A DNA stretch of 64,000 bases. Origin: Lytechinus pictus (taxonomy: Eukaryota). Where the stretch lies: contig NC_087250.1 of the NCBI RefSeq assembly GCF_037042905.1, positions 27,034,001-27,098,000 on the forward strand. Direction: 5' to 3'. Shown in pieces: positions 1-64,000 of this stretch. Every line of letters starts with the position of its first letter. Positions within the stretch are counted from its first letter, which is position 1. The position numbers were made by a program, and so were the translations under genes. Below the pieces are notes generated by a model, which did no database searches, was not told where the DNA came from, and saw nothing but the letters and a program-made list of their open reading frames with translations.

Positions 1-183
1 TCAGGGAATACTTGGCAAGGGTATCGTTTTGCTTCCACTACTTGTTAAAGGGAGGGTTTCACATGCCAATACTTGTTAAGGGGTGCATTTTCAGAATATG
101 AAAAATACTCAGCTTGTTTAGGGTGCTTTTCGGGACCCCATGGTCGCGCATGGTATCCACTCGTCAATGGAAGTGGCCCCCGG
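1..183 (-). mobile_element. Partial MITE, same family as 2480-3035, inverted; runs off window start
   Basis: 1-183 is the near reverse complement of ~2481-2660 and ends in the terminal repeat GGTATCCACTCGTCAATGGAAGTGGCCCCCGG. Confidence 0.85.
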
Positions 184-526
184 CAGTTCCAAAGAGGCGA
201 CATGAAAGAGAAATGTTAAAGAATTTATGGATGTTTAATGTCCAGTGTTCAAGTAAATATGCACAGATTATTTTCGAGATTCGAGTTGTCATTATTTGTT
301 AATTTTTCACAATATTAATAAAAAAAAATTCTCGAAATTAATTGAGATTGTAAATTCAAATGAATATACAGTTGATATTGATGTAATATAATTGGATGAT
401 TAGATGTAATTAAACTGTTGAAGAAGACGAAAATGTTTTATCATATATCTTATAATAGGTAATCATTCATTCGGATCTGTATATAGAACTGTATAAATGT
501 GACGTATTTTTTGTATTTTAGACACC

Positions 527-1043
527 ATGGATCTTACTGGAGTGCGCAGGAAACCGAACGGTGATGACCCTTCAACGAACACCGCCCTCTCTCGACATGA
601 ATTCTACGACATTTATCTCTGGGCATCGTCTAAAGATACAGACTATTTTCGTAAAATGAAAGATTGTATTCATTCCAATAGATGGAAAATGACATCTTGT
701 TTTGATCATAAGTTGGGTGAACTAGTGACGCAAAGCATCGAAAATGCTCTCTTGAAATGCTCCCACATGGTATGTTTGATCACGAAAGATGACTGTAAAA
801 CAGACAACCTTCAACAGCTTATGACAATAGAGATGGCGATTCAGTCGCTTCCAAGAACGACAGGAAAAGGATTAGAAGGCCGGGTTATTCCTATCCGTTG
901 TGACGTTCCAGAATCTTCTCTTACTCCTAAACTGAAGGCTTTGACAGGAGCGAGTATTGATGATCGCGACCTTGAAGAAAGACTAAGGAAAAGTATTAAT
1001 ACGAACATCCGGATGGAGAGAGAAGAAAAGGAGAATGTCACAG
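527..1043 (+). CDS. TIR-domain coding exon (exon 1 of a predicted TIR/coiled-coil/beta-propeller protein)
   Basis: TIR-like motifs in order: YDIYLWASSKD (bA), FDHKLGELVTQSIENALLKCSHMVCLIT (BB loop/aB/bC), EMAIQ (aC), RVIPIRCDVP..LTPKL (bD). Acceptor ttttag at 520-521 lies 5 nt before caccATGG; donor CAG|GTGATT at 1043/1044 (phase 1) lies just before the ORF stop. Confidence 0.75.
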
Positions 1044-2479
1044 GTGATTGACAGATTTATTGTCCCTACCAAAGGTATATTATTTGGCACATTGTGGTTA
1101 TATATGGGTAGTTTTACTCTAAATAGTCTACATCTATGCACTACACTCAACCATCCGTAGCAAAATACACAGCGATGTAAAAGAATTCGACCCCGCCCTC
1201 CTCAAATCATCACCAACATGATGATAATAAATAAATAGGATTTAGGATATAGGAATGATATAGTGCATACTAGAAAAAGGGAAAATGTTATAGCTCAGTG
1301 ATTTGTTCTCCTATATCATGATCATAAATTTACTTCATAAAGTGTACATGAATGGAAAAAATATACTTTTTTTTTTTTCATTTGAGACCCGTCTAAACGT
1401 TCCTAATGCACGCATGACTGAGTTAGAACAATGAAACGTCGTGCTACCAAATTTCCATTCGCACGTAAAGTTATGTTTTTTGAGTGAGTTTTGCTGGTTT
1501 TTACTGCTATCTATTCGGAAAACAAATTTTATACCTTGAGTATGAATTTTTTCCCCCTCTTTCATACAAGACCTTATGCGTTAAAAATATGAATGACGCA
1601 AGCCATAGTCAAGAAAAAATGTTGCATTGAAACATGCTTGATTTCTTACTATTCAATGGATCGTTGAAAAAACAAGCACTTTCTTTTCCCCCAACAAAAA
1701 AGGAAACAATCTTAAAAATAGGTCGGTGAAGGAAACCCCTTTATTCAGTGGCCGCGGAAGCGGGGGAGGGGAGCCCATATCACATGGGCGGCAGAATATG
1801 TTTGAACGGGGAGGGGCGCAGCAGAAAAGGGTACGCGTACATCACCTTTTTTACAATTGAAGGGGAGAAATCATTTTCGTGTTTTCCTTTAAATGAGTAA
1901 CCCCGCCCTATCCAATATTCCACCGCCCCTACCTGGTCTTGTCATATGAAGCATATTTTTACAAGTTTTACAAATAGAATTCAAACATTACTTTCAAGCC
2001 AGCAATAATATTCACTGGTAGCCCGTTTTCTGTCGCTTGTTGGAAATACTCGTTTTCCTATGATCAATAGGGAGAAATCAAGCATCGCATGTCTTCAGGA
2101 CACACACCACTAACTATTTCCCCATAGACTCATGTGTTAAAAATGAGATTTGAAAAAATCGCCAAAAAATAAGTCTTAATAAGGACATCATTTAGATTGT
2201 TCTTCCAATATCCTTCAAACGCCAAAGATAGGAAAATGTGTTTTTCAGCATGTTTTCGCGCTACAGGGGCTCAAACCAAGACTACATGCAAACTTGGTTG
2301 CAGTCACAGTGCTCACAGGGTTTCTTGGGCAACTAATTAAGGTCCCATAAAATCCAGCATTGACAAATCACTGCTCTCCCATTGGACTGAACAGATCCCG
2401 TAGTAATCCCTCTCTATATGCCCATGTGAAAAAAAAAATGTTCAGATAGGCATTGTTTATTTCATTTGAATATTTTTTC

Positions 2480-3035
2480 CCCGGGGGGGCCACTTCCATT
2501 CACGAGTGGATACCATGCGCGACCATGGGGTCTCGAAAAGCACCCTAAACACGTAATTTCCATATTCTGAAAATGCACCCCTTAACAAGTATTGGCGTGT
2601 GAAACCCTACCCTTAACAAGTATTGGAAACAAAACGATAGTCTTGGCAAATATTCCCTGAAATGAACCCCTAAACAAGTACAGGAATGTTTTATTGTTAC
2701 GGGTCCTTCGGTCGTCGGCTTTACCTTATTTGGTTTAGTACGACCCCACCTTCTACACCTCGCGCAAATCGGACTCTAAACACGAAGTGTTGGGGCAAAA
2801 TGGACATCCTTTATAAAACATTTTAATTTTGTTTTATCATTCCCGCAAATCGACCCTAAACACGTAATTTTCCTAGCGAAATAGACACCCTTTTAAAATT
2901 ATTTTTTGTGTTTTTGACACCCTTATCACGTTACGTACGTAACGTGCCCTATCGTGAAAAGGACATCCTTTTTACGTGTTTTTTTGGTCGCGCATGGTAT
3001 CCACTCGTCAATGTAAGTGCCCCCCCCCCCCCGGG
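2480..3035 (+). mobile_element. Non-autonomous DNA transposon (MITE) with 8-bp TSD
   Basis: Terminal inverted repeats CCCGGGGGGGCCACTTCCATT.ACGAGTGGATACCATGCGCGACC; ATTTTTTC duplicated at 2472-2479 and 3036-3043. Confidence 0.85.
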
Positions 3036-3468
3036 ATTTTTTCCCAACCATTACGGGTCTAAAGGGAATTCCCTAAATTGCCTGATCCCATTAGTGGTGT
3101 GTGTCCTTCATGGAACTTTTTTTTCGACAATGCGTCAATCATATTTCATGCACAAGGTCTCATAATTATGAAAGATGAAAATGAATATACAAGTTTTGAA
3201 CTTATTTTCCAAAATACATAGCAGTAAAAGCCAGAAAGAGTCTCTCAAATTCGTAAGTTGCTCATGCAAAATGAAATTTGCTAGCACCACTTTGTTCTAA
3301 CTCAGTCATGCGAGCACTATGAACGTTGAGATGAGCTTCAAATGAAAGATGCGGAGCGTATCTTTTCATGGTTTCCTTTTTTTCTAGGACGCACTGTATA
3401 TTGCACATAATTATCATCTTTGTTAGGCATGTTAGGTGTTCAAGGAACTTCTGTAGTCGGCTAATTAA

Positions 3469-4065
3469 AGGACAAGTCCACCCCAACAAAAAGTTGATTT
3501 AAATAAAAAGAGAAAATTCAAACAAGCAAAATATCGAAAATTTCATCAAAATCGAATGTAAAATAAGAAAGTAATATGACATTTTAAAGTTTCCCTTAAT
3601 TTCACCAAACAGTTATATACACATCCTCGTTGGTATGCAAATGAGGAGACTAATGATGTCATCCACTCAATATTTCTTTTGTATTTTATTGTATGAAATA
3701 TTTTAATTTTCTCCTCCTTGTCCGGTGGAACAGCAATTAATTCCTCCATGAAAATTTGGAATTAGTATTGTTTAATACTATATGGTTCAGTCAAGTTGGT
3801 CCTTATCGTCAAATCTGTAAAAAATGAAATATTGTATAATTTAAACAATAGAATATAAAATAAATAGTGACTGAGGGACACCATCGACCATCTCATTAGC
3901 ATGTCACTGATTTGTGCATATCACTGTTTTGTGAAAGTAAGCAAAAATTTAAAATGTAATAACTTTCTTATTCTACATTTGAATTTGATGATGTTTTCAG
4001 CATTATGCAGGTTTGATTGTTTCTTATTTATTTAAATCAGCTTCTTTCTGGGGTGGACTTGACCT
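3469..4065. mobile_element. Kolobok-like MITE
   Basis: TTAA on both sides (3465-3468, 4066-4069); termini AGGACAAGTCCACCCCA ... TGGGGTGGACTTGACCT. Confidence 0.8.
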
Positions 4066-4393
4066 TTAATGATGTCGATAAACATTACTGAACGTAGTGG
4101 GTGCAAACACCTCAATACAAATAACTAACAAAATGTTTTTTTAGCGTTACGCTTGTCTTAATTTTCTCTATTTATTCAAACTCACATTATTCTGGAGTGG
4201 ACTTGACCTTTAAGCTAGACTACCGATTTAGGTGCTCGCAGCTTTTTGAAAAATTACCTTCTGCTGGTACCCAATTACCTAACCTGGGTTGGGTGCAGCG
4301 CAGTATGGGTAAAATCATCATTATTATTAACAAACATAGGCTTTTACCAAACATCCATAATTGATGTATTTTAAACTATTATTTACGATATAG

Positions 4394-5972
4394 GTTGCTA
4401 TGTGTCTCAACCTGAAAGAGATGTAACAAGAGAGCGACGCTATGTCAAAATGTCTTCTGGTCGCCCGAGCACCACCAAAGACGACGAACAGAAACAACGT
4501 GAGCTAGATGGGACGAGGAAGAAGCTGAATGAGAAACGGGCCATGTTAGAGGAAACAAAGCAAAGACACAAGGTAGTTGAATCGAAAATTAGAGCCGTTT
4601 CAAATTCATCAAGTAAGCATTTTCAAACGATCCATGATGATATCCAGGAGACATTGGACAAAACATTACTAAAGTTAAAAGTTAAAGAAAGAGAAAATAT
4701 AGAATGCATTAATGAGATAAACAAGGACGCAGATAAGCAAATAACAGACATAAATAAAAAGCGACAAAAAAGGATAGAAGCTAAAAAGGTCGAGCTAGAA
4801 CGGGAACGAAAAATAATCAAAGACAATGAAGCCAAACTATCATCATGTATATCAGACAAAGATGAAATCAGCAAAAAAGTTTCCGAGAAGATAAGCGATG
4901 TTAATAATAAGATTCAGGATGCAATAAAGAATATTGAATTCACCATCACACGTATAAACCAACATGATAAAACATTGGTGAATGAAGCTCCTCAAGTACT
5001 TGCATCTATTGATGAAAATTTAAGTTTGAATGTTCATCAAGATGTTAGCGACTGCCTTGACCGAATAAAGAGTGAAGTTGAGAGAGTGAAGTTTGTAGAG
5101 AGGGAAGTAGGTGGAGAATACTATGGTAGAATTGATGGGTATATCGGTAAATGGGAACTTGTCAAATCAATCCACATTCCATCGGTTGTTAATTACCCGT
5201 ATGTGCGTGGTTTAGTCAGTGATGATGAGATATGTGTGCGAGACGAAGATAACAATGACATGTATGTTACAAACATCAACACTCAACACACAGAGAAAGT
5301 CATTGATGGAGATGTGTGTTTATTACATCATGTGCGCCCATAGACAGTAACGTAATAGTATGTGGTAAGGAGAGAGATGATTGCACGGGTGACAGGTTGG
5401 ATGGATGCATCACTCTCTATGACAGGCAATGGAAGGTGATTAGAGACATCAGCATACCAATGAATGGAGGCAGTTATTGTGTGTATGTTGATGTTGACAG
5501 GGATGGGATGATCATCGCTGGTCAGTTCAATCAGTCTAATATCTACGTCATCAATCCTGCTGATGATAAGATAGTAAACACTATTACGATACAGGGTAAG
5601 GAGGTGAGGGGTGATATACAAGCCTTGTCATCAGGTGATATCGTTGTGAAGACAGGTGGTAATGAATTCACTGTCATCTCACGATCAGGAGAAGAGAAGG
5701 CTGTCATACACTGTGATGAGTGGTACGACCCACAGTGTCGCGTTGACAAACTGACAGACACACTCTACATCGCGTACTGGGATAGAGCACGTAAGACCTA
5801 CGCAGTTGATCAGGTGTCACGTGATGGTATCATCCAGGCAAGGAGGATCGTGGAATACGAGGAATCAGGTCGCGCTAACTTCATAAGCCCTTGTCTTGTT
5901 TCTCCTTCTGGTAACTTCGTAGGGTGTGATGGAGACAAACTTCTTCTCTACAAGAAGACATTAATCTTGTAA
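4394..5972 (+). CDS. Coiled-coil + NHL-like beta-propeller exon, copy 1 (no B-box; 2-bp frameshift at ~5313-5320, possibly a pseudogene or assembly error)
   Basis: ORFs 4402-5343 and 5316-5972 together align colinearly with ORF 41896-43557. One extra TG in GATGTGTGTTTATT relative to paralog GGTGTGCGTGTT shifts the frame. Confidence 0.85.
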
Positions 5973-8447
5973 ATCATCTAGACTATCAAAGGAATCATAT
6001 CGGATTTGTAAGAGAAATATAGACCAGAGATTTGTTTTCACTTTTACTTCCATTTCAATTTACGTCCTTCTATCTCTATATGTACTACATTCATATACAC
6101 ATGGCCATGGTGTGTATAATGTTGTATCAATCCATATCAAATAGAAAACTGTCGCTAATGTCCACTCCGTCTACATTAAGGTCTGTAATGAATGCACTCA
6201 GATCCAAATGAATAGTTTACTCGAAACCTGAACAAAATAAATGCAAAATGTGTTCACGAATTGCCTACTTGAACCAGATTGTTATTGTAGAAAGTCTTTT
6301 AGATTGGCTGAATTCAGTTTTGAACGTGTTAATAACTAATTTCTGTGAAGTGAACCCGATCATTTATTTTACCAAACGACATTTCGTTCAATTTCATTCG
6401 ATGTTATTCTCCTAATAGTGATCGGGTTATTCCTCGATTAAAATTGCTCATAGCTTTTAAGGTATTTGATTCGAATCAATTAATCAGGACCCTATTTCAT
6501 AAAAGTGTTGGCTATGAGAACAACTCTTGCTAAAATGTCAATTACCATGACAACAATAACGATTCTGCTTCCTGATTGGCTCATCCAATGAAATTTGATA
6601 TTCAAACTGGAGTTGTTATCATAGCCAGGTTTTATGAAATGGTACCCTGGTTGATTTCATTTTTTTTTATTCTGTGGTAAAAAAAAAAAAAAGCGGGAAG
6701 GGGTCAAAATGGTATGAAATTAATTGAAGTTTCGTAATGTACACAATCCCCCCCTCATGACGTTAGATTAAAATAAGATAAAATCTCGTAAATAATGGTG
6801 TTTAATAGGGTTCTTGTTTAGTCTACATTCATATGACAATATAAAGGGAAAGGGATAATGTTTCCCGTATAATTCTTTTTTTCGCCAATTAAATATTCTC
6901 TAGTCATGTATAACAAAATAGGTGAGATTTTTCTCAAAAATATTTAGCACACGGTATATTCATCATATTCCTGAAAGTATTGCATCATATTACTTATTTC
7001 AATCAGTTCATTTCTCTTCGCTTGTACAACTTTTACTTTATCCTCATATCGCTTAATATTTTCAACATAGATTACTGATTAATTGTTTCCCTACACGAAT
7101 AATATCATCTTACACATTGGCTACCTGACTAGGAAATCTTAAGTAACAATGATATGGAAGTGAAATATTTTTTTAAATAGTTATTTGTGTCGACGTTCTG
7201 TAATGATGTGTTCGCACTTACTACGTTCAGTTATGTTTATCAACATCATGAAATTATGTCAAATTAATTTCATTATAAAGATCATATGTCAAAAAAAAAA
7301 AACACATGATAGGCTAGCGTACCATGCTGTAAATAAATAAAACAGGAATCTATTTTTGTTTAACAGACAGAATAAGATAATTTGTCAAATATCTGCCCAT
7401 AATGTAGCTTTTGTTCGTGGTTTCATGTTAATATAATATTTAACTCGATTCAATCCATTTGTTTATTTCGTTTCTATTTTAAATTGTGTTTAGTGTGTAA
7501 ACTGGAAGTCTATTCCAGAGGCATTAGCTAAAGTGAATATTCTTAAGATGAAAATGGTTGTATTCTTCTGATCATAATTGATTCAAATTGTGTGGTTATT
7601 CTTATACATCTACCCCCCCCCCCATCTCTCTTTTAACCCCTAAATTACCCCCTTGTACTGTGTAATACGACACGAATATCCATGTTGCTGCAATAAGTTG
7701 TATATAAATCGTTATTGTCTAGGGTGTGTTGTTTTAAGGTAGGAGTATATCATTTTTCAAAAGAAAAAAATCCAACCGAATTTATTCTTACAATAATCAA
7801 CTTTGTACAGGTTAAGTTTAGCTAGGGTTTATGCTTTATTTCAACTATCAATTCAATTGCCCGTTATTGTCTATATAGTATAGGTTATTGAAAGTTCGTT
7901 CCTAAAAATGGAACGGGATATAGTGCTATATGTCTACATTTTCTTCCGGTGATATGTCAGATCTAACGATTTTTCTTGTTTTTGATTGGCTGAGAAGCGC
8001 TGTTACTATGGGTAATGTCAAATGAAACGCTTGACAATCCAAACTTTTTATTTATTTGCTCAACATTTGTTGTTTGATCTTATACAGCTAATTACAATTT
8101 TCTTCATACAACTAGGAAAACTAATGTACATAATGAACATTTATATTATGATATAACATGTATAATGTGATGATGTTAGTATCTATTATTTCAAGTGTAT
8201 ATTGCAAGATGAGTAGAAACTATACTTTTTGTTTTTAAAATAATATATTTTCATTATAATTTGTTGTGAATTACTAACACTATTGAATAGAAAAAAAAAC
8301 CGTTTGTTGATGTATATTACTTAAATCGAGACGAAATTATTCTTACCTACTTGAGAGCTGAAAATAGTCAAGTGAAAATAGTTCGGAAATATCTTTCTGT
8401 ATTAATGTATTTAGTAAATTTCGAGAAATGTTTGCCAATGCAATATA

Positions 8448-9267
8448 CAGTGCGTCCCACAAAAAACGAAACCGAAATTTATCGATGATTTATCATAACT
8501 TAATCACAAATAAAATAGACAAATGACCTATCATTGTAAAGCTTAGAATCTTCTCTTTTATCTGCAATTACTTACATTATTTTTTATTCATGCATGAGTG
8601 AGTAAAAACAATTTGAAGAGGGGATACTAAAAAGTCATTTGGCGGGCTGTATCTGGATCTCAAAAAAGAAAACCGCATTTTGAAAAAGTTCAATATCTGC
8701 TCTTTAATTTGATACCTCAATTACAGAAAATGGTCAAGAAATAACAAAGTTCTGGTTATTTGAAATAAGGTTTGAATTTCAATAATTTCATAAAATGAAG
8801 AGGTTTTACAGGCTAGCGTTCAAAATCACTCGACACTCCGTTTTGTTGACTATCAGCCATGCATTAATTCTTTTGTTAACTATGCGATAGCTTCTGTGGG
8901 AAACCGGTGAAAACACGTTTATTTAATGAAATTATGGAAATACAAGCATTGGTTCGAGGGAACATAACTTTTTTACTTCTTGACCATTTTTTGTGATTAA
9001 GGTATCAAATAAAAGAGCAGATATTGAACTTTTTAGGCATGTGATTCTCGTTTTAAAATTCAGATACCCCCCGCCAAATGAGTTTTTGGTATCCTTTCTT
9101 CATATTGTTTTTGCTCACTCATGTGTAAATAAAACATAATCTCAGTAATATCAGATGAAAGAGGAGATCCTAGATTTACATTGATAGGTCATTTGTCTAT
9201 TGTATTTATGATTAAGTTATGATAAATCATCGCTAAATGTCGGTTTCGTTTTTTGTGGGACGCACTG
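8448..9267. mobile_element. Tc1/mariner-type MITE with long TIRs
   Basis: TA|CAGTGCGTCCCACAAAAAACGAAACCGA ... TCGGTTTCGTTTTTTGTGGGACGCACTG|TA; inverted similarity extends several hundred bp. Confidence 0.9.
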
Positions 9268-10261
9268 TATAGTGATATACAAATTGCTGATCTAATTATC
9301 AACCGATCGGAAGAATATCTAAGATTTTAAATTGATCAAAAATACATGGTGTATTTTGAAGTTATTATCATAGTTATGAAGAGGGTGTTCTTAATACACA
9401 AATAATCACGTACTATATAATCAAGAAATTTTGTCAGCATAAATGAAAATAAATGTCAAACAAAATACCGACTTTGCTCAATATATGATGTTTAATATAT
9501 ACAGCTGATTATAATTCGCTTCATAAAACTTGGAAAACTATTGTACATAACATGCATAATGAACATTATTATGATATAATGTATATCATGATATCTATTA
9601 TTTTCAAGTGTATATTGAAGGATGAGTAGAAAGTATACGTTTGCTTTTGATATAATATATTTTCATTATACTTTGTTGTGAATTACTAACATTGTTGAAT
9701 AGGAAAAAAAGCCAATGCTTGTTGTATAGACTTAAATCAAGACGAAATTAATCTTAAATACTTGAGAGCTGAAAATAGTCATGTGAAAATAGTTAGGAAA
9801 TATCTTTCTTTACTGTGGGTTAATGTATTTAGTACATTTCGAGAAAGGTTTGCCAATGCAATATATACATGACATAGTTGTATACAAATTACTGATCAAA
9901 ACACCAATTATCAACCGATCTAACTATATCTTCACTATGGGTTATCTACTACATTTCGAGAAAAGCTTACCAATCCCCAATCAGTTGTATGCACATTATT
10001 TATCTAAAAACCAAGTATCAACCGATCTGAATAAATGCTTAATATTTTTAAACTGATCGAAATCTTTGCAGTTTTTTTTAGGTCATTATCATGGTGATGG
10101 GGAGGGTGATTTTAATGCACAAACAATCATGTAAAGTTATAATCAAATAATTTTGTCAGCATAAACGAAATTAAATGTAAAAAAACCGACTCTATATGCA
10201 GTTCATATTTGTGATTTACAAATGATTTTATTGGGCATGTAGGACTGATGGTAACAGACGA

Positions 10262-10670
10262 AGGGGGGGGGGGGGGGGATGAGAAGATAAAGGGAAAAGA
10301 GAGGGGTGGGAAAGTGGAGGGGAGTGAGAGATTAAAAAAATGGAGAGACGAGGGAAGTAAAGATGGAAAAAATATAGAGAAAAATATATATATGAAAATA
10401 AAAGGATAAAGAGACGGAAAGGAAAGGGAAAGAAAAGATGAGAGGGAGGGGAAGGGGGGGGGGGGAGAGAAAGATAGAAGAAGGGGAGAGAAAAGAATGG
10501 AGAGACAGTGAGAATAAAGACTGAGAAAGAGCGAGAGAGAGAGAAGTGGAGGAGTGAGAAGGAGAAATGGAGAGACAAGGTGAATACAGATGGAATGAGA
10601 AAGAGAGAAGGAGAAGAAGAACTACCGAGAGGCAAGGAATGATAGAGAGAGATGGGGGGAAGGGGACGGG
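10262..10670. repeat. Purine-rich (GA) low-complexity tract
   Basis: Almost exclusively G/A; duplicated at ~47468-47885. Confidence 0.9.
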
Positions 10671-11023
10671 GTGAATTTGTATTTGAGTTTGTATTTGTAT
10701 TTTCCTTTCTTATATAGGAAACAAAGAAACATTACATTACACAGTGAAATACATCACAAACCATGTCAATCATAAAAATTCATAACAAAATTGAAGAAAG
10801 GATGAATTTGAATTCCGTATAGATAGATCTGGCTTCGTTGAAATTAAGTAAAAGGAAACATAACTGAGGGGCTTGCCAAGAACGAATGAATTTAAGAGAT
10901 TTAAAAAAATCATAGAAAAGAGTTAGAGAGAGAGAAAGAGGGGGGGGGGGGGGACAATCAGAACGCTACTTTTTTGCTTCACTGGGAAATTTTGTACGAT
11001 TAAATAATATTAAATTATATTAA

Positions 11024-11641
11024 AGGGATGGTCCAGGCTGAAAATGTTCATAATAACTAAATAGAGTAAAATCCACAAAGCCAAATGCTGAAAATTTCAT
11101 TAAAATCGGATAACAAATATGGAAGTTATTGAATTTTAATTTGTCTAATTTTAAATATTTTGTGAAAACAGTTATTTGCATATGGTCATGATTATTCATT
11201 AGGTGGGCTGATGACGTCACATCCCCACTTTTCTTGTTCTTATGTTATTACATGAAATCATACACGTTTCATTTCTTCATACATGTGCAAATGATGTGTC
11301 TCTATTACGATAAAATAGGTTGCAGCAATAAATAACTAATGCACTTGATCAGTTGCCATCCAATTGTTTTAGCTCTTGGTAAAAAAAGTTTAATAAATCG
11401 AATTTCATATAATACAATACAACAGAACTGGCGGGGATATGACTTCATCAGCCTACCTCATGAATATTCATAAAGACATGCCTAGAACAGTAGAACTGTT
11501 TCACCGGAATGATAATGCAAATCTTAAAAATTCAAATAACTTCGTTATTTTTTCCCGATTTTGATCAAATTGTTAGCATATTGCTTTTTGAATTTTATTC
11601 TTTTTATTGAGATTTAAATATATCCAGCCTGGACCATCCCT
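11024..11641. mobile_element. Kolobok-like MITE
   Basis: TTAA|AGGGATGGTCCAGGCTG ... CAGCCTGGACCATCCCT|TTAA. Confidence 0.85.
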
Positions 11642-12894
11642 TTAAATGTGACCATTGTGCTACTTCTAAAAATTCAAAGAACTACGCCACTGTCATATTG
11701 AAATTATGTTCAACGCTTCACCAAAACAATATATCAAAATATAATAACACAACACAAGAAATACATTTAATTATAAAATTATAAAGAATAAAGAAGATTA
11801 TGGCAATGTCAATTAATGAAAGTGAAATGTGAAGGAACCTGCATAAAAAGCAGAGCTTTATAATGTCTGCTGGTTCCCTAATATGGTTTAGATGCTTTAA
11901 TATGGTAATTGTTTAACTAGGGGCTGGGGGGGGGGGGTCAAGTATATCTAACACAAAATAATGTATGCACTGACAGAGCAACGCACGTTGCTTATTGAAT
12001 CACCCATTGAAAGTGAATTTCTTCTTCTTTAGAAACAACCCAGTAATGGCTTCCATAAAGTGACAGTGATCTGAAGTCGGGTATCATCGATCGGGAATCC
12101 ACCTTCATGTCTATCCATTTTACGTCAAAAGATGGCGCTCTTTCATGTCTACATTACACACACATTGAAACACTTGATGAAGATGTGATTTCTGGCATTA
12201 ATAAAATCAGTTGAAATCAGAAGTCCTAGCAGTCTACAATGAAGCTGAAATGAAACGATTGATTTCCGTAATGTCAATACGCTAAAGACGCACTCCCTCA
12301 CTCCTCACTTTTTTCCTTGCACAGAGCAAATATGCAACTAAATAGCTCATGAAATAAATTCGATGAGATTGAGGAATACCCCCCCCCCCCATTGCCCAAT
12401 TGGCAAGCATACACTGTTACTTTACAAACATGCATGTCAGGTCAAAATTTTTATGCAAAAGGAAGATCAAATGAAATATTTTCAAACTGAGAATGTCGTC
12501 TTCCATTAAAATCGTTGGAGGAATCATGTCGGGTTTTTTTTTGGTGAGGCACCGATCCCTTAGATATGCCAAATAAGCTGGAGGTTTCGTGTTGAGATAG
12601 AAAGGCCAACGCAAAAAGCAGGGTAAAAACATGGTGTTGTGATCATGTATCAAGATGCTCAAAGCTACCCGTCACAGGCTGAAAATAATATAGAGTGATA
12701 CTCACTTACCAAAATGCTGAAAATTTTCATTAAAATATGATTACAAAATACTGCTGTTAGTGTATTTTAATGGGCTGGTGATATCACGTCCAGTGCCATA
12801 GAAAGGACTTTTCAAATAGCAGGTGCTGGGGGATTCGTTAAAAAAAATTGTTAACTAGATGATGCCCGAAGGGATTTCAGTAACTAAAAAGAGA

Positions 12895-12974
12895 AGCAAA
12901 AAAAAATAATAATAATAAAAAAAAAAATAAAAAATAAAAAAAATAATAAATAAATAAATAAATAAATAAACAAA

Positions 12975-13005
<31 letters not shown>

Positions 13006-13058
13006 AAAAAAAAAAAATAAAAAAAAATAAAAAAAAAAAAATAAATAAATAAATAAAA
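12895..13058. repeat. (AAAT)n / poly-A microsatellite
   Basis: Directly visible; shorter version at ~50120-50190. Confidence 0.9.
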
Positions 13059-14457
13059 GTTACTGCTGCCAAATGTTTCTCTATTTCAATCATTTGTTTT
13101 TCTTGTCAATTTGATGGCAATGGAGTGCTTCCTATGTGAAAGCATACACAACACCCTCTGAAAAATCATGAGGGGTGCTTGTGCATTCACCCCAGTACCC
13201 CCGCTTCATATTTTATTAAGTTATTAGATTAAATCATATTCCTCTACTATCTAAAGACATGTTTGCATGATAAATATATTACACATTTAATCAGTAGTCA
13301 ATTCATGTTTTCCGTTCTTGGTGGACGAAATTTGACTAAATATAATTTTCCATAAAATAAAATAAAAAAAGAATAAGTGCGGATTAGCCTGCAGGCACAG
13401 ACCCAGATTGGAACTTTGATCAACAAGTGTGCCTCCACGCAAAGACCAGCACATACAAAATTTGCTGTTCCAAGAGAGCCTTCAGTACACAAGGCATAAG
13501 TAGGCTGCACATTCAGACCCTTTGCCTAACTCGAGTGAAGGGTTTGCCCAGCAGACTAATTGCGGATAGACATCGTCAACTTGTTCATTGCATATTCATG
13601 AAGACATGCAGAGAACTTTCTCATCAGAATAATGCACGTGCTTAAAATATCACAAGTCTTTCATTCCTTATCCGGTTTTAATGACATTGTCAGTATTTTA
13701 TTTGTCTAATTTTACCTTTTCTGTTCAAATCATATTATATCCAAGCCTGGGGTACCCCTTTAAGCTTCCTTTCTAAATCACGTCAGCCCACATGAAACAA
13801 TAATATTACGTTGTTCATTGAAGCCAATGGATTCCTTTAATTTACACAGATTTTAAAATATGGGGAGTTAATGGACGAAGTCTGATGTTTGATATTTAAA
13901 TCTTAATAAATTAAGCTTGGTTATTAAAAATCATACAGCAGAAATCATATAGTAAACAGTATTGTAAAAAATGGAGCAGCATTTGAACTGAGTGAAATCA
14001 GTTTCATGATTCGACGATTAGTACCACTGACTCTCATTTTTTTACGAGATACCTAATATATGTGATTGGAGAGGAATTTCATTTTGTTTCCCATTGCCCT
14101 TTTTTGAAGGGCAATAGGATATTATACATGTATATCGATTGCATAACAGAGAAATACCAGATACTCTAGTAGAAAATGTAAAAAACAAAAGAAAAAAAGA
14201 AGGAAAACAAAATTGATAATATCAATCGACAATATTGCCCCCTTTTCTGGCCAAACGACCATGTAATATTTTGAACTATCGCCCTAATGAACATTTGATA
14301 TTTGCATACTATACCAACATGATGAGAATCACCATGTAAAAATATACTCATTATAATTCATCGTTAAAAATAATGTTGTTAATCATATTGTGTTATGTTT
14401 TAATGTTTCCTGTTATAACACCTTTGTGTTCCTATATTCAGTATTGTGTATATACAT

Positions 14458-14510
14458 CGGAAGTGATCGACGGAAATATGCAAATAAACGTTCAAGTTGA
14501 AAGTGAAAGT
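14458..14510 (+). promoter_or_regulatory. Putative promoter: ETS + octamer + IRF-E/ISRE motif cluster
   Basis: CGGAAGT 14458, CGGAAAT 14471, ATGCAAAT 14478 and GAAAGTGAAAGT 14499 within 53 bp; all retained at 52272-52324. Confidence 0.55.
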
Positions 14511-14625
14511 TGTTCATTCTAGGGACTGATACGGGATGTAAACCTGCACGTTCAGAACTTGTAGATTTTGTTTGCATTCATCCACACAGTGAACAGAGAT
14601 AGAGGGTGTGAACTTGAAATTATCG
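14511..14625 (+). other. Putative non-coding first exon (start approximate)
   Basis: Ends in consensus donor CG|GTAAGT just downstream of the motif cluster; the downstream coding exon starts at an acceptor, so an upstream exon is required. Confidence 0.5.
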
Positions 14626-16289
14626 GTAAGTTTTGATAATTAGGAATACCCTAATCCGTATTTTGTTTTCATTATTCCGTATTGATAAACTGGGAACATG
14701 TAAGCTAATACTGCATAATCCTAAATCAGTTCATATGAATTTATAGGCCTACTATATTAACACTAAGGATACGAGAAATTTCCTAGTCAATAGAAAATCG
14801 AATCTAAACATAATCTTGTTGTAGGCTACTACATTTACACTAGAAATGCTAGAGGTGAGAAACTTAATAATATAAGTATGATAAGGGGAGAAGGACGATT
14901 TTATTAGGACTCGAACATTTGTCAGTAGAGATAATGAGGGTGACTCTTGCAGGTGGTAAACGAATGAGGTGCAAGACATAATTTTCGTTCTCGCTGATGT
15001 ATGACATTCTATGATAATATAGCACCCCGCACCCGGATTAAAACCTATGGTTATGCACGTGATCAGGAAATTACAAAGAAACATGTTTGGAAGTTTTAGC
15101 TTCTTCAAATTTGTCGTTGTTATTCTTTGGAACCATAGAAGAATAAAGTTCACTATCAATCCGTATTCACTAAAACAAGTAAACGTTGTTTCTGTCTTTT
15201 TAATCTCAGACACTACACTCAAAGCAAAATATACACAATAAGAAGAGATGTATTGTCTACCAACATGTTAATTGTAAAATGATGTTACAAACATATTTTG
15301 CCCATGCAACCATCTAACTGTGACACCTCAGGCTCTTTTTCCTCTCTCTCTCTCTCCCTCCCCCTCTCTCTCTCTTTCTTGTATAACTTTTCAATATCAT
15401 GTAAAAGAGAGAGCTCTGGGGCTAGGCCTACCCCAAAAGTTCAAGCACCAAGATAAAATTTTGAAAAAGTAAGAAAGGAAAAGAAGAGGTGTTAATTATC
15501 ATTATCTATACACATATTTGTCTCAATCTAAACAAAATAAGCTAAACGTGTATTCTTTTTTGTTTGTTTTCTTCACTCCGTTAAATGACCTTTTTATCTT
15601 TTGGAAATTGTATTCAATACACAATGTTTGGCACCCTCATTTTTTTGTTGGTTCATCACGGCATTGACACAAGGCTTTTAAATTTGACAAAAGCTACCGA
15701 AACTGTGATCAAATTTACCATTTTTGTTCTAATATCATTCAGACTAAAAATATTCCTTCTGGATAAAAATGAAGGGAAATTATGAATCTAATCTGCATTT
15801 GTAATAATTCTTTTCTGTATTATCATAATAGTACAAAACAATTGAATTATATTGGATGGCTCAGAACGGAATATCAGAGATATTTCAATAGTTTTGTTTA
15901 GTAGCTTTTATGGTATGCGGAGGATATCAGTCCTTCAATATGCTGTCATATTGAACAGACAACTGATTCAGACAAGAATACGCATTAAAAATGCATCGCT
16001 GAAACCATGGACCGTAGTAGGGTCCATGCTAAAACACTCTGTAGATTACAATCCTTGATATCAGTATTAATAGTATAAAACCATTATTGTCAAAGTCATG
16101 GTCAGTTATTAAATGTTATTATCATGTACAACATTATTATCATTCTTATTATAGTTATGGTGACTTTGATTTTTCGTTATCATAATCAAAATTATTATCA
16201 TAAATGGTGACAATTATAATAATAATAATAAAGTAGGTGGCCCTAATGGTACTATTATTATGGTAATATTCACCATCAACGTTATCTAA

Positions 16290-17475
16290 AGCCCCTTTCA
16301 CAATTGACGTACGACCATTTGCGACCTTTTGGTCGTGCGACAGGCTGCAACAGGCATCAATCGCTAGTCATCTCATAAGATCGCACAGAGGCTTTCACAG
16401 TTGCAACAGCTGTCGTACAACAAAAACAACCAGTAAACCCCATTGCACGAGTAAGTCGCATATGGTCTTATTGTGCTCGTGCGATCACATGCGAGTGTTG
16501 CACGAGGGATTGCGAGTGGAACGGTCGCATACATACGAATGAAATGGTAGTGCAATGTTGTAAGCCGTTGCGATCGGTCTTGCAACAGTCTTATGGCCCA
16601 TATTATTATCGCAACCAGTCGCAAGACAGGTCTCTGTACATGTAGGTCGCTTGCACATGTGCAAGTGTTGCACGACCTCCAGTCAAGTAAATGCGACTAC
16701 TTAGTTGTGCCACCTCTCGCACCAAGTCGTACAACGTTGAACAACACTTGCACGATGATCGCCCGACCGATGGTACGACCCCGGGTACGGCCTGATGCGA
16801 GTGAATCGATCGTATTTGATCGCGTTCGGATTTTGAACATGTTCAAAGTTCAGATGTGACCAGCCACGACCACCTCGAGTTCGTGCGACCGTCTACAACG
16901 ACTGCGAGTGCTCGCAAGACACCAAGAGATCGATCGTGCAACAACAAGAAAAAACTGTTGCAGGCGGTCGTAAACTGGTCGGACGTCAATTGTGAAAGGG
17001 GCTGAACGGTCGCATACATGCGAATGCAACGGTAGTGGAATGTAGTAAGCCGTAATTTCGATCGGTCTTGCAACAGTCTCATATTATCGCACCCAGTCGC
17101 AAGACTGGTCTCTGTAGGTCTCCAGCACATGTGCAAGTGTTGTACGACCTCCAGTCGACTAAATGCGACTATACTTAGTTGTGCCACCTCTCGCACCAAG
17201 TCGTACAACGTTGAACAACACTCACACGATGATCGCCCGACCGATGGTACGACCTGTTGCGAGTGAATCAATCGTATTTGATCGCGTTTGGATTTTGAAC
17301 ATGTTCAAAGTTCAGATGCGACCAGTCACGATCACCTCCGACCACCTCGAGTTTGTGCGATCGTCTACAACGACTGCGAGTGCTCGCAAGACACCAAGGG
17401 ATCGATCGTGCAACAACAAGAAAAAACTGTTGCAGGTGGTCGTAAACAGGTCGTACGTCAATTGTGAAAGGGGCT
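16290..17475 (+). mobile_element. PIF/Harbinger-like non-autonomous element with internal duplication
   Basis: TIR AGCCCCTTTCACAATTGACGTACGACC; flanks TAA/TTA; empty sites TTATCTAACAT at ~39111 and ~54284; internal ~480-bp tandem duplication that includes an extra right end near 17000. Confidence 0.85.
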
Positions 17476-18009
17476 TTACATACACAATAATACAACATTT
17501 AAGTTTCATGCAGAAAAGTCTATAGAAAGTACAAATAAAAAAAAGCTTTGAAAATGCCTTGAAATTTCATGGCTCAAAATCCTCAAGGCCAAGGCTTGAA
17601 AGTCCAATGCCAAGGCATTGAACAAGTTGGCCTTAAGGCGCTTGAAGGCCAAGGTCGAGCATCAAGGCACTACAACAATGGTTCTTGATTACAAAAAATG
17701 CTTCTAAACTTTCCAAATTTTAGGTCAGGATGTCAATTTTCAGCTTCGTTTTTTGCTCGCTTCAATAATGTTTAGATGTCTGTTTACCCATCCCAGTTCA
17801 AAAGTGGAAAAAAAAAAAAGATCACAGCTCTCTTTCTTCTCGCTCGTATGAGAAGGTTAGTAAGAAAGCTATTTTGCTAGTATTTAAACAAAATGCTAAA
17901 AATTCAGAATTTAACAATCGGAAATTTTTTTGATCATCGCGTCACGTAATCAAATGTCCAAGATTTAGTGTCGATCTTTGTATGTTGGTAATTCTCTTAT
18001 ATTATTGAT

Positions 18010-18695
18010 GCAAAGCCCAGTGTACTGAACCTTGGTGTTCAATTTAATTCTGAAATGTCATTGGCTTCCCATGTGAATTTGACATGTAGAAATGTGTATT
18101 TTCAAATTCATAATATTAATAGTATTAGAAAATCCATGTCCACAAATGTAACTTAATCTGTTTTACATTCATACATTATTTATGGTTTAGATTATGGCAA
18201 TGCGCTGCTGTTCAATGCTAACAACGATCAGTTCCGCAAGCTTCAAAGAGTGCAAAATGCCGCTGCCCGATTTCTTAGTAAAACTTCTGAAAGAACTTCA
18301 CTGGTTGCCTGTGGTGGAGAGAATGAAATTCAAGATTTTGTTGCTTACATGGGAAGATTGTTAATGGTTGTACTCCTCATTATCTTAACGATCTTATCTA
18401 GGAATATGTACCCTCTAGAAATCTAATATCTTCAGGAACCGGGTTGTTGACAACTCGTAGAATCAAATGCTCATTTGGTGAAAAAGCTTTTGCTCATTGT
18501 GCTCCAACTTTGTGGAATGCACTCTCATCAACAATATGCGATGCCAAATCTATAGAGTCATTCAAAGCCAACCTTAAAAAACATAGATCTATTCTCATCA
18601 TATTTCAAATAACACCCCCTTCTGTTTAATAATTCCCTCTTCGCCTCTGAATAGGAAACTAGATAGAAGGCGCACTCTAAATGCTATTAAAATAA
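18010..18695 (+). mobile_element. Decayed 3' fragment of an L2/CR1-group LINE
   Basis: Broken translation shows LDYGNALL, KLQRVQNAAAR, LHWLPV, FKILLL, FGEKAFAHCAPTLWNAL and FKANLK, typical of the L2-type ORF2 C-terminus; absent from the paralogous units. Confidence 0.8.
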
Positions 18696-19433
18696 AAATG
18701 TTCAGCTTGCGATTTGCGCTCTTATAGAATGTGTAAATAGATAGCTATCGTCTTAAGGATTACAAAACTTAATTTCAAAATGTTTAGTCTGAAAATTAAA
18801 ATTTCAAGCTTATGCTTCGCGCTTGTATTAATATTGTTTGATTAAATACATATCATGTTTATGTTTACAAAAGTGCTTTATTGCTCACATTGATTGGTAC
18901 ATGTATGATATGTATTCTTCTCATGTGTTACATGGAAACCTTCATTAACAGGTAGCTTTTCAGATCAATATAGTAACATTTTCAACTCCCGCTCGCAATT
19001 TCCTCTACATGTAAATGTAAAATAAATGTAGAATGGCGAGGCTATAACAATAATGTAAACTATATCTTCCTATATTCTGTCGATTGATTTTCTAAAATAA
19101 ATGTAAATAACTTGTTCTGTGTAAACAAAAATTCGATAATGAGCCGCTAGTATACAATGGAAAATGTACAATCCTAGATTCCAGTATTCACAGCATTTTC
19201 TTGGTAATATTTTCTTAGATTTTTGTTTAAAGAGTCAAACTGGCTTATGGACATTTTACGTATAAGGTGTTTATTTGGCAGAAAAGGATATCAGTTTATC
19301 TGGATCAATCAATATATCATATTAAACAGCCCCAAAACATAAACCAGCATAAAAGAAAACAAATTCAACGAAAGTTATAATCAGCATGCAAACTGCGATG
19401 GATGGAGGCTAAGGAAAAAGTGCTAAATTTACT

Positions 19434-19726
19434 GGCCCGTATTTTGATAGCAGGTTTAACTTATACTCAGGTTTAAAGTTGTGGTTTAAGTATGGAAAGC
19501 CAAAGGTATCAAATATTTTATTAAGTTGTATGTTTCTTATGTTTACTGTGCTCTTTCCTGATTTATTGATGGTGAAGACAATCATCTATGTATACTTTCT
19601 AGACAATTATGAATAATTTGAGAGCCAAATTAGCTGAAGTATGATATCTCTACTGTTAGTGATTTTGTAACAATTGGCTTTTCATACTTAAGCCACAACT
19701 TTAAACCTGCTATCGGAATACGGGCC
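19434..19726. mobile_element. Harbinger-like MITE
   Basis: ACT|GGCCCGTATT..GATAGCAGGTTTAA ... TTAAACCTGCTATCGGAATACGGGCC|ACT (3-bp TSD). Confidence 0.8.
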
Positions 19727-20238
19727 ACTGAGTGTTGTGATTCGTTGGATTGCTGTAAAGGGATGCCAAGAAAATAGAAACTTTTCTTTTTAAAACAAAA
19801 CTAACACCATCTTGCTAAGGACTTCTCTTTTCTACTATTCTGCAATTCGACAAATTCATATCAACGAACAATATTATCTTACTTTAAAAAAATTCATTTA
19901 CCCACAAACTTCCAACAGGTTCTTACTTGTTTTGATTGTCTAATTTATCGTGGTAAACATTTAAGTTTATGTTATAAATGTTACGAGACCCCCCCCCCCT
20001 CGTTTGTAACAATATCTCCTCTTATAAAGATACTGAGAAAGTTATTCCAAAGAAAAATAAAGTAAAATGGCAAATCACAAATAAATTGTTTACTTCCAAA
20101 GCATGAATTTATCTACTGTAGCTTTGTGTTCATTATAATTATTTTATTTTCTTCTTTTATTGAAGCAGCTTTGCTGTAAGTTCTTTTAACTTTCGGTTTA
20201 TGTTGTAGTTGTGTGTTTATGTCATATTTCCTGTAAGA

Positions 20239-23200
20239 TTTTTTTTTTAATTATGTTTTTATTGTTTTCATCAATAATCAATTACAGAAAATCACAATAT
20301 TTACATAATTAGACATGATCGTAAACAAACAAACAAAAATAAAACAACAACATTGATAAAGAAAAAAGAAAAAAAGTGACAAGTAACATAATCCAGAACA
20401 AACTAAAACAATTAGAGTTATACATATACGTACAACCATTATATCAGGTAATGAGCCGTGGCAAAATATTAACCTGTACTTGCGGGGTATAAAAAAAAAG
20501 GCAACGTGTTTTACAAGTGAACTTCTTCAAAGCTCAAATCTCCATTTTTTTTAATGTAAAGCAAGCTTGTTTCTTTTTTTGGCCATATAGTATTCAGTTT
20601 CCCTTTGAGATTTGATAAAATTCTTAAAGAATTCAACATTTGGAGTATCACCTCTAAATTTACAAATATATATGTAATATTTCACAATCAATAAAATGTA
20701 AGTTACAAACTTATCAGTTATTATACCAAACAGTTTTTCAAAATTCGTAAGATTAATAACATTGCCTTTACGTTCTAACGAATTTGTAACATATTTCCAA
20801 AGTGGAGTCACTTTTTCACATTCGCAAAATAAGTGTACAATCGTTTCTTCTTCTTTTTCACAAAATACACAGTTGGGAGATTCCTTTCTATTGATTTTGA
20901 ATAAAAAATCATTCAATGCTATACTTTTATGAAATATTTTAAAATAAAAAGAGCGCAATCTAGTGTCAATAGTACAAGTGAAATTGACATTATGAACCTT
21001 CTCCCAAATGGTTTCTTCAGGAACAGTAATTTGCCTTTTCCAATAATCATACCTCTTCTCAGGGATCTGAGGTACATTCATTATCTTATAAGCATACTTC
21101 GGTACTTTTTTAATAGCAAGTAACGAGGAAACTAGGGAATCATGAAGGTTTACACTATATAAAAAAGGAACGTCTAACCAGTCCTCTGGAATGTGTTTGA
21201 TCAAAAAATTATATTTTCTTCGATCTGATCTCGGAATGTCAAAGTCTAAAATCAATTCTTCAAACAATTTATGGTTTGGTAAGGGTGGGTTCAATATATC
21301 TGAAATGCTTGAGATGTTCTTGTTATCCCATGATTCATAATAAAAATACCTTTTGGATTTAGAGCGAATGAGTCTATTAAACCACAAAATCTGACAAGTA
21401 CCAATTTCAGAGAATTTAGCGTGATATGATTCTAGAGTAGCATATTCACTATAGACATACCAAGTTCGCAATGAATCGGCTATTTGAGAGTTTTCCAGAG
21501 ATTTTAAAATTGATTCTGGGGCAAATGCTTTCCATAAAATTTTGTTATCCTTATGAAATTTTTCCAAAGCCAGCACTTCAATGGACTTCCATGCTGAAAC
21601 ATATTTATCATTAAGTAAAAGTTTCACCCAAGACATTTTCTGAGCAAAAGAAAAAAACCCAAGGATCAATCATTTTTAGGCCACATTGAATATAATCACT
21701 ATACATATATTTTCTTTTGACTCTATCTTTTCCACCATTCCAAATAAACTTGAAAAAAAGACTATTTAATTCATTAAAATATTTTTGGGGTGTTTTTATA
21801 CTTAACACAGAGAACAGATACATTAGTTGAAGCAAGACTAAAGACTTGATCACACAAATTTTACCAATAAGAGATAGATTTCTCATCCGCCAACAATTTA
21901 TGGTCTGTGTCATTTGCTTAAGTTTTTCTTTATAATTAAGATCAAATATCAAACTCAAATCCAATGAAAAATTTATCCCTAAAGACTGAAATGTAGAGTT
22001 TCTCCAAGTAATTCCTTGATTACTCATGTGGAAGTCTTGGCACCCTTTCTTTGACCCAATCCAAATTGCTTCAGTCTTAGATAAATTCAACTTGCATCCA
22101 GAATATTTCCAAAATTGGTACAAAACATCAAACAATGAATCAAATGACTTTCTGGACCCATCTATAAAACAAACAGAATCATCTGCAAACAAAGAAATTT
22201 TAACTTCATGATCTTGTATCTTCATCCCATTCAAATTATCGTTTTGTCTTATTGATAATGCCAAAATCTCCATGACAAACAAAAATAAATATGGAGAAAT
22301 AGGGCTGCCTTGAAAAATACCTCGTTGCATAGAAATGCGATTAGTCAAAAAGCCATTATTTAGTACATAAGAAGTACGTTCCTTATAAAGAGTCTTTATC
22401 CAATATAAGAAGTTGTCCCCAAAGTTGAACTGTTTTAAAGTCTGAAAAAGGAAATTATGATTTACACTGTCAAAAGCCTTTTCAATATCAAGTAATAGTA
22501 TAGCTCCTGGTATATTATTTGCTTCAGTGTACTCTATGATATCAAATATTAAACGTACATTATGAATATGTTTCTACCTCTTAAAAAAGCAAATTGATCA
22601 GTATGAATAAGACAATTAATAAAGCGTTTAATACGTTCTGCCAGACATTTTGCCAATATTTTATAATCAACCGTCAGAAGCGTAATAGGCCGGTAGTTTT
22701 TAATCAAAAGGTCATCCCTGTTTTTTTTCGGAAGGAGGGTTATAATACCATTTCTTTGTGATAATGACATCATCCCACTTCGTAGAGAAAAATTAAAAGA
22801 ATCTAATAACATATCACATATATCCGGCCAAAACACTATGTAAAATTCAATAGGAAGACCATCAAAGCCAGGGGCTTTGTTGGTTTTTATAGATTTAATG
22901 ACATCAACTATCTCTTGTTTTGAAAGTGTTTTTTCTAATAATTCTTTTTCACTATCTGTTAATTTAGGAATATTTATCTTATTAAATAGATCTTGGAAAT
23001 TATCATCTGAGCTATTCTGATGTTGGGAATTACTATACAAGTTTTCATAAAAGTCATGAATTTCTTTTAATATCTTATCTGGGTCAGAAGACAACTTTCC
23101 CTCTCCATCCTTGATTGTACTGATATTTTCTTTTTCTGCCAAGATCTATTTTCTAAATTACAAAAATATTTTTAATTCTTTTCTCCTTCTTCTTACCATC

Positions 23201-24123
23201 TGACCCTGGATCTGATTATCAAACCTTTTGTCTCGAAATCATATAATTTATTCAATTTATCTTCCAGATCAGCTATATTTGCTAAAAGTCTATTATTCTT
23301 GGAGACATTTTCACTTAGTTGAGACTTCATTATCTCAATTTCTTTATTGAGATGATCCTTTTCTTTTTTCCTTTTTTTCTTTTTCCTGGCAAAGTATTCC
23401 ATACTGCAACCAGTAATTACACATTTAAGGGCATCCCACTGAGTGTTTGGATTACATTCAGGATCCTTATGTATTTTTTTAAATTCAGAGATCTTCTCCT
23501 TAATTAAATTTATATATTCTGCATCATGATGTAAATAATAACAATTAAGCTTCCAATATCCTTTACCTCTTTTGGGACTATTATCGTTGAAATGTATAGA
23601 TACTATGGAATGGTCAGATTGGATTCCCGGGGATATTTTCGACTTAACGCAGTTACCTATAAAATCACTAGAAACCAAAATGTAATCCAATCTGGAGAGA
23701 ACTTGGGGTGACTTTTGATGTCGTGTATATTGTCGCTGTGTTGGGTGAAAATGTCTCCAAACATCAATTAAGTTGTATTCTTCCATGAGATCTGAAATCA
23801 TATTGCTAGCCCTAACATTAGAGTGATGGTGTCTTGTACCCTGGTAATCTATATCACTAAGGGTGGCATTGAAGTCTCCGCCCAAGATTAAGGAAGAACT
23901 TTCAAACTTGTCCATTTCTGCAAATGTCTCTAGAAAAAAATTAGGGTCATCGTTGTTGGGAGCATAAATGTTAACAATAGTCAAATGTATGTCATTCAAA
24001 AAACAATTCAGAATTAAAAATCTACCTTGAGGGTCATATAAGGATGACTTCATTCTCACTGAGATAGAATTTCGTATTAGTATTGCAACACCCCGACTAT
24101 TGGAAGAGAAGTTAGTAAGTTAG
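20239..24123 (-). mobile_element. 5'-truncated, disrupted L1/Tx1-clade LINE (ORF2: APE endonuclease, RT, C-terminal Cys domain)
   Basis: ORF pieces 23193-24059 (VNIYAPN, GGDFN, SRLDY, SDH), 22549-23142 (KAPGFDG, YRPITLL), 21611-22348 (QGSPISP, FADD) and 20551-21669 (CVFC..ETIVHLFCEC). AATAAA and A-tail near 20239-20264; possible TSD TTC(C/A)TGTAAGAT. Confidence 0.92.
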
Positions 24124-24320
24124 TTCATGTAAGATGTTTAGAAAAAAAATGCAAGCCACTGAGGCTGGATTTGACATGTTTAATTTATTTTTTTATTTTT
24201 ACAATATTGTTTGCTATATGAACTTTAACAGGTTGAGAATAGTTGTTTTACAGTTAAAACAAGTTTTTAAAGTCTTGAATATCAGAGCTTGATATTTAAA
24301 ATAAATCTAATATGCAATAT

Positions 24321-24560
24321 AGGCACATTGTGGTCTAGTGGTTCTGACTCTAGGGGTCGAACCCTAGCCACGGCGTGTTTTTCTTCAACAAGAAATTTAT
24401 CCAGAACTGCACTCGACCCAAGTGAGGTAAATTGGTAACCGGCAGGATTGATTCGTTAAATGCACTGAGCGCTGAAAAGAACCTCGAGCTAAAGCTGGGG
24501 TAACAATGCACCTCAAAATAGATTGTTTCTAGATAGATGGTGCTATATAATTAAATGTCT
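24321..24560 (+). mobile_element. Degenerate tRNA-derived SINE
   Basis: A-box TGGTCTAGTGG, B-box-like GGTCGAACCC; body resembles the SINEs at 33057 and 54453; ATT-rich tail. Confidence 0.7.
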
Positions 24561-25309
24561 ATCTTATTTTTATTATTATCATAATTATTAATTTTATTAT
24601 TATCAGTATTGTTGCTAGTTTAAACATTATTGTTCAATAAATTGAACATGAATGTTTAAACTGTACTGTAAAGAAAAATAGTAAGTAGCGTTGTATAAGA
24701 ACTAAACAGCGCTTTATTATGGTTATAAAATGTTTTCCTTGAATAAGAAATATTAATTAGATGTGGAATATTAATTATGATTTGATTTCGAACCAGAGTT
24801 ACATATAATTATAAATCAAACAGAAATGATTACCGAAAGGGTTCATGATGCACGGTTTATACGCAAATAAATATCCTTAAAAAATATAGAAGTAAGGAGA
24901 GGAGTTGGAGGGAAAAGTTCCATCCCTAAGTTTTCTCAAATTTTGACATGCAAGAATGCTTAACTATATGTTTTGTGCGTTAAACAAAAACATCGGATTA
25001 TTATTAGCGACACTTTGTAAATTATTTTCTTTAGGATTATTTGATAAATTTATTAGGAATTCAACCCGAATGAAAAATAAAATATTAACACAATTCGCCT
25101 GCATATTATGTTAATAATATTCAACTGCTTGTCAAACAACACTGTTCTATTACGTTAATAATATTATACTGCGTGTCAACAGAGACAGTACTATTAATAT
25201 GTCGATAATAATGTACCGGCATCCACTGGAACGGTAACAACACAAAAACGAAACAATAATAAAAGAGGAAAAATTCGATTTGGTGGGTGTTTTATAGAGC
25301 TGTTCGTAA

Positions 25310-26449
25310 AGCCCCTTTCACAATTGACGTACGACCTGTTTACGACCGCCTGCAACAGTTTTTTCTTGTTGTGGCACGATCGATCTCTTGGTGTCTTGCG
25401 AGCACTAGCAGTGGTTGTAGACGAACGCACGAATTTGAGGTGGTCGGAGGTGGTCGTGACTGGTCGCATCTGAATCTGAACATGTTCAAAATCCAAACGC
25501 GATCAAATACGATTGATTTACTCGCATCAGGTCGTACCATCGGTCGGGCGATCATCGTGTGAGTGTTGTTCAACGTTGTACGACTTGGTGCGAGAGGTGA
25601 CACAACTACGTATAGTCGCATTTAGTCGACTGGAGGTCGTACAACACTTGCACATGCGCTAGATACCTACAGAGACCAGTCTTGCGACTGGTTGCGATAA
25701 TATAAGACTGTTGCAAGACCGATCGAAATTACGGCTTACAACATTCCTTTCACAATTGACATCCGACCAGTTTACGACCGCCTGCAACAGTTTTTTTCTG
25801 CTGTTGCACGATCGATCTCTTGGTGACTTGCGAGCACTCGCAGTCGCTGTAGACGGTCGCACGAACTCGAGGTGGTCGTGACTGGTCACATCTGAACTTT
25901 GAACATGTTCAAAATCCGAACGCGATCAAATACGACCGATTCACTCGCATCAGCTCACGAGTATCCGGGGTCGTACCATCGGTCGGGCGATCATCGTGGG
26001 AGTGTTGTTCAACGTTGCACGACTTGGTGCGAGAGGTGGCACAACTAAGTAGTCGCATTTACTCGACTGGAGGTCGTACAACACTTGCACATGTGCTAGC
26101 GACCTACATGTACAGAGACCTGTCTTGCGACTGGGTGCGATAATATGATGTGCCATAAGACTGTTGCAAGACCGATCGCAACGGCTTACAACATTGCACT
26201 ACCGTTGTGTGCGACCGTTCCCCTCGCAATCCCTCGGGCAACACTCGCATGTGATCGCACGAGCACAATAGGATCATAAGCGACTTACTCGTGCAACGGG
26301 TTTTACTGGTTGTTTTTGTTGTACGACAGCTGTTGCAACTGTGAAAGCCTCTGTGCGATATTATGAGATGACTGGCGATTGATGCCTGTTGCAGCCTGTC
26401 GCAAGACCAAAAGGTCGCAAGTGGTCGTACGTCAATTGTGAAAGGGGCT
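25310..26449 (-). mobile_element. Second, inverted copy of the Harbinger-like element at 16290
   Basis: Same TIRs; perfect TAA TSD (25307-25309, 26450-26452); nested in a small MITE of the 38453 family. Confidence 0.88.
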
Positions 26450-27771
26450 TAAGGTACAAATGACTTTGCGCAAGACTGGTAAATGTTCTCAGGTGATGAA
26501 GTCAGCTACATAGGCATCCGTTAACCAAAGAAAGGTTCACCAGTCTGTGTAAAGGCATTCGTCATAACTCACGAAGAGCTTTATGAAACACACAACAGAT
26601 AGATTTTTACATTGACTAATAACAAAACATGCCCAAACCTTTGACTTCCATTATTAAAAGCAACTCTATTTAAAGTTATGTACGTTTACATGTACGGTTT
26701 GAAGGTATGACGAAATGATTATTTACGCGAAAAGAAGGATATAATATTTTAACATCCGTTAATGAGAGCCGCTATAGAAAATTTTATCACGGCAATTATA
26801 GACGATTGTCGAAATAAATAATTGACACTGATTATGCACTTTGAGCACTCCACAAAGTGTATTTGGTGTTTTTTTTTACATTAATTTTATTAATATTATC
26901 ATCATATATTTATGTATATGATATACGTTGAGAAAATATTAATTTTTCAAATGTTTCTTGATTGTATGATTAACGTAAAATAGAGCAGAGAGGTATTATT
27001 GATAATTTTCAAGCAAACCATTATTCTTGTATTGGTGTTATTAAAGAGATTTGAATTTTTCGCTTGCATTGTCGTAGTAATCATTTTGGAAGAAAAGGCA
27101 CTTCATATTAAACAGCATTTGTATAGAAAGTGATAGGAATATAGGATTCTTGACCAAACTTGTAAAGTGTTTTAGTTACTTAAGAAAACTTTTTTTTTAT
27201 TTGACAGTTTTTATTTATATTTCTTGTGTACTGTAAAAGGCAACTATAAAAAAAAAATCTAGCCGCTATGTTCTATTAGGAATCGAATCTTTGACACAAT
27301 AAACACCATCATGGAGCGACTAATAAAGATTTCAACAATTTTATACTCATTACTAGGAATCAAGAACCATTACTGCACATACATTTGAAAGCGTACAGGA
27401 ATTTTCTACAGCCTCTGATTTTTAGTCAGGTTCCCAATGTTTGTTACACACTCTAGTGCAGGGTTGCTCTAGTGTACCCTATAACATGTAGAATAAATAC
27501 TTGATTTGATCTTAGAATGCTATGTTTAAGAACATATTTCTGATATAACCATTGGCCATATCTTATTTATTGTAAAAGTGTAACAAATAAATTCCGATTC
27601 AATTCAATACAACCTGTAGTATTTCTTCCGTTTCAGTTATTACTACACCAACCATTACTGTATGTCCTTACTATACTGTAAGCCACATTAAACTTGTAGT
27701 TGTATAAAATTGGATCGTAATGATATCTAACATTGGGTATTTTATTTGATTTGTGCACTGACCCAGGATGT

Positions 27772-27893
27772 GGAAAATCCCCAATATGTTTTAAACCACA
27801 TTGCACGTCTACTCAGTTGCACACTTAACTCGCCTTCATTCACACAGTGTGCAGAGATTGTTTATAGCTGAAAGAGTATACTTGAACTTATCG
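27772..27893 (+). promoter_or_regulatory. Diverged paralog of the putative first exon, with an upstream NF-kB-like site
   Basis: TTCATTCACACAGTG..CAGAGAT...ACTTGAACTTATCG|GTGAG resembles 14577-14631; GGAAAATCCCC at 27772-27782. Confidence 0.4.
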
Positions 27894-28194
27894 GTGAGCA
27901 TTTAGCTTTGGTAATATATTGTTTGTGAAATTAGTAAAGGACATGACTGATAACTTACATTAAATACAGTTGATCGACTTTACTATAACTTGGCTATGTT
28001 TTGGACATGACTGTGCTTAAAAACAAATGTCATACCAAGTCTTTCTGATAAAATCCCTCGTAATGACGTCATCCCTACAACACATGTAGCTCGTCTAATT
28101 TCTTATTAGCACTGACAAGGACAAAGGTTGCAAAAAAGCAAAGATCCCATGCTTGGGGGATCCTTTTTTTTTACTGATAATGAATGAAATCTCA

Positions 28195-29250
28195 TATCAC
28201 ACTGTACTTTTTTTCCTTAACCCCGGGAAATTGGTGGGGCTAAGGGGGGGGGGGGGGGTCTTAGCCCCACCAATTTCCCGGAGTTAAGCTTAGCCCGCTT
28301 CGTTTTCACACTACGTTTTAGCAAAGTTGGCTGGCACGGTAAATAATACGGTACTATCTGGCCCTGCCAAAATATCAGGGTTAGCCGGTGCTAATTGCGA
28401 TGCTAAGAGATGCAGTGTGAAACGAAAGTGGGCTAAGGAGGAAAAGTGGGGCTAAGCATTAACCAATCACAAAAGTCGAAATTGCACGTTAATCGCGTTC
28501 TGTATGATAAAATCATCAATATTAATGAGCTGTGTGATAGTTCGGGGTGATAACCCCGGCTAAGCAAATAGCATGGGGTTAAGAAAGACAGTGTGAATAA
28601 AAAAAAAATATTATGGGGTTAAGGATAGTACGGGGATAAAGGAAAGGGTTACACTTCCGAATTCCGAAGGTTCGTAATTCCGAAACACGTAAATTGCCTA
28701 TACAGTTGTACCTCGATGTTCGTTAATCCGAAAACGTTAAAGGGTTCGTTAATCCGAACATTTGTGGCATTATTCCGAAGGTTCGTTATTCCGACGGTTC
28801 GATAATCCGAAAACGAAATAAGGTTCAATGTTCCGAAGGTTCGTTAATCCGATAACGAAACAAGGTTCGTTGTTCCGAAGGTGCGTTAATCCGAAAACGA
28901 AATAAGGTTCGTTGTTCCGAAGCTTCGTTAGTCCGACAACGAAATAAGGTTCGTTAACCATTTCATTTTCGGACTAACGAACCTTCGGAATTACGAACCT
29001 CATTTCGTTTTCGGATTAACGAACCTTCGGAATTACGAACCTCACTTCGTTTTCGGACTAACGAACCTACGGAATGACGAACCTCATTTCGTTTTCGGAC
29101 TAACGAACCGTCGGAATTACGAACCTTCGGAAATACGTACCTTTGGAATAACGAACCTTCGAAATATCCGAACCTTCGGAATAACGAAGCTTCGGAATTA
29201 CGAATGTATGCGAAAGGAAAGTATGGGGTTAAAGAAAATGCAGTGTGAAA
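28195..29250. mobile_element. MITE hosting the nested 28647-29212 element (ends approximate)
   Basis: TCACACTGTACTTTTTTTCCTTAACCCC at left is inverted relative to GGGGTTAAAGAAAATGCAGTGTGA at right. Confidence 0.55.
28647..29212. mobile_element. Foldback/Mutator-like element built from inverted arrays of a 42-bp unit
   Basis: TTCCGAAG recurs at 28831, 28873 and 28915; orientation flips near 28960; 9-bp direct repeat AAAGGAAAG at 28638-28646 and 29213-29221. Confidence 0.75.
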
Positions 29251-29579
29251 AACACAATAGAAGGGTAGCAGTGTTTTTGTTCTCATAAATCAAAATAATC
29301 TAATCATTGTAAAGTGAAATATATCACAAGGCATGTCATTTATTGGAATTCATAGCAAATTGAAGAAAATATGAATTTGAACTCCGTAGATTGATCTAGT
29401 TTTGTGAAAATTAAGTAAAAGAAAACATAGCTAGGAGACTTGCCAGGAAAGATTAAGTTTAGGAGATAGAAAAATGGGGATAAAAGAGAGAGAGAATAAA
29501 GAGGAGGGAGATAGCAAGCAAGATTAGAAAGAAGCAGAAAGAGAGAGAGTGTGTGTGCAGAGGGGGGGGGGGGTAGATA

Positions 29580-29745
29580 CACTGTAAAAAATGAAGTTCT
29601 AACTTAACACTTACAGTGCTTGTATAGTGACTGCACTAAGAGTGCTGAATTTCTAGTTAAACTTTAAGCTAGAAAATTAGCACTCGTAGTGCAGTCACTC
29701 TACAAGCACTGTAAGTGCTAAATTAGCACTTCACTTTTTATAGTG
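29580..29745. mobile_element. Short palindromic MITE (CACTGTAAAAA termini, TA flanks)
   Basis: Near-perfect ~166-bp hairpin. Confidence 0.8.
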
Positions 29746-29747
29746 TA

Positions 29748-31475
29748 CAGTGCGTCCCCCAAAAAACTATACACTTTTGAAATGGCTGCCAAAAAAAAAA
29801 TGTAGCACTTTGGGGGAAAAGACTTACATATATGGAAAGCCAATAAAGTCAACTTTCAAATGACACCAAAAAGTTGGAAAACTATTCATACTTGAGCGAG
29901 CACTGTCCACTAAAACAAAGGGTATGAAAATTAGGGTGGGCCGGAATTAGCCTTCCAATTTCTTTCAGGATTTTTTGTTTGGTACTTGCAAAGTTGAGGG
30001 TTATTTGGTGAATTAAAGATCAGTTGTGATCAGTTTGTTGTTTGTGAAAATTAATGTGTTATTAAATTGAAATTTAATACATGAGTGATCATGATTTGCA
30101 CATTTTAGTGCAGCATTGTGTCTTTATCATGTGGATCTCAACAATGTGTTCATGAGAGTCAGGAGAAGAGGGGGGGGGGGGAGGGGTGTATATGACTTAG
30201 GTAGGTGAAGTACGTTGATGGGATAAAGGTCAACAGAACATTTAGCAGCCACTCCCTCCATCTTTACCCCCTCCCCCTCTTCTCTCCTCCTGAGAGACTA
30301 AGCTTGGCTAGGCTGTGTAGGAATTAGCCTTACCAGTTTTTTTTTGAGAGGTTAGTCCTTTGGAACTTACAAAGCTAAGGGTGTTATGCTATTTATGAGT
30401 GAAATAAGTAAATGGTTTCTTAGGCAAATTTCATGGGTTACTAAATTTCAGTATAATGCATGAGTGAACAGGAATTGTAATATTAGTGTAGCATATTCAT
30501 CTTGTGGATCTCAGAAGTGTGTTCGTAAGAGTCAGAGTAATGTGATGGTACATGTTACAAGCAAGAGGGCGAGATATTCTAAGACTTGGTTAAAAATGCA
30601 TTCCTCTTCTTTTTGTCCTTTTACAAATTAAAAGTCATAACCCTCCCCTCTCCACCTCCATTTCCCAGCCCCCCCCCCTCACTCTCTGTCTCACTTCATG
30701 GATTGTAGCCTATTCAAAACTTAGCTGCCAAGTAACCGGTCGCTGATGGTCAGTTTTTTTTTATTGAATGATTACCAAGAAATTTAATGATTATGATGAT
30801 TAATGAAGTAATTTATTGAAAAAAAAACCGAATGTTTGATGCATCACTTTGCACATTAAATGAGTTTATTAACTGATAAATTGTTCATTAAATGATTGAT
30901 AGGAAAAAGTTGATGCCCCAATTCAGAATTAATCATTAAATCAACATTCTGCTATGGACTTCACGCGTTCATGACTATAGCCATCAGTCTCTCAACAGGA
31001 GGGGAGGGCGGGAAAAGGGAAGGGGGGGGGGGGGCTTAATGTTCTGTTGACCCTTATTCCATCAACCTTTTTCTCCCACATGATAAAGTTGAAATGCTGC
31101 CCCAAAAGTGTAATATATGTTCACTCATGCATTAAAGTTCAGTTTAATAATACCAAAAAAAAATTGCTTAAGCAACCAAAACTGGTCACGGTTGATCATA
31201 AATTTATCACAACGCCCTTAACTTTGCAAGTTCGAAAGGATTTGCCTCTCAAAAACTGGCATAAATTGGAAGGCTAATTCCAGCCCACCCTAATTTTCAT
31301 ACCCTTTGTTTCAGTGGGCAGTGCTCGCTCAAGCATGAATAGTTTTCCAACTTTTTGGTGTCATTTGAAAGTTGACTTCATTGGCTTTCTATATATGTAA
31401 AAATTTTCCCCCAAAGTGCTACATTTTTTATTTGGCAGCCATTTCAAAAGTGTATAGTTTTTTTGGGACGCACTG
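29748..31475. mobile_element. Tc1/mariner-type non-autonomous element
   Basis: TA|CAGTGCGTCCC.CAAAAAACTATACACTTTTGAAATGGCTGCC ... GGGACGCACTG|TA; TIRs of ~200 bp or more; no transposase ORF. Confidence 0.88.
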
Positions 31476-32341
31476 TAGATCTCAACGCCCCTACGCTTTG
31501 TGCATAACCAGGGAATGCCAGCACGATTACAAGCTCGTTGGACGGCATGAAATTATGTAATTTCTCTACAAAGGTCAATATTGGGGAAACCCCTTTATTA
31601 ATATGCTTATCCATTCTACATTAAAAGATGGCGCTCTTCCAAACCTTGATTGAACTTTCATTAAATCACTTGATGAAGATGTGGTTCCGGACATTAAATC
31701 ATTTGAAATCAGAAACAATGGGAAGTATACATTGCCTTCATTTAATAACTTCAATAAGCTAAATACAGACTCCCTTTAAACAAAACACTAGAATCACATT
31801 ATATTCGGATTCAAGATTAGTATGATATTGAAATTGAGCATCCTTGCATAGAACAAACATGAATTCGGATGATTTTTTTTTTCAAAAAAAGACATATCTG
31901 CCATATACATGCTACTAACTATCACGTGCATAATGTGTCAAAACATTGTAAAAGAAGATCAAATGAAATATTTCCAAAAATAATTTCGTCTATCACTATT
32001 TTTCAATCGATCATGGCGATTGTGTCCCTGTGTAAAGCACTTCATTTCCATTATATCATTATGGAAATTGAAAAGATGGACATCATTTCTACTCTGCACT
32101 TTGAATGATGAAAGTACTCTAGTTAGCTATATACTTTTTTCATATTTCTATATAAGCAGTATTTACCCTGTATCAATCGTAGATGGTTGTTATATGTTTT
32201 TTAAAATGCGGTATATAAGTCTTGCAATGATGTGAAACCTCTTTGTAGAAAGTTTAATGCGGTATATATATTGATCGCCTGATTTGCTAGGATACCATGT
32301 ATTGCTTTAGATAATCATTGATGTATGATTACTTAACAGCT

Positions 32342-33403
32342 CTAATGTACATTATGTTACATCTTTAATGTACATTATATTACATCTTCAATGTACATTA
32401 GGTTACATCTTTAATGTACATTATGTTACATCTTTAGTGTACATCAATTTACATTTTTAATGTACATTAATTTACATATTTAATGCACATTATGTTACAT
32501 CTTTAATGTACATTATATTACATCTTTAATGTACATTATGTTACATCTTTAATGTACATTATGTTACGTCTTTAATGTACATTATGTTACATATTTAATG
32601 TACATCAATTTACATATTTAATGTACATTATGTTACATCTTTAATGTACATTATGTCACATCTTTAATGTACATTATGTTACATCTTTAATGTACATTAT
32701 GTTACATATTTAATGTACATTACGTTACATTTTATGTACACAAATTTACATATTTAATGTACATTATGTTACATATTTAATGTACATCAATTTACATATT
32801 TAATGTACATTATGTTACATCTTTAATGTACATTATGTTACATCTTTATGTACATAAATTTACATATTTAATATACATTATGTTACATCTTTAATGTACA
32901 TAAAGTTACATTTTTAAAGTACATTAGTTCACATATTTAATGTGCATCAATTTGCATGTTTAATGTACATCAATTTAAAGAATTAATGTACATTATTTAC
33001 ATCTTTAATGTACATTAATTTACATCTTTAATGTAAATCAATTAACATATTCGTGTGGAGGAGCCGTGGTGTAGTGGTTCTGACTCTCGCCTTGTAAACA
33101 GAGGGTCGTGTGTTCGAATCCCACCGCGGTCTAGCGTCCTTTGGCAAGGCGTTAATCCACACTTTGCCACTCTCGACCAAGGTGCTTAATGGGTACCCGG
33201 TAGGATGTGAAAGTCATTGTAGCTTGTCCAGTACTGTGTGCGCCTCACAGGCGACTGACTGGAATACTCCCAGGGAGTGGAGGATGTGTACACATTGTGG
33301 GAATGACTGATTGAATCCGACGACCGGGGTAATAATATATATGTGAAGCGCTTGGACACGTCGTTCCGATGGATTAAGCGCTTTATAAAAGCGGTTATTA
33401 TTA

Positions 33404-33436
<33 letters not shown>

Positions 33437-33640
33437 GTAGTAGTAGTAGTAGTATTATTATATTCAATGTATATCAATATACACTTTTAATGCACATCAG
33501 TTAAGATATTTAATGCATATCAATTTACATCTTTAATGTGCATCAATTTACATTTTTAATTTACATCAAATTACATCTTTAATGTACATCAATTTACATA
33601 TTGGATGAACATTATTTTACATCTTTAATGTACATCATTT
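32342..33640. repeat. 23-bp minisatellite (CTTTAATGTACATTATGTTACAT), interrupted by a SINE
   Basis: Period 23 (32344, 32367, ...); resumes in degenerate form after ~33465. Confidence 0.92.
33057..33460 (+). mobile_element. tRNA-derived SINE with (ATT)n(AGT)n tail
   Basis: A-box TGGTGTAGTGG 33067, B-box GTTCGAATCC 33112, ~280-bp body, simple-repeat tail. Confidence 0.85.
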
Positions 33641-35926
33641 CAAACTAGATTGCCTACTTTATTCATTTCACCATCTCCTTTTATTTTCCATTAGTCATCA
33701 CTAAACACCCCCAAACTAAAGTGTTTTAACCTAAATACTTCAATTTACGAGTCAATAATGAACGTCGTTCCATTGACCTTCCAAAATATGTATGTACTGG
33801 GTGAGTGTTTCTTTTCCGTCTATCTCAAGACATTCATATAATTTATCCGAACCATTTTCATTCATCTTTACTGCACAATGATAGTAAACGAACTTTATGT
33901 AAAGATCTCCAAACTCTGTCTTCTTTTTGTTGGATTAATCTGAGTAATATTTTTCTCTTTAAGGCATCCAAACTTGTCTTTAACCCCCCCCCCTTTACTC
34001 ATCAATGCAAAGCAAGAACAGTCACTAACGTTCATTATAATTACCCTATTAGTAAAAGTTGTTGTTTGAGCTTCTCTTTTAAAGTACATTATCTTTCCCT
34101 TTCATTTATCACACTTTTAAGTACATTTTCTATTTCATCAGAGTTTTCTTTTTCCTATATAGATTACCTAATATTAAAAGTTTACCCGTTCTTTACTCCT
34201 TAATGTTTTATAATCTTATGCCTCTTAATTCTCGTTTAACTACTTTAATTTCTTTAGTTGTTTCAGTTGTCTTTTTGTTATTTCACTGATTTAGTTCAAT
34301 ATAAATACAACAAGTTCTTCTCTTTAATGTCAGCTACTAATGGTCTGAAAAATAAAGGTCTAAAATTTGAACCTCACGAATCATGATAATGTTTTGATAA
34401 ATCTATAAAGAATTCACCCCTGTTGAATACAAAAATGCCATAATTCGCGTGTTATATTGAAAATATGTCATTGCGTGTCAACCCACACTGTTCTATTATG
34501 TTGATAATATGTCATTGCGTGTCAACACAGACTGTCCTATTATGTTGATAATATTTCATTGCGTGTCGACCCAAGGCTGTTCTATTATGTTGATGATAAT
34601 GTACCGGCACCCACTGGAACTGTAACTAACAAGGGAAAATAAAAATAATAAAAAAGGGACAAACTTGGTATGGCAGTTTTTTCATAAAGTTGTTCCGAAG
34701 TTACGAATGGCTTTTCTCAAGACTAGAATATGTTCACAGTTGTTAAAGTCAGCTCCAAGTCATAGGGATCCGTTAACCAAATAAATGTTCACCAGTCTGT
34801 GTAAAGTTATTCGTCATAACTCACGAACAGCTTTATGATACACACAATATATATATTTTCACATTCACATTGACTGATAACAAAAGATTACCAAAACCTT
34901 TGACTTCCATTTCTGAAAGCAGCAGCTTGGTTTATAGTTCGTGTATGTACTGTTTGAAGGTATGACGGAATGATTGTTAGCATGAAAAGAGAAGATAACA
35001 TTCTAACCTCCGTGGATGAGACCCGCTATAGAAAATTGAGTATCTGAATATAAAAACGGTCAAGTCCAATTGAGTTAGATATGGGAAATTGTTCCTTATA
35101 CAATGACTCATCTTGTGTATAAATGATAAATCTGAAATCATCTCTGAAAAGGGGAGAAAGCTGGTTTGAATGTAATAAAAGCCAATGTCTAGGACTTAAT
35201 TGTCCCTCTATTTTCTATTTCAACGGAGTTTTATTTACCCTTGATTACCTACTATTAAACTTTTACACGTTTTTTAACAAGTATATTGTTATCAGCTTCT
35301 TCATTGTTTTGTCATCTTATGCCTCTTTATTCTTGTTTAACTACTTGTAATTTATTTAGTTATTTCAGTTGTTTTTCGTTATTTCACTGATTTAGTTCAA
35401 TATAAATGCAACATGTTTTTCTTTTTAATGTCAGCTACTGATGGTCTGAAATATAAAGGTCGAAAATTTGAACCTCACGAATCATGATAATGTTTCGATA
35501 AATCAATAAAGAATTCACCCCTGTTGAATAGAAAAAAATGCCATAATTCCCCTGTTATATTGAAAATATGTCATTGCGTGTCAACCCACACTGTTCTATT
35601 ATGTTGATAATATTTAATTGCGTGTCAACAAAGACTGTTCTATTATGTTGATAATAATGTACCGGCACCCACTGGAACGGTAACTAATGAGAAAATAATA
35701 GTAAATAGGACAAACTTGAATTGGCAGTTTTTTCATAAAGTTAAAGTTACGAATGGCTTTATTCAAGACTGGTACATGTTCTAATCTGATAAAGTCAGCA
35801 GCATAGGGATCCGTTAACCAAATAAAGGTTCACCAGTCTGTGTAAAGTCATTCGTCATAACTCACAAACAGCTTTATGAAACACCAAACATATAGATTTT
35901 CACATTGACTGATAACAAAAGATCAC

Positions 35927-36926
35927 TGCCAGGAAAGAAATTCAATGCAATTCTAATGTTTCAGTTGAGTTCAAACATGTGTTTAAAATATTTACTTGGT
36001 CCAGGTTATGGTAGGCCTGTAGACAATTGTATATGTACATATGTTTTGAATGTTTCAAAAGCAAGCGTTGGAAACGTTTGATACCCCCCCCCCCCGGTTA
36101 GAGTAAAAGTGTACCAGGTTTATGTCATATTTTGTAAAGGTGTTAACATATTTCTTATTAGGTGAAGCATTTTCATACAGGTATCATAAATAGCAAAAAG
36201 TGCTCTAGCAATGATGAATGTAGGTGTAGAGATGCCCATGAAGTTTTTTGTTATTAAGAATGTGTCGCTTTATGCATTCATCTGTTATTGAAATTCTTTG
36301 AATTACTTTATATAATTTTTACAGTTAGTCCTAGTAACGGTAGGGTATATTATGAGGTTAGTTTTAGTAATTCAGGGAGAACCACCTAAGCTAGAATAAA
36401 CCACATATGTTCGTATAGGCAGTCTAAGTTAGAACTGAGGGACTACGTCGGTGACGAGATAACGACCCCAGCTGCCGCCGGTTCTCCACCGACATGATTG
36501 GTCAAAATTCATGTCTTCATTGGGGGCTCGATCTCGTCCACTAATTCGTTGAAGCCACATCTCTCTGATCTGGGGGTTACTCATCAAGGGGCAACACAGT
36601 CTGCGGAGGCCGAGGCCGAGTGGAAGAGACATCGCTAGCTGCGGAGGCCAGGAACTGGACCGACCACCAGGGCCGAGTGGGGCATGTCAGGCCAGATGAG
36701 ATGATGGGGGCTAGTGTCAACGATTACCGTTAAGTTGTATTTTGTTATATCTATATATATTTTCATGTACAATTATTGTAAACCCAATCAAAAGGAAACC
36801 ACAGAATGACAAAAGAGATTTGATTAAATCTTTTTTAATAGCTGTATTCATCAGTTTTACGTATTCTTTATTTGGTGTCAAGCAGCAGTAAGTAAATACT
36901 TTAAAAAAGTCACTTCCCACGTGACA
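35927..36926. mobile_element. Solo LTR (1000 bp)
   Basis: TG...CA termini, 5-bp TSD ATCAC (35922-35926, 36927-36931); the local duplicate near 34880 is the empty site. Confidence 0.75.
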
Positions 36927-37376
36927 ATCACCAAACCTTTGACCTCCATTATTGAAAGCAGTTTGGTTCATAGTTCGTGTATGTACTGTTTGAAGGTATG
37001 ACAGAATGATTGTTAGCATGAAAAGTGGAGATAATATTCTAACATCCATGGATGAGACCTGCTATAGAAAATTGAATATCTGAATACAAAAACGTCCAAT
37101 AGAGTTAGATATGGGAAATTGTTCCTTATACAATGACTCATCTTGTGTAAAAATGATGAATCTGAAATCATCTCAGAAATGCCTTAAATTAAAGGGTGGG
37201 AAGCTGGTTTGATTGTAATAAAAGCCAATGTCTGGGACTTGGGCTTTTCTTATAAAAAAGGGTTTTTCTTACATTTATATCCAAGCGCCCTCTCTCATTA
37301 CATCAATACTGTACATGCACTAACTGCATTATAAGTTGTTTTTGGTTTGACAGAGATGTTGTGCAATCGTTGTGAC

Positions 37377-37894
37377 CAGAGGCGTCGATCATGGGGGGGG
37401 GGGGGGGGCAGGGGGGGCAACCGCCCCACCAATGAAAATATTGGGGGGGGGGGCAAACATATCGTTTTGCCCCCCCAATAATTCCGCATGTGCAAAAAAT
37501 AAAATAAGATTGTAATGTAACACATAAATCAGCAAGCGAGATTGAGATACACAACTCGTTCTTCATCTAAAATCGTGCTCAAAATGTCCGGTTTTCAGAT
37601 TAGAATATTAAAAATTTTCAGCTCGCGCTTTGCGCTCGCATCATTTCTGTAGCAAAAACCCATACTTTTCATGATTGAATAGGTGAATAGAATGTCCCGT
37701 TTTCAGTTCTATACCTCAAAAGAACTCCCACTTCGATTTGCAATAACCTTTTGTTGGATATATTTCTTGTTCTTTATTAAAAACGTCAATTAAACTTTTT
37801 TTTTTAAGATCAAAATATCAAAATTTTCAGCTCGCGCTTCGCGCTCTCATCTATTATTTTTTTATTTTTTTTTAAATTTAATTTGTTGGTGAGA

Positions 37895-37925
<31 letters not shown>

Positions 37926-37935
37926 GTATATATAT

Positions 37936-37995
<60 letters not shown>

Positions 37996-38304
37996 TTTCC
38001 TCACCTCTGGTCTACCAATGGTTTCGCGCCTCGATCACGGGCGGCTCATCAGGACACTGAAGCTAGTTGGATTTGGTGGGGGCCCTCGGTTGGGGCAATG
38101 GATGCATTTCACGGTCCGGCGGTTCTTTGTTCCTTCTTTTGTGATTTAATATATATATATAATCTATATATATATACATATAGGCGTATGTGTGTGTGTG
38201 TGTGTGTGTGTGTTTGAGTCTGTTTGTTTTGTGTGATCGAGCGCCTTTTGAAAGTTGATTCACGATTTTGCCCCCCCAATCTGAAAAATGGATCGACGCC
38301 CCTG
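37377..38304. mobile_element. hAT-type MITE containing (TG)n/(TA)n tracts
   Basis: CAGAGGCGTCGATC ... GATCGACGCCCCTG; 8-bp TSD GTTGTGAC. Confidence 0.88.
38004..38062 (-). ncRNA. Type I hammerhead ribozyme motif (probably a Penelope-like element remnant)
   Basis: Minus strand: cttcagt GTC CTGATGA G c CGCC cgtgatcga GGCG C GAA ACCA t TGGT A GAC cagagg; core CUGAUGA/GAAA, GUA triplet and stems I-III are all present. Confidence 0.75.
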
Positions 38305-38452
38305 GTTGTGACGGATTAAAAGTATTCATCTGAACCTTAAACCTTTTTTCAATGTTATATTATTTTTATTTTCCCCTTCTTTTGGACATGATGAGATTGA
38401 TGTTTTCAATATTGATCAGATGTAAAGTGGAATCTTGATGTGTTTTGGACCA

Positions 38453-38629
38453 GGTGGGTGTGTATCAAAGCTATTCGTAAGATTAGAGCGACTTTAAGAA
38501 CGACTAGTGATCCTTTCTTTTGGTAAATGGTATACACCATTGGCGATGGTTTAGCGCGTAAGAAAGGTTCACCAGTCGTTCTCAAAGTCGCTCTTGACTT
38601 ACGAACAGCTTTATGAAACGCCCCCCCCC
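38453..38629. mobile_element. Small palindromic MITE
   Basis: AAAGCTATTCGTAAG ... CTTACGAACAGCTTTATGAAAC; related copies at ~25281-26595, ~34670-34845 and ~35720-35886. Confidence 0.7.
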
Positions 38630-38845
38630 ACTGGAATAAAATGTTTAAAAAGTAATGAGTGGAAGATCACTTGCAAATGTCCGTGCTTCTGTGTGTGTGT
38701 GTCAGAGGGTGTGTGAGGGGTGTATGGTTGGGTGTGAGTAAAAAAAATAGCTCCTCAAAAATAACAAAAATAATAATTCCTATGCTAATGTGCGTGTGAG
38801 GAAGTGGGGCATGCAAGGACAGATTAAATATTGATATTTGGACCC

Positions 38846-41800
38846 TGGACCCTATAGTAAGGTCCATGCTAAAACACTCTGTAGATTACGATCTTTGATA
38901 TCAGTATTAATAGTATATAACTATTATTGTTAAAGTCATGGTCAGTTATTAAATGTACAACATTATTATTATTCTTATTATAGTTATGGTGATTTAGATT
39001 TTTCGTTATTATAATCAAAATTATTATCATAAATGGTGACAATTATGATAATAATAATAAAGTAGGTGGCCGTAATAGTACTATTATTATGGTAATATTC
39101 ACCATCAACGTTATCTAACATACACAATAATAAAACATTTAAGTTTTATGCAGAAAAGTCTATAGAAAGTTCAAATAAAAAAAAATGAAAATGCCTTTAA
39201 AATTCAAGGCTCAACATCCTCAAAGCCAAGGCTTTACAGTCCAAGGCCTAGGCTTCGAAAAAGTTGGCCTTAAGGCGCTTAAAGACCAAGGTCGAGCATC
39301 AAGGCACTACAACACTAGTTCTTGATTACACAATTTTTTTTCTTAACTTTCCAGATTTTAGGTCAGGATATCAATTTTCAGCTTGCGTTTTGTGCTCGCT
39401 TCAATAATGTTAAGATGTCCGTTTACACATCCAAGTTTAAAAGTCGGAAATTAAAAAAAATCACAGCTCTCTCTCTCTCTTGTATCAGAAGTTTAGTAAG
39501 AAATTTATTTTGTTCACAGTTAGAAAAAAAGGGCTAAAAATGTCAAGGTTAAAACTCGGAAAATAAAAATTTTCAGCTCGCGCTTTGCGCTCCCATATTT
39601 TGTGTAGTAAGATACCTATCCTCTTAAGGATAGCAAAAAGTTAATTTCTTATTGTTTAGTCGGAAAATTTCAAGCTCATGCTTCGCGCTAGCATTAATAT
39701 TGTTTGATGAAATACATATCATGTTTATGTTTGCAAAATTACTTGTTGCTCACATTGATTGGTAGGATATGTATTCTTCTCATGTGTTACATGGAAACCT
39801 TCATTAACAGGTAGCTTTTCAGATCGATATAGTAACATTTTCAACTCCCGCTCGCAATTTCCTCTACATTAGCCACTGCAAAACTGTTATTATTAGCTCC
39901 CTTTTTAGATTAGTGTATTGAAATTTTGGCTCGCGCTTCGCGCTCCCATTAATTATTTAGTTACATACGCATATTGTTCATGAAAAAAAAAAACTGCTCA
40001 GAATATCAAAGTTTATATCACTATACATGAAATATAAAAAAAATAGCTCGCGGTTTGTGCTCGCGTTATTTCTTAATGCCTTATCCTACTATCTTGTGTG
40101 GACGCACAAACCTGAGATGTAGTTAAAACTTCGGTCTTTTGAGAGGAATACCCCTAAAAATTAGCTCATGGCGGCCAATCGGAAAAAAATAATAATTTGT
40201 TTCTGCCGATCATTATTATTGTAAGATATGTGTTCTTTTCCCCGGATAACAAAAAAAGTATTAAGCTCTTGCTTTAGCTTTAGATTCCCATCATCCATTA
40301 GTGAGATAAGTATATCCTCACAACAATTTTCATGCCTCTTAAAAAGTGTTCAAAGGTTTCCAATTCTGGTCACTATAATAAGATTTTCACCTTGGGCTTT
40401 GGACTCGCATCAATCATAAAATTAAGATACACAAATTGTTCTTTATTCTAAAAACGTGCTTAAACTGTCCAATTTTCAGATGGGAATATGAAAATATCCC
40501 AGCTCGCACCCCAAGTTTGTATGGCTTAATTAATCATGCTTAAAAAATTCAATTTTCAGTATAGATAAAAAAAAAAAAAATCAGCTCGCACTTGGCACTC
40601 GCATCAATTTTTTTATTATAAAGGCATCTTATCTTGAATGATTATACGCGACCACAAAGCGTGAGCTGCATTTTTTTTTATTCTAACCTGAAAAACGAAA
40701 ATGATCTTTTTCATATTATTATAGAAAATTTCAGCTCGCAATTCGCGCTCACATTTTTTTTATTTATCCCTTGTAAGATACCTTACCGTGTTTTTTAGAA
40801 TAAATCTCATAATTTATTTAACTTCGGACGGTTTCTACAAAACATATCTATTTTGGTGCCCCCTACAAATGTTCAAGCAGCCCCCCAGCTGAATTAAGTC
40901 TCAGATACGCCATTGCCTTCAAGATTACATTACTACCAAGGGATGTTATCAATACTATTTCTAACCTCCCGCTTACACAATTCTAGGCCTACTCTGATTA
41001 AAAAATACATGAAATTGAAACCCCCAAATACTTGAAACACAAATTACTCGCGCTTTGCGCTCGCATTTATTATTTTTGAAGAAAAAGTGACATTACATAT
41101 ATTATATATATGTGGATTTATTTCCTTCATGAAAATATGATTAGAAATAGTGGTCTTCAAATGCCGTGTTTTATGTGACTAGGAAATAAAATAATTCAAC
41201 ACGCATTTAAAGCACTTTTCTTGCTCGGCGGGGAGGGAGGAGGCGTATTTTTTTCTCTCTAAAATGGCACCAAAATCAGGTCAGGTTTCTGCCCCTCCCT
41301 ACGAAATCCCAGATCTTATTATCATTATTCTATACATGAGGAATTTCGTATATCATTTTTTACAATGAAAAGAGCCATTATACTTTTTTCTCTTCGAACA
41401 TTTAAATTTCGCTGTAACTTATGCTCACTGCATATACTAAATTTGTGCCCTAAACATACTAGACATCTTTTTGACGTTGTTTGTCGTTTTCTCTACGCAC
41501 TATCATAATTTATTTCCAAAATTCTTTGCAATTTGAGCACTGATCCACGTTTATCATGAGCTAAAAATAAAAACCATACCACCTAATATGTTTATACACT
41601 GCACCTCTTCGTGTATTCGTGTTTAATAATACATTATACAAGGATCTCAATTCAACTAAAGGAAAAAAAAAAGTATTACATTAAGTGTTGTTTTATCGGT
41701 TCACAAAACAACGCAAGAAAAATTAAGATTAAATCTGAGAACACTTTCACTGTAAAGGTTTCTGAGAAAGCGAGGGAATGTTTAATATACCCTCGTAATT

Positions 41801-43440
41801 TTTTGATCAAATGTTTCTTGAGTTCATTTTAACTTTTCTTGCGTTTTTTTTTTTTTTTTTTTTAGGTAGGCTACTGTCCCTATTTTATCTTCGTCATGGC
41901 GTCTAAGTTCCCAAAAAAGAAGGGTGGAGAGGACGAGCTTCGTACAAGGAAAGGTCATGACATGAAATGGTCATGTGACAAGCATGGTGAGCCAATCAAA
42001 TTTTACTGTAAGAAACACAAAATTCCTATTTGTCATCCATGCGCTACCAAAGATCACAGTCAAAAACCATGTCAGCTAGACGACATCGAGGATGTCATCT
42101 TCGAAAGGAGGAGACAGCTTGATGAAAAACGGCCAAAAATACAGGAACTTCAGAAACAATTGGACGCCCTCAATGGGAAAATAAAGACTGTGTCAACGTC
42201 TGGAAGTACTCATCTTCGGAAAATTAACAACAACATTCAAGATTCATATCACGACAAGATCGAATCTGTTGGAGAAAAGGAGAACAGGATGATTAGGGTT
42301 ATTAACGAGGAGGCAGATGAGGAAATAAGACTCGTAAATGAGAAGAGAGAAAAACGGATCAAGGATTGCAACACCGAGAGAGAAAATGAGCGACAAATCA
42401 TCAAAGACAAAAAAGCAAAACTTTTATCAGATGCAAAGAAAATCAGCGAAGTTGTTTCTAAGAAGATCAAAGATCTTGCTAATAAGAATCAGCATGTAAT
42501 AAACACTGTAAAGAACATTGAATCAACCATCAAACGTATAAACCAACATGATGAAACATTGGTGAATGAAGCTCCTCAAGTACTTGCATCTATTAATGAA
42601 AATTTAAGTTTGAATGTTCATCAAGATGATAGCGACTGTCTTGACCGAATACAGAGTGAAGTTGATAGAGTGAAGTTTGTAGAGGGGGAAGTAGGTGGAG
42701 AATACTATGGTAGAATTGATGGATATATTGGTAAATGGGAACTTGTCAAATCAATCCACATTCCATCGGTTGTTAATAAGCCGTGGGTGCGTGGTTTAGT
42801 CAGTGATGATGAGATATGTGTGCAAGACGTAGATAACAATGACATGTATATTACAAATATCAACACTCAACACACAGAGAAAGTCATTGATGGAGGTGTG
42901 CGTGTTACATCATGTGCGCCCATAGACAGTAACGTAATTGTATGTGGTAAGAGGAGAGAAGATTGCACGGGTGACAGGTTGGATGGATGCATCACTCTCT
43001 ATGACAGACAATGGAAGGTGATTAGAGACATCAGCATACCAGGGAATGGAGACGATTATAATAGTGTGGATGTTGATGTTGACAGGGATGGGATGATCAT
43101 CGCTGGTGAGTACTATCAGTCTAATATCTACGTCATCAATCCTGCTGATGATAAGATAGTAAACACTATTACGATGCAGGGTAAGGAGGTGTGGAATGAG
43201 ATACAAGACTTGTCATCAGGTGATATCGTTGTGAAGACAGGTGATGATGAATTCACTGTCATCTCACGATCAGGAGAAGAGAAGACTGTCATACACTGTG
43301 ATGAGTGGGACGTAACACAGTGTCGCGTTGACAAACTGACAGACACACTCTACATCGCGTACTGGGATGAAGCGCGTAATACCATCGCAGTTGATCAGGT
43401 GTCACGTGATGGTATCATCCAGACAAGGAGGATCGTGGAA
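38846..43440 (+). repeat. Segmental duplication matching ~54010-56606 plus 61764-64000
   Basis: Near-identical by eye; the ATGs of copies 2 and 3 are 20561 bp apart. Confidence 0.9.
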
Positions 43441-43557
43441 TACGAGCAATCAGATCGCACTAAATTCATGAGCCCTTATCTCGTTACTCCTACTGGTAAC
43501 TTTATAGGGTGTGATGGAGACAAACTTCTTATCTACAAGAAGACATTCATCTTGTAA
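41896..43557 (+). CDS. RING-less TRIM-like protein: B-box zinc finger, coiled coil, NHL-like beta-propeller (copy 2, intact, 553 aa)
   Basis: B-box pattern CDKH-x7-C..H...ICHPCATKDH; charged heptad region; beta-rich repeats from WELVKSI (42736). Single coding exon preceded by poly-T + AG (41864-41865). Confidence 0.9.
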   Translation: MASKFPKKKGGEDELRTRKGHDMKWSCDKHGEPIKFYCKKHKIPICHPCATKDHSQKPCQLDDIEDVIFERRRQLDEKRPKIQELQKQLDALNGKIKTVSTSGSTHLRKINNNIQDSYHDKIESVGEKENRMIRVINEEADEEIRLVNEKREKRIKDCNTERENERQIIKDKKAKLLSDAKKISEVVSKKIKDLANKNQHVINTVKNIESTIKRINQHDETLVNEAPQVLASINENLSLNVHQDDSDCLDRIQSEVDRVKFVEGEVGGEYYGRIDGYIGKWELVKSIHIPSVVNKPWVRGLVSDDEICVQDVDNNDMYITNINTQHTEKVIDGGVRVTSCAPIDSNVIVCGKRREDCTGDRLDGCITLYDRQWKVIRDISIPGNGDDYNSVDVDVDRDGMIIAGEYYQSNIYVINPADDKIVNTITMQGKEVWNEIQDLSSGDIVVKTGDDEFTVISRSGEEKTVIHCDEWDVTQCRVDKLTDTLYIAYWDEARNTIAVDQVSRDGIIQTRRIVEYEQSDRTKFMSPYLVTPTGNFIGCDGDKLLIYKKTFIL

Positions 43558-43905
43558 ATCATCTAGACTATCAAAGGAATGATATCGGATTTGTAAGAGA
43601 AATATAGACCAGAGGTTTGCTTTTACTTTTATTTTTATTTCAATTTACATCCTTCAAGCTCTATGTACGTGACTACATTCATATACGCATGGTCACGGTG
43701 TTTAATGTTGTATCAATCCATATTAAATAAAAAGCGGTCGTTAATTTATTTATCTGTCTAGATTAGGTATGTAATGAATATCCTCAGATCCAAATAAATA
43801 GTTTACTCGTAACATGAGCAAAATAAATACAAATGTGTTAACGAATTGCCTACTTGAACCAGATAGTTACTGTAGAGTCTTTCAAATGACCGAGTTCAGT
43901 ATTAA

Positions 43906-44268
43906 AGGGGAATGAATTCTTTGGAATAGGTAGGCTTTGGTCGAAACAGAAAAGTAAAAAAAAAACAGATCAACGAAAGTTTTAGAAAAATGGGACAAGC
44001 AATGAGAAAGTTTTGAGCATTCGAATATTGCAATCCTCCAATTGGCAATGCAACAAGGATTTGTGATGAACAAATTTCCCTTTGATGGACTATAAAATAC
44101 CCCAAAATGTATCTCGTTGCTCTTTCTTATGGTGATACAAACTCTTTATCCATGATTTAAAAATCTGTATTACAAGCCCTCCTATAGAAAGAACACGTGA
44201 TCTAGTGATACATGTGATAAAAGAGGTAATTTAAGTGAAATATATACTAAAGTCATGGGGAGAGTTGC
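43906..44268 (+). mobile_element. One-ended Kolobok-like fragment
   Basis: TTAA|AGGGGAATGAA start; replaces ~750 bp present in unit A (~6320-7070). Confidence 0.55.
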
Positions 44269-45630
44269 TGATTACTATATAATTGTTTCCCCATATGACA
44301 TTATCATCTTTCACATTGGCTACCTGACTAGATAATCTAAAGTAACAATCATATGGAAATGAAACAAAAATAGTAATGATAGTTATTTGTACTGACGTAA
44401 TGTAATGATGTGTGTGCGCCCACTACGTTAAGTAATGTTCATCAACATCATGAAATTATGTCAAATTAATTTCATTATAAAGATCATATGAAAATAAAAA
44501 CATCCGATAGTTGATCGTACCGCGCTGTAAATAAATAAAGCAGGAACATATATATCAGACAGAATTAGATAATTTGTCAAATATCTGCCCATAATGTAGC
44601 TTTTGTTCGTGGTTTCATGTTAATAACTCAATTCAATTCATTTGTTTATTTCGTTTCTATTTTAAATTGTGTTTAGTGTGTAAACTGGAAGTCTATTCCA
44701 GAGGCATTAGCTAAAGTGAATATTTTTTAGATGAAAATGGTTGTATTCTTCTGATCATAATTGATTCAAATTGTGTGGTTATTCGTATACATCTACCCCC
44801 CCCCCCCCCCATCTCTCTTTTAACCCCTAAATTACCCCCTTGTACTGTGTAATACGACACGGATATCCATGTTGCTGCAATAAGTTGTATATAAATCGTT
44901 ATTGTCTAGGGTGTGTTGTTTTAAGGTAGGAGTATATCATTTTTCAAAAGAAAAAAAATCCAACCGAATTTATTCTTACAATAATCACCTTTGTACAGGT
45001 TAAGTTTAGCTAGGGTTTATGCTTTATTTCAACTATAAATTCAATTGCCCGTTATTGTCTATATAGTATAGGTTATTGAAAGTTTGTTCCTAAAAATGGA
45101 ACGGGATATAGTGCTATATGTTTACATTTTCTTCCGGTGATATGTCAGATCTAACGATTTTTCTTGTTTTTGATTGGCTGAGAAGCGTTGTTACTATGGG
45201 TAATGTCAAATGAAACGCTTGACAATCCAAACTTTTTTTTATTTGTTGTTTGATCTTATACAGCTAATTACAATTTTCTTCATAAAACTAGGAAAACTAA
45301 TGTACATAATGAACATATAAATTATGATATAACATGTATAATGTGATGATTTTAGTATCTATTATTTCAAGTGTATATTGCAAGATGAGTAGAAACTATA
45401 CTTTTTGTTTTTAAAATAATATATTTTCATTATACTTTGTTGTGAATTACTAACACTATTGAATAGAAAAAAAGCAACGTTTGTTGATGTATAGACTTAA
45501 ATCGAGACGAAATTATTCTTACCTACTTGAGAGCTGAAAATAGTCAAGTGAAAATAGTTCGGAAATATCTTTCTTTACTGTGAGTTAATGTATTTAGTAA
45601 ATTTTGAGAAATGTTTGCCAATGCAATATA

Positions 45631-46450
45631 CAGTGCGTCCCACAAAAAACGAATCCGAGATTTATCGATGATTTATCATAACTTAATCACAAATAAAATA
45701 GACAAATGACCTACCATTGTAAAGCTTAGAATCTCCTCTTTCATCTGCAATTACTTAAATTACATTTATTCACGCATGACTGAGTAAAAACAATTTGAAG
45801 AGGGGATACCAAAAAGTCATTTGGCGGGCTGTATCTGGATTTCAAAAAAGAAAACCGCATTTTGAAAAAGTTCAATATCTGCTCTTTAATTTGATACCTC
45901 AATTACAGAAAATGGTCAAGAGATAATAAAGTTCTGGTTATTTGAAATAAGGCTTGAATTTCAATAACTTCATAAAATGAAGAGGTTTTACAAGCTAGCG
46001 TTCAAACTCACTCGACACTCCGTTTTGTTGAAGATCAGCCATGCAATAAGTCTTTTGTTAACTGTGCGATAGCTTCTGTGGGAAACCGGTGAAAACACGT
46101 TTATTTAATGAAATTATGGAAATACAAGCATTGTATCGAGGAAACATAACTTTTTACTTCTTTACCATTTTTTTGTGATTAAGGTATCAAATAAAAGAGC
46201 AGATATTGAACTTTTTAGGCATGTGATTTTCTTTTTAAAATTCAGATACCCCCCGCCAAATGAGTTTTTGGTATCCTTTCTTCACATTGTTTTTGCTCAC
46301 TCATGTGTAAATAAAAAATAATCTCAATAAAATCAGATAAAAGAAGAGATCCTAAGCTTTTCATTGATAGGTCATTTGTCTATTGTATTTATGATTAAGT
46401 TATGATAAATCATCGCTAAATGTCGGTTTCGTTTTTTGTGGGACGCACTG
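45631..46450. mobile_element. Tc1/mariner-type MITE (duplicate of 8448-9267)
   Basis: Same TIRs, TA flanks and flanking sequence. Confidence 0.9.
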
Positions 46451-48209
46451 TATAGTGATATACAAATTACTGATCTAATTATCAACTGATCGGAAGAAAT
46501 ATGTAAGATTTTAAATTGATCAAAAATACATGGTGTATTTTGAAGTTATTATCATAGTTATGAAGAGGGTGTTTTTAATACACAAATAATCATGTACTAT
46601 CATAATCAAGAAATTTTGTCAGCATAAATGAAAATAAATGTCAAACAAAATACCGGTTTTACATGCTCAATATATGATGTTTAATATATACAGCTGATTA
46701 TAATTCGCTTCATAAAATTTGGGAGACTATTGTACATAACATGCATAATAAACATTATTATGATATAATGTATATCATGATATCTATTATTTTCAAGTGT
46801 ATATTGAAGGATGAGTAGGAAGTATACGTTTGCTTTTGATATAATATATTTTCATTATACTTTGTTGTGAATTACTAACATTGTTGAATAGGAAAAAAGG
46901 CCAATGCTTGTTGTTGTTGTTGTATAGACTTAAACCAAGACGAAATTAATCTTAAATACTTGAGAGCTGAAAATAGTCATGTGAAAATAGTTAGGAAATA
47001 TCTTTCTTTACAGTGGGTTAATGTATTTAGTACATTTCGAGAAAGGTTTGCCAATGCAATATATACATGATATAGTTGTATACAAATTACTGATCAAAAC
47101 ACCAATTATCAACCGATCTAACTATCTCTTTACTATGCATTGGTTATCTACTACATTTCGAGAAAAGCTTACCAATCCACAATGAGTTGTATGCACATTA
47201 TTCATCTAAAAACCAACTATCAACCGATCTGAATAAATGCTTAATATTTTTAAACTGATCGAAATCTTTGCAGTTTTTTTTTTTGAGGTCATTATCATGG
47301 TGATGGGGAGGGTGATTTTAATGCACAAACAATCATGTAATGTTATAATCAAATAATTTTGTCAGCATAAACGAAATTAAATGTAAAAAAACCCGACTCT
47401 ATATGCAGTTCATATTTGTGATTTACAAATGATTGTATTGGACATGTAGGACTTATGATAACAGACGAAGGGGGGGGGGGGGAGAATGAGAAGATAAAGG
47501 GAAAAGAGAGGGGGTGGCAAAGTGGAGGGGAGTGAAAGATTTAAAAAATGGAGAGACGAGGAAAGTAAAGATGGAAAAAAAGATAGAGAAAAAAATATAT
47601 ATATGAAAATAAAAGGATAAAGAGACGCGGAAAGGAAAGGGATAGAAAAGATGAGAGAGAGAGAGAGAGAGGGGGGGGGGAAGATAGAAGAAGGGGAGAG
47701 AAAAGAATGGAGAGACAGTGAGAATAAAGACTGAGAAAGAGCGAGAGAGAGAAAAGTGGAGGAGTGAGAAGGAGAAATGGAAGGACAAGGTGAATACAGA
47801 TGGAATAAGAGGGGGAGAGAGAAGAAGAAGAAGAACTACCGAGAGACAAGGAATGATAGAGAGAGATGGGGGAAAGAGGACGGGGTGAATTTGAGTTTGT
47901 ATTTGTATTTTCCTTTCTTAGGAAACAAATAAACATTACATTACAAAGTGAAATACATCACAAACCATGTCAATCATAAAAAATCATAACAAAATTGAAG
48001 AAAGGATGAATTTGAACTCCGTATAGATAGATCTGGCTTCGTCGAAATTAAGTAAAATGAAACATAACTGAGGGGCTTGCCAAGAACGAATGAATTTAAG
48101 AGATTAAAAAAAATCATAGAAAAGAGGGGGGGGGGGAGAACAATCCGAACGCTACTTTTTTGTATCACTGGGAAATTTTGTACGATTAAATAATATCAAA
48201 TTATATCAA

Positions 48210-48832
48210 AGGGATGGTCCAGGCTGAAAATTTTCATAATAACTAAATAGAGTAAAATCCACAAAGCCAAATGCCGAAAATTTCATTAAAATCGGATAAC
48301 AAATAAGGAAGTTATTGAATTTTAATTTGTCTAATTTTAAATATTTTGTGAAAACAGTTATTTGCATATGGTCATGATTATTCATTAGGTGGGCTGATGA
48401 TGTCACATCCCCACTTTTCTTGTTCTTATGTTATTACATGAAATCATACACGTTTCATTTCTTCAGACATGTGCAAATGATGTGTCTCTATTACGATAAA
48501 ATAGGTTGCAGCAATAAATAACTAATGCACTTGATCAGTTGTCATCCAATTGTTTTAGCTCTTGGTAAAAAAAGTTTAATAAATCTAATTTCATATAATA
48601 CAATACAAAAGAACTGACGGGGATATGACTTCATCAGCCTACCTCATGAATATTCATAAAGACATGCCTAGAACAGTAGAACTCAGTGTTTCACCGGAAT
48701 GATAATGCAAATCTTTAAAATTCAAATAACTTCGTTATTTTCTACCCGATTTTGATCAAATTTTTAGCATATTGCTTTTTGATTTTTTTTCTTTTTATTG
48801 AGATTTGAATATCTCCAGCCTGGACCATCCCT
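48210..48832. mobile_element. Kolobok-like MITE (duplicate of 11024-11641)
   Basis: Same termini; left flank mutated to TCAA. Confidence 0.85.
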
Positions 48833-51323
48833 TTAAATGTGACCATTGTGCTACTTCTAAAAATTCAAAGAACTACGCCACTGTCATATTGAAATTATGT
48901 TCAACGCTTCACCAAAATAATATATCAAAATATAATAACACAACATAAGAAATACATTTAATTATAAAATTATAAAGAATAAAGAAGATTATGGCAATGG
49001 CAATTAATGAAAGTGAAATGTGAAGGAACCTGCATAAAAAGCAGAGCTTTATAATGTCTGCTGGTTCCCTAATATGGTATGGATGCTTTAATATGGTAAT
49101 TGTTTAACTGGGGGCTGGGGGGGGGGGGGCTCAAGTATATCTAACACAAAATAATGTATGCACTGACATAGCAACGCACGTTGCTTATTGAATAACCCAT
49201 TGAAAGTAAATTTCTTCTTCTTTAGAAGCCACCCAGTACTGGCTTCCATGAAGCATGGACCTATTACCATGATTACTAGGTCCATGCATGAAGTGACAGT
49301 GATCTGAAGTCGGGTATCATCTATCGGGAATCCACCTTCATCTCTATCCATTCTACGTCAAAAGATGGCGCTCTTTCAAGTCTACATTTGACACACATTG
49401 AATCACTTGATGAAGATGTGATTTCTGACATTAATAAAATCAGTTGAAATCAGAAGTCCTAGCAGTCTACAATGAAGATGAAATGAAACGATTGATTTCT
49501 GTAATGTCAATACGCTAAAGACGCACTCCCTCACTCCTCACTTTTTTCCTTGCACAGAGCAAATATGCAACTAAATAGCTCATGAAATAAATTCGATGAG
49601 ATTGAGGAATACCCCCCCCCCCCCATTGCCCAATTGGCAAGCATACACTGTTACTTTACAAACATGCATGTCAGGTCAAAATTTTTATGCAAAAGGAAGA
49701 TCAAATGAAATATTTTCAAACTGAGAATGTCGTCTTCCATTATAATCGTTGGAGGAATCATGTCGGGTTTTTTTTGGTGAGGCACCGATCCCTTAGATAT
49801 GCCAAATAAGCTGGAGGTTTCGTGTTGAGATAGAAAGGCCAACGCAAAAAGCAGGGTAAAAACATGGTGTTGTGATCATGTATCAAGATGCTCAAAGCTA
49901 CTCGTCACAGGCTGAAAATAATATAGAGTGATACTCACTTACCAAAATGCTGAAAATTTTCATTAAAATATGATTACAAAATACTGCTGTTAGTGTATTT
50001 TAATGGGCTGGTGATATCACGTCCAGTGCCATAGAAAGGACTTTTCAAATAGCGGGTGCTGGGGGATTCGTTAAAAAAAAATTGTTAACTAGATGATGCC
50101 CGAGGGGATTTCGGTAACTAAAAAAAAAAAAAGCAAAAAAAAAAAATAATAATAATAAATAAATAAATAAATATATAAATAAATAAATAAATTTCTGCTG
50201 CCAAATGTTCCTCTATTTCAATCATTTTTTTTTCTTGTCAACTTGATGGCAATGGAGTGCTTCCTATGTGATAGCATACGCAACACCCTCTGAAAAATCA
50301 TGAGGGGTGCAGCTTCCGCATTCACCCAGTACCTCCGCTTCATATTTTATTAAGTTATTAGATTAAATCATATTCCTCTACTATCTGAAGACATGTTTGC
50401 ATAAAAAATATATTACACATTTAATCATTAGTCATTTCATGTTTTCCGTTCTTGGTGGACGAAATTTGACGAAATATAATTTTCCAAAAAAAAAAAAAAA
50501 AAGAATAAGTGCGGATTAGTCTGCAGGCACAAACCCTGATTAGAACTTCGACCAACCAGTGTGCCTCCACGCAAAGACTAGCACATACAAAACTTGCTGT
50601 TCCAAGATAACCTTCAGTACACAAGGCATATAAGTAGGCTGCACATTTAGACCCTTAACTCGAGTGAAGGGTTTGCCCAGCAGACTAATTGCGGATAGAC
50701 ATCATCAATTTGTTCATTGTATATTCATGAAGACATGCAGAGGCCCGTCTCATCAGAACAATGAAGGTGCTTAAAATATCAAAAATCTATCATTTCTTAT
50801 CCGGTTTCAATGACATTGTCAGTATTTTAATTGTCTAATTTTACTTTTTCTATTCAAATCATATTATATCCAAGCCTAGAGTACCCCCTCTAAGCTTCCT
50901 TTCTTAGGCACGTCAACCCACATGAAATAATAATATTTGTTGACAACGAAACTACATAATTTTTATCATGTCATCTCTGCCTTCCAGAAGGTGTACGTTG
51001 TTCATTGAATCACATGGATCCTTTTAATTTATACAGTCTTTTATATATCTATATAATACACTGAAATATGAAGAGTTAATGGACGAGGTGTAATGTTTAA
51101 TACTTAATTCTTATATTGCCCCCTTTCCTGTCCAAACGACGGTGTAATATTCGCAACAATCACCCTCATGAACATTTGGTATTTGCATACTATACCAGCA
51201 TGCTGACAATCACCATGTATAGAAACATGCTCATTATAACTGTAACGTTAAATATTTTTAAAATGATATGTTATTTTTCCTGTTTAACCATCCTTGTGAT
51301 CCCATACAGAGTTTTGTGCATAT

Positions 51324-52263
51324 GAAGAGTTTAGTTACAAAAGGGGTTAGGTCCACTATGGACCATTTCGAGAAAAAACCATGTTTTTTATTCTCACTTA
51401 TGTAATGTTATGTTGGTGGAATGACACTGTATATCACTGAGATGGACACGTGACTGATTGAACTCTCAAATAACAAGTTTATTAACAACCACTTAGCAAC
51501 CACGCGCATGCGTAAACATATATCATAACACGACAACTTGGTGCAATATTCTTATGAGAAACTAAATTATCATGATGTACTGCTCTATCACGTGAACATA
51601 AATTGGGTATAAAAGAAATCTACCTGCCTTCATTTTTTTTCTATATATTCTTTTAAAAATCATAATTGTGGACCTACCCTCTTTTGCAACTAAACTGAAA
51701 TGAATCCAATCTATTTTGACTAAAGAAGTGATTGTTTCATTGCCACTTTTATCCACGTTTTCATGAAAATTTCAAATTTTCTTTGTTTTCATTAGAGCAA
51801 CAAAAAATTTAGAGGTTTTGAGACAGAAAACAATAAAATTTATGAAAAATGGACCTAACCCCTTTTGACAAATGAGCTCTTCAGAAGAGTTTGTTTGCAT
51901 AAGGGGTTAGGTCCACTCCAAAAAAAAAAAAAATCATTTTTTAAATTCTTCCATATTGCAATATTCTTATGCGAAACTAAATTTTAATGATACCCTACCA
52001 TGATAACATAAAATTGGGTATAAAAGAAATCTACCTGTCTTCATCTTTTTCATGATATTCTTTTCCAAAAAAAAATCTGTATGGACCTAACCCCTTTTGA
52101 AAAAAAAGAGTAATTTTTCTTTGCCATTTTAGTTCGATTTTTAATAGGAATTTCAACTTTTCTTTGGTATCATCTTATAGAGCTACTAAATATCTACACA
52201 TTGAGACATAAAAATCAAATTTGATGAAAAATGGACCTAACCCATTTTCCAATTGAGCTCTTC
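51324..52263 (+). mobile_element. Head-to-tail dimeric MITE with 4-bp ATAT TSD (Sola-like)
   Basis: Two units GAAGAG..AGGGGTTAGGTCCA ... TGGACCTAACCC..GAGCTCTTC (51324-51882, 51884-52263); empty site at ~14450. Confidence 0.8.
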
Positions 52264-52271
52264 ATATACAT

Positions 52272-52439
52272 CGGAAGTGATCGACGGAAATATGCAAATA
52301 AATGTTCATGTTGAAAGTGAAAGTTGTTCATTCTAGGAACTGATACAGGATGTAAAACTGCATGTTCAAAACTTGTAGATTATATTCGCATTCATCCACA
52401 AAGTGAACAGAGACAGAGGGTGTGAACCTGAAATTATCG
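52272..52439 (+). promoter_or_regulatory. Second copy of the ETS/octamer/IRF-E cluster and putative non-coding first exon
   Basis: CGGAAGT 52272, ATGCAAAT 52292, GAAAGTGAAAGT 52313; donor CG|GTAAGT at 52439/52440. Confidence 0.55.
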
Positions 52440-54452
52440 GTAAGTTTTGATAATTAGGAATACCCTAATCCGTATTTTCTTTTCATTATTCCGTATTGAT
52501 AAACTGGAGAACATGTAAGCTAATAGGATGGGGGATCGGTTGTCCGGACACTTTATATTTTTGAAGCCTTCTTTTTTGTTATTGGATTACACTACAAATA
52601 CGAAATCAATAGTTGTAATCATCTTCTATTTTGTGCTCTATAATATTTCCTGACATTTTGTATTAAAAATTGATGAAACTTCGCTTGTAAATTTTTCCAA
52701 ATGACTTTCTAAAATTGATCGTCCGGACACACAACCTGTCCGGACACACAACAACTGGGTATACTACATACTCCTGAATCATTTCATATGAATTTATAGG
52801 CCTACTTTATTAACACTTGGGATACGAGAAATTTCCTAGTCAATAGAAAATCGAATCTAAACATAATCTTGCTGTAGCCTATAACATTGACACTATAAAT
52901 GTTAGAGGTGAGAGAATTCAAAATATAAGTATGATAAGAAATGAAGAAGGACAATTTTATTAGGACTCAAACATAGAGATAATGAGGGTGACTCTTGCAC
53001 GTGGTAAACGAATGCGGTGCAAGACATAATTTTCGTTCTCGCTGATGTATGACGTTATATGATAATATAGCACCCCCCCCCCGGATTAAAACCTATGGTT
53101 ATGCACGTGATCAGGAAATTACAAAGAAACATGTTTGGAAGTCTCAAACTTTTCGTCGTTGTTGTTCTTCCTTGGAACCATAGTAGAATATAAAGTTCAC
53201 TATCAAACCGTATTCATAAAAAAACAAGTAAAGATTGTTTTTGTCTTGTCAATCTGAGACACTACACTCAAAGCAAAATATACAAAATTAGAAGAGATGT
53301 ATTGTCTATCAACCTGATAATTGTAAACTGATGTTACATACATATTTTGAACATGCAACCAGCTAACTGTGACACCTCATCCCTCTCTTTCCTCTCTCTC
53401 TCTTTCTCTTTCCTGTATCACTATAATCAATATCATGTAAAAGAGAGAGCTCTGGGGCTAGGCCCACCCCAAAAGTTCAAGCACCAAGATAAAATTGAGA
53501 AAGAGAAAGAAAGGAAAGGAATAGGTGTGAATTATATACACATAAATTTGTCTCAATCTATCACAAAATAGGATTAGAGTGTCTTCTTTTGCTCGATCTC
53601 TTTAATCATTTTTATCTTTTGGACAATGTTTGGCCCCCTCATCTTTTGTTGGTTCATCACGGCATTGACACAAGACTTTTTAAATTTGACAAAAGTTTCC
53701 GAAACTGTGATCAAATTAACAATTTTTGTTTTAATATCATTCAGACTAAAAATATTCCTTCTGGATAAAAATGAAGGGAAATTTTAAAACTAATCTGCAT
53801 TTGTAATAATTCTTTTCTGTATTATCATAATAGTACAAAACAATTGAATTATATTGGATGGTTCAGAATTGAATATCAGAGTTATTTCAATAGTTTTGTA
53901 TAGTAGCCTGGTATGCGGAGGATATCAGTCCTTTGTTCAATGTGCTCTCATATTGAACAGACAACTGATTCAGACAAAAATAAACATTAAAAATGCATCG
54001 CTAAAATCATGAACCCTTGTAGGGTCCATGCTAAAACACTCTGTAGATTACAATCCTTGATATCAGTATTAATAGTATAAAACCATTATTGTCAAAGTCA
54101 TGGTCAGTTATTAAATGTTATTATCATGTACAACATTATTATCATTCTTATTATAGTTATGGTGATTTAGATTTTTCGTTATCATAATCAAAATTATTAT
54201 CATAAATGATGACAATTATATTAATAATAATAAAGTAGGTGGCCCTAATGGTACTATTATTATGGTAATATTCACCATCAACGTTATCTAACATGCACAA
54301 TAATAAAACATTTAAGTTTTATGCAGAAAAGTCTATAGAAAGTTCAAATAAAAAAAATGAAAATGCCTTGAAATTTCAAGGCTCAAAATCCTCAAGGCCA
54401 AGGCTTGACAGTCCTAGGCCAAGGCTTCGAAAAAATTGGCCTTAATGCGCTT

Positions 54453-54742
54453 TAATAATAATAATAATACCAACATGCTTATATAGCGCATATCACTGCC
54501 TAATGCGTCCCTATGCGCTTAATTGGATATTATTACCCTGGCTTTAGCCTCGCAGCCTTTTACAAGCGCGATGGCATTTCAAGGAGTAAATTCCTGCCAG
54601 GTACCCATTTATCTCACCTGGGTCGAGTGCAACACAATGTGGATGAATTTCTTGCCGAAGGAAATTACGCCATGGCTGGGATTCGAACCCACGACCCTCT
54701 GTTTCAAAGTCCGAAAACTAATCCACTGGGCCACAACGCTCC
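54453..54742 (-). mobile_element. tRNA-derived SINE
   Basis: Minus strand reads GGAGCGTTGTGGCCCAGTGG ... GGTTCGAATCCC, with an (ATT)n tail; absent from paralogous sites (~17645, ~39280). Confidence 0.85.
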
Positions 54743-56606
54743 ACATGGCAATGGTCGAATATCAAGGCACTATAACACTAGTTCTTGATTACAAAAAATG
54801 TTTCTATACTTTCCAAATTTTAGGTCAGGGTATCATTTTTTCAGCTTGCGTTTTGTGCTCGCTTCAATAAAGTTTAGATGTCCATTTACCAATCCCAGTT
54901 TAAAAGTCAGAAATTTAAAAAAAATCACAGCTTACTCTCTTCTCGCTTGTATCAGAAGTTTAGTAAAAATCTATTTTGTTCACAGTTAGAAAAAGGTGCT
55001 AAAAATGTCAAGGTTAAAACTCGGAAAATAAAAAAATTCAGCTCGCGCTTTGCGCTCACGTATTTTGTGTAGTTAGATACCTACCCTCTTAAGGGTAACA
55101 AAAGATTAATTTCCTATTGTTTAGTTGGAAAATTAAAGTTTCAAGCTTATGCTTCGCGCTTGTATTAATATTGTTTGATCAAAAACATATCATGTTTATG
55201 TTTACAAAAGTGCTTTATTGCTCACATTGATTGGTACATGTATGATATGTATTCTTCTCATGTGTTACATGGAAACCTTCATTAACAGGTAGCTTTTCAG
55301 ATCAATATATTAACATTTTCAACTCCTGCTCGCAATATCCTCTTCATGAGCCACTGTTATTATTGGCTCCCTTTTTAGATTAGTGTATTGAAAGTTTGGC
55401 TCAGGCTTCGCGCTCCCATTAATTATTTAATTACATACGCATATTGTTCATGAAAAAAAAAAAAACTGCTCAGAATATCAAAGTTTATATCACTATACAT
55501 GAAATATAAAAAAAAAATAGCTCGCGCTTTGTGCTCGCGTTATTTCTTAAAGCCTTATTCTACTATCTTGTGTGGACGCACAAACCTGAGATGTAGTTAA
55601 AACTTCGGTCTTTTGAGAGAAATACCCCCTAAAAATTAGCTCATGGCGGCCAATCGGAAAAAAAAAAATAGTTTGTTTCTGCCGATCATTATTATTGTAA
55701 GATATTTGTTCTTTTCCCCGGATAACAAAAAAAAGTATTAAGCTCTTGCTTTAGCTTTAGATTCCCATCATCCATTAGTGAGATAAGTATATCCTCTCAA
55801 CAATTTTCATGCCTCTTAAAAAGTGTTCAAAGGTTTCCACTTGTGGTCAGTATAATAACATTTTCACCCTGGGCTTTGGACTCGCATCAATCATAAAATT
55901 AAGATACACAAATTGTTCTTTATTTTAAAAACGTGCTTAAACTGTCCAATTTTCAGATGGGAATATGAAAATATCTCGGCTCGCACCCTTAGTTTGTATG
56001 GCTTAATTAATCATGCTTAAAAAATTCAATTTTCAGTATAAATTATAAAAAAAAAAGAATCAGCTCGCGCTTGGCATTCGCATCAATTTTTTTTTTATTA
56101 TAAAGGCATCTTATCCTGAATGATTTTACGCGACCGCAAAGCGTGAGCTGCATTTTTTAAAAATTCTAACCTGAAAACGAAAATGATCTTTCTCATATTA
56201 TCATAGAAAATTTCAGCTCGCAATTCGCGCTCACATTTTTTGTATTTATCCCTTGTAAGATACCTTACCGTGTTTTTGAGAATAAATCTCATGATTTATT
56301 TAACTTCGGACGGTTTCTACAAAACATATATATTTTGGTGCCCCCTACAAATGTTCAAGCAGCCCCCCCCCCCTCCCCGCTGAATTAAGTCTCAGCTACG
56401 CCATTGCCTTCAAGATTACATTACTTCCCAAGGGATGTTATCAATAATATTTCTAACCTCCCGCTCACACAATTCTAGGCCTACTCTGATTAAAAAATAC
56501 ATGAAATTGAAACCCCCAAATACTTGAAACACAAATTACTCGCGCTTCGCGCTCGCATTTATTATTTTTGAAGAAAAAGTGATATTACATATATATATAT
56601 GGATTT

Positions 56607-59600
56607 GGAGGGCGCAATTCATCTTCGCTGGATAAGGTCACGACCGTTCCCGGAGAGTGATTAAACCCTCTATTTCTAACGTTTTTGGATATATATTTTG
56701 AGAAAGGACTAGTGGAATCTGAGGTAAATATAGTGACATAACATATATATCTATTTGGAAACTGGATGTTGTTGCATGGTCTTGATATTTTGAGATTCCA
56801 ACTTTGAGGTTAACGCCCAGGCTATTTTTGAAAGATGGCGGCCTACGCAGAAAAAGCCCGGTTTAAACCTCCAATAGACTCAACTGACATTAAACCGGTG
56901 TTTGTGAAACACAAGGACATCCCCTCTAGTAATGACAAAGATGTATCAAGTGAATAACTTTTCATGTGCATTGCTCGTACAACAAAAAGTAGCGGCATTA
57001 GAGGGATTAAAAAAATCGGAGGTTTATGGCGTTCATATCTGACGTCCCAAGACGCCCGTATAGAGCTCATCACAAAAGGCATGAATGTTAGGAATGTCAA
57101 TATCGCAGTATACGATAAAAATCCATTTCTAAATGATGGAATGGATGGATGTATTCGCCTCATAATTAAGGACATACCCCTGTCAGCCCATGACTCCTTG
57201 ATTTGTGACGAACTAGAGATGAGGAAATATAAAAATGTTGGGAAACCCACCTACCAACGGCTCCGTGTCGACGGGCAGTTGACATACTGTCTAACCGGAG
57301 ATAGGACTGTTTACATCCAGCAACCATCCCAACCCCTCCCTCGTTTCATGACCTTCGGCCTCTTCAAAGGGAGAATCTTCCACCCAGGGCAAATCACAAT
57401 CAACACAAGCAAGGTGGTAGTATGCTCCAACTGCTTGAACGAAGGGCACCATCGTTCAAGTTGCATTAACCCGGTTGTGTGCTGCATTTGTAAACAACCC
57501 GGGCACATTCAGCGTGATTGCAGCTATACGACCACGCCCACCTCGCAACAACAGGCTGATAACACCCGCACAGCAGATATCACCCCCGATGCCCAGGCGA
57601 CAATTGAACAGTTCATCGCGTCCAAGCGAAATGCAGCTACACCCGTCACCGAACAGACGCATCACCCTGACGACCCCATACCTATGGAACCGAAGATTAC
57701 GCGATCTAAAAGCAGCCGCCAATCGCAACAAAAGAATGCGTCGTCATCCAGGCAACCAGGCATATCTGAATACCTACGTAGCGAGAAAGCAAGTTCGCGA
57801 GAGTCGGCAGTCACAGAGGAAGAAACAAACACAGATGCAACAGCTTCAGGAGATGAAGAAGAATCCGACTCGTATCTATCTCCCGAAACACCGAGCCCTA
57901 AAAAACAAGGGGAAAACCCCGTCAAGCGTAGGAGAAAACAGAAAAAATGAAGAAAAAAAAATTGAACAGTAATTATTCTTGAAAGGTGCAGAGATGGTCC
58001 ATATCTGTTCTAACTTGAAAACGCAGAATCTACACCTCATTTCTCTTAATGTCAGAGGCATTCGGAATAAAGTAAAACGAGGCGTTATATTTTCATGGTT
58101 ATCTTTTCAAAAAGCGAATGTAATTTTATTACAAGAAACCTTCTTAACAACTGAACTGGAATATGCGTTTAGATCATAAAAATGTGGTGAGCTGAGCTTT
58201 TTCAACCATGGAACAAATCATTCTAAAGGCGTTGTGACTATAATAAAAAAAACAGGATAACATTGAAATACTCGAAACTTTTGTGAAATTCGACGGAAGG
58301 GCAATCGCTGTGAGATTAAGTGTTAAGAAAAAAGTATACTTTCTTCTAAATGTTTATGCCCCTACTAAAAAATCTGAAAAAGAAATATTTTTCAAGATAA
58401 TGTATAACTGGATAAAAGATATAAAACAAAAGGGTGATTTACTCGTATTTGGAGGTGATTGGAACTGTGTACAAGATCCCAAGCTTGATTCCCAAGGTTG
58501 TTCACAGGCTTATAAACAAATGAAAGGGTTACAAAATATTCAGAATAAATTTAGTCTAAGTGACGTATGGCGAAAATGGTATCCACTCGGAAAACAATTT
58601 ACCTGGCGTCAATTAACGTTAGTTATATCATCTCGACTTGATTACTGGTTGATTTCTTCATCATTGTATTGTAATGTCCAAAGTACTGATATCAGACATG
58701 CAATCAAGTGTGATCACTGTGCCATATCACTAAAATTAAGGATAGAAAGTGTTACGAGAGGAACGGGGACATGGAAATTTAATAATTCATTATTACATGA
58801 TTCTGTCTATAAGAAACATATTAAGTATATTATAAACTCTACATCATTTCAATGCTATATGAATGCAAGAACCAAATGGGACATTATGTAAAAAATAAGG
58901 ATTCGAGAGTCTACCATGAAATTCGCCAAGCAAAAGCAAATTGAAAAGATGGAATGGTATAAAAGAACGTACGAAAAGTACATGTTATTGTGCAGGAATG
59001 TTGACAGTGGTAATTACGAAAGAAACGACATAGCAAGAATGAACGATCTGAAAACAGATATTGAAAAATGGTATGCACATAGATGTAGGGGCGCATTTGT
59101 AAGATCTCGCGAACGGTGGATGGAATCTGGCGAAAGATCTAACAAGTATTTTCTCAATTTAGAAAAGAAAAATGGAAAACAAAAAGAAATTGACTGTATA
59201 AATAAAAATGGAAAAATCGTTACTGGTAATAGAAACGTTCTTAAAGAAATAACAAAATATTACAAAGACTTATACTAAAAAAAGTCTTTAAGTGTACATT
59301 CCGAAATAAAAAAAAGTACCTAAAAAATACAAATTTAACTACTCTTTCTGAGGATGATGTACTGGCTTGTGTAGGCTTAATAACAGAAAAGGAATGTTTT
59401 GAAGCGTTAAAAAATAATGAGAAATAACAAATCTCCCGGCAGTGATGGGCTAACTGCTGAATTCTATCGGTGCTTCTGGGATGATTTAAAGTATATGTTG
59501 ATCGATAGTTTAAACGAAGGCTTTGAAAGTCAAGAGTTGTCTGAAAGCCAGAACAGGTTGTCATTACATTGTTGCATAAAAAAGGTGACAAGAGAGTAAT

Positions 59601-59705
59601 AGACAACTGGAGACCAATTTCATTGTTGAACATTGACTACAAGATCCTTGCAAAAGCACTTTGTAAAATATTGTATACTGTGTTAGAAAACATAGTCTCC
59701 GCAGA
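56607..59705 (+). mobile_element. Tx1/L1-clade LINE with intact 5' end, disrupted ORF2 and missing 3' half
   Basis: ORF2 pieces: SLNVRG, LQET, NVYAP, GGDWN, SRLDY, KSPGSDG, WRPISLLNIDYKILAK; several stops and frameshifts; ends abruptly in RT. Confidence 0.9.
56835..57950 (+). pseudogene. LINE ORF1 with two CCHC zinc knuckles and one premature stop
   Basis: ATG 56835 is in frame with ORF 56964 through a single TAA; CSNCLNEGHHRSSC and CCICKQPGHIQRDC. Confidence 0.85.
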
Positions 59706-59709
59706 TCGC

Positions 59710-61763
59710 CAAATTCATAACAGAGGTCCATCTCTTGAAGGTGCAGGTCAGGTTCGAATGTGAGTTGAATTTGATTAAGGTCAAAGGTCAATGAACTTTC
59801 ACACTACTTTGTTCCTCTAATGACATGAACTTTATAATTTTATACTTTTTAACACTAACATTTTAATTCAGAACTCAGTGCTTATATTATTAATTATAGG
59901 TTCATAGTATTAACAGCATTCTTAGTGTTATCTGATTTTCTAGGGATAAAGTAGGCCTATACCATTAATGCATATGTAAACTGTCAGAACCACAATTCAC
60001 CCCCTAAACTGCTGACAGCCTCAGAAGTCATATAGCATAGTTTTGACATGCAGTCTCTTCATGACTGCAATATGCAGGCGAGACAACGCTTGGCGTTTGC
60101 CTTGTTAAACTATCAGCGTCCAAAGTGTTGCGAGTTGGGTTGAAACAATCTATAATACGCCTAAAACGGGCAAAAGTCTAATACCGCCCAAAATGTCTAA
60201 AATACGAATGGTTCCTTAGTCCTGATCCCAAACATTCAAAATCCATGTCATTTCAATCATACTCTCTAGATTTGTAGAGGAATATATTCAGAAGAAATTA
60301 AGACATTTAAACTATGGGGTCCATGTGCTCGTTTTCAAATTATCAGTGTCCAAAGTATTGCGAGATGGCTTGAAACAGCATAAAATGCACCAAAAACAAG
60401 CACAAGTCTGTAATACCGTCTAAAATGCGAATGGTTCCGTAGTCTTGGTCCCAAACATTGAAAATTCATGTCATTTTTATCATACTTTGCACATAGATAC
60501 TTTAGCACCTGAATATTCCAAATATGCAAAAATTAACATGGGTTCATGTGCTTGATGTTTTGCTATAGAGCTTCAAAGTTAACCCAAAATGGATGATGTT
60601 CTTAAGAATTGCGCATCCAAAAAAATTGGCATTTTTAGACCTCACGATATCTCAACATTGAGTTTAAAGTCATATTACTTAGTGAAAATCCATGAAAACA
60701 TTATCAAATTCTGCAATATGCCTGTATCCGTAAGATGGATAATCTATGTATATTGCTATCAATTGTTTGCTCCTTTAAGTCTATCAACACTCTCAGTTCT
60801 TAGAAATTGCGGGAAAGATACTCAACCTTAAAAATTTCAAATTTCAATAACAAACTTGAGAAGTAAAAGAAATGCTGCACTTTACTCAAAACCCATGTCA
60901 TTTTCACCAAACTTTGCAAAGTTGTAGAGGAAGGTATACCTAAGACATGTAAGAGGTGCAAGCATTAAAAAATATGGGTTCGTGTGCTTATTTTCAAACT
61001 ATCAGCACTCTTATTAGAGCAAGATAACTACAATGAGTTTAAACCTCTATTACTCAGTCAAAATACATGAAAAAGTCATCAAATTTCGCAAGAGAGGTAA
61101 TTATTGTATCGTTATAATGGAGAATCTATTTGTAGTGCTATTTGTTTGCAATTGTAAGTTTAACAGCACTGTCAGTTTTTCAAAATGGCGTAAAAGATAA
61201 CAAAATCCCAATCTAAAAAATGTGAAATTTCAGTAAGAAACTACAAAAGTACAATAAATGCTACACTTTATTCAAAACCCATGTCATTTTCACCAAACTT
61301 TGCAAAGTTGTAGAGGAAGGTATACCTAAGAGGTGCAAGCATTAAAAAATATGGGTTCGTGTGCTTATTTTCAAACTAGTAGCACTCTTATTAGAGCAAA
61401 TTTGTTTCTTAAAACACCCGAAAACGTGCCAAAAGCAGTATCTATGTGAGGAAAAATTCCGAACCACTTTTCCATTTATTCAAACTCGAGGTCATATTCA
61501 TCATACTTTGCAGCACTACAGAGAAACTATTTTGAAATTGTAGAGGAAAAAAAAATGTTCCATGGACATGATGGAATAATCCTAGTTTATTAGCTTCATA
61601 AAATAACACATCGGATCTGCAGTTAGTGCAGATAAGGAGAAAAATCAGCTCACATTTATACCTACAGCTGATTAAATCACCAGTTCATCCATTGTGACGT
61701 CAGCGCGCAGAGTGTAAAATATGCGCAGATCATGATGCGCACAAACATAACTGTGGAACGTCC
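59710..61763. mobile_element. One-ended DNA transposon fragment at a TTAA site (Kolobok-like?)
   Basis: Absent from the paralogous unit; ends GGAACGTCC|TTAA where homology resumes; internal direct repeats (~60875-61020 vs ~61258-61398). Confidence 0.55.
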
Positions 61764-62456
61764 TTAAAACACTTTTTTTGCTCGGCGGGGATGGACGAGG
61801 CGCATTTTTTTCTCTCTAAAAGGGCGCCAAAATCAGGTCAGGTTTTGGCCCCTCCTACGAAATCCCGGATCTTATTATCATTATTCTATACAGGAGGAAT
61901 TTCGTATAACATTTTTTACAATGAAAAGAACCTTTAGACTTTTTTCTCTTCGAACATTTAAATTTCGCTGTAAAGTATGCTCACTGCGGATAAAAAATTT
62001 GGGCCCTAAACATACAAGACATCTTTTTGACGTTGTTTGTCGTTTTCTCTACGCACTATCATAATTTATTTCCAAAATTCTTTGCAATTTGAGCACTGAT
62101 CCACGTTTATCATGAGCTAAAAATAAAAACCATACATCCTAATATGTTTATACACTGCACCTCTTTGTGTATCCGTGTTTAATAATACATTATACAAGGA
62201 TCTCAATTCAACTAAAGAGAGAAAAAAGTATTATTACAATTAAGCGTTGTTTTATCGGTTCACAAAACAACGCAAGAAAAATTAAGATTAAATGTGAGAA
62301 CACTTTCACTGTAAAGGTTTCTGAGAAAGCGAGAGAATGTTTAATATACCCTCGTAATTTTTTGTTCAAATGTTTTTTTAAATTCATTTTAACTTTTCTT
62401 GCGGTTTTTTGTTGTTTTTGTTTTAGGTAGGCTACTGTCCCTATTTTCTCTTCATC

Positions 62457-64000
62457 ATGGCGTCTAAGTTCCCAACAAAGAAGGGTGGAGAGGTCGAGCT
62501 TCGTACAAGGAAAGGTCATGACATGACCTGGTCATGTGACAAGCATGGTGAGCCAATCAAATTTTACTGTAAGAAACACAAAATTCCTATTTGTCATCCA
62601 TGCGCTACCAAAGATCACAGTCAGAAACCATGTGAGCTAGACGACATCGAGGATGTCATCTTCGAAAGGAGAAGACAGCTAGATGAAAAACGGCCAAAAG
62701 TTCAAGGACTTCACAAACAATTGGAAGCCCTCAGCACGAAAATAAAGACTGTGTCAACGTCTGGAAGTACTCATCTTCGGACAATTGACAACAACATTCA
62801 AGATTCATATCACGACAAGATCGATTCTGTTGGAGAAAAGGAGAACAGGATGATTAGGGTTATTAACGAGGAGGCAGATGAGGAAATAAGACTAGTAAAT
62901 GAGAAGAGAGAAAAACGGATCAAGGATTGCAACACCGAGAGAGAAAATGAGCGACAAATCATCAAACACAAAGAAGCAAAACTTCTAGCAGATGCAAAGA
63001 AAATCAGCGAAGTTGTTGCTAAGAAGATCAAGGATCTGACTGATAAGAATCAGCATGTAATAAACACTGTAGAGAACATTGAATCAACCATCACACGTAT
63101 TAACCAACATGATGAAACATTGGTGAATGAAGCTCCTCAAGTACTTGCATCTATTGATGAAAATTTAAGTTTGAATGTTCATCAAGATGTTAGCGACTGT
63201 CTTGACCGAATACAGAATGAAGTTGAGAGAATGAAGTTTGTAGAGAGGGAAGTAGGTGGAGAATACTATGGTAGAATTGGTGGGTATATCGGTAAATGGG
63301 AACTTGTCAAGTCAATTCACATTCCATCGGTTGTTAATAACCCGTGTGCGCGTGGTTTAGTCAGTGATGATGAGATATGTGTGCAAGTACGTAACAGTGA
63401 CATGTATATTACAAACATCAACACTCAACACACAGAGAAAGTCATTGATGAAGGTGTGCGTGTTACATCATGTGCGCCCATAGACAGTAACGTAATAGTA
63501 TGTGGTAAGGGGACAGGTGATCGCACGGGTGACAGGTTGAATGGATGCATCACTCTCTATGACAGACAATGGAAGGTGATTAGAGACATCAGCATACCAA
63601 GGAATGGATACGCCGTATATTATAGTGTGTATGTTGATGTTGACAGGGATGGGATGATCATCGCTGGTCAGTTCAATCAGTCTAATATCTACGTCATCAA
63701 TCCTGCTGATGATAAGATAGTAAACACTATTACGATGCAGGGTAAGAAGGTGTGGGATGGGATACAAGCCTTGTCATCAGGTGATATCGTTGTGAAGACA
63801 GATTATAATAAATACACTGTCATCTCACGATCAGGAGAACGGAAGGCTGTCATACACTGTGATGAGTGGGTCTGGTCAGAGTGTCTCGTTGACAAACTGA
63901 CAGACACACTCTACATCGCGTACTGGGATAGAGCGCGTAATACATACGCAGTTGATCAGGTGTCACGTGATGGTATCATCCAGGCAAGAAGGATCGTGGA
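62457..64000 (+). CDS. RING-less TRIM-like B-box/coiled-coil/beta-propeller protein, copy 3 (runs off window end; missing from the ORF track)
   Basis: Manual translation MASKFPTKKGGEVELRTRKGHDMTWSCDKHGEPIKFYC ... DGIIQARRIV with no stop; colinear with 41896; acceptor at 62425-62426. Confidence 0.9.
   Translation, partial: MASKFPTKKGGEVELRTRKGHDMTWSCDKHGEPIKFYCKKHKIPICHPCATKDHSQKPCELDDIEDVIFERRRQLDEKRPKVQGLHKQLEALSTKIKTVSTSGSTHLRTIDNNIQDSYHDKIDSVGEKENRMIRVINEEADEEIRLVNEKREKRIKDCNTERENERQIIKHKEAKLLADAKKISEVVAKKIKDLTDKNQHVINTVENIESTITRINQHDETLVNEAPQVLASIDENLSLNVHQDVSDCLDRIQNEVERMKFVEREVGGEYYGRIGGYIGKWELVKSIHIPSVVNNPCARGLVSDDEICVQVRNSDMYITNINTQHTEKVIDEGVRVTSCAPIDSNVIVCGKGTGDRTGDRLNGCITLYDRQWKVIRDISIPRNGYAVYYSVYVDVDRDGMIIAGQFNQSNIYVINPADDKIVNTITMQGKKVWDGIQALSSGDIVVKTDYNKYTVISRSGERKAVIHCDEWVWSECLVDKLTDTLYIAYWDRARNTYAVDQVSRDGIIQARRIV

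Follow-up and report, generated by a model that had tools for sequence, protein, structure and literature searches.

The 64,000 nucleotides of Lytechinus pictus DNA analysed here (the window) carry three tandem, paralogous coiled-coil/propeller exons whose propeller is hypervariable on one face. We lean, with little more than even confidence, towards a reading in which the window is part of a tandem array of about 1 Mb on contig C6, formed by an echinoid-restricted multigene family of RING-less, TRIM-like proteins that would act as cytosolic sensors with a variable propeller face and B-box, Death or TIR outputs. The first-pass annotation had proposed a receptor array analogous to NLRs and TLRs. 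This stands for the NHL-like propeller, the diversification of one face and the swapped N-termini; on the other side, the TIR-linked copy of the window is frameshifted and the immune role is one that we infer, family members being candidate intracellular immune sensors.

The three exons, already recognized at first pass, were recovered by tblastn, which finds no others in the window (Table 1). Copies 2 and 3 are intact single-exon B-box genes. The copy 2 protein is identical to the recorded protein P0001, and copy 3 is whole in the genome (C6:27096427-27098115, 563-aa open frame, 0 stops, 85% identity). The B-box announced for two copies is present in both, with PF00643 matches above the gathering score (E 1.1e-5 and 26.0 bits for a cut-off of 24.1 in copy 2; E 1.4e-5 in copy 3). 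About 690 bp are common to the upstream sequences of these two copies. They close with a polypyrimidine (poly-T) tract and an AG acceptor, 30 nt ahead of the ATG, and resemble the 3' end of a 5'UTR intron more than they do a promoter. At the nucleotide level, copies 1 and 2 are similar from the middle of the coiled coil to about 10 kb into the 3' flank. The retroelement downstream of copy 2 sits in an insertion of about 5 kb that splits the copy 2/copy 3 duplication unit.

Table 1. Features of the window, with positions counted from its first nucleotide
Feature	Position	Strand	Basis
TIR-like exon of copy 1 (ATG at 527)	522..1043	+	Pfam TIR_2, AF2, Foldseek, VIA
Intron, TIR exon to coiled-coil/propeller exon, containing transcribed repeats	1044..4392	+	GT..AG ends
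Copy 1 coiled-coil and NHL-type propeller exon, without B-box	4393..5972	+	two overlapping ORFs
Segmental duplication, shared with 42509-54291	4925..16289	+	self-blastn, 88-96% identity
LINE-type retrotransposon between copies 1 and 2 (endonuclease, reverse transcriptase, zf-RVT)	20551..24119	-	ORFs, Pfam
Conserved sequence upstream of copy 2	41207..41865	+	>95% identity to 61764-62426 upstream of copy 3
Copy 2 coiled-coil/propeller exon	41866-43557	+	tblastn, ORF list
Copy 2 gene, intact, single exon, 553 aa	41896..43557	+	ORF; B-box Pfam match
Copy 2 B-box	~41968-42060	+	
Copy 2 coiled coil	~42091-42687	+	
Copy 2 propeller	42688-43554	+	
Retroelement (zinc-knuckle gag-like ORF and endonuclease)	56958..58891	+	ORFs, Pfam, self-blastn
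Copy 3 coiled-coil/propeller exon	62427-64000+	+	tblastn, ORF list
Copy 3 B-box/coiled-coil/propeller gene, passing the window end	62457..64000	+	

The propeller is confidently modelled as a six-bladed NHL-type domain. The AF2 model of copy 2 (pLDDT 94.2) shows six blades and 23-24 strands, and its best six matches out of 48,161 chains are all TRIM-NHL proteins (Mei-P26, Z 24.9; Brat, 24.1; TRIM2, 23.1; Lin41, 22.5; NHL-2, 22.4; TRIM71, 22.1), which bears out the NHL-like propeller proposed earlier. Neither a Pfam NHL nor a filamin signature was detected in the window copies or in 52 family representatives, and the coiled coil passes straight into the propeller with no filamin/Ig domain in between. 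The propeller is acidic (pI 4.49; 51 D+E versus 31 K+R), and the net charge of its variable-face loops, from composition only, is about -3.5 per copy. Judged by composition, it does not present the basic RNA-binding top surface of TRIM-NHL proteins. Members carry no hydrophobic or membrane segment (maximum Kyte-Doolittle value of 0.84 over 19 residues), and Pfam scans of the window copies, their relatives and the representatives returned no NACHT/NB-ARC or LRR families. Because NACHT, LRR and membrane segment are all missing, sequence comparison places these genes as analogous, not related, to NLRs and TLRs.

Eleven hypervariable patches were identified in the propeller, five of which show 20 distinct motifs among 21 copies. 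Variable and conserved loops, 11 of each, follow one another in turn, and the variable ones (two per blade) all lie on one face (face A). On face A the dN/dS ratio is 2.60 (2.54 on gap-free columns); face B has 0.65, the strands 0.91, the coiled coil 0.41 and the B-box 0.33. None of 2000 bootstrap values for face-A selection was at or below 0, the count for this face over six independent sister pairs is Nd 161 to Sd 19 (binomial P 1.8e-4), and pN on face B is 0.00-0.075. The patches noticed at first pass are thus real and confined to one face, and these comparisons support the diversification of that face by positive selection. Pairwise dN/dS is open to distortion by gene conversion. The strand codons have a dN/dS of about 0.9-1.1 and, since this is near 1, part of the propeller variation may be due to relaxed constraint. 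Mosaic sharing of patches between copies was also recovered, at a modest level: no pair of copies has more than 2 of the 11 patches in common, three patches of copy 2 recur in three different partner copies, and the propeller data reject (AU p 0.007) the clade formed by the coiled coils of Death/TIR-linked copies (see below). The dS of the propeller is 0.09 versus 0.43 for the coiled coil. Phylogenetic comparison indicates that the propeller is shuffled among paralogs whatever their N-terminus and that its framework is held near-identical among them by recombination or gene conversion.

Copy 1 is the TIR-linked member of the window. As first described, its coiled-coil/propeller exon lies 3.35 kb behind a TIR-like exon with canonical borders (acceptor ag/ACACC, donor ACAG/gtgatt), and donor and acceptor phases match. 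The Pfam TIR_2 match of this exon (E 3.7e-4, 21.4 bits) is under the gathering score of 28; a PDB sequence search with the exon alone returned no TIR chain, and one with a profile returned only TLR5 (E 0.93). Its AF2 model is of moderate confidence (pLDDT 67.2) and has a five-fold beta-alpha layout. All top Foldseek matches are TIR domains (BtTir, E 1.1e-6; MyD88, TMt 0.69), VIA lists TIR or SEFIR domains in its first 23 rows (TRAM and TIRAP, Z 12.4; MyD88, Z 11.6) and ESM-Atlas comparison gives TIR clusters at 0.88-0.92. By these models the exon encodes a TIR fold of five beta-alpha units. The glutamate of the αC helix (IEMA) varies among nine aligned TIR paralogs, and its equivalence to the NADase catalytic residue is only putative.

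The TIR-propeller copy proposed earlier is thus sound in its exon linkage and its fold but damaged in its coding sequence. Aligned with copies 2 and 3, copy 1 contains 2 extra bp near 5316-5325, which shift the frame inside the propeller; its two frames (4375-5343 and 5307-5972) overlap and the tblastn match breaks at 5316. In an intact paralog, the equivalent TIR exon is preceded by a Death exon, and the corresponding exon of copy 1, 7 kb upstream, is decayed and contains stops. Because of this decay and the frameshift, copy 1 is probably a pseudogene, and probably a recent one of an intact Death-TIR-coiled-coil-propeller gene located 173 kb away. One of the three TIR-linked copies is frameshifted and two of the three have decayed Death exons, suggesting that TIR chimeras may be short-lived. 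In the other two paralogs the TIR exon is intact and the frame behind it is open over 535 and 532 aa. A 349-nt contig from RNA run X1 joins 1041 to 4392, the exact GT..AG junction of TIR and coiled-coil exons; its variant letters are those of the paralog encoding P0089, not of the window copy.

The interchangeable N-termini suggested by the window are found across the family and in a wider range: B-box, TIR, Death+TIR, Death, Death+B-box and a C-terminal ZU5-Death. Ahead of the coiled coil and propeller, P0089 carries Death and TIR, P0087 TIR and P0100 Death; a Death+B-box arrangement also occurs among the paralogs. P0233 combines Death, coiled coil, propeller and ZU5, followed by a C-terminal stretch that looks Death-like when its sequence is read by eye and for which no Pfam or other tool match to Death was obtained. 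P0016 of L. variegatus combines B-box, coiled coil, propeller and ZU5, so that ZU5-bearing forms exist in both L. pictus and L. variegatus. Paralogs with differing N-termini sit in the same cluster as the window copies. P0089 joins Death and TIR in one protein with Pfam scores below the cut-offs, its Death exon covering profile positions 4-82 of 86 (E 5.3e-4, 20.5 bits for a cut-off of 22.6). Word-based searches, which have a limited reach, found no TIR- or Death-linked form outside L. pictus. An older gene model, P0021, is an evident chimera of two adjacent genes.

A B-box was detected by Pfam in 26 of the 52 representatives, and its Cys/His ligands are invariant in family alignment A5. No RING finger was found in Pfam scans of copies 2 and 3, nor among the families listed for the 52 representatives (E<=1e-3); since RING is lacking, no output of the B-box forms themselves is known. 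B-box and coiled coil are predicted to form an antiparallel TRIM-type homodimer. The copy 2 prediction reaches an ipSAE of 0.62 versus 0.00 for the best control (partner pLDDT 86; runs agree on at least 95% of contacts), a mark passed by 21 of 30 proteins solved as one-chain pairs and by none of 23 single-chain structures. Predicted contacts follow i+j of about 289 (144-144, 154-136, 173-114), from which the antiparallel orientation derives. This pass may be due to the model's memory of solved TRIM coiled coils. In the N-terminal two thirds of the coiled coil, the four Death/TIR-linked copies form their own clade (100% SH-aLRT) with about 60% protein identity to B-box copies; by its sequence, this clade is old and distinct. 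Given this separation, the earlier suggestion that B-box copies are partners of the TIR copy is not favoured.

A census of the propeller exon, which the first-pass annotation had put forward as a check, scored 77 matches of 316 candidates, 68 of them with no stop; the family is large and the low-copy alternative is not borne out. Among 120 relatives listed, all species-named proteins are from L. pictus, L. variegatus or S. purpuratus. The propeller matches only 105 clusters of 1.84 billion representatives, and six of ten distant representatives are named, all six echinoid. Our literature search found no publication describing a B-box/coiled-coil/variable-NHL-propeller family.

Three L. pictus RNA runs, of which about 6% each was read, cover the window exons at a depth of 0 to about 1. 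Of five S. purpuratus homologs in a coelomocyte count table, four have at most 22 counts, and LOC115927415 reaches 7-486 raw counts. The NF-kB/IRF-type motifs noted upstream are more frequent than in shuffles (NF-kB-type, 12 matches versus 2.9 expected; ISRE-type, 8 versus 2.7) but are scattered over introns, repeats and duplicated flanks, with no conservation between the upstream regions of copies 2 and 3.

These proteins follow a TRIM-like order of B-box, long coiled coil and six-bladed NHL-type propeller without RING, in which exon shuffling has, in some members, placed Death, TIR, Death+TIR (the MyD88 order) or ZU5-Death in place of or beside the B-box. As soluble cytosolic sensors, they would bind diverse non-self (or altered-self) ligands through the variable propeller face, the acidity of the propeller making protein a likelier ligand than RNA. 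Ligand would cluster the dimers and so seed assemblies of B-box, Death-domain or TIR type, whose signal would feed NF-kB-type or cell-death pathways. B-box forms may then act in a TRIM5alpha-like manner and Death/TIR forms as adaptor-fused receptors.

The same evolutionary pattern could arise from another conflict or recognition process, such as restraint of transposons or endogenous elements, allorecognition/self-incompatibility or germline conflict, with Death and TIR as a cell-death output. Positive selection on one face and shuffled cassettes would be compatible with any arms race, fungal propeller NLRs showing this pattern reportedly serve allorecognition, LINE and other retroelements abound in the array and most homologs are low in coelomocytes. 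We consider this unlikely: nothing links the family to germline or transposons, Death, TIR and ZU5-Death modules typically belong to adaptors of innate immunity and apoptosis, and one homolog is clearly expressed in coelomocytes. It is likewise improbable that these are ordinary TRIM-NHL post-transcriptional regulators with an RNA-binding propeller as in Brat or LIN-41, their loop variation resulting from relaxed constraint and gene conversion after massive duplication. The nearest structures are indeed RNA-binding TRIM-NHL domains, strand dN/dS is close to 1 and, by the NHL repeat register, the variable loops presumably lie on the face that TRIM-NHL proteins use for RNA. However, the propeller and its variable face are acidic, face-A dN/dS is significantly above 1 next to an almost unchanged face B, open frames are kept in most census matches, and Pfam NHL, filamin and RING signatures are lacking.

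Alternatively, only the B-box family would be functional, and TIR- and Death-linked forms would be non-functional by-products of exon shuffling, or partly gene-model artefacts, with no TIR-propeller receptor. The frameshift of copy 1, the decayed Death exons at two of three TIR-linked loci, the chimeric P0021 model, the restriction of TIR-linked forms found to L. pictus and the near-zero depth of window exons agree with this. The two intact TIR-linked paralogs, the spliced contig with P0089-paralog letters, the old coiled-coil clade shared by four Death/TIR-linked copies and the ZU5 forms of two species argue against it, and we give it a low probability. We infer instead RING-less TRIM-NHL-like sensors wired to Death/TIR adaptors, with an immune function.

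Class VII TRIMs, the TRIM-NHL proteins (Brat, Mei-P26, TRIM2/3, TRIM71/LIN-41, NHL-2), share with the urchin family B-box, coiled coil and C-terminal six-bladed NHL propeller; they are its closest structures, and the antiparallel coiled-coil dimer is predicted for the urchin family. However, the latter lacks RING, filamin and a Pfam NHL signature, its propeller is acidic rather than basic, and its dozens to hundreds of members are hypervariable on one face whereas TRIM-NHL proteins are conserved single-copy regulators. The Death-then-TIR order of P0089 and the structural matches of the TIR model to TRAM, TIRAP and MyD88 recall MyD88-type adaptors, and the ZU5 of P0233 and P0016 recalls ZU5-UPA-Death proteins (PIDD, UNC5, ankyrin). 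Unlike in those proteins, the urchin modules, with TIR and Death Pfam scores below cut-offs, form one chain with a coiled coil for dimerisation and a variable propeller; by analogy, this makeup suggests a receptor more than a bridging adaptor. Podospora HET-D/HET-E fungal NLRs reportedly have hypervariable WD40/ANK/TPR repeats with 'high internal conservation', one-face diversifying selection and interchangeable N-terminal effectors. Fungal propeller NLRs and the urchin family thus have in common a beta-propeller sensor, a recombination-homogenised framework, one-face diversification and swapped N-termini, but the urchin family lacks NACHT/NB-ARC, has a six-bladed NHL instead of a WD40 propeller, would oligomerise by coiled coil and belongs to an animal lineage.

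In TRIM5alpha, the recognition domain is a B30.2 with positive selection on its surface loops, and B-box and coiled coil serve for dimer and lattice. The finTRIM and bloodthirsty TRIMs of fish are tandem multigene families with diversified B30.2/SPRY sensors. The urchin family resembles these groups in being tandem, multigene and TRIM-type, with positive selection on C-terminal recognition loops and a B-box/coiled-coil scaffold; it differs in using an NHL propeller, in lacking a RING E3 and in the Death, TIR or ZU5-Death of some members. The passages covered of Kaur, Iyer, Burroughs and Aravind (eLife 2021, PMC8195603) describe lineage-specific expansions of Death-like/TRADD-N proteins in echinoderms, molluscs and cnidarians, with constant adaptor modules joined to variable domains including beta-propellers and B-boxes, a logic similar to that seen here; those passages contain no B-box/coiled-coil/NHL family, one-face hypervariability or TIR fusions.

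We tentatively raise the possibility, itself rather doubtful, that this family is, next to NLRs and TLRs, a third large group of intracellular, germline-encoded immune receptors in sea urchins: coiled-coil dimers bearing 11 CDR-like loops on one NHL face, reshuffled among about a hundred paralogs and wired by exon shuffling to Myddosome-type (Death+TIR), Death or ZU5-Death outputs. If true, animals would have in this family an equivalent of the fungal propeller NLRs that works without the NTPase switch.

The window carries three members of a large family of echinoid genes, RING-less and of B-box/coiled-coil/NHL-propeller type. Stop-to-stop ORFs and tblastn with copy 2 identify exactly these three tandem coiled-coil/propeller exons, as the first-pass annotation had described, and tblastn detected no fourth copy or fragment in the window. 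They lie in an 811-Mb genome of 368 contigs (C6:27034001-27098000), in sequence of 29-43% G+C that includes LINE-type elements. Copies 2 and 3 exceed the Pfam gathering score for a B-box and a spliceable exon stands 3.35 kb before copy 1, in agreement with the proposed two B-box copies and one TIR-linked copy. Among named proteins the nearest are Lytechinus pictus entries titled "uncharacterized protein LOC..."; one of them is identical to copy 2, and proteins of L. variegatus and Strongylocentrotus purpuratus come next. The closest paralog of copy 2, locus L001 (G000:C6:27235364-27237043), is 91% identical overall, with an identical coiled-coil segment. The listed frame of L001 has an in-frame TAG at codon 22.

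Features of the window (a slash within a sequence marks an exon boundary)
Feature	Position	Strand	Remarks
Copy 1, 5' exon	522-1043		acceptor ag/ACACC, donor ACAG/gtgatt, phase matches copy 1
Copy 1	4393-5972		starts at AG acceptor tatag/GTTGC (4392/4393); no Pfam B-box
Copy 2	41866-43557		ATG 41896; intact, 553 aa
Copy 3	62427 to window end		ATG 62457; complete in genome
Repeats in copy 1 intron	2388-3038, 3256-4123		interspersed; high both-strand depth in three RNA runs
CT-rich low-complexity tracts	10127-10731, 47453-47917		long spurious minus-strand ORFs
Inverted repeats	16289-17479, 25306-26450		0.4-0.7 kb, 85-95% identical, internally tandem
LINE-type retrotransposon	20551-24119	-	Exo_endo_phos (E 1.1e-11), RVT_1 (E 9e-24), zf-RVT
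Tandem repeat array	32314-33051		many short-offset self-matches, 84-89% identical
Insertion of ~5 kb	about 56600-61764		contains the following retroelement
Retroelement	56958-58891	+	zinc-knuckle gag-like ORF and endonuclease ORF

The propeller of copy 2 (residues 275-563) was modelled from a 52-row alignment as an all-beta structure of 23-24 strands (pLDDT 94.2, pTM 0.90). Seven-bladed G-beta WD40 chains dominate the Foldseek list (TM about 0.6), where the best TM score belongs to the TRIM2 NHL domain. Because of this dominance we relied on an exhaustive structure comparison, whose top six matches are all TRIM-NHL proteins (Mei-P26, Z 24.9; Brat, 24.1; TRIM2, 23.1; Lin41, 22.5; NHL-2, 22.4; TRIM71, 22.1). 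Pfam scans of the window copies and of representatives detected no NHL, filamin or RING family, which, with these structural matches, makes the architecture RING-less and TRIM-NHL-like. The propeller is acidic (pI 4.49), arguing against Brat-like RNA binding, and the protein has no hydrophobic segment. Two chains of the B-box and coiled coil (copy 2 residues 18-268) are predicted to pair with an ipSAE of 0.62, the best of three controls reaching 0.00; at least 95% of contacts recur between runs, and the partner pLDDT is 86. The ipSAE mark used is reached by 21 of 30 solved one-chain pairs and by 0 of 23 solved single chains. Predicted contacts (144-144, 154-136, 166-125, 173-114) describe an antiparallel register with a dyad near residue 144, and the model is that of an antiparallel TRIM-type homodimer. 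Since this is the arrangement of TRIM proteins themselves, the result may come from the predictor having memorised solved TRIM coiled coils.

Members differ mainly in a single region of the propeller. In an alignment of 21 paralogs, the three window copies and 18 others from the same contig (C6), the framework is almost invariant and is interrupted by 11 hypervariable patches, 5 of which show 20 distinct motifs among the 21 copies; the hypervariability noted at first pass is thus confirmed. On the model strands these patches correspond to every second loop, from s1-s2 and s3-s4 through s21-s22. Alternate loops of beta-meander propellers emerge on opposite faces, and all 11 patches consequently lie on one face. 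By NHL repeat register, we take them to be the D-A and B-C loops of the "top" face. Loop classes were set from topology alone, independently of variability, and pooled Nei-Gojobori estimates were calculated for each. The dN/dS ratio is 2.60 for face A loops (81 codons; dN 0.247, dS 0.095), 0.65 for face B loops (49 codons), 0.91 for strands (157 codons), 0.41 for the coiled coil (214 codons) and 0.33 for the B-box (43 codons). None of 2000 column bootstraps gave dN-dS <=0 for face A, and gap-free columns give a ratio of 2.54. Loop by loop, pN is 0.12-0.31 in 11/11 face A loops and 0.00-0.075 in 11/11 face B loops. Six independent sister pairs also show the excess on face A (Nd 161, Sd 19, pN/pS 2.28, binomial P 1.8e-4), with neither strands (1.11) nor face B (1.14) differing from neutrality and an odds ratio of 2.09 for face A versus the rest (Fisher's test, p 0.018). 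One face of the propeller is therefore under positive selection, on a homogenised framework.

The two halves of these genes have different histories. At synonymous sites the propeller has diverged by about 0.09, the coiled coil by 0.43. The coiled-coil tree unites the four Death/TIR-linked copies in one clade at 100% SH-aLRT, and the segment of copy 1 is 98% identical to that of the Death+TIR gene. From residue 240 onward this clade is lost and each of its members is nearest to a different B-box copy (93-94% identity). An AU test of this region rejects the Death/TIR-linked clade (delta lnL 33.6, p 0.007); a sister relationship between copy 1 and its Death+TIR relative is not rejected (p 0.48). 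Nucleotide similarity between copies 1 and 2 has an abrupt onset at 4925, midway through the coiled coil, and continues at 88-96% identity for about 10 kb of the 3' flank. Patches are shared as a mosaic, as anticipated from the first reading: any two copies have at most 2 of the 11 motifs in common, and copy 2 shares three patches, each with a different paralog. The contrast in dS, the tree conflict, the abrupt onset of similarity and the sharing of patches fit a history of segmental duplication in tandem, a "coiled-coil tail + propeller + flank" cassette being shuffled among paralogs by recombination or gene conversion.

The exon preceding copy 1 resembles a TIR domain weakly at the sequence level. 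It matches Pfam TIR_2 with E 3.7e-4 and 21.4 bits (cut-off 28). No TIR chain was found in a PDB sequence search with the exon alone as query, and the sole matches of a 9-paralog profile were a designed Rossmann fold protein and TLR5 (E 0.93), the latter alignment spanning the box-1 and box-2 regions. Structure prediction makes a TIR fold clear enough. The AF2 model from a 9-row alignment (pLDDT 67.2) contains five beta-alpha units, and its leading Foldseek matches are all TIR domains (BtTir, E 1.1e-6; MyD88, TMt 0.69). TIR or SEFIR domains fill the first 23 places among 48,161 chains in the exhaustive comparison, led by animal adaptors (TRAM and TIRAP, Z 12.4; Hydra TRR-2, 12.0; MyD88, 11.6). 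ESM-Atlas feature matches are likewise TIR clusters (0.88-0.92).

Eight matches to this exon occur in the genome. Two of them (97% and 84% identical) each precede an intact coiled-coil/propeller exon (535 and 532 aa), at distances of 2.9 and 3.8 kb. NCBI models of related proteins carry further combinations: Death, TIR, coiled coil and propeller in P0089 (795 aa; three coding exons that map at 100%), TIR, coiled coil and propeller in P0087 (699 aa), and Death, coiled coil and propeller in P0100 (622 aa). P0233 (1081 aa) has Death, coiled coil and propeller followed by ZU5 and a C-terminal Death-like stretch, which was read by eye without a tool match; P0016 of L. variegatus has B-box, coiled coil, propeller and ZU5. 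At one more locus, recognised from its exons, a Death exon stands 1.2 kb before a B-box-bearing exon whose start has the same acceptor-proximal peptide. Members thus swap Death, TIR and ZU5-Death modules, and the N-termini are interchangeable as the first-pass annotation had supposed, with C-terminal ZU5 extensions in addition. The Pfam Death match of the Death exon scores 20.5 bits (E 5.3e-4, cut-off 22.6) and covers positions 4-82 of the 86 in the profile. Genome matches to this exon type number at least 107, with 150 of 160 candidates scored. Many of these cluster on contig C8 at 46-49% identity; they presumably represent another large Death-domain gene family. The Death-linked paralog L012/L028 (G000:C6:27144076-27145617) encodes Death, coiled coil and propeller, and continues in P0233 past a splice donor into ZU5. 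The stop in L012 was rejected as a pseudogene mark, lying just beyond the splice donor of this longer model.

The status of the window's own TIR-linked gene was less well anticipated. Its TIR exon and splice sites stand. Near 5320 it has 2 bp more than copies 2 and 3, an insertion overlooked previously that breaks the propeller into two frames. Just outside the window, 7 kb before the TIR exon, are Death fragments that have decayed and contain stops. The index of sequencing runs lists no RNA run for window positions 1-6500, and in about 6% of each of three raw RNA runs with the same species label the depth over the exons of the copy 1 gene is 0 to about 1. One L. pictus run (X1) gave a 349-nt contig in which 1041 and 4392 are joined precisely at the GT..AG sites. 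This contig has the variant letters of P0089 (S>F at 918, D>K at 959/961), so that the spliced TIR-to-coiled-coil transcript exists and is the paralog's rather than that of the window copy. In another run, X22, two reads have the letters of the window itself at 918-961. Copy 1, the window's TIR copy, is probably dead, a recent pseudogene. The frameshift may instead be an assembly error or a polymorphism; no X1 contig crosses 5308-5315, where raw-read depth is at most about 1. P0083, an older L. pictus model, has the same TIR and coiled-coil sequence as copy 1 (527-5972) and an intact propeller that differs from it in nearly every variable loop, corresponding either to a very divergent allele or to an assembly difference.

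Immune regulatory motifs had also been proposed upstream of the genes. Both GGGRNWYYCC (NF-kB; 12 versus 2.9 expected from shuffles) and GAAANNGAAAS (ISRE; 8 versus 2.7) are in excess in the window, yet they are scattered over the copy 1 intron, retroelements and duplicated flanks. Three NF-kB matches are a single word, two of them at corresponding places in a duplicated flank, and no NF-kB or ISRE site is common to the upstreams of copies 2 and 3, where the conserved ~690 bp looks like an intron tail. The matches were therefore rejected as evidence of regulation and allow no regulatory conclusion. Several repeats accompany the genes. The domains of the LINE-type element occupy three overlapping frames, so that it is probably frameshifted. 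The inverted repeats flank the region containing it; they may represent a foldback-type element or mark where a larger insertion ends on either side. Upstream of copies 2 and 3 the duplication is colinear except where the ~5-kb insertion breaks it, and the CT-rich tracts fall in the 3' flank that copies 1 and 2 share by duplication. Reads over the intron repeats include many partial fits running into unlike sequence, as for a dispersed transposable element.

The family appears restricted to sea urchins. All species-named proteins among the 120 relatives listed are from L. pictus, L. variegatus or S. purpuratus. The propeller matches 105 clusters among 1.84 billion representatives (E<=1e-3), and of ten distant representatives six are named, all echinoid. 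Two word-based searches of limited reach found TIR/Death-linked forms in L. pictus only (5 and 6 matches). The open-access literature yielded no echinoderm B-box/coiled-coil/NHL family with TIR or Death fusions, and no description of one-face variability in this family or of a TIR/Death-NHL fusion. Excerpts of one study count 140 genes annotated as TRIM in S. purpuratus and mention a rise of TRIM-like genes in UVB-treated coelomocytes (PMC13043383). In its raw-count table four family homologs have 0-22 counts, and LOC115927415, 62% identical to copy 2, has 7-486. Passages of another describe, as a general pattern, lineage-specific expansions in marine invertebrates in which Death-like modules are put together with propellers and B-boxes (PMC8195603).

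No NACHT, LRR or membrane segment was found in the proteins. Membership of the NLR or TLR families is rejected on this basis, and the likeness drawn at first pass is an analogy only. The family also lies outside canonical TRIM-NHL proteins, with which it shares the propeller fold but from which it differs in lacking RING, filamin and a Pfam NHL signature. Its members would function most like TRIM5alpha and finTRIM-type sensors, sensing non-self in the cytosol with signalling driven by clustering, and they resemble fungal propeller NLRs in evolutionary mode. Sea urchins are the standard example of very large repertoires of innate receptors (TLR, NLR, SRCR). An urchin-specific family with a different sensor fold and positive selection on one face would widen the known routes to recognition diversity in animals, and its direct Death, TIR and ZU5-Death fusions add to its significance. 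TRIM-NHL scaffolds are conserved RNA regulators; the family would show that they can be converted into variable sensors. L. pictus is a genetically tractable urchin, and P0089 and the window's B-box genes provide concrete, testable genes in this species.

Follow-up and report, generated by a model that had tools for sequence, protein, structure and literature searches.

Do a TIR-encoding exon and a downstream exon for a coiled coil and beta-propeller belong to one gene in Lytechinus pictus, and has the TIR domain there taken the place of a B-box? The question is raised by one locus in a 64,000-nt stretch of genomic DNA (NC_087250.1, positions 27,034,001 to 27,098,000), referred to here as the window; all positions given are window positions, and all features described lie on the + strand. 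The evidence points to a probable answer: the locus represents a real gene for a TIR domain, a coiled coil (CC) and a six-bladed NHL propeller, derived from a B-box family and proposed to sense ligands, of which the window copy is damaged.

The TIR exon (522..1043) contains 522 nt and has phase 1 at both ends. It starts at 522, after the acceptor TTTTAG/ACACCATGG (exon opening AC ACC ATG; slashes mark splice cuts), rather than at the ATG at 527. The donor, read from the sequence as GTC ACA G/GTGATT (CAG/GTGATT), has 1043 as its last exon base, and the 517 nt from the ATG to this base end the exon in phase 1. At the acceptor of exon 2, GATATAG/GT TGC TAT, the first exon base is 4394; G and GT across 1043^4394 form Gly, and the residues after it, CYVSQPERD, are read in the same frame as the open reading frame 4375-5343. 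The intron between the two exons (1044..4393; 3350 nt, GT..AG, phase 1) contains high-copy repeats, and about 550 bp of it (2482-3035) are missing from the paralogous intron.

A spliced joint mapped at 1041->4392, which skips 3350 nt with GT..AG ends and equals 1043^4394 when the cut is moved by +2, was found in one contig of run X19 and one of run X1, the recorded kinds of these runs being '?' and 'RNA?' rather than RNA. The X19 contig has 0 differences from the window copy over 773-1041, and the X1 contig carries the letters of a paralogous locus (L012) at six diagnostic sites (854, 918, 940, 959, 961 and 4432); thus, both paralogs are spliced alike. The mapping reference for contigs and reads began at 400, and upstream-exon use falls outside its range. 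Two runs that are recorded as RNA (X21 and X22), sampled at about 6% each, yielded no junction reads and hardly any depth over the exons, and carry no weight either way. The same junction is used in NCBI models P0002, P0003 and P0005, with two L. pictus paralogs modelled in this way, and the acceptor context GATRTAG/GTTRCT is kept in all six loci inspected. The junction exceeds chance. The preliminary description of this DNA, which had joined the phase-1 donor at 1043 to the acceptor before 4394, is borne out by the reading frame, by the GT..AG joint in contigs of both runs and by the NCBI models.

The joint to 4394 speaks against splicing of the TIR exon to another site. Termination at 1051 by reading on past the donor, the arrangement of the older model P0001, was rejected, the unique intron bin at 1164-1354 having a contig depth of 0; depth is in the thousands in the repeat bins of the intron and 0 in the unique ones. 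The B-box portion of P0001 maps to an upstream neighbour gene (L010, 89.5%). A processed DNA copy is an unlikely origin of the spliced contigs: when the same genome was searched, with 57 scored out of 1179 candidates, the matches to TIR and to exon 2 lay at separate places every time.

The 5' part of exon 2 (4394..5082) encodes 17 residues without a counterpart, a B-box relic and then a presumed coiled coil, the last judged by its composition and by the 49% identity that it shares with the equivalent region of a B-box paralog. Two such paralogs lie in the window: an intact B-box-CC-NHL gene with one coding exon for 553 aa (41896..43557), and a second one (62457..63998) that runs past the window end (C6:27096589-27098115 in the genome search). 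By BLASTP, exon 2 residues 18-229 align with paralog residues 42-257 at 49% identity (E 1e-55); by blastn, the window copy upstream of 4717 has no DNA similarity to the B-box paralogs, the homology being visible at the protein level. The relic (4447..4506) corresponds to the C-terminal half of a B-box, its KMSSGRPSTTKDDEQKQRELD aligning to paralog KIPICHPCATKDHSQKPCQLD, with the paralog Cys/His replaced. The B-box paralogs score 26 bits with Pfam zf-B_box (cut-off 24.1), and no such match was obtained for the window copy; the loss of the Cys/His pattern reported earlier is confirmed at the aligned positions. No RING was detected with Pfam in the B-box paralogs, and the TIR gene has neither a RING nor an intact B-box. 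The large exon descends from a RING-less B-box-CC-NHL (TRIM-NHL-like) family, retaining a dead half B-box.

The remainder of exon 2 (5083..5972, stop codon 5970-5972) encodes the propeller, interrupted by a frameshift. The intact paralog propeller (42667-43554) was modelled with a pLDDT of 91.3 and 25 strands, and in a VIA search its ranks 1-13 were all NHL domains (Z 22.3-24.4), including Mei-P26 (24.4), Brat (24.0), Thin (23.9) and TRIM2/3 (23.1). Pfam NHL gave no match to the propeller, and the two exon-2 reading frames of the window copy matched only DUF5074, under the cut-off (E 0.0012). The six-bladed propeller proposed at the outset is supported by the paralog model and its NHL matches.

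Is the window copy functional? A +2 nt (GT) insertion at 5314..5315, unique to this copy and set in a GTGTGT run, shifts the frame to a TAG at 5341-5343. The 697-aa product predicted earlier is obtained only after removal of the 2 nt; as assembled, the protein has 488 aa (172+1+315), and a different frame (5307-5972) is open through the remaining propeller. The two extra bases are absent from seven of nine aligned loci and present in the window copy and in L015, where they belong to an insertion of 6 nt that keeps the frame. About 7 kb upstream, the Death-like exon of the window locus contains several stops and indels, and the locus is therefore decaying in at least one part. The window copy is transcribed and correctly spliced, yet damaged; its assembled product is a TIR-coiled-coil protein without the propeller, and it is most likely a young pseudogene or truncated variant. 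The insertion itself could be an assembly error or a single allele, because 221 codons are open past the break, up to the usual stop of the family, and no contig confirms it. The copy may be an intact 697-aa gene, though this is less likely than not; the insertion in the GTGTGT run would then have arisen in assembly or would mark a single haplotype, the species being highly polymorphic, and the transcription and splicing of the copy are in keeping with this. The window letters at 5320/5321 occur in no X19 or X1 contig, despite a window-type depth of about 29 of 109.6 at 5246-5266 in X19, and an in-frame paralog-like contig spans the site. This missing contig counts for little, because contigs break where paralogs share words. 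Against intactness, the assembly carries the insertion and the Death-like exon is broken, in line with decay of this copy of the gene.

The 174-aa ORF of the TIR exon matches Pfam TIR_2 with an E of 3.3e-4 and 21.6 bits, under the 28-bit gathering cut-off, and TIR_2 matches were found in 11 of the 19 relatives scanned (two over the cut-off, nine under). With phmmer, the single ORF gave chance-level matches alone in the PDB (best E 0.016, poxvirus 16L protein), and a profile search was required: the family profile (A1) has TIR-STING 6wt6 as its top PDB match (E 9.5e-6). The AF2 model (pLDDT 76.7) has a structured core at about residues 25-165 and the strands (E) and helices (H) E27-32, H39-50, E55-57, H67-77, E78-86, H92-107, E120-125, H134-137 and H149-172, which alternate as in a flavodoxin-like alpha/beta fold. 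All 36 Foldseek matches listed are TIR entries, as are all 50 listed by VIA, the best being the TRAM TIR (Z 14.9, rmsd 2.4, 133 aligned residues). The exon at 522-1043 thus encodes a divergent adaptor-type TIR, the fold first suggested for it being recovered by modelling and structure comparison, though its Pfam score is sub-threshold. Its family counts 22 proteins among 1.84 billion representatives, all from echinoids apart from one hemichordate match.

Rather than provide adaptor scaffolding, the TIR might cleave NAD+ enzymatically, like the TIRs of SARM1, of plant TNLs and of bacterial defence proteins; ligand-induced clustering would then bring about NAD+ depletion or a nucleotide signal. 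Fusion of a TIR straight to a sensor is also seen in oyster TIR-STING, the best PDB sequence match, and in a bacterial WD40 and TIR_2 cluster; the TIRs of SARM1, AbTir and RUN1 align at Z ~11; and most family members retain E102, a Glu within MTIEMA, which lies on the helix bearing the catalytic Glu of enzymes. However, the WxxxE Glu of TIR-STING and BtTir aligns to family L98/M99 in two HMM profile alignments, a placement made by profile rather than by residue-level structural superposition, and E102 lies 3-4 residues beyond. In addition, structure comparison ranks adaptors first (TRAM, Z 14.9 and 13.6), and Death domains accompany the family as they do in MyD88. An adaptor-type TIR is preferred, an enzymatic output being rated the less likely of the two.

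How was the TIR joined to this module? Sister loci have the order Death-TIR-CC-NHL or Death-CC-NHL with the same acceptor as TIR-CC-NHL, and the Death-CC-NHL loci L014 and L016 lack the TIR exon. In P0002, a Death-like domain precedes the TIR; its exon ends in phase 1 (A/GTAAGA) and matches Pfam Death with an E of 5.3e-4 and 20.5 bits (cut-off 22.6) over profile positions 4-82 of 86, while phmmer of this exon against the PDB returned nothing relevant. The N-terminal output modules of the subfamily are same-phase exon cassettes spliced onto one acceptor, and the ancestral form probably also had an upstream Death-like exon. The effector swap by exon shuffling that had been envisaged from the sequence is supported by the symmetric phase 1-1 TIR cassette, present in Death-TIR-CC-NHL and absent from Death-CC-NHL loci with the same acceptor. 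It needs one refinement, in that the swap did not take place at the edge of the B-box: exon 2 retains a degenerate second B-box half, and the divergence of its 5' coiled-coil part from the B-box type is ancient. As an alternative, the junction could be a chimera induced by transcription, linking a Death-TIR adaptor gene to a truncated NHL gene downstream of it without any fused protein under selection, but this is very improbable. It would agree with a fused form found in one species only among the annotated proteins searched and with the older model P0001, in which the TIR exon is attached to the B-box gene upstream and closes with GD-stop. Against it, the TIR exon is free of in-frame stops ahead of its donor and agrees in phase with exon 2, which has lost the B-box and the family start; the arrangement is kept at three loci diverged up to dS ~0.23-0.26 with a TIR dN/dS of ~0.3; and past 1163 contig depth drops to 0 in the unique bin of the intron.

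Apart from 2482-3035, the window locus and L012 run colinear at about 95%, and the window copy is a ~95% identical segmental duplicate of LOC135154451. Relative to the B-box paralogs, exon 2 is a mosaic of an old 5' part and a nearly homogenised 3' part. It is specific to the TIR/Death type up to about 4900; sliding identity of the 5' part is 47-72% with the B-box type and 96-99% with L012 up to about 4918, and the propeller DNA of the window copy is 90-96% identical to all paralog types. The dS between the 5' part and the B-box paralog is 1.36, whereas that of the 3' half (coiled-coil end, propeller and 3' flank) is ~0.03-0.09 across all types. The TIR is under purifying selection, at a dN/dS of ~0.3 (0.29-0.53 against two paralogs). 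For the propeller, dN/dS was 1.37-4.16 in 10 of 10 pairs, and the whole-domain pN/pS was 1.21-2.62 in six of six pairs (binomial p<0.05 in three). The hypervariable patches were defined by amino-acid variability, which makes patch-level pN/pS partly circular and leaves the whole-domain values free of circularity. The 41 hypervariable sites lie in or adjoin all 11 odd-to-even strand loops but none of the 11 even-to-odd ones, and are therefore on one propeller face.

Several known systems resemble parts of this gene. TRIM-NHL proteins (Brat, Mei-P26, Thin, TRIM2/3/71, LIN-41 and NHL-2) likewise have a coiled coil, presumed here, followed by a six-bladed NHL propeller, their entries aligning with the paralog propeller over 245-268 residues at VIA Z 22-24.4 and an rmsd of ~3 A, and they share the B-box with the window's paralogs. 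They differ in that a TIR stands in place of the B-box here, the paralogs have no RING, Pfam NHL is not significant, and the sea urchin family is a large tandem expansion with one hypervariable propeller face. RNA binding is a known role of several NHL domains, judging from the titles of the matched entries. Among adaptors, the nearest folds are those of TRAM (Z 14.9), TRIF and MyD88 (Z 12.5), and P0002 has the MyD88 order of Death-like domain and TIR. Unlike in these adaptors, the echinoid TIR falls under the TIR_2 cut-off and is fused to a CC-NHL module, and the Death-like exon scores short of the threshold (20.5 vs 22.6 bits), with its counterpart at the window locus decayed. Oyster TIR-STING (6wt6/6wt7), the best PDB match by profile and Foldseek, combines a TIR and a ligand-sensing domain in one chain, and a bacterial cluster with WD40 in 100% and TIR_2 in 99% of its members has a TIR and sensor layout. 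Plant TNLs also join a TIR to a ligand-sensing domain in one chain, and their link to the present gene is the TIR fold match (RUN1). Sensor type and lineage differ in all these fusions, and a nucleotide signal from the urchin gene would be hypothetical.

The finTRIM and TRIM5-like genes are B-box/coiled-coil multigene families whose diversity is reported to stem from duplication together with positive selection on the C-terminal recognition domain (PMC2657112). The urchin family appears to have diversified similarly, with an NHL propeller as the sensor rather than B30.2/SPRY, no RING, and an exchangeable N-terminal module (B-box, Death or TIR). Domain-shuffled TIR genes of amphioxus are reported to provide new TIR combinations in an expanded immune repertoire (PMC2575513), as the urchin gene may do among invertebrate deuterostomes. 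The same source gives only about six TIR combinations for sea urchin, close to human, and the terms NHL, propeller, B-box and coiled have 0 occurrences in it; TIR-CC-NHL is therefore additional. Among the annotated proteins searched, the fusion was found only in L. pictus (5/5 and 3/3 matches), and an ESM Atlas feature search gave no usable match for P0003. A full-text literature search found no paper on the combination of TIR and coiled-coil/NHL, and the NCBI names for the fused proteins are just 'uncharacterized'.

Sea urchins possess very large innate immune gene families. To these, the present case adds a TIR, with or without a Death domain, on a TRIM-like coiled-coil/NHL module, with a clean exon-cassette mechanism, spliced-contig evidence of transcription and positive selection confined to one propeller face. 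The B-box-CC-NHL type is a family in sea urchins, with tandem expansion to 132 proteins and 1179 first-look genomic candidates. For the TIR-CC-NHL candidate, we infer a role as an immune sensor. The hypervariable propeller face would bind a variable ligand, probably pathogen-derived, and the coiled coil would gather chains; the clustered TIR, together with Death where present, would then nucleate TIR-TIR/Death-fold signalling assemblies, as in MyD88, TRAM and TRIF, its output substituting for the role of the B-box in the paralogs. More broadly, and rather tentatively, the echinoid B-box/Death/TIR-CC-NHL genes may be an unrecognised family of cytosolic immune receptors, in which the hypervariable NHL face would serve for recognition, positive selection would keep it diverse over a conversion-homogenised backbone, and interchangeable phase-1 cassettes (B-box, Death or TIR) would set the output. 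If so, animals would have a parallel to the choice between TIR and CC in plant NLRs, and the window would hold a young TIR-output member in mid-decay. Should the family sense pathogens, it would provide a tractable system for the rewiring of a recognition domain to different signalling outputs, and would allow one to ask how gene conversion and diversifying selection share one exon.

The TIR gene of the window (copy 1) is laid out in two open frames on the forward strand, the first at 503-1051 with an ATG at 527, and the second at 4375-5343 and, once the frame changes, 5307-5972. In the window sequence, the donor of the TIR exon has 1043 as its last exon base (...GTC ACA G/GTGATT, the slash marking the splice boundary), and exon 2 begins at 4394 after the acceptor ...TTTACGATATAG/GT TGC TAT. 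The 517 nt from the ATG to the donor end the exon in phase 1, and G plus GT across the junction gives glycine, after which the frame reads CYVSQPERD. A pyrimidine-rich acceptor between 521 and 522 on the same strand (TTTGTATTTTAG/AC ACC ATG) places the start of the TIR exon at 522, upstream of the ATG, and the exon (522-1043, 522 nt) is therefore in phase 1 at both ends.

For splice evidence, four public sequencing runs were aligned to window positions 400-6100. One contig from run X19 and one from run X1 contained a joint from 1041 to 4392, which skips 3350 nt bounded by GT..AG and, with the cut moved by +2, is equal to 1043^4394. The X19 contig (349 nt, depth 29.8) showed no other letters over 773-1041 and reaches 80 nt beyond the junction. 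The X1 contig (depth 10.7) departs from the window at 854, 918, 940, 959, 961 and 4432, each time with the letter of L012, the locus of the paralog LOC135154451; thus, the window copy and its paralog are spliced at the same site, in one run each. X19 and X1 carry the record kinds '?' and 'RNA?', neither being recorded as RNA, and both behave like RNA assemblies. The X19 depth was about 33-34 in the TIR-exon bins (591-972) and about 27-37 in the first exon-2 bins (4411-4792); the contig depth was 0 in the unique intron bins 1164-1354 and 3074-3264 and in the thousands over the intron repeats. Runs X21 and X22, recorded as RNA (about 6% of each), yielded no read over the junction and hardly any exon coverage, and are neutral on the splice. 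In the genome of the animal itself, TIR and exon 2 were always matched as separate places (57 of 1179 candidates scored), which argues against a processed DNA copy as the source of the contigs. The NCBI models P0002 (795 aa), P0003 (699 aa) and the older P0005 (596 aa), which reads ...EKENVTGCYVSQPERD... across the junction, all contain 1043^4394 and are independent support for it. The in-frame splice through glycine into CYVSQPERD proposed in the preliminary description is thereby borne out by the sequence, by the GT..AG joint in the X19 and X1 contigs and by the NCBI models. Read-through of the TIR exon to a GD-stop, as in the older NCBI model P0001, was rejected, the unique intron bin 1164-1354 having no contig depth. 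P0001 (693 aa) is a chimera of a B-box-CC-NHL gene (CC, presumed coiled coil), a B-box fragment and the TIR exon, ending in the GD-stop; its B-box portion matches, at 89.5%, a gene upstream of the window.

The 174-aa ORF was matched by Pfam TIR_2 at E 3.3e-4 with 21.6 bits, so the expected HMMER match was obtained but stayed below the 28-bit cut-off. HMMER, run exhaustively over 1.84 billion representatives, returned just 22 relatives; the 10 looked up come from S. purpuratus, L. variegatus, L. pictus and one hemichordate, three being without a name. Among 19 relatives scanned, 11 matched TIR_2, two over the cut-off (P0021 and P0025) and nine under it, and seven matched Death. A profile built from 21 family members retrieved 30 PDB sequences at E <=1, nearly all TIR proteins, with oyster TIR-STING at the top (E 9.5e-6). 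The AF2 model of the ORF (pLDDT 76.7, pTM 0.74) shows a TIR-like alternation of strands and helices, with residues 1-22 disordered. TIR entries made up all 36 of the rows listed by Foldseek (best E 2.6e-6) and all 50 of those from VIA, a second structure comparison, confirming the fold that had been anticipated for this ORF. Taken together, the Pfam, profile, Foldseek and VIA matches identify it as a real but divergent TIR. In two residue-level profile alignments, the WxxxE glutamate of TIR-STING and BtTir falls on L98/M99, and a family-conserved glutamate, E102 (in MTIEMA), lies 3-4 residues downstream on the same helix. A less probable alternative to adaptor-type signalling is that this TIR would hydrolyse NAD+, like SARM1 and the TIR-sensor fusions of bacteria and plants. 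The best VIA match was TRAM (Z 14.9, rmsd 2.4, 133/140 aligned), followed by TIR-STING, Hydra TRR-2, MyD88 and TRIF at Z of about 12.5, and the modelled TIR is nearest in shape to signalling adaptors.

The TIR exon has eight matches in the genome. A CC-NHL exon lies 3-4 kb downstream in the window, at L012 and at L013 (the P0003 gene); at the other five, the flanks were covered for about 1.5 kb only. P0002, the product of L012, has an extra first exon (L011 6303-6579) that is Death-like and ends in phase 1 at A/GTAAGA; against Pfam Death, it gave E 5.3e-4 and 20.5 bits (cut-off 22.6) over profile positions 4-82 of 86. At two further loci, a Death-like exon and a CC-NHL exon occur with no TIR between them: L014 1188-3617 (C6:27143188-27145617, C6 being the contig of the window) and, on the minus strand, L016 1341-3799 (C6:26151341-26153799). 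The two loci add a third type of N-terminus to the family, with the same phase-1 acceptor, and a protein search with the type-specific region found no annotated protein of this architecture. The acceptor context ..GATRTAG/GTTRCT is common to all six of six loci. With a phase-1 donor before it and a phase-1 acceptor after it, the TIR exon is a symmetric phase 1-1 cassette, and the reading frame is preserved with or without it. Symmetric-phase exons are a classic signature of exon shuffling. The phase 1-1 cassette and the Death-CC-NHL loci lacking TIR support the exon shuffling suggested earlier for this gene, and the ancestral arrangement probably included the Death-like partner exon.

From the TIR exon through intron and exon 2 into the flank, the window locus and L012 are colinear and about 95% identical, apart from a repeat of about 550 bp (2482-3035) in the window intron that is absent from the L012 intron; the window locus is a recent segmental duplicate of LOC135154451. 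A decayed homologue of the Death-like exon precedes the TIR exon by about 7 kb (L009 ~2985-3392, C6:27026985-27027392); it keeps the ATG and the GT donor context, but its tenth codon is a stop, and it contains other stops as well as indels of 1 nt and 5 nt. L003, another TIR locus, has a comparable remnant upstream, and its NCBI model also begins at an ATG within the TIR exon. Alignment of copy 1 with eight other loci revealed a +2 insertion (GT) in a GTGTGT run at 5314-5315 on the forward strand, missing in seven of the eight; L015 has a 6-nt in-frame insertion there. As assembled, the insertion leads to a TAG at 5341-5343. The 697-aa product predicted earlier would require the frameshift to be corrected; the assembled copy encodes a 488-aa TIR-coiled-coil product, with the remainder of the propeller still open in the other frame. 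The window letters at 5320/5321 were found in no X19 or X1 contig, so the frameshift is known from the assembly alone; the X19 window-type depth at 5246-5266 was about 29 of 109.6, and a paralog-like in-frame contig spans the insertion site. The window copy is probably decaying. High-copy repeats occupy 2310-3073 and 3456-4219 in the intron as well as 1-190, where contig depth climbs as high as about 58,000 and the RNA reads show many loose ends. The sequence at 2485-2623 repeats, in inverted orientation, the one at ~39-177, which lies upstream of the TIR exon. Long ORFs at 20551-24119 (minus strand) and 56958-58891 (plus strand), read by eye, have the look of a non-LTR retrotransposon, with endonuclease-like and reverse-transcriptase-like translations and a FADD motif, and a second element has a zinc-knuckle-like ORF.

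The propeller was modelled from the intact paralog domain at 42667-43554 with 36 aligned family members (pLDDT 91.3, pTM 0.89, 25 strands). Foldseek returned seven-bladed G-beta matches mixed with NHL domains, with higher TM-scores for NHL (Brat, 0.69/0.73). The VIA ranks 1-13 were all NHL domains, including Mei-P26 (Z 24.4), Brat (24.0), Thin (23.9), TRIM2/3 (23.1), LIN-41 (22.5) and NHL-2 (22.3). The B-box paralogs of the window (41896-43557 and 62457 onward) score 26 bits against Pfam B-box (cut-off 24.1), and a Pfam scan found no RING; they are RING-less TRIM-NHL-like proteins. The propeller family was found to be large in echinoids, with 132 proteins at E <=1e-3, mostly of about 550 aa and, where named, from L. 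pictus, L. variegatus and S. purpuratus, and with 1179 first-look candidates in the L. pictus genome. A Pfam ZU5 match (cut-off 21) follows the propeller in P0046 (L. variegatus, 955 aa, 24.1 bits) and P0063 (L. pictus, 1081 aa, 21.0 bits), which might represent an additional architecture or gene models that were merged.

By blastn, copy 1 resembles the B-box paralogs in DNA only from 4717 onward, up to about 350 nt beyond the stop codon. At the protein level, exon 2 residues 18-229 align with paralog residues 42-257 (49% identity, E 1e-55), placing KMSSGRPSTTKDDEQKQRELD of exon 2 opposite KIPICHPCATKDHSQKPCQLD of the B-box paralog; the first 17 residues of exon 2 are without counterpart there. 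KMSSGRPSTTKDDEQKQRELD is what is left of the second B-box half, its Cys and His having been replaced. The earlier view that TIR stands in place of the B-box is refined by this relic of a half B-box, which persists in exon 2. Up to about 4900, copy 1 shows a sliding identity of 96-99% to L012 and 47-72% to copies of the B-box type; from about 4920, its identity to all copies, B-box and TIR-type alike, is 86-97%. Against the B-box paralog, dS falls from 1.36 in the 5' part to 0.087 over the following 130 codons. Exon 2 has a mosaic history, with an old 5' part and a homogenised 3' part. The simplest reading would be that the N-terminal halves split long ago and that the 3' half has been homogenised in the tandem cluster by continuing gene conversion or unequal exchange. 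Low-complexity Ser/Leu/Pro-rich open frames, alike, lie on the minus strand at 10127-10731 and 47453-47917, each some 4 kb downstream of a gene, copy 1 for the former and the first B-box paralog for the latter, which suggests that the tandem duplication unit reaches well beyond the genes.

Compared with L003, the TIR exon has a dN/dS of 0.29 for the window copy and 0.32 for L002, a further TIR locus; between the latter two, it is 0.53, on nine differences only. The type-specific coiled-coil part gave 0.66-0.82, and the propeller after the frame break gave 1.37-4.16 in all 10 pairs among five loci. Over the whole propeller, pN/pS was 1.21-2.62 (six pairs, seven intact loci), with binomial p<0.05 in three of the six; patches around variable sites reached 1.66-5.98, a partly circular figure as the patches were picked by amino-acid variability. 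The propeller dS was only 0.02-0.07 between paralogs differing in N-terminal type (window 5083-5972 and 42667-43557, and family-wide). Among 50 close family sequences, 41 propeller sites have an entropy of >=1.5 bits. When the strands of the model are numbered from E24-31, all 41 sites fall in, or <=4 residues from, loops after odd-numbered strands, occupying 11 of 11 such loops, and none falls in the 11 loops after even-numbered strands. Since the loops of a beta-meander alternate between faces, the variability lies on one face of the propeller.

Each component, whether TIR, Death-like, TRIM-type coiled coil or NHL, is of known kind; their combination is new. The gene models are already in NCBI as uncharacterised proteins, and a full-text literature search found no description of a TIR-NHL or TIR-TRIM-like protein. 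[quoted passage not shown] Among annotated proteins, the type-specific region occurs in only three and a TIR in a protein of >306 aa in five, all from L. pictus, and B-box-type relatives were found with ease in L. variegatus and S. purpuratus; on this basis, the fusion looks young, or unannotated in other species. The nearest evolutionary analogy is the finTRIM expansion of fish, whose C-terminal domain is described, in the part of the source available, as being under positive selection (PMC2657112). The TIR-rod-propeller pattern would be that of a receptor, in which a conserved TIR, sometimes accompanied by a Death-like module, is tied by a dimerising rod to a domain hypervariable on one face. 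The propeller would bind a variable ligand, and clustering of the receptors may allow MyD88/TRAM/TRIF-like signalling assemblies to nucleate on the TIR/Death modules; in the paralogs, a B-box would be the partner of this sensor module. The case bears on comparative immunology.

What the first reader, a model, noticed from the sequence alone, without database searches (positions are those of the whole stretch)
42736..43557. CDR-like hypervariable patches in an otherwise frozen propeller framework
Copies 1/2/3 differ at short periodic patches: YPYV/KPWV/NPCA; RDEDNN/QDVDNN/QVR-NS; GDVFI/GGVRV/EGVRV; ERDDC/RREDC/GTGDR; MNGGSYCVY/GNGDDYNSVD/RNGYAVYYSVY (with codon indels); QFN/EYY/QFN; EVRGD/EVWNE/KVWDG; GGNEF/GDDEF/DYNKY; YDPQCR/DVTQCR/VWSECL; RARKTY/EARNTI/RARNTY. 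The DNA between patches is nearly identical even at silent sites. Roughly two patches per blade, rich in Tyr/Trp/Asp/Arg, suggest one ligand-binding face under diversifying selection (inference).
Basis: partly seen in the sequence, partly recalled or inferred. Interest (0 to 1): 0.85.

Follow-up and report, generated by a model that had tools for sequence, protein, structure and literature searches.

The report
Hypervariable face on sea-urchin NHL propellers
A large sea-urchin gene family encodes TRIM-like proteins whose six-bladed propeller keeps a fixed framework while the loops on one face differ in nearly every copy, the pattern expected of a germline repertoire of immune-type recognition proteins.

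Summary
Window 42736-43557 is the C-terminal part of an intact single-exon ORF (41896-43557, 553 aa). The protein has a B-box, a TRIM-type coiled coil and a six-bladed NHL-like propeller, and no RING. Homologue names point to a sea urchin (Lytechinus). The genome holds at least 128 matches, about 30 of them close paralogues.

Differences among the three window copies are clustered (0 of 10,000 permutations match). In 29 paralogues they fall on the B-C and D-A loops, which form the 'top' face of NHL propellers. Of 35 sites with posterior above 0.95 for positive selection, 31 lie in or within two residues of those loops. None lies in the 96 bottom-face residues.

For top loops defined by structure alone, pN/pS is 2.05 in 14 disjoint pairs (p=1.5e-7). 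M1a/M2a gives 2ΔlnL=696 and M7/M8 gives 742. The coiled coil of the same genes gives 0.39.

Silent divergence in the propeller roughly matches the adjacent non-coding flank. The framework is therefore young and recombining, not silent-constrained.

The pattern recurs in two other urchin species and two distant subfamilies. Function (cytosolic immune sensor) is inferred. No expression was shown.

The parts
41896..43557 (+). Copy 2: intact single-exon ORF, 553 aa plus stop. It encodes a RING-less B-box / coiled-coil / propeller protein.
   Evidence: ORF list. The same sequence is in the protein collection as P0001.
41968..42060 (+). B-box zinc finger (aa 25-55)
   Evidence: Pfam PF00643, 26 bits against a cut-off of 24.1.
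42106..42660 (+). Coiled-coil and linker region (aa 71-255). It evolves under purifying selection.
   Evidence: A profile of A2 matches the B-box/coiled-coil of TRIM25 (E 2.2e-6) and TRIM5 (E 9.6e-6). M0 omega is 0.44 and M2a-M1a 2ΔlnL is 0.39.
42661..43554 (+). Six-bladed NHL-like beta-propeller (aa 256-553)
   Evidence: AF2 model with pLDDT 87.8, pTM 0.86 and 25 strands. The best fold matches are NHL domains: Mei-P26 Z 24.2, Brat 24.0, TRIM2 22.7.
42760..42792 (+). Patch 1: loop before strand 1A (D-A type) plus the start of 1A. Selected sites are domain residues 40, 42 and 44.
42823..42843 (+). Patch 2: blade 1 B-C loop (selected sites 57, 58)
42889..42906 (+). Patch 3: 1D-2A loop (selected site 81)
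42949..42990 (+). Patch 4: blade 2 B-C loop, the longest loop and the only low-confidence one (selected sites 98, 100, 102, 110)
43033..43065 (+). Patch 5: 2D-3A loop, with codon indels (selected sites 131-135)
43105..43122 (+). Patch 6: blade 3 B-C loop (selected sites 151, 152)
43174..43200 (+). Patch 7: 3D-4A loop (selected sites 176, 178, 180)
43231..43251 (+). Patch 8: blade 4 B-C loop (selected sites 192, 195)
43297..43323 (+). Patch 9: 4D-5A loop and the start of 5A, with codon indels (selected sites 217-220)
43357..43386 (+). Patch 10: blade 5 B-C loop and its flanks (selected sites 233, 235, 237, 238, 242)
43444..43479 (+). Patch 11: 5D-6A loop (selected sites 267-270)
4393..5972 (+). 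Copy 1: coiled-coil plus propeller exon without a B-box. A 2-bp insertion near 5319 shifts the frame in this assembly.
   Evidence: Two overlapping ORFs. The gap appears in alignment A1. P0011 aa 71-376 matches 4393-5310 at 96.7%.
521..1045 (+). TIR-like exon. A gene model from the protein collection (P0011) joins it to the copy 1 exon.
   Evidence: Pfam TIR_2, 21.6 bits, below the cut-off of 28. P0011 aa 1-71 match 833-1045 at 100%.
62457..64000 (+). Copy 3: same architecture as copy 2. It runs off the window, and the whole 553-aa ORF is seen in locus L017.
   Evidence: P0029 is 100% identical over 514 aa

Best explanation
The region encodes the recognition domain of one member of a large, tandemly arrayed sea-urchin family of RING-less TRIM-like proteins (B-box, antiparallel-type coiled coil, six-bladed NHL-like propeller).

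Shown: the propeller has a conserved framework. Eleven alternate loops (every B-C and D-A loop, the conventional 'top' face of an NHL propeller) plus the C-terminal tail are hypervariable. They carry in-frame indels, are enriched in Trp/Phe/Tyr/Arg/Cys, and show nonsynonymous divergence about twice the local silent and flanking non-coding divergence. Almost every paralogue carries its own set of loops. The genes are mosaics: crossing-over or gene conversion joins different N-terminal halves to young propeller-plus-3'-flank segments and also recombines within the propeller.

Inferred: the family is a germline repertoire of cytosolic recognition proteins. The variable top face would bind diverse non-self ligands (protein or RNA of viruses or other intracellular parasites). 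The coiled coil would dimerise the protein. The B-box, or in some members a TIR or Death-plus-TIR-like head, would drive assembly or signalling. New specificities would arise by duplication, point substitution and small indels in the loops under diversifying selection, and would be reshuffled by recombination.

The confidence of 0.6 is for the whole statement. The structural and evolutionary part alone I put at about 0.9, and the immune-sensor function at about 0.55.
For: Architecture:
- The B-box passes the Pfam cut-off.
- The B-box/coiled-coil profile matches TRIM25, TRIM5 and TRIM28 structures.
- The AF2 model has pLDDT 87.8, and its best fold matches are the six NHL domains of TRIM-NHL proteins, Z 21.4-24.2.
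- The nearest Atlas clusters carry PF01436 NHL.
- There is no signal peptide or TM segment (maximum KD(19) 0.84).

Family size: at least 128 genomic matches, with 30 close loci mostly in one roughly 1-Mb same-strand array.

Selection:
- Structure-defined top loops give pN/pS 1.84 over all pairs, 2.05 in disjoint pairs and 2.14 gap-free.
- Bottom loops give 0.59-0.69.
- M2a/M1a 2ΔlnL is 696 and M8/M7 is 742. The coiled-coil control of the same 20 genes gives 0.39, against 497 for their propellers.
- Of the 35 selected sites, 31 are on or next to top loops and 0 fall among the 96 bottom-face residues.

Neutral yardsticks:
- In 52 pairs with at least 1 kb of alignable 3' flank, flank divergence is 0.079, propeller pS is 0.068 and top-loop pN is 0.165.
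- pS is equal (0.072) in top and non-top codons of close pairs, so there is no local mutation hotspot.

Repertoire: 25-28 of 29 motifs are distinct at 8 of the 11 patches and 19-24 at the other three.

Recombination:
- PHI test, 0 of 1,000 permutations.
- Copy 2 shares its 5' flank with L011 (99%) and its 3' flank with L004 (96.9%).
- L002 and L016 have flank divergence 0.011 but coiled-coil pS 0.462.

Replication:
- The same positions are variable in 20 L. variegatus proteins (Spearman 0.68) and 22 S. purpuratus proteins (0.59). In each species 33 of 36 top-entropy sites are on or next to top loops.
- Top-loop pN/pS is 1.61 and 1.14 in two subfamilies about 40% identical to copy 2.

Face assignment: the Brat-NHL paper defines the b-c and d-a loops as the top surface and shows that this surface is the RNA-binding platform (PMC4015489, figure legend and passages read).

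Immune hint:
- TIR-like and Death-like heads are seen on some members.
- 140 TRIM-annotated genes are reported in S. purpuratus, and some are up-regulated in coelomocytes (PMC13043383, passages read).
Against: - No function, ligand or expression was shown. Two RNA runs (about 6% of each read) gave 0 reads on the gene at 97% likeness or more, and the tissue is unknown.
- The site models are my own implementation, with a fixed FastTree topology and only a global branch scale. The data are recombinant, which is known to inflate such tests. The pairwise tests do not depend on a tree, but the pairs are not fully independent.
- The face was assigned from strand order in a predicted model, not from coordinates. 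4 of the 35 selected sites lie in strand cores.
- With the coiled-coil silent divergence (pS 0.295) as yardstick, top-loop pN (0.213) is not above 1. I attribute this to the different ages of the two gene halves, but it is a weaker point.
- The TIR and Death hits are below Pfam's gathering scores.
- There is no RING, so no E3 ligase activity can be assumed.
- The selected sites are not net positive (R+K 12.8%, D+E 14.8%), unlike RNA-binding NHL top faces.
Confidence: 0.6

Rival explanations
1. The loops are merely unconstrained (omega near 1). The apparent excess of amino-acid change would come from recombination, from misalignment around indels, or from a depressed silent rate in the propeller.
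For: Recombination is demonstrable and can inflate likelihood-ratio tests. The patches carry indels (48 of 62 gapped columns). Propeller pS (0.088) is 3-5 times lower than coiled-coil pS (0.295) or B-box pS (0.435).
Against: The tree-free test on 14 disjoint pairs gives 2.05 (p=1.5e-7). It still gives 2.14 (p=0.0013) after removing all codons within two columns of a gap. Propeller pS equals the adjacent non-coding divergence (0.068 against 0.079 in 52 pairs), so the silent rate is not depressed. The equally recombinant coiled coil shows no signal (2ΔlnL 0.39).
Confidence: 0.05
2. A targeted mutational or templated mechanism generates the patches, rather than selection on ordinary mutations. 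Candidates are local hypermutation or cassette-like micro-conversion from donor copies.
For: Very young pairs already differ strongly in the loops: L002-L016 has flank divergence 0.011 and top pN 0.080. Some motifs recur in non-sister copies, for example CDEWDWSEC in 5 of 29. About 30% of site pairs are incompatible even at 1-30 bp.
Against: Silent divergence is the same in top and non-top codons of close pairs (0.072 each), which argues against a local mutation hotspot. Most patch motifs are unique among the 29 copies (for example 28 of 29 at patch 4), so copying of whole cassettes from sampled donors is rare. Conversion alone does not raise pN over pS.
Confidence: 0.07
3. The proteins are diversified RNA-binding regulators of the classical TRIM-NHL kind (like Brat, Lin41, NHL-2). 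Their top faces would track fast-changing RNA targets such as transposon or viral RNAs, rather than proteins.
For: The variable face is the one that binds RNA in Brat (PMC4015489). The best fold matches are RNA-binding NHL domains. The selected sites are rich in aromatic residues and Arg. LINE elements are interspersed with the genes.
Against: Selected sites are not net positive (R+K 12.8% against D+E 14.8%), whereas TRIM-NHL RNA-binding faces are described as electropositive. No NHL sequence motif is detected by Pfam. This rival differs from the main reading only in the class of ligand.
Confidence: 0.2
4. The diversity serves a non-immune conflict or recognition system, for example substrate adaptors for endogenous proteins, intragenomic conflict, or allorecognition or gamete recognition.
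For: Diversifying selection and tandem expansion also occur in reproductive and allorecognition genes. No immune expression was shown here.
Against: The protein has no signal peptide or TM segment, so a cell-surface recognition role is unlikely. Family members carry TIR-like and Death-like heads, which are typical of immune or death signalling. Endogenous substrates would not favour a different surface in nearly every paralogue.
Confidence: 0.1

Closest known systems
Fish finTRIM and primate TRIM5alpha (TRIM proteins with a hypervariable B30.2/SPRY domain)
   Same: All share a TRIM-type B-box and coiled coil followed by a C-terminal recognition domain. All are large, clustered, lineage-specific multigene families. 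Positively selected sites concentrate in the loops that form the ligand-binding surface, and recombination is present (PMC2657112, passages read).
   Different: The variable domain here is a six-bladed NHL-like propeller, not a B30.2 beta-sandwich. There is no RING. The coding region is a single exon. Some members replace the B-box head by a TIR-like exon. The host is an echinoderm.
Classical TRIM-NHL proteins (Brat, Mei-P26, Lin41/TRIM71, NHL-2, TRIM2/3)
   Same: The domain order is B-box, coiled coil, NHL propeller. The fold matches have Z 21.4-24.2. The functional surface is the top face made of the b-c and d-a loops.
   Different: Classical members are few (3-5 per genome) and belong to the slowly evolving, conserved TRIM group 1 (PMC2533329). 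Most carry a RING and bind RNA through a conserved electropositive face. Here there are more than 100 copies, no RING, no Pfam NHL match, and a hypervariable face that is not net positive.
Expanded sea-urchin innate receptor families (TLR, NLR, SRCR) and Sp185/333
   Same: These are echinoid-specific tandem expansions of putative recognition genes, with rapid diversification and recombination (PMC3367398 abstract seen in the listing; PMC5103432 abstract seen in the listing).
   Different: They use different scaffolds (LRR, SRCR, repeat-element mosaics) and have a different cell location. I found no paper that describes this B-box/NHL family as diversified.
Plant NLR LRR domains and lamprey VLRs (repeat scaffolds with hypervariable solvent-exposed positions)
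   Same: A rigid repeat scaffold carries variable residues on one face, and clustered paralogues exchange sequence. This comparison is recalled from general knowledge and comes from no call.
   Different: The scaffold here is a closed propeller. Diversity is purely germline as far as seen here, and no somatic assembly was observed or tested.

Membership tests
TRIM / RBCC (tripartite motif) proteins | N-terminal RING finger | tested here: not met
   A Pfam scan of the whole 553-aa ORF finds only the B-box. The ORF starts 24 residues before the B-box. Homologues of 549-553 aa carry only PF00643.
TRIM / RBCC (tripartite motif) proteins | B-box zinc finger | tested here: met
   PF00643, 26 bits against a cut-off of 24.1, aa 25-55.
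TRIM / RBCC (tripartite motif) proteins | Coiled coil directly after the B-box, of the TRIM type | tested here: met
   The A2 profile matches the B-box plus coiled-coil chains of TRIM25 (2.2e-6), TRIM5 (9.6e-6, 2e-5) and TRIM28 (3.4e-5) over profile positions of about 15-193. Dimerisation itself was not tested.
NHL-repeat domain (Pfam PF01436) | Sequence match to the NHL repeat profile | tested here: not met
   No PF01436 hit at E<=0.01 in copies 1-3. The nearest Atlas clusters carry PF01436 in 72% and 24% of members, which is a lead only.
NHL-repeat domain (Pfam PF01436) | Six-bladed propeller of four-stranded blades, closest in fold to solved NHL domains | tested here: met
   The model has 25 strands and pLDDT 87.8. 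The top six VIA matches are all TRIM-NHL domains, Z 24.2-21.4, with 247-269 residues aligned. Other six-bladed propellers follow closely at Z 21.0 or below.
Diversifying immune TRIMs (finTRIM / TRIM5alpha type) | B30.2 (PRY/SPRY) C-terminal domain | tested here: not met
   The C-terminal domain is a propeller and there is no SPRY hit.
Diversifying immune TRIMs (finTRIM / TRIM5alpha type) | Positive selection concentrated in loops of the ligand-binding surface, within a clustered multigene family | tested here: met
Diversifying immune TRIMs (finTRIM / TRIM5alpha type) | Antiviral or immune function, or induction by infection | not testable with these tools
   Only a blank from two RNA runs. No functional data.
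TIR-domain proteins (copy 1 and relatives only) | TIR domain by profile | tested here: inconclusive
   TIR_2 scores 21.6 bits (window 527-1048), and 17.7-19.9 bits in P0025. All are below the gathering score of 28, but they cover profile positions 6-110 of 122.

The most novel reading that the evidence does not exclude
Echinoids possess a previously unrecognised class of intracellular immune receptors with three features. (1) An NHL propeller serves as a CDR-like, germline-diversified 'paratope'. (2) The signalling or assembly head is interchangeable (B-box, TIR, or a MyD88-like Death-plus-TIR). (3) A recombination junction between the coiled coil and the propeller lets recognition and signalling modules be re-paired. 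The family would have more than 100 genes per genome and would stand beside the TLR, NLR, SRCR and Sp185/333 expansions.
Probability: 0.4. Interest if true: 0.8.

Novelty: new variant of a known kind. Interest (0 to 1): 0.62.

Why it matters
TRIM-NHL proteins are treated as the conserved, slowly evolving branch of the TRIM family, and rapid immune-type diversification is associated with the vertebrate SPRY branch (PMC2533329). This finding shows the NHL propeller used in the opposite way. It acts as a fixed scaffold whose whole top face is re-drawn in nearly every one of dozens of paralogues under strong diversifying selection. The pattern is conserved across at least three sea-urchin species and several subfamilies.

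If these are immune sensors, they add a large intracellular recognition repertoire to the sea-urchin immune gene set. They would also be an independent, convergent example of the TRIM5/finTRIM strategy on a different fold. The family is directly testable: the 35 selected sites define the surface to mutate or swap, and L. pictus is a genetically tractable urchin (PMC9245184, abstract seen in the listing).

Tried and rejected
- Expression: the look-up of sequencing runs listed no holder on record as RNA. Laying two raw RNA runs (about 6% of each read) gave 0 reads on the gene at 97% likeness or more. The only reads fell on a repeat at 43,984-44,385. This is a blank, not evidence either way.
- Logan contigs of X1 and X3 lay on the gene only as 80-234-nt pieces. 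X1 word depth was 3.3 on the unique upstream flank and 13.8-350 across the gene bins that had any depth, which fits many copies sharing framework words. One bin over patches 5-6 had no depth, but a hole proves nothing.
- Foldseek against the PDB ranked seven-bladed G-beta chains first (TM about 0.6), with TRIM2-NHL at rank 32. The Foldseek-independent VIA search was needed to see that NHL domains fit best.
- A MAFFT alignment of all 3' flanks timed out and was replaced by pairwise blastn.
- The idea that the framework is frozen by silent-site constraint was rejected: propeller pS roughly equals non-coding flank divergence.
- The idea of a mutational hotspot was rejected: pS is equal in top and non-top codons.
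- Whole-patch cassette copying as the main generator was rejected: most motifs are unique.
- The search of earlier findings returned nothing for this genome.
- Literature searches and the L. pictus immune paper (PMC11688612, 0 occurrences of TRIM, B-box, NHL or TIR) gave no description of this family. Subscription journals and supplements were not searched.
- Copy 1 (L025) was left out of all codon analyses because of its frameshift. L018 was left out of the coiled-coil control because its N-terminal part is truncated.
Full report
WHAT IS THERE

The finding lies in the last 273 codons of an intact, single-exon ORF at 41896-43557 on the + strand (553 aa). The window is eukaryotic: low G+C, microsatellites and LINE fragments. 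It belongs to an 812-Mb assembly. The closest database proteins are named from Lytechinus pictus, with further relatives only from L. variegatus, Strongylocentrotus purpuratus and unnamed records. They are called 'uncharacterized protein', 'B box-type domain-containing' or 'TRIM5-like'.

The window holds three copies:
- Copy 1 is at 4393-5972. It is read in two frames because of a 2-bp insertion near 5319, and it has no B-box.
- Copy 2 is at 41896-43557 and is intact.
- Copy 3 starts at 62457 and runs off the window. It is complete in locus L017.

OBSERVATION

In the DNA alignment the differences, including in-frame gaps, sit in short blocks separated by long identical stretches. Among the three copies, 58 of 235 shared codons vary. 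They form 31 runs against 43.9 expected, and 0 of 10,000 permutations gave as few. Bin dispersion is also far above chance.

ARCHITECTURE

- Pfam finds a B-box (aa 25-55, 26 bits against a cut-off of 24.1) and nothing else. There is no RING and no NHL profile hit.
- A profile built from 35 family members matches the B-box-plus-coiled-coil chains of TRIM25, TRIM5 and TRIM28 in the PDB (E 2e-6 to 5e-4).
- AlphaFold2 on aa 256-553 with that alignment gives a confident all-beta model: pLDDT 87.8, pTM 0.86, 25 strands and four-strand periodicity.
- Foldseek returns generic propellers.
- The Foldseek-independent VIA search puts six TRIM-NHL domains on top: Mei-P26 Z 24.2, Brat 24.0, TRIM2 22.7, Lin41 22.2, NHL-2 22.2 and TRIM71 21.4. 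Other six-bladed propellers follow from Z 21.0 down.
- The ESM Atlas feature search also lands on NHL clusters, mostly from molluscs (a lead only).
- There is no hydrophobic segment or signal peptide.

The protein is therefore a cytosolic, RING-less, TRIM-like B-box / coiled-coil / NHL-like propeller.

FAMILY

The propeller finds at least 128 places in the genome at E<=0.001 (141 candidates scored). About 30 of them are 66-86% identical. Most lie in one same-strand array at 27.0-27.95 Mb of contig C6. Smaller clusters lie at 22.9 and 26.1-26.3 Mb of C6, and on C16 and C9. I aligned 29 of the 30 close loci. Copy 1 (L025) was left out for its frameshift.

WHERE THE VARIATION SITS

I labelled residues from the DSSP strand order of the model alone, as B-C and D-A loops ('top', 81 residues), A-B and C-D loops ('bottom', 52), and strands.
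- Of the 35 sites with entropy of at least 1.5 bits, 24 are in top loops and 7 are within two residues of them. Three are in strand cores and 1 is in the C-terminal tail. None is among the 96 bottom-loop or bottom-adjacent residues.
- All 11 alternate loops carry variable sites. None of the 11 interleaved loops does.
- In an antiparallel four-strand meander, alternate loops lie on the same side. The Brat-NHL paper states that the b-c and d-a loops by definition form the top surface, and shows that this surface is the RNA-binding platform (PMC4015489, legend and passages read).
- Gapped columns are also concentrated there: 48 of 62 are top or top-adjacent. Another 12 come from truncated N-termini or termini, and 2 are on the bottom face.
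- Selected sites are enriched in W (7.7x), F (3.7x), C (2.4x), Y (1.9x) and R (1.6x). D is not enriched.

SELECTION

- Over all pairs (Nei-Gojobori counting), the structure-defined top loops have pN 0.213 and pS 0.116, a ratio of 1.84 (bootstrap over codons 1.43-2.40). Bottom loops give 0.69.
- In 14 disjoint nearest pairs (28 of 29 sequences), top loops have Nd 390 and Sd 51. The ratio is 2.05, with binomial p=1.5e-7 against the neutral N:S expectation. All other codons give 0.76, and pS is 0.072 in both classes.
- After removing every codon within two columns of any gap, 31 top codons remain and the ratio is 2.14 (p=0.0013).
- My own codon-model fits use F3x4 frequencies, a FastTree topology and a global branch scale. 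M1a has lnL -8135.7 and M2a has -7787.4, so 2ΔlnL is 696, with omega2 7.5 on 14% of sites. M7 against M8 gives 2ΔlnL 742 and omega 7.9, with the same 35 sites at posterior above 0.95. Of those sites, 22 are in top loops, 9 are adjacent, 4 are in strand cores and 0 of 96 are bottom (Fisher 3.7e-9).
- As a control, the coiled coil of 20 of the same genes gives M0 omega 0.44 and 2ΔlnL 0.39. Their propellers give 497.

WHY THE FRAMEWORK LOOKS FROZEN

Across 21 B-box-bearing paralogues, silent diversity is 0.435 in the B-box region and 0.295 in the coiled coil, but only 0.088 in the propeller framework. Two explanations were possible: constraint on silent sites, or a younger and recombining 3' half.

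The second explanation fits.
- In 52 pairs whose 3' flank aligns over at least 1 kb, non-coding flank divergence (0.079 pooled) is about the same as propeller pS (0.068). The coiled coil of the same pairs can be up to 0.5 diverged.
- The extreme case is L002-L016: flank 0.011, propeller pS 0.016 and coiled-coil pS 0.462.
- Copy 2 shares its 5' flank and N-terminal half with L011 (99%; coiled-coil pS 0.009). It shares its 3' flank with L004 (96.9% over 1.5 kb).
- A pairwise-homoplasy (PHI) test on the propeller is significant for all sites and for framework sites alone (0 of 1,000 permutations each).

The genes are therefore mosaics, with a frequent junction between the coiled coil and the propeller and further exchange inside the propeller.

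Against these neutral yardsticks, top-loop pN is 2-7 times higher in young pairs. Because pS is not raised in the loops of close pairs, a local mutation hotspot is unlikely. Because 25-28 of 29 motifs are distinct at most patches, wholesale copying of patch cassettes is not the main source of variants, although a few motifs are shared among non-sister copies.

One caveat remains. If the older coiled-coil pS were used as the yardstick, top-loop pN would not exceed it. I regard the local yardsticks as the right ones, given the demonstrated difference in age of the two halves.

REPLICATION

The per-site entropy profile of the L. pictus-type paralogues correlates with that of 20 L. variegatus proteins (Spearman 0.68) and 22 S. 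purpuratus proteins (0.59). In each species 33 of the 36 most variable positions are in or next to top loops.

Two distant subfamilies of the same genome are about 40% identical to copy 2: 12 genes on C13 and 10 genes at 1.2-1.8 Mb of C6. Their top-loop pN/pS is 1.61 and 1.14, against 0.31-0.94 and 0.45-0.95 for the other classes. The second subfamily is only marginally above 1.

N-TERMINAL HEADS

Copy 1 and several paralogues (L005, L010, L030, L023) lack the B-box and begin with a different short segment. Upstream of copy 1 is an ORF with a sub-threshold TIR_2 match (21.6 bits against 28). The database protein P0011 joins window 833-1045 (100% identity) to 4393-5310 (96.7%). This amounts to a TIR-like / coiled-coil / propeller gene model. 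P0025 (795 aa) adds a weak Death-domain match (17.2 bits against 22.6) before the TIR. An L. variegatus isoform carries a ZU5 domain after the propeller. These matches are leads towards immune or death-fold signalling, not proof.

MECHANISM PROPOSED

Shown: a rigid propeller with one hypervariable face under diversifying selection, a large clustered family, and modular recombination.

Inferred: each paralogue recognises a different ligand through its top face. The coiled coil dimerises the protein and the B-box or TIR head drives assembly or signalling, as in TRIM5alpha/finTRIM-type restriction or sensing. The ligand class is open. It could be protein, or RNA as in Brat or Lin41. The selected sites are aromatic-rich but not net positive, which leans slightly towards protein.

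LITERATURE

- The closest described analogue is the fish finTRIM family. There, M2a/M8 sites concentrate in the B30.2 variable loops (PMC2657112, passages read).
- NHL-type TRIMs are placed in the conserved 'group 1' (PMC2533329, abstract and passages read).
- A 2026 paper notes 140 TRIM-annotated genes in S. purpuratus and their induction in coelomocytes after UVB. It does not analyse their diversification (PMC13043383, passages read).
- Seven full-text searches found no description of a hypervariable NHL family in echinoderms. Subscription journals and supplements were not covered.

VERDICT

I classify the finding as a new variant of a known kind: an immune-type diversifying TRIM-like family built on a different recognition fold. 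Function is still untested.

Noticed in passing
window 521-1051 (+) and 4393-5972 (+): A TIR-like exon (Pfam TIR_2, 21.6 bits, below cut-off) lies 3.3 kb upstream of copy 1. The database gene model P0011 joins it to the copy 1 exon, giving a TIR / coiled-coil / propeller variant. In this assembly copy 1 has a 2-bp insertion near 5319 that shifts the frame, so it is either a pseudogene or an assembly error.
   Followed up: partly
protein P0025 (paralogue of copy 1 type, not in the window): The N-terminus has a weak Death-domain match (17.2 bits, profile positions 5-82 of 86) followed by the TIR-like domain. This is a MyD88-like head on a coiled-coil / propeller body. Both hits are below Pfam's gathering scores.
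   Followed up: partly
protein P0014 (L. variegatus, 955 aa): An isoform carries a ZU5 domain (24.1 bits, cut-off 21) after the propeller. This is another domain typical of death-fold signalling proteins.
   Followed up: no
loci L002 and L016; L001, L011 and L004: There is a sharp change of relatedness between the coiled coil and the propeller. L002-L016 have 3' flanks 1.1% diverged and propeller pS 0.016, but coiled-coil pS 0.462. Copy 2 shares its 5' half with L011 and its 3' flank with L004. This suggests a recombination junction in the conserved linker.
   Followed up: partly
window 20551-24059 (-): A fragmented LINE-type retrotransposon is present: endonuclease (Exo_endo_phos), reverse transcriptase in two pieces (RVT_1) and zf-RVT ORFs.
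   Followed up: yes
window 56964-58891 (+): A second retroelement remnant is present. It has a 328-aa ORF with a zinc-knuckle-like Cys/His pattern (no Pfam hit) followed by a weak endonuclease ORF (Exo_endo_phos, 20.4 bits, below cut-off).
   Followed up: partly
window 37800-38330: Long (TA)n, (CA)n and (TG)n microsatellite runs give spurious ORFs on both strands.
   Followed up: no
window 43984-44385: A short repeat about 430 bp downstream of copy 2 attracts RNA reads from both raw runs (about 100 reads each, nearly all only partly on it) and very high contig word depth. It is probably a dispersed, transcribed repeat rather than the 3' UTR of the gene.
   Followed up: no
window 40500-44500, run X1: Contig word depth is about 3.3 on the unique upstream flank and 13.8-350 across the gene bins that had any depth, as expected if dozens of paralogues in that sample share identical framework 31-mers.
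   Followed up: no
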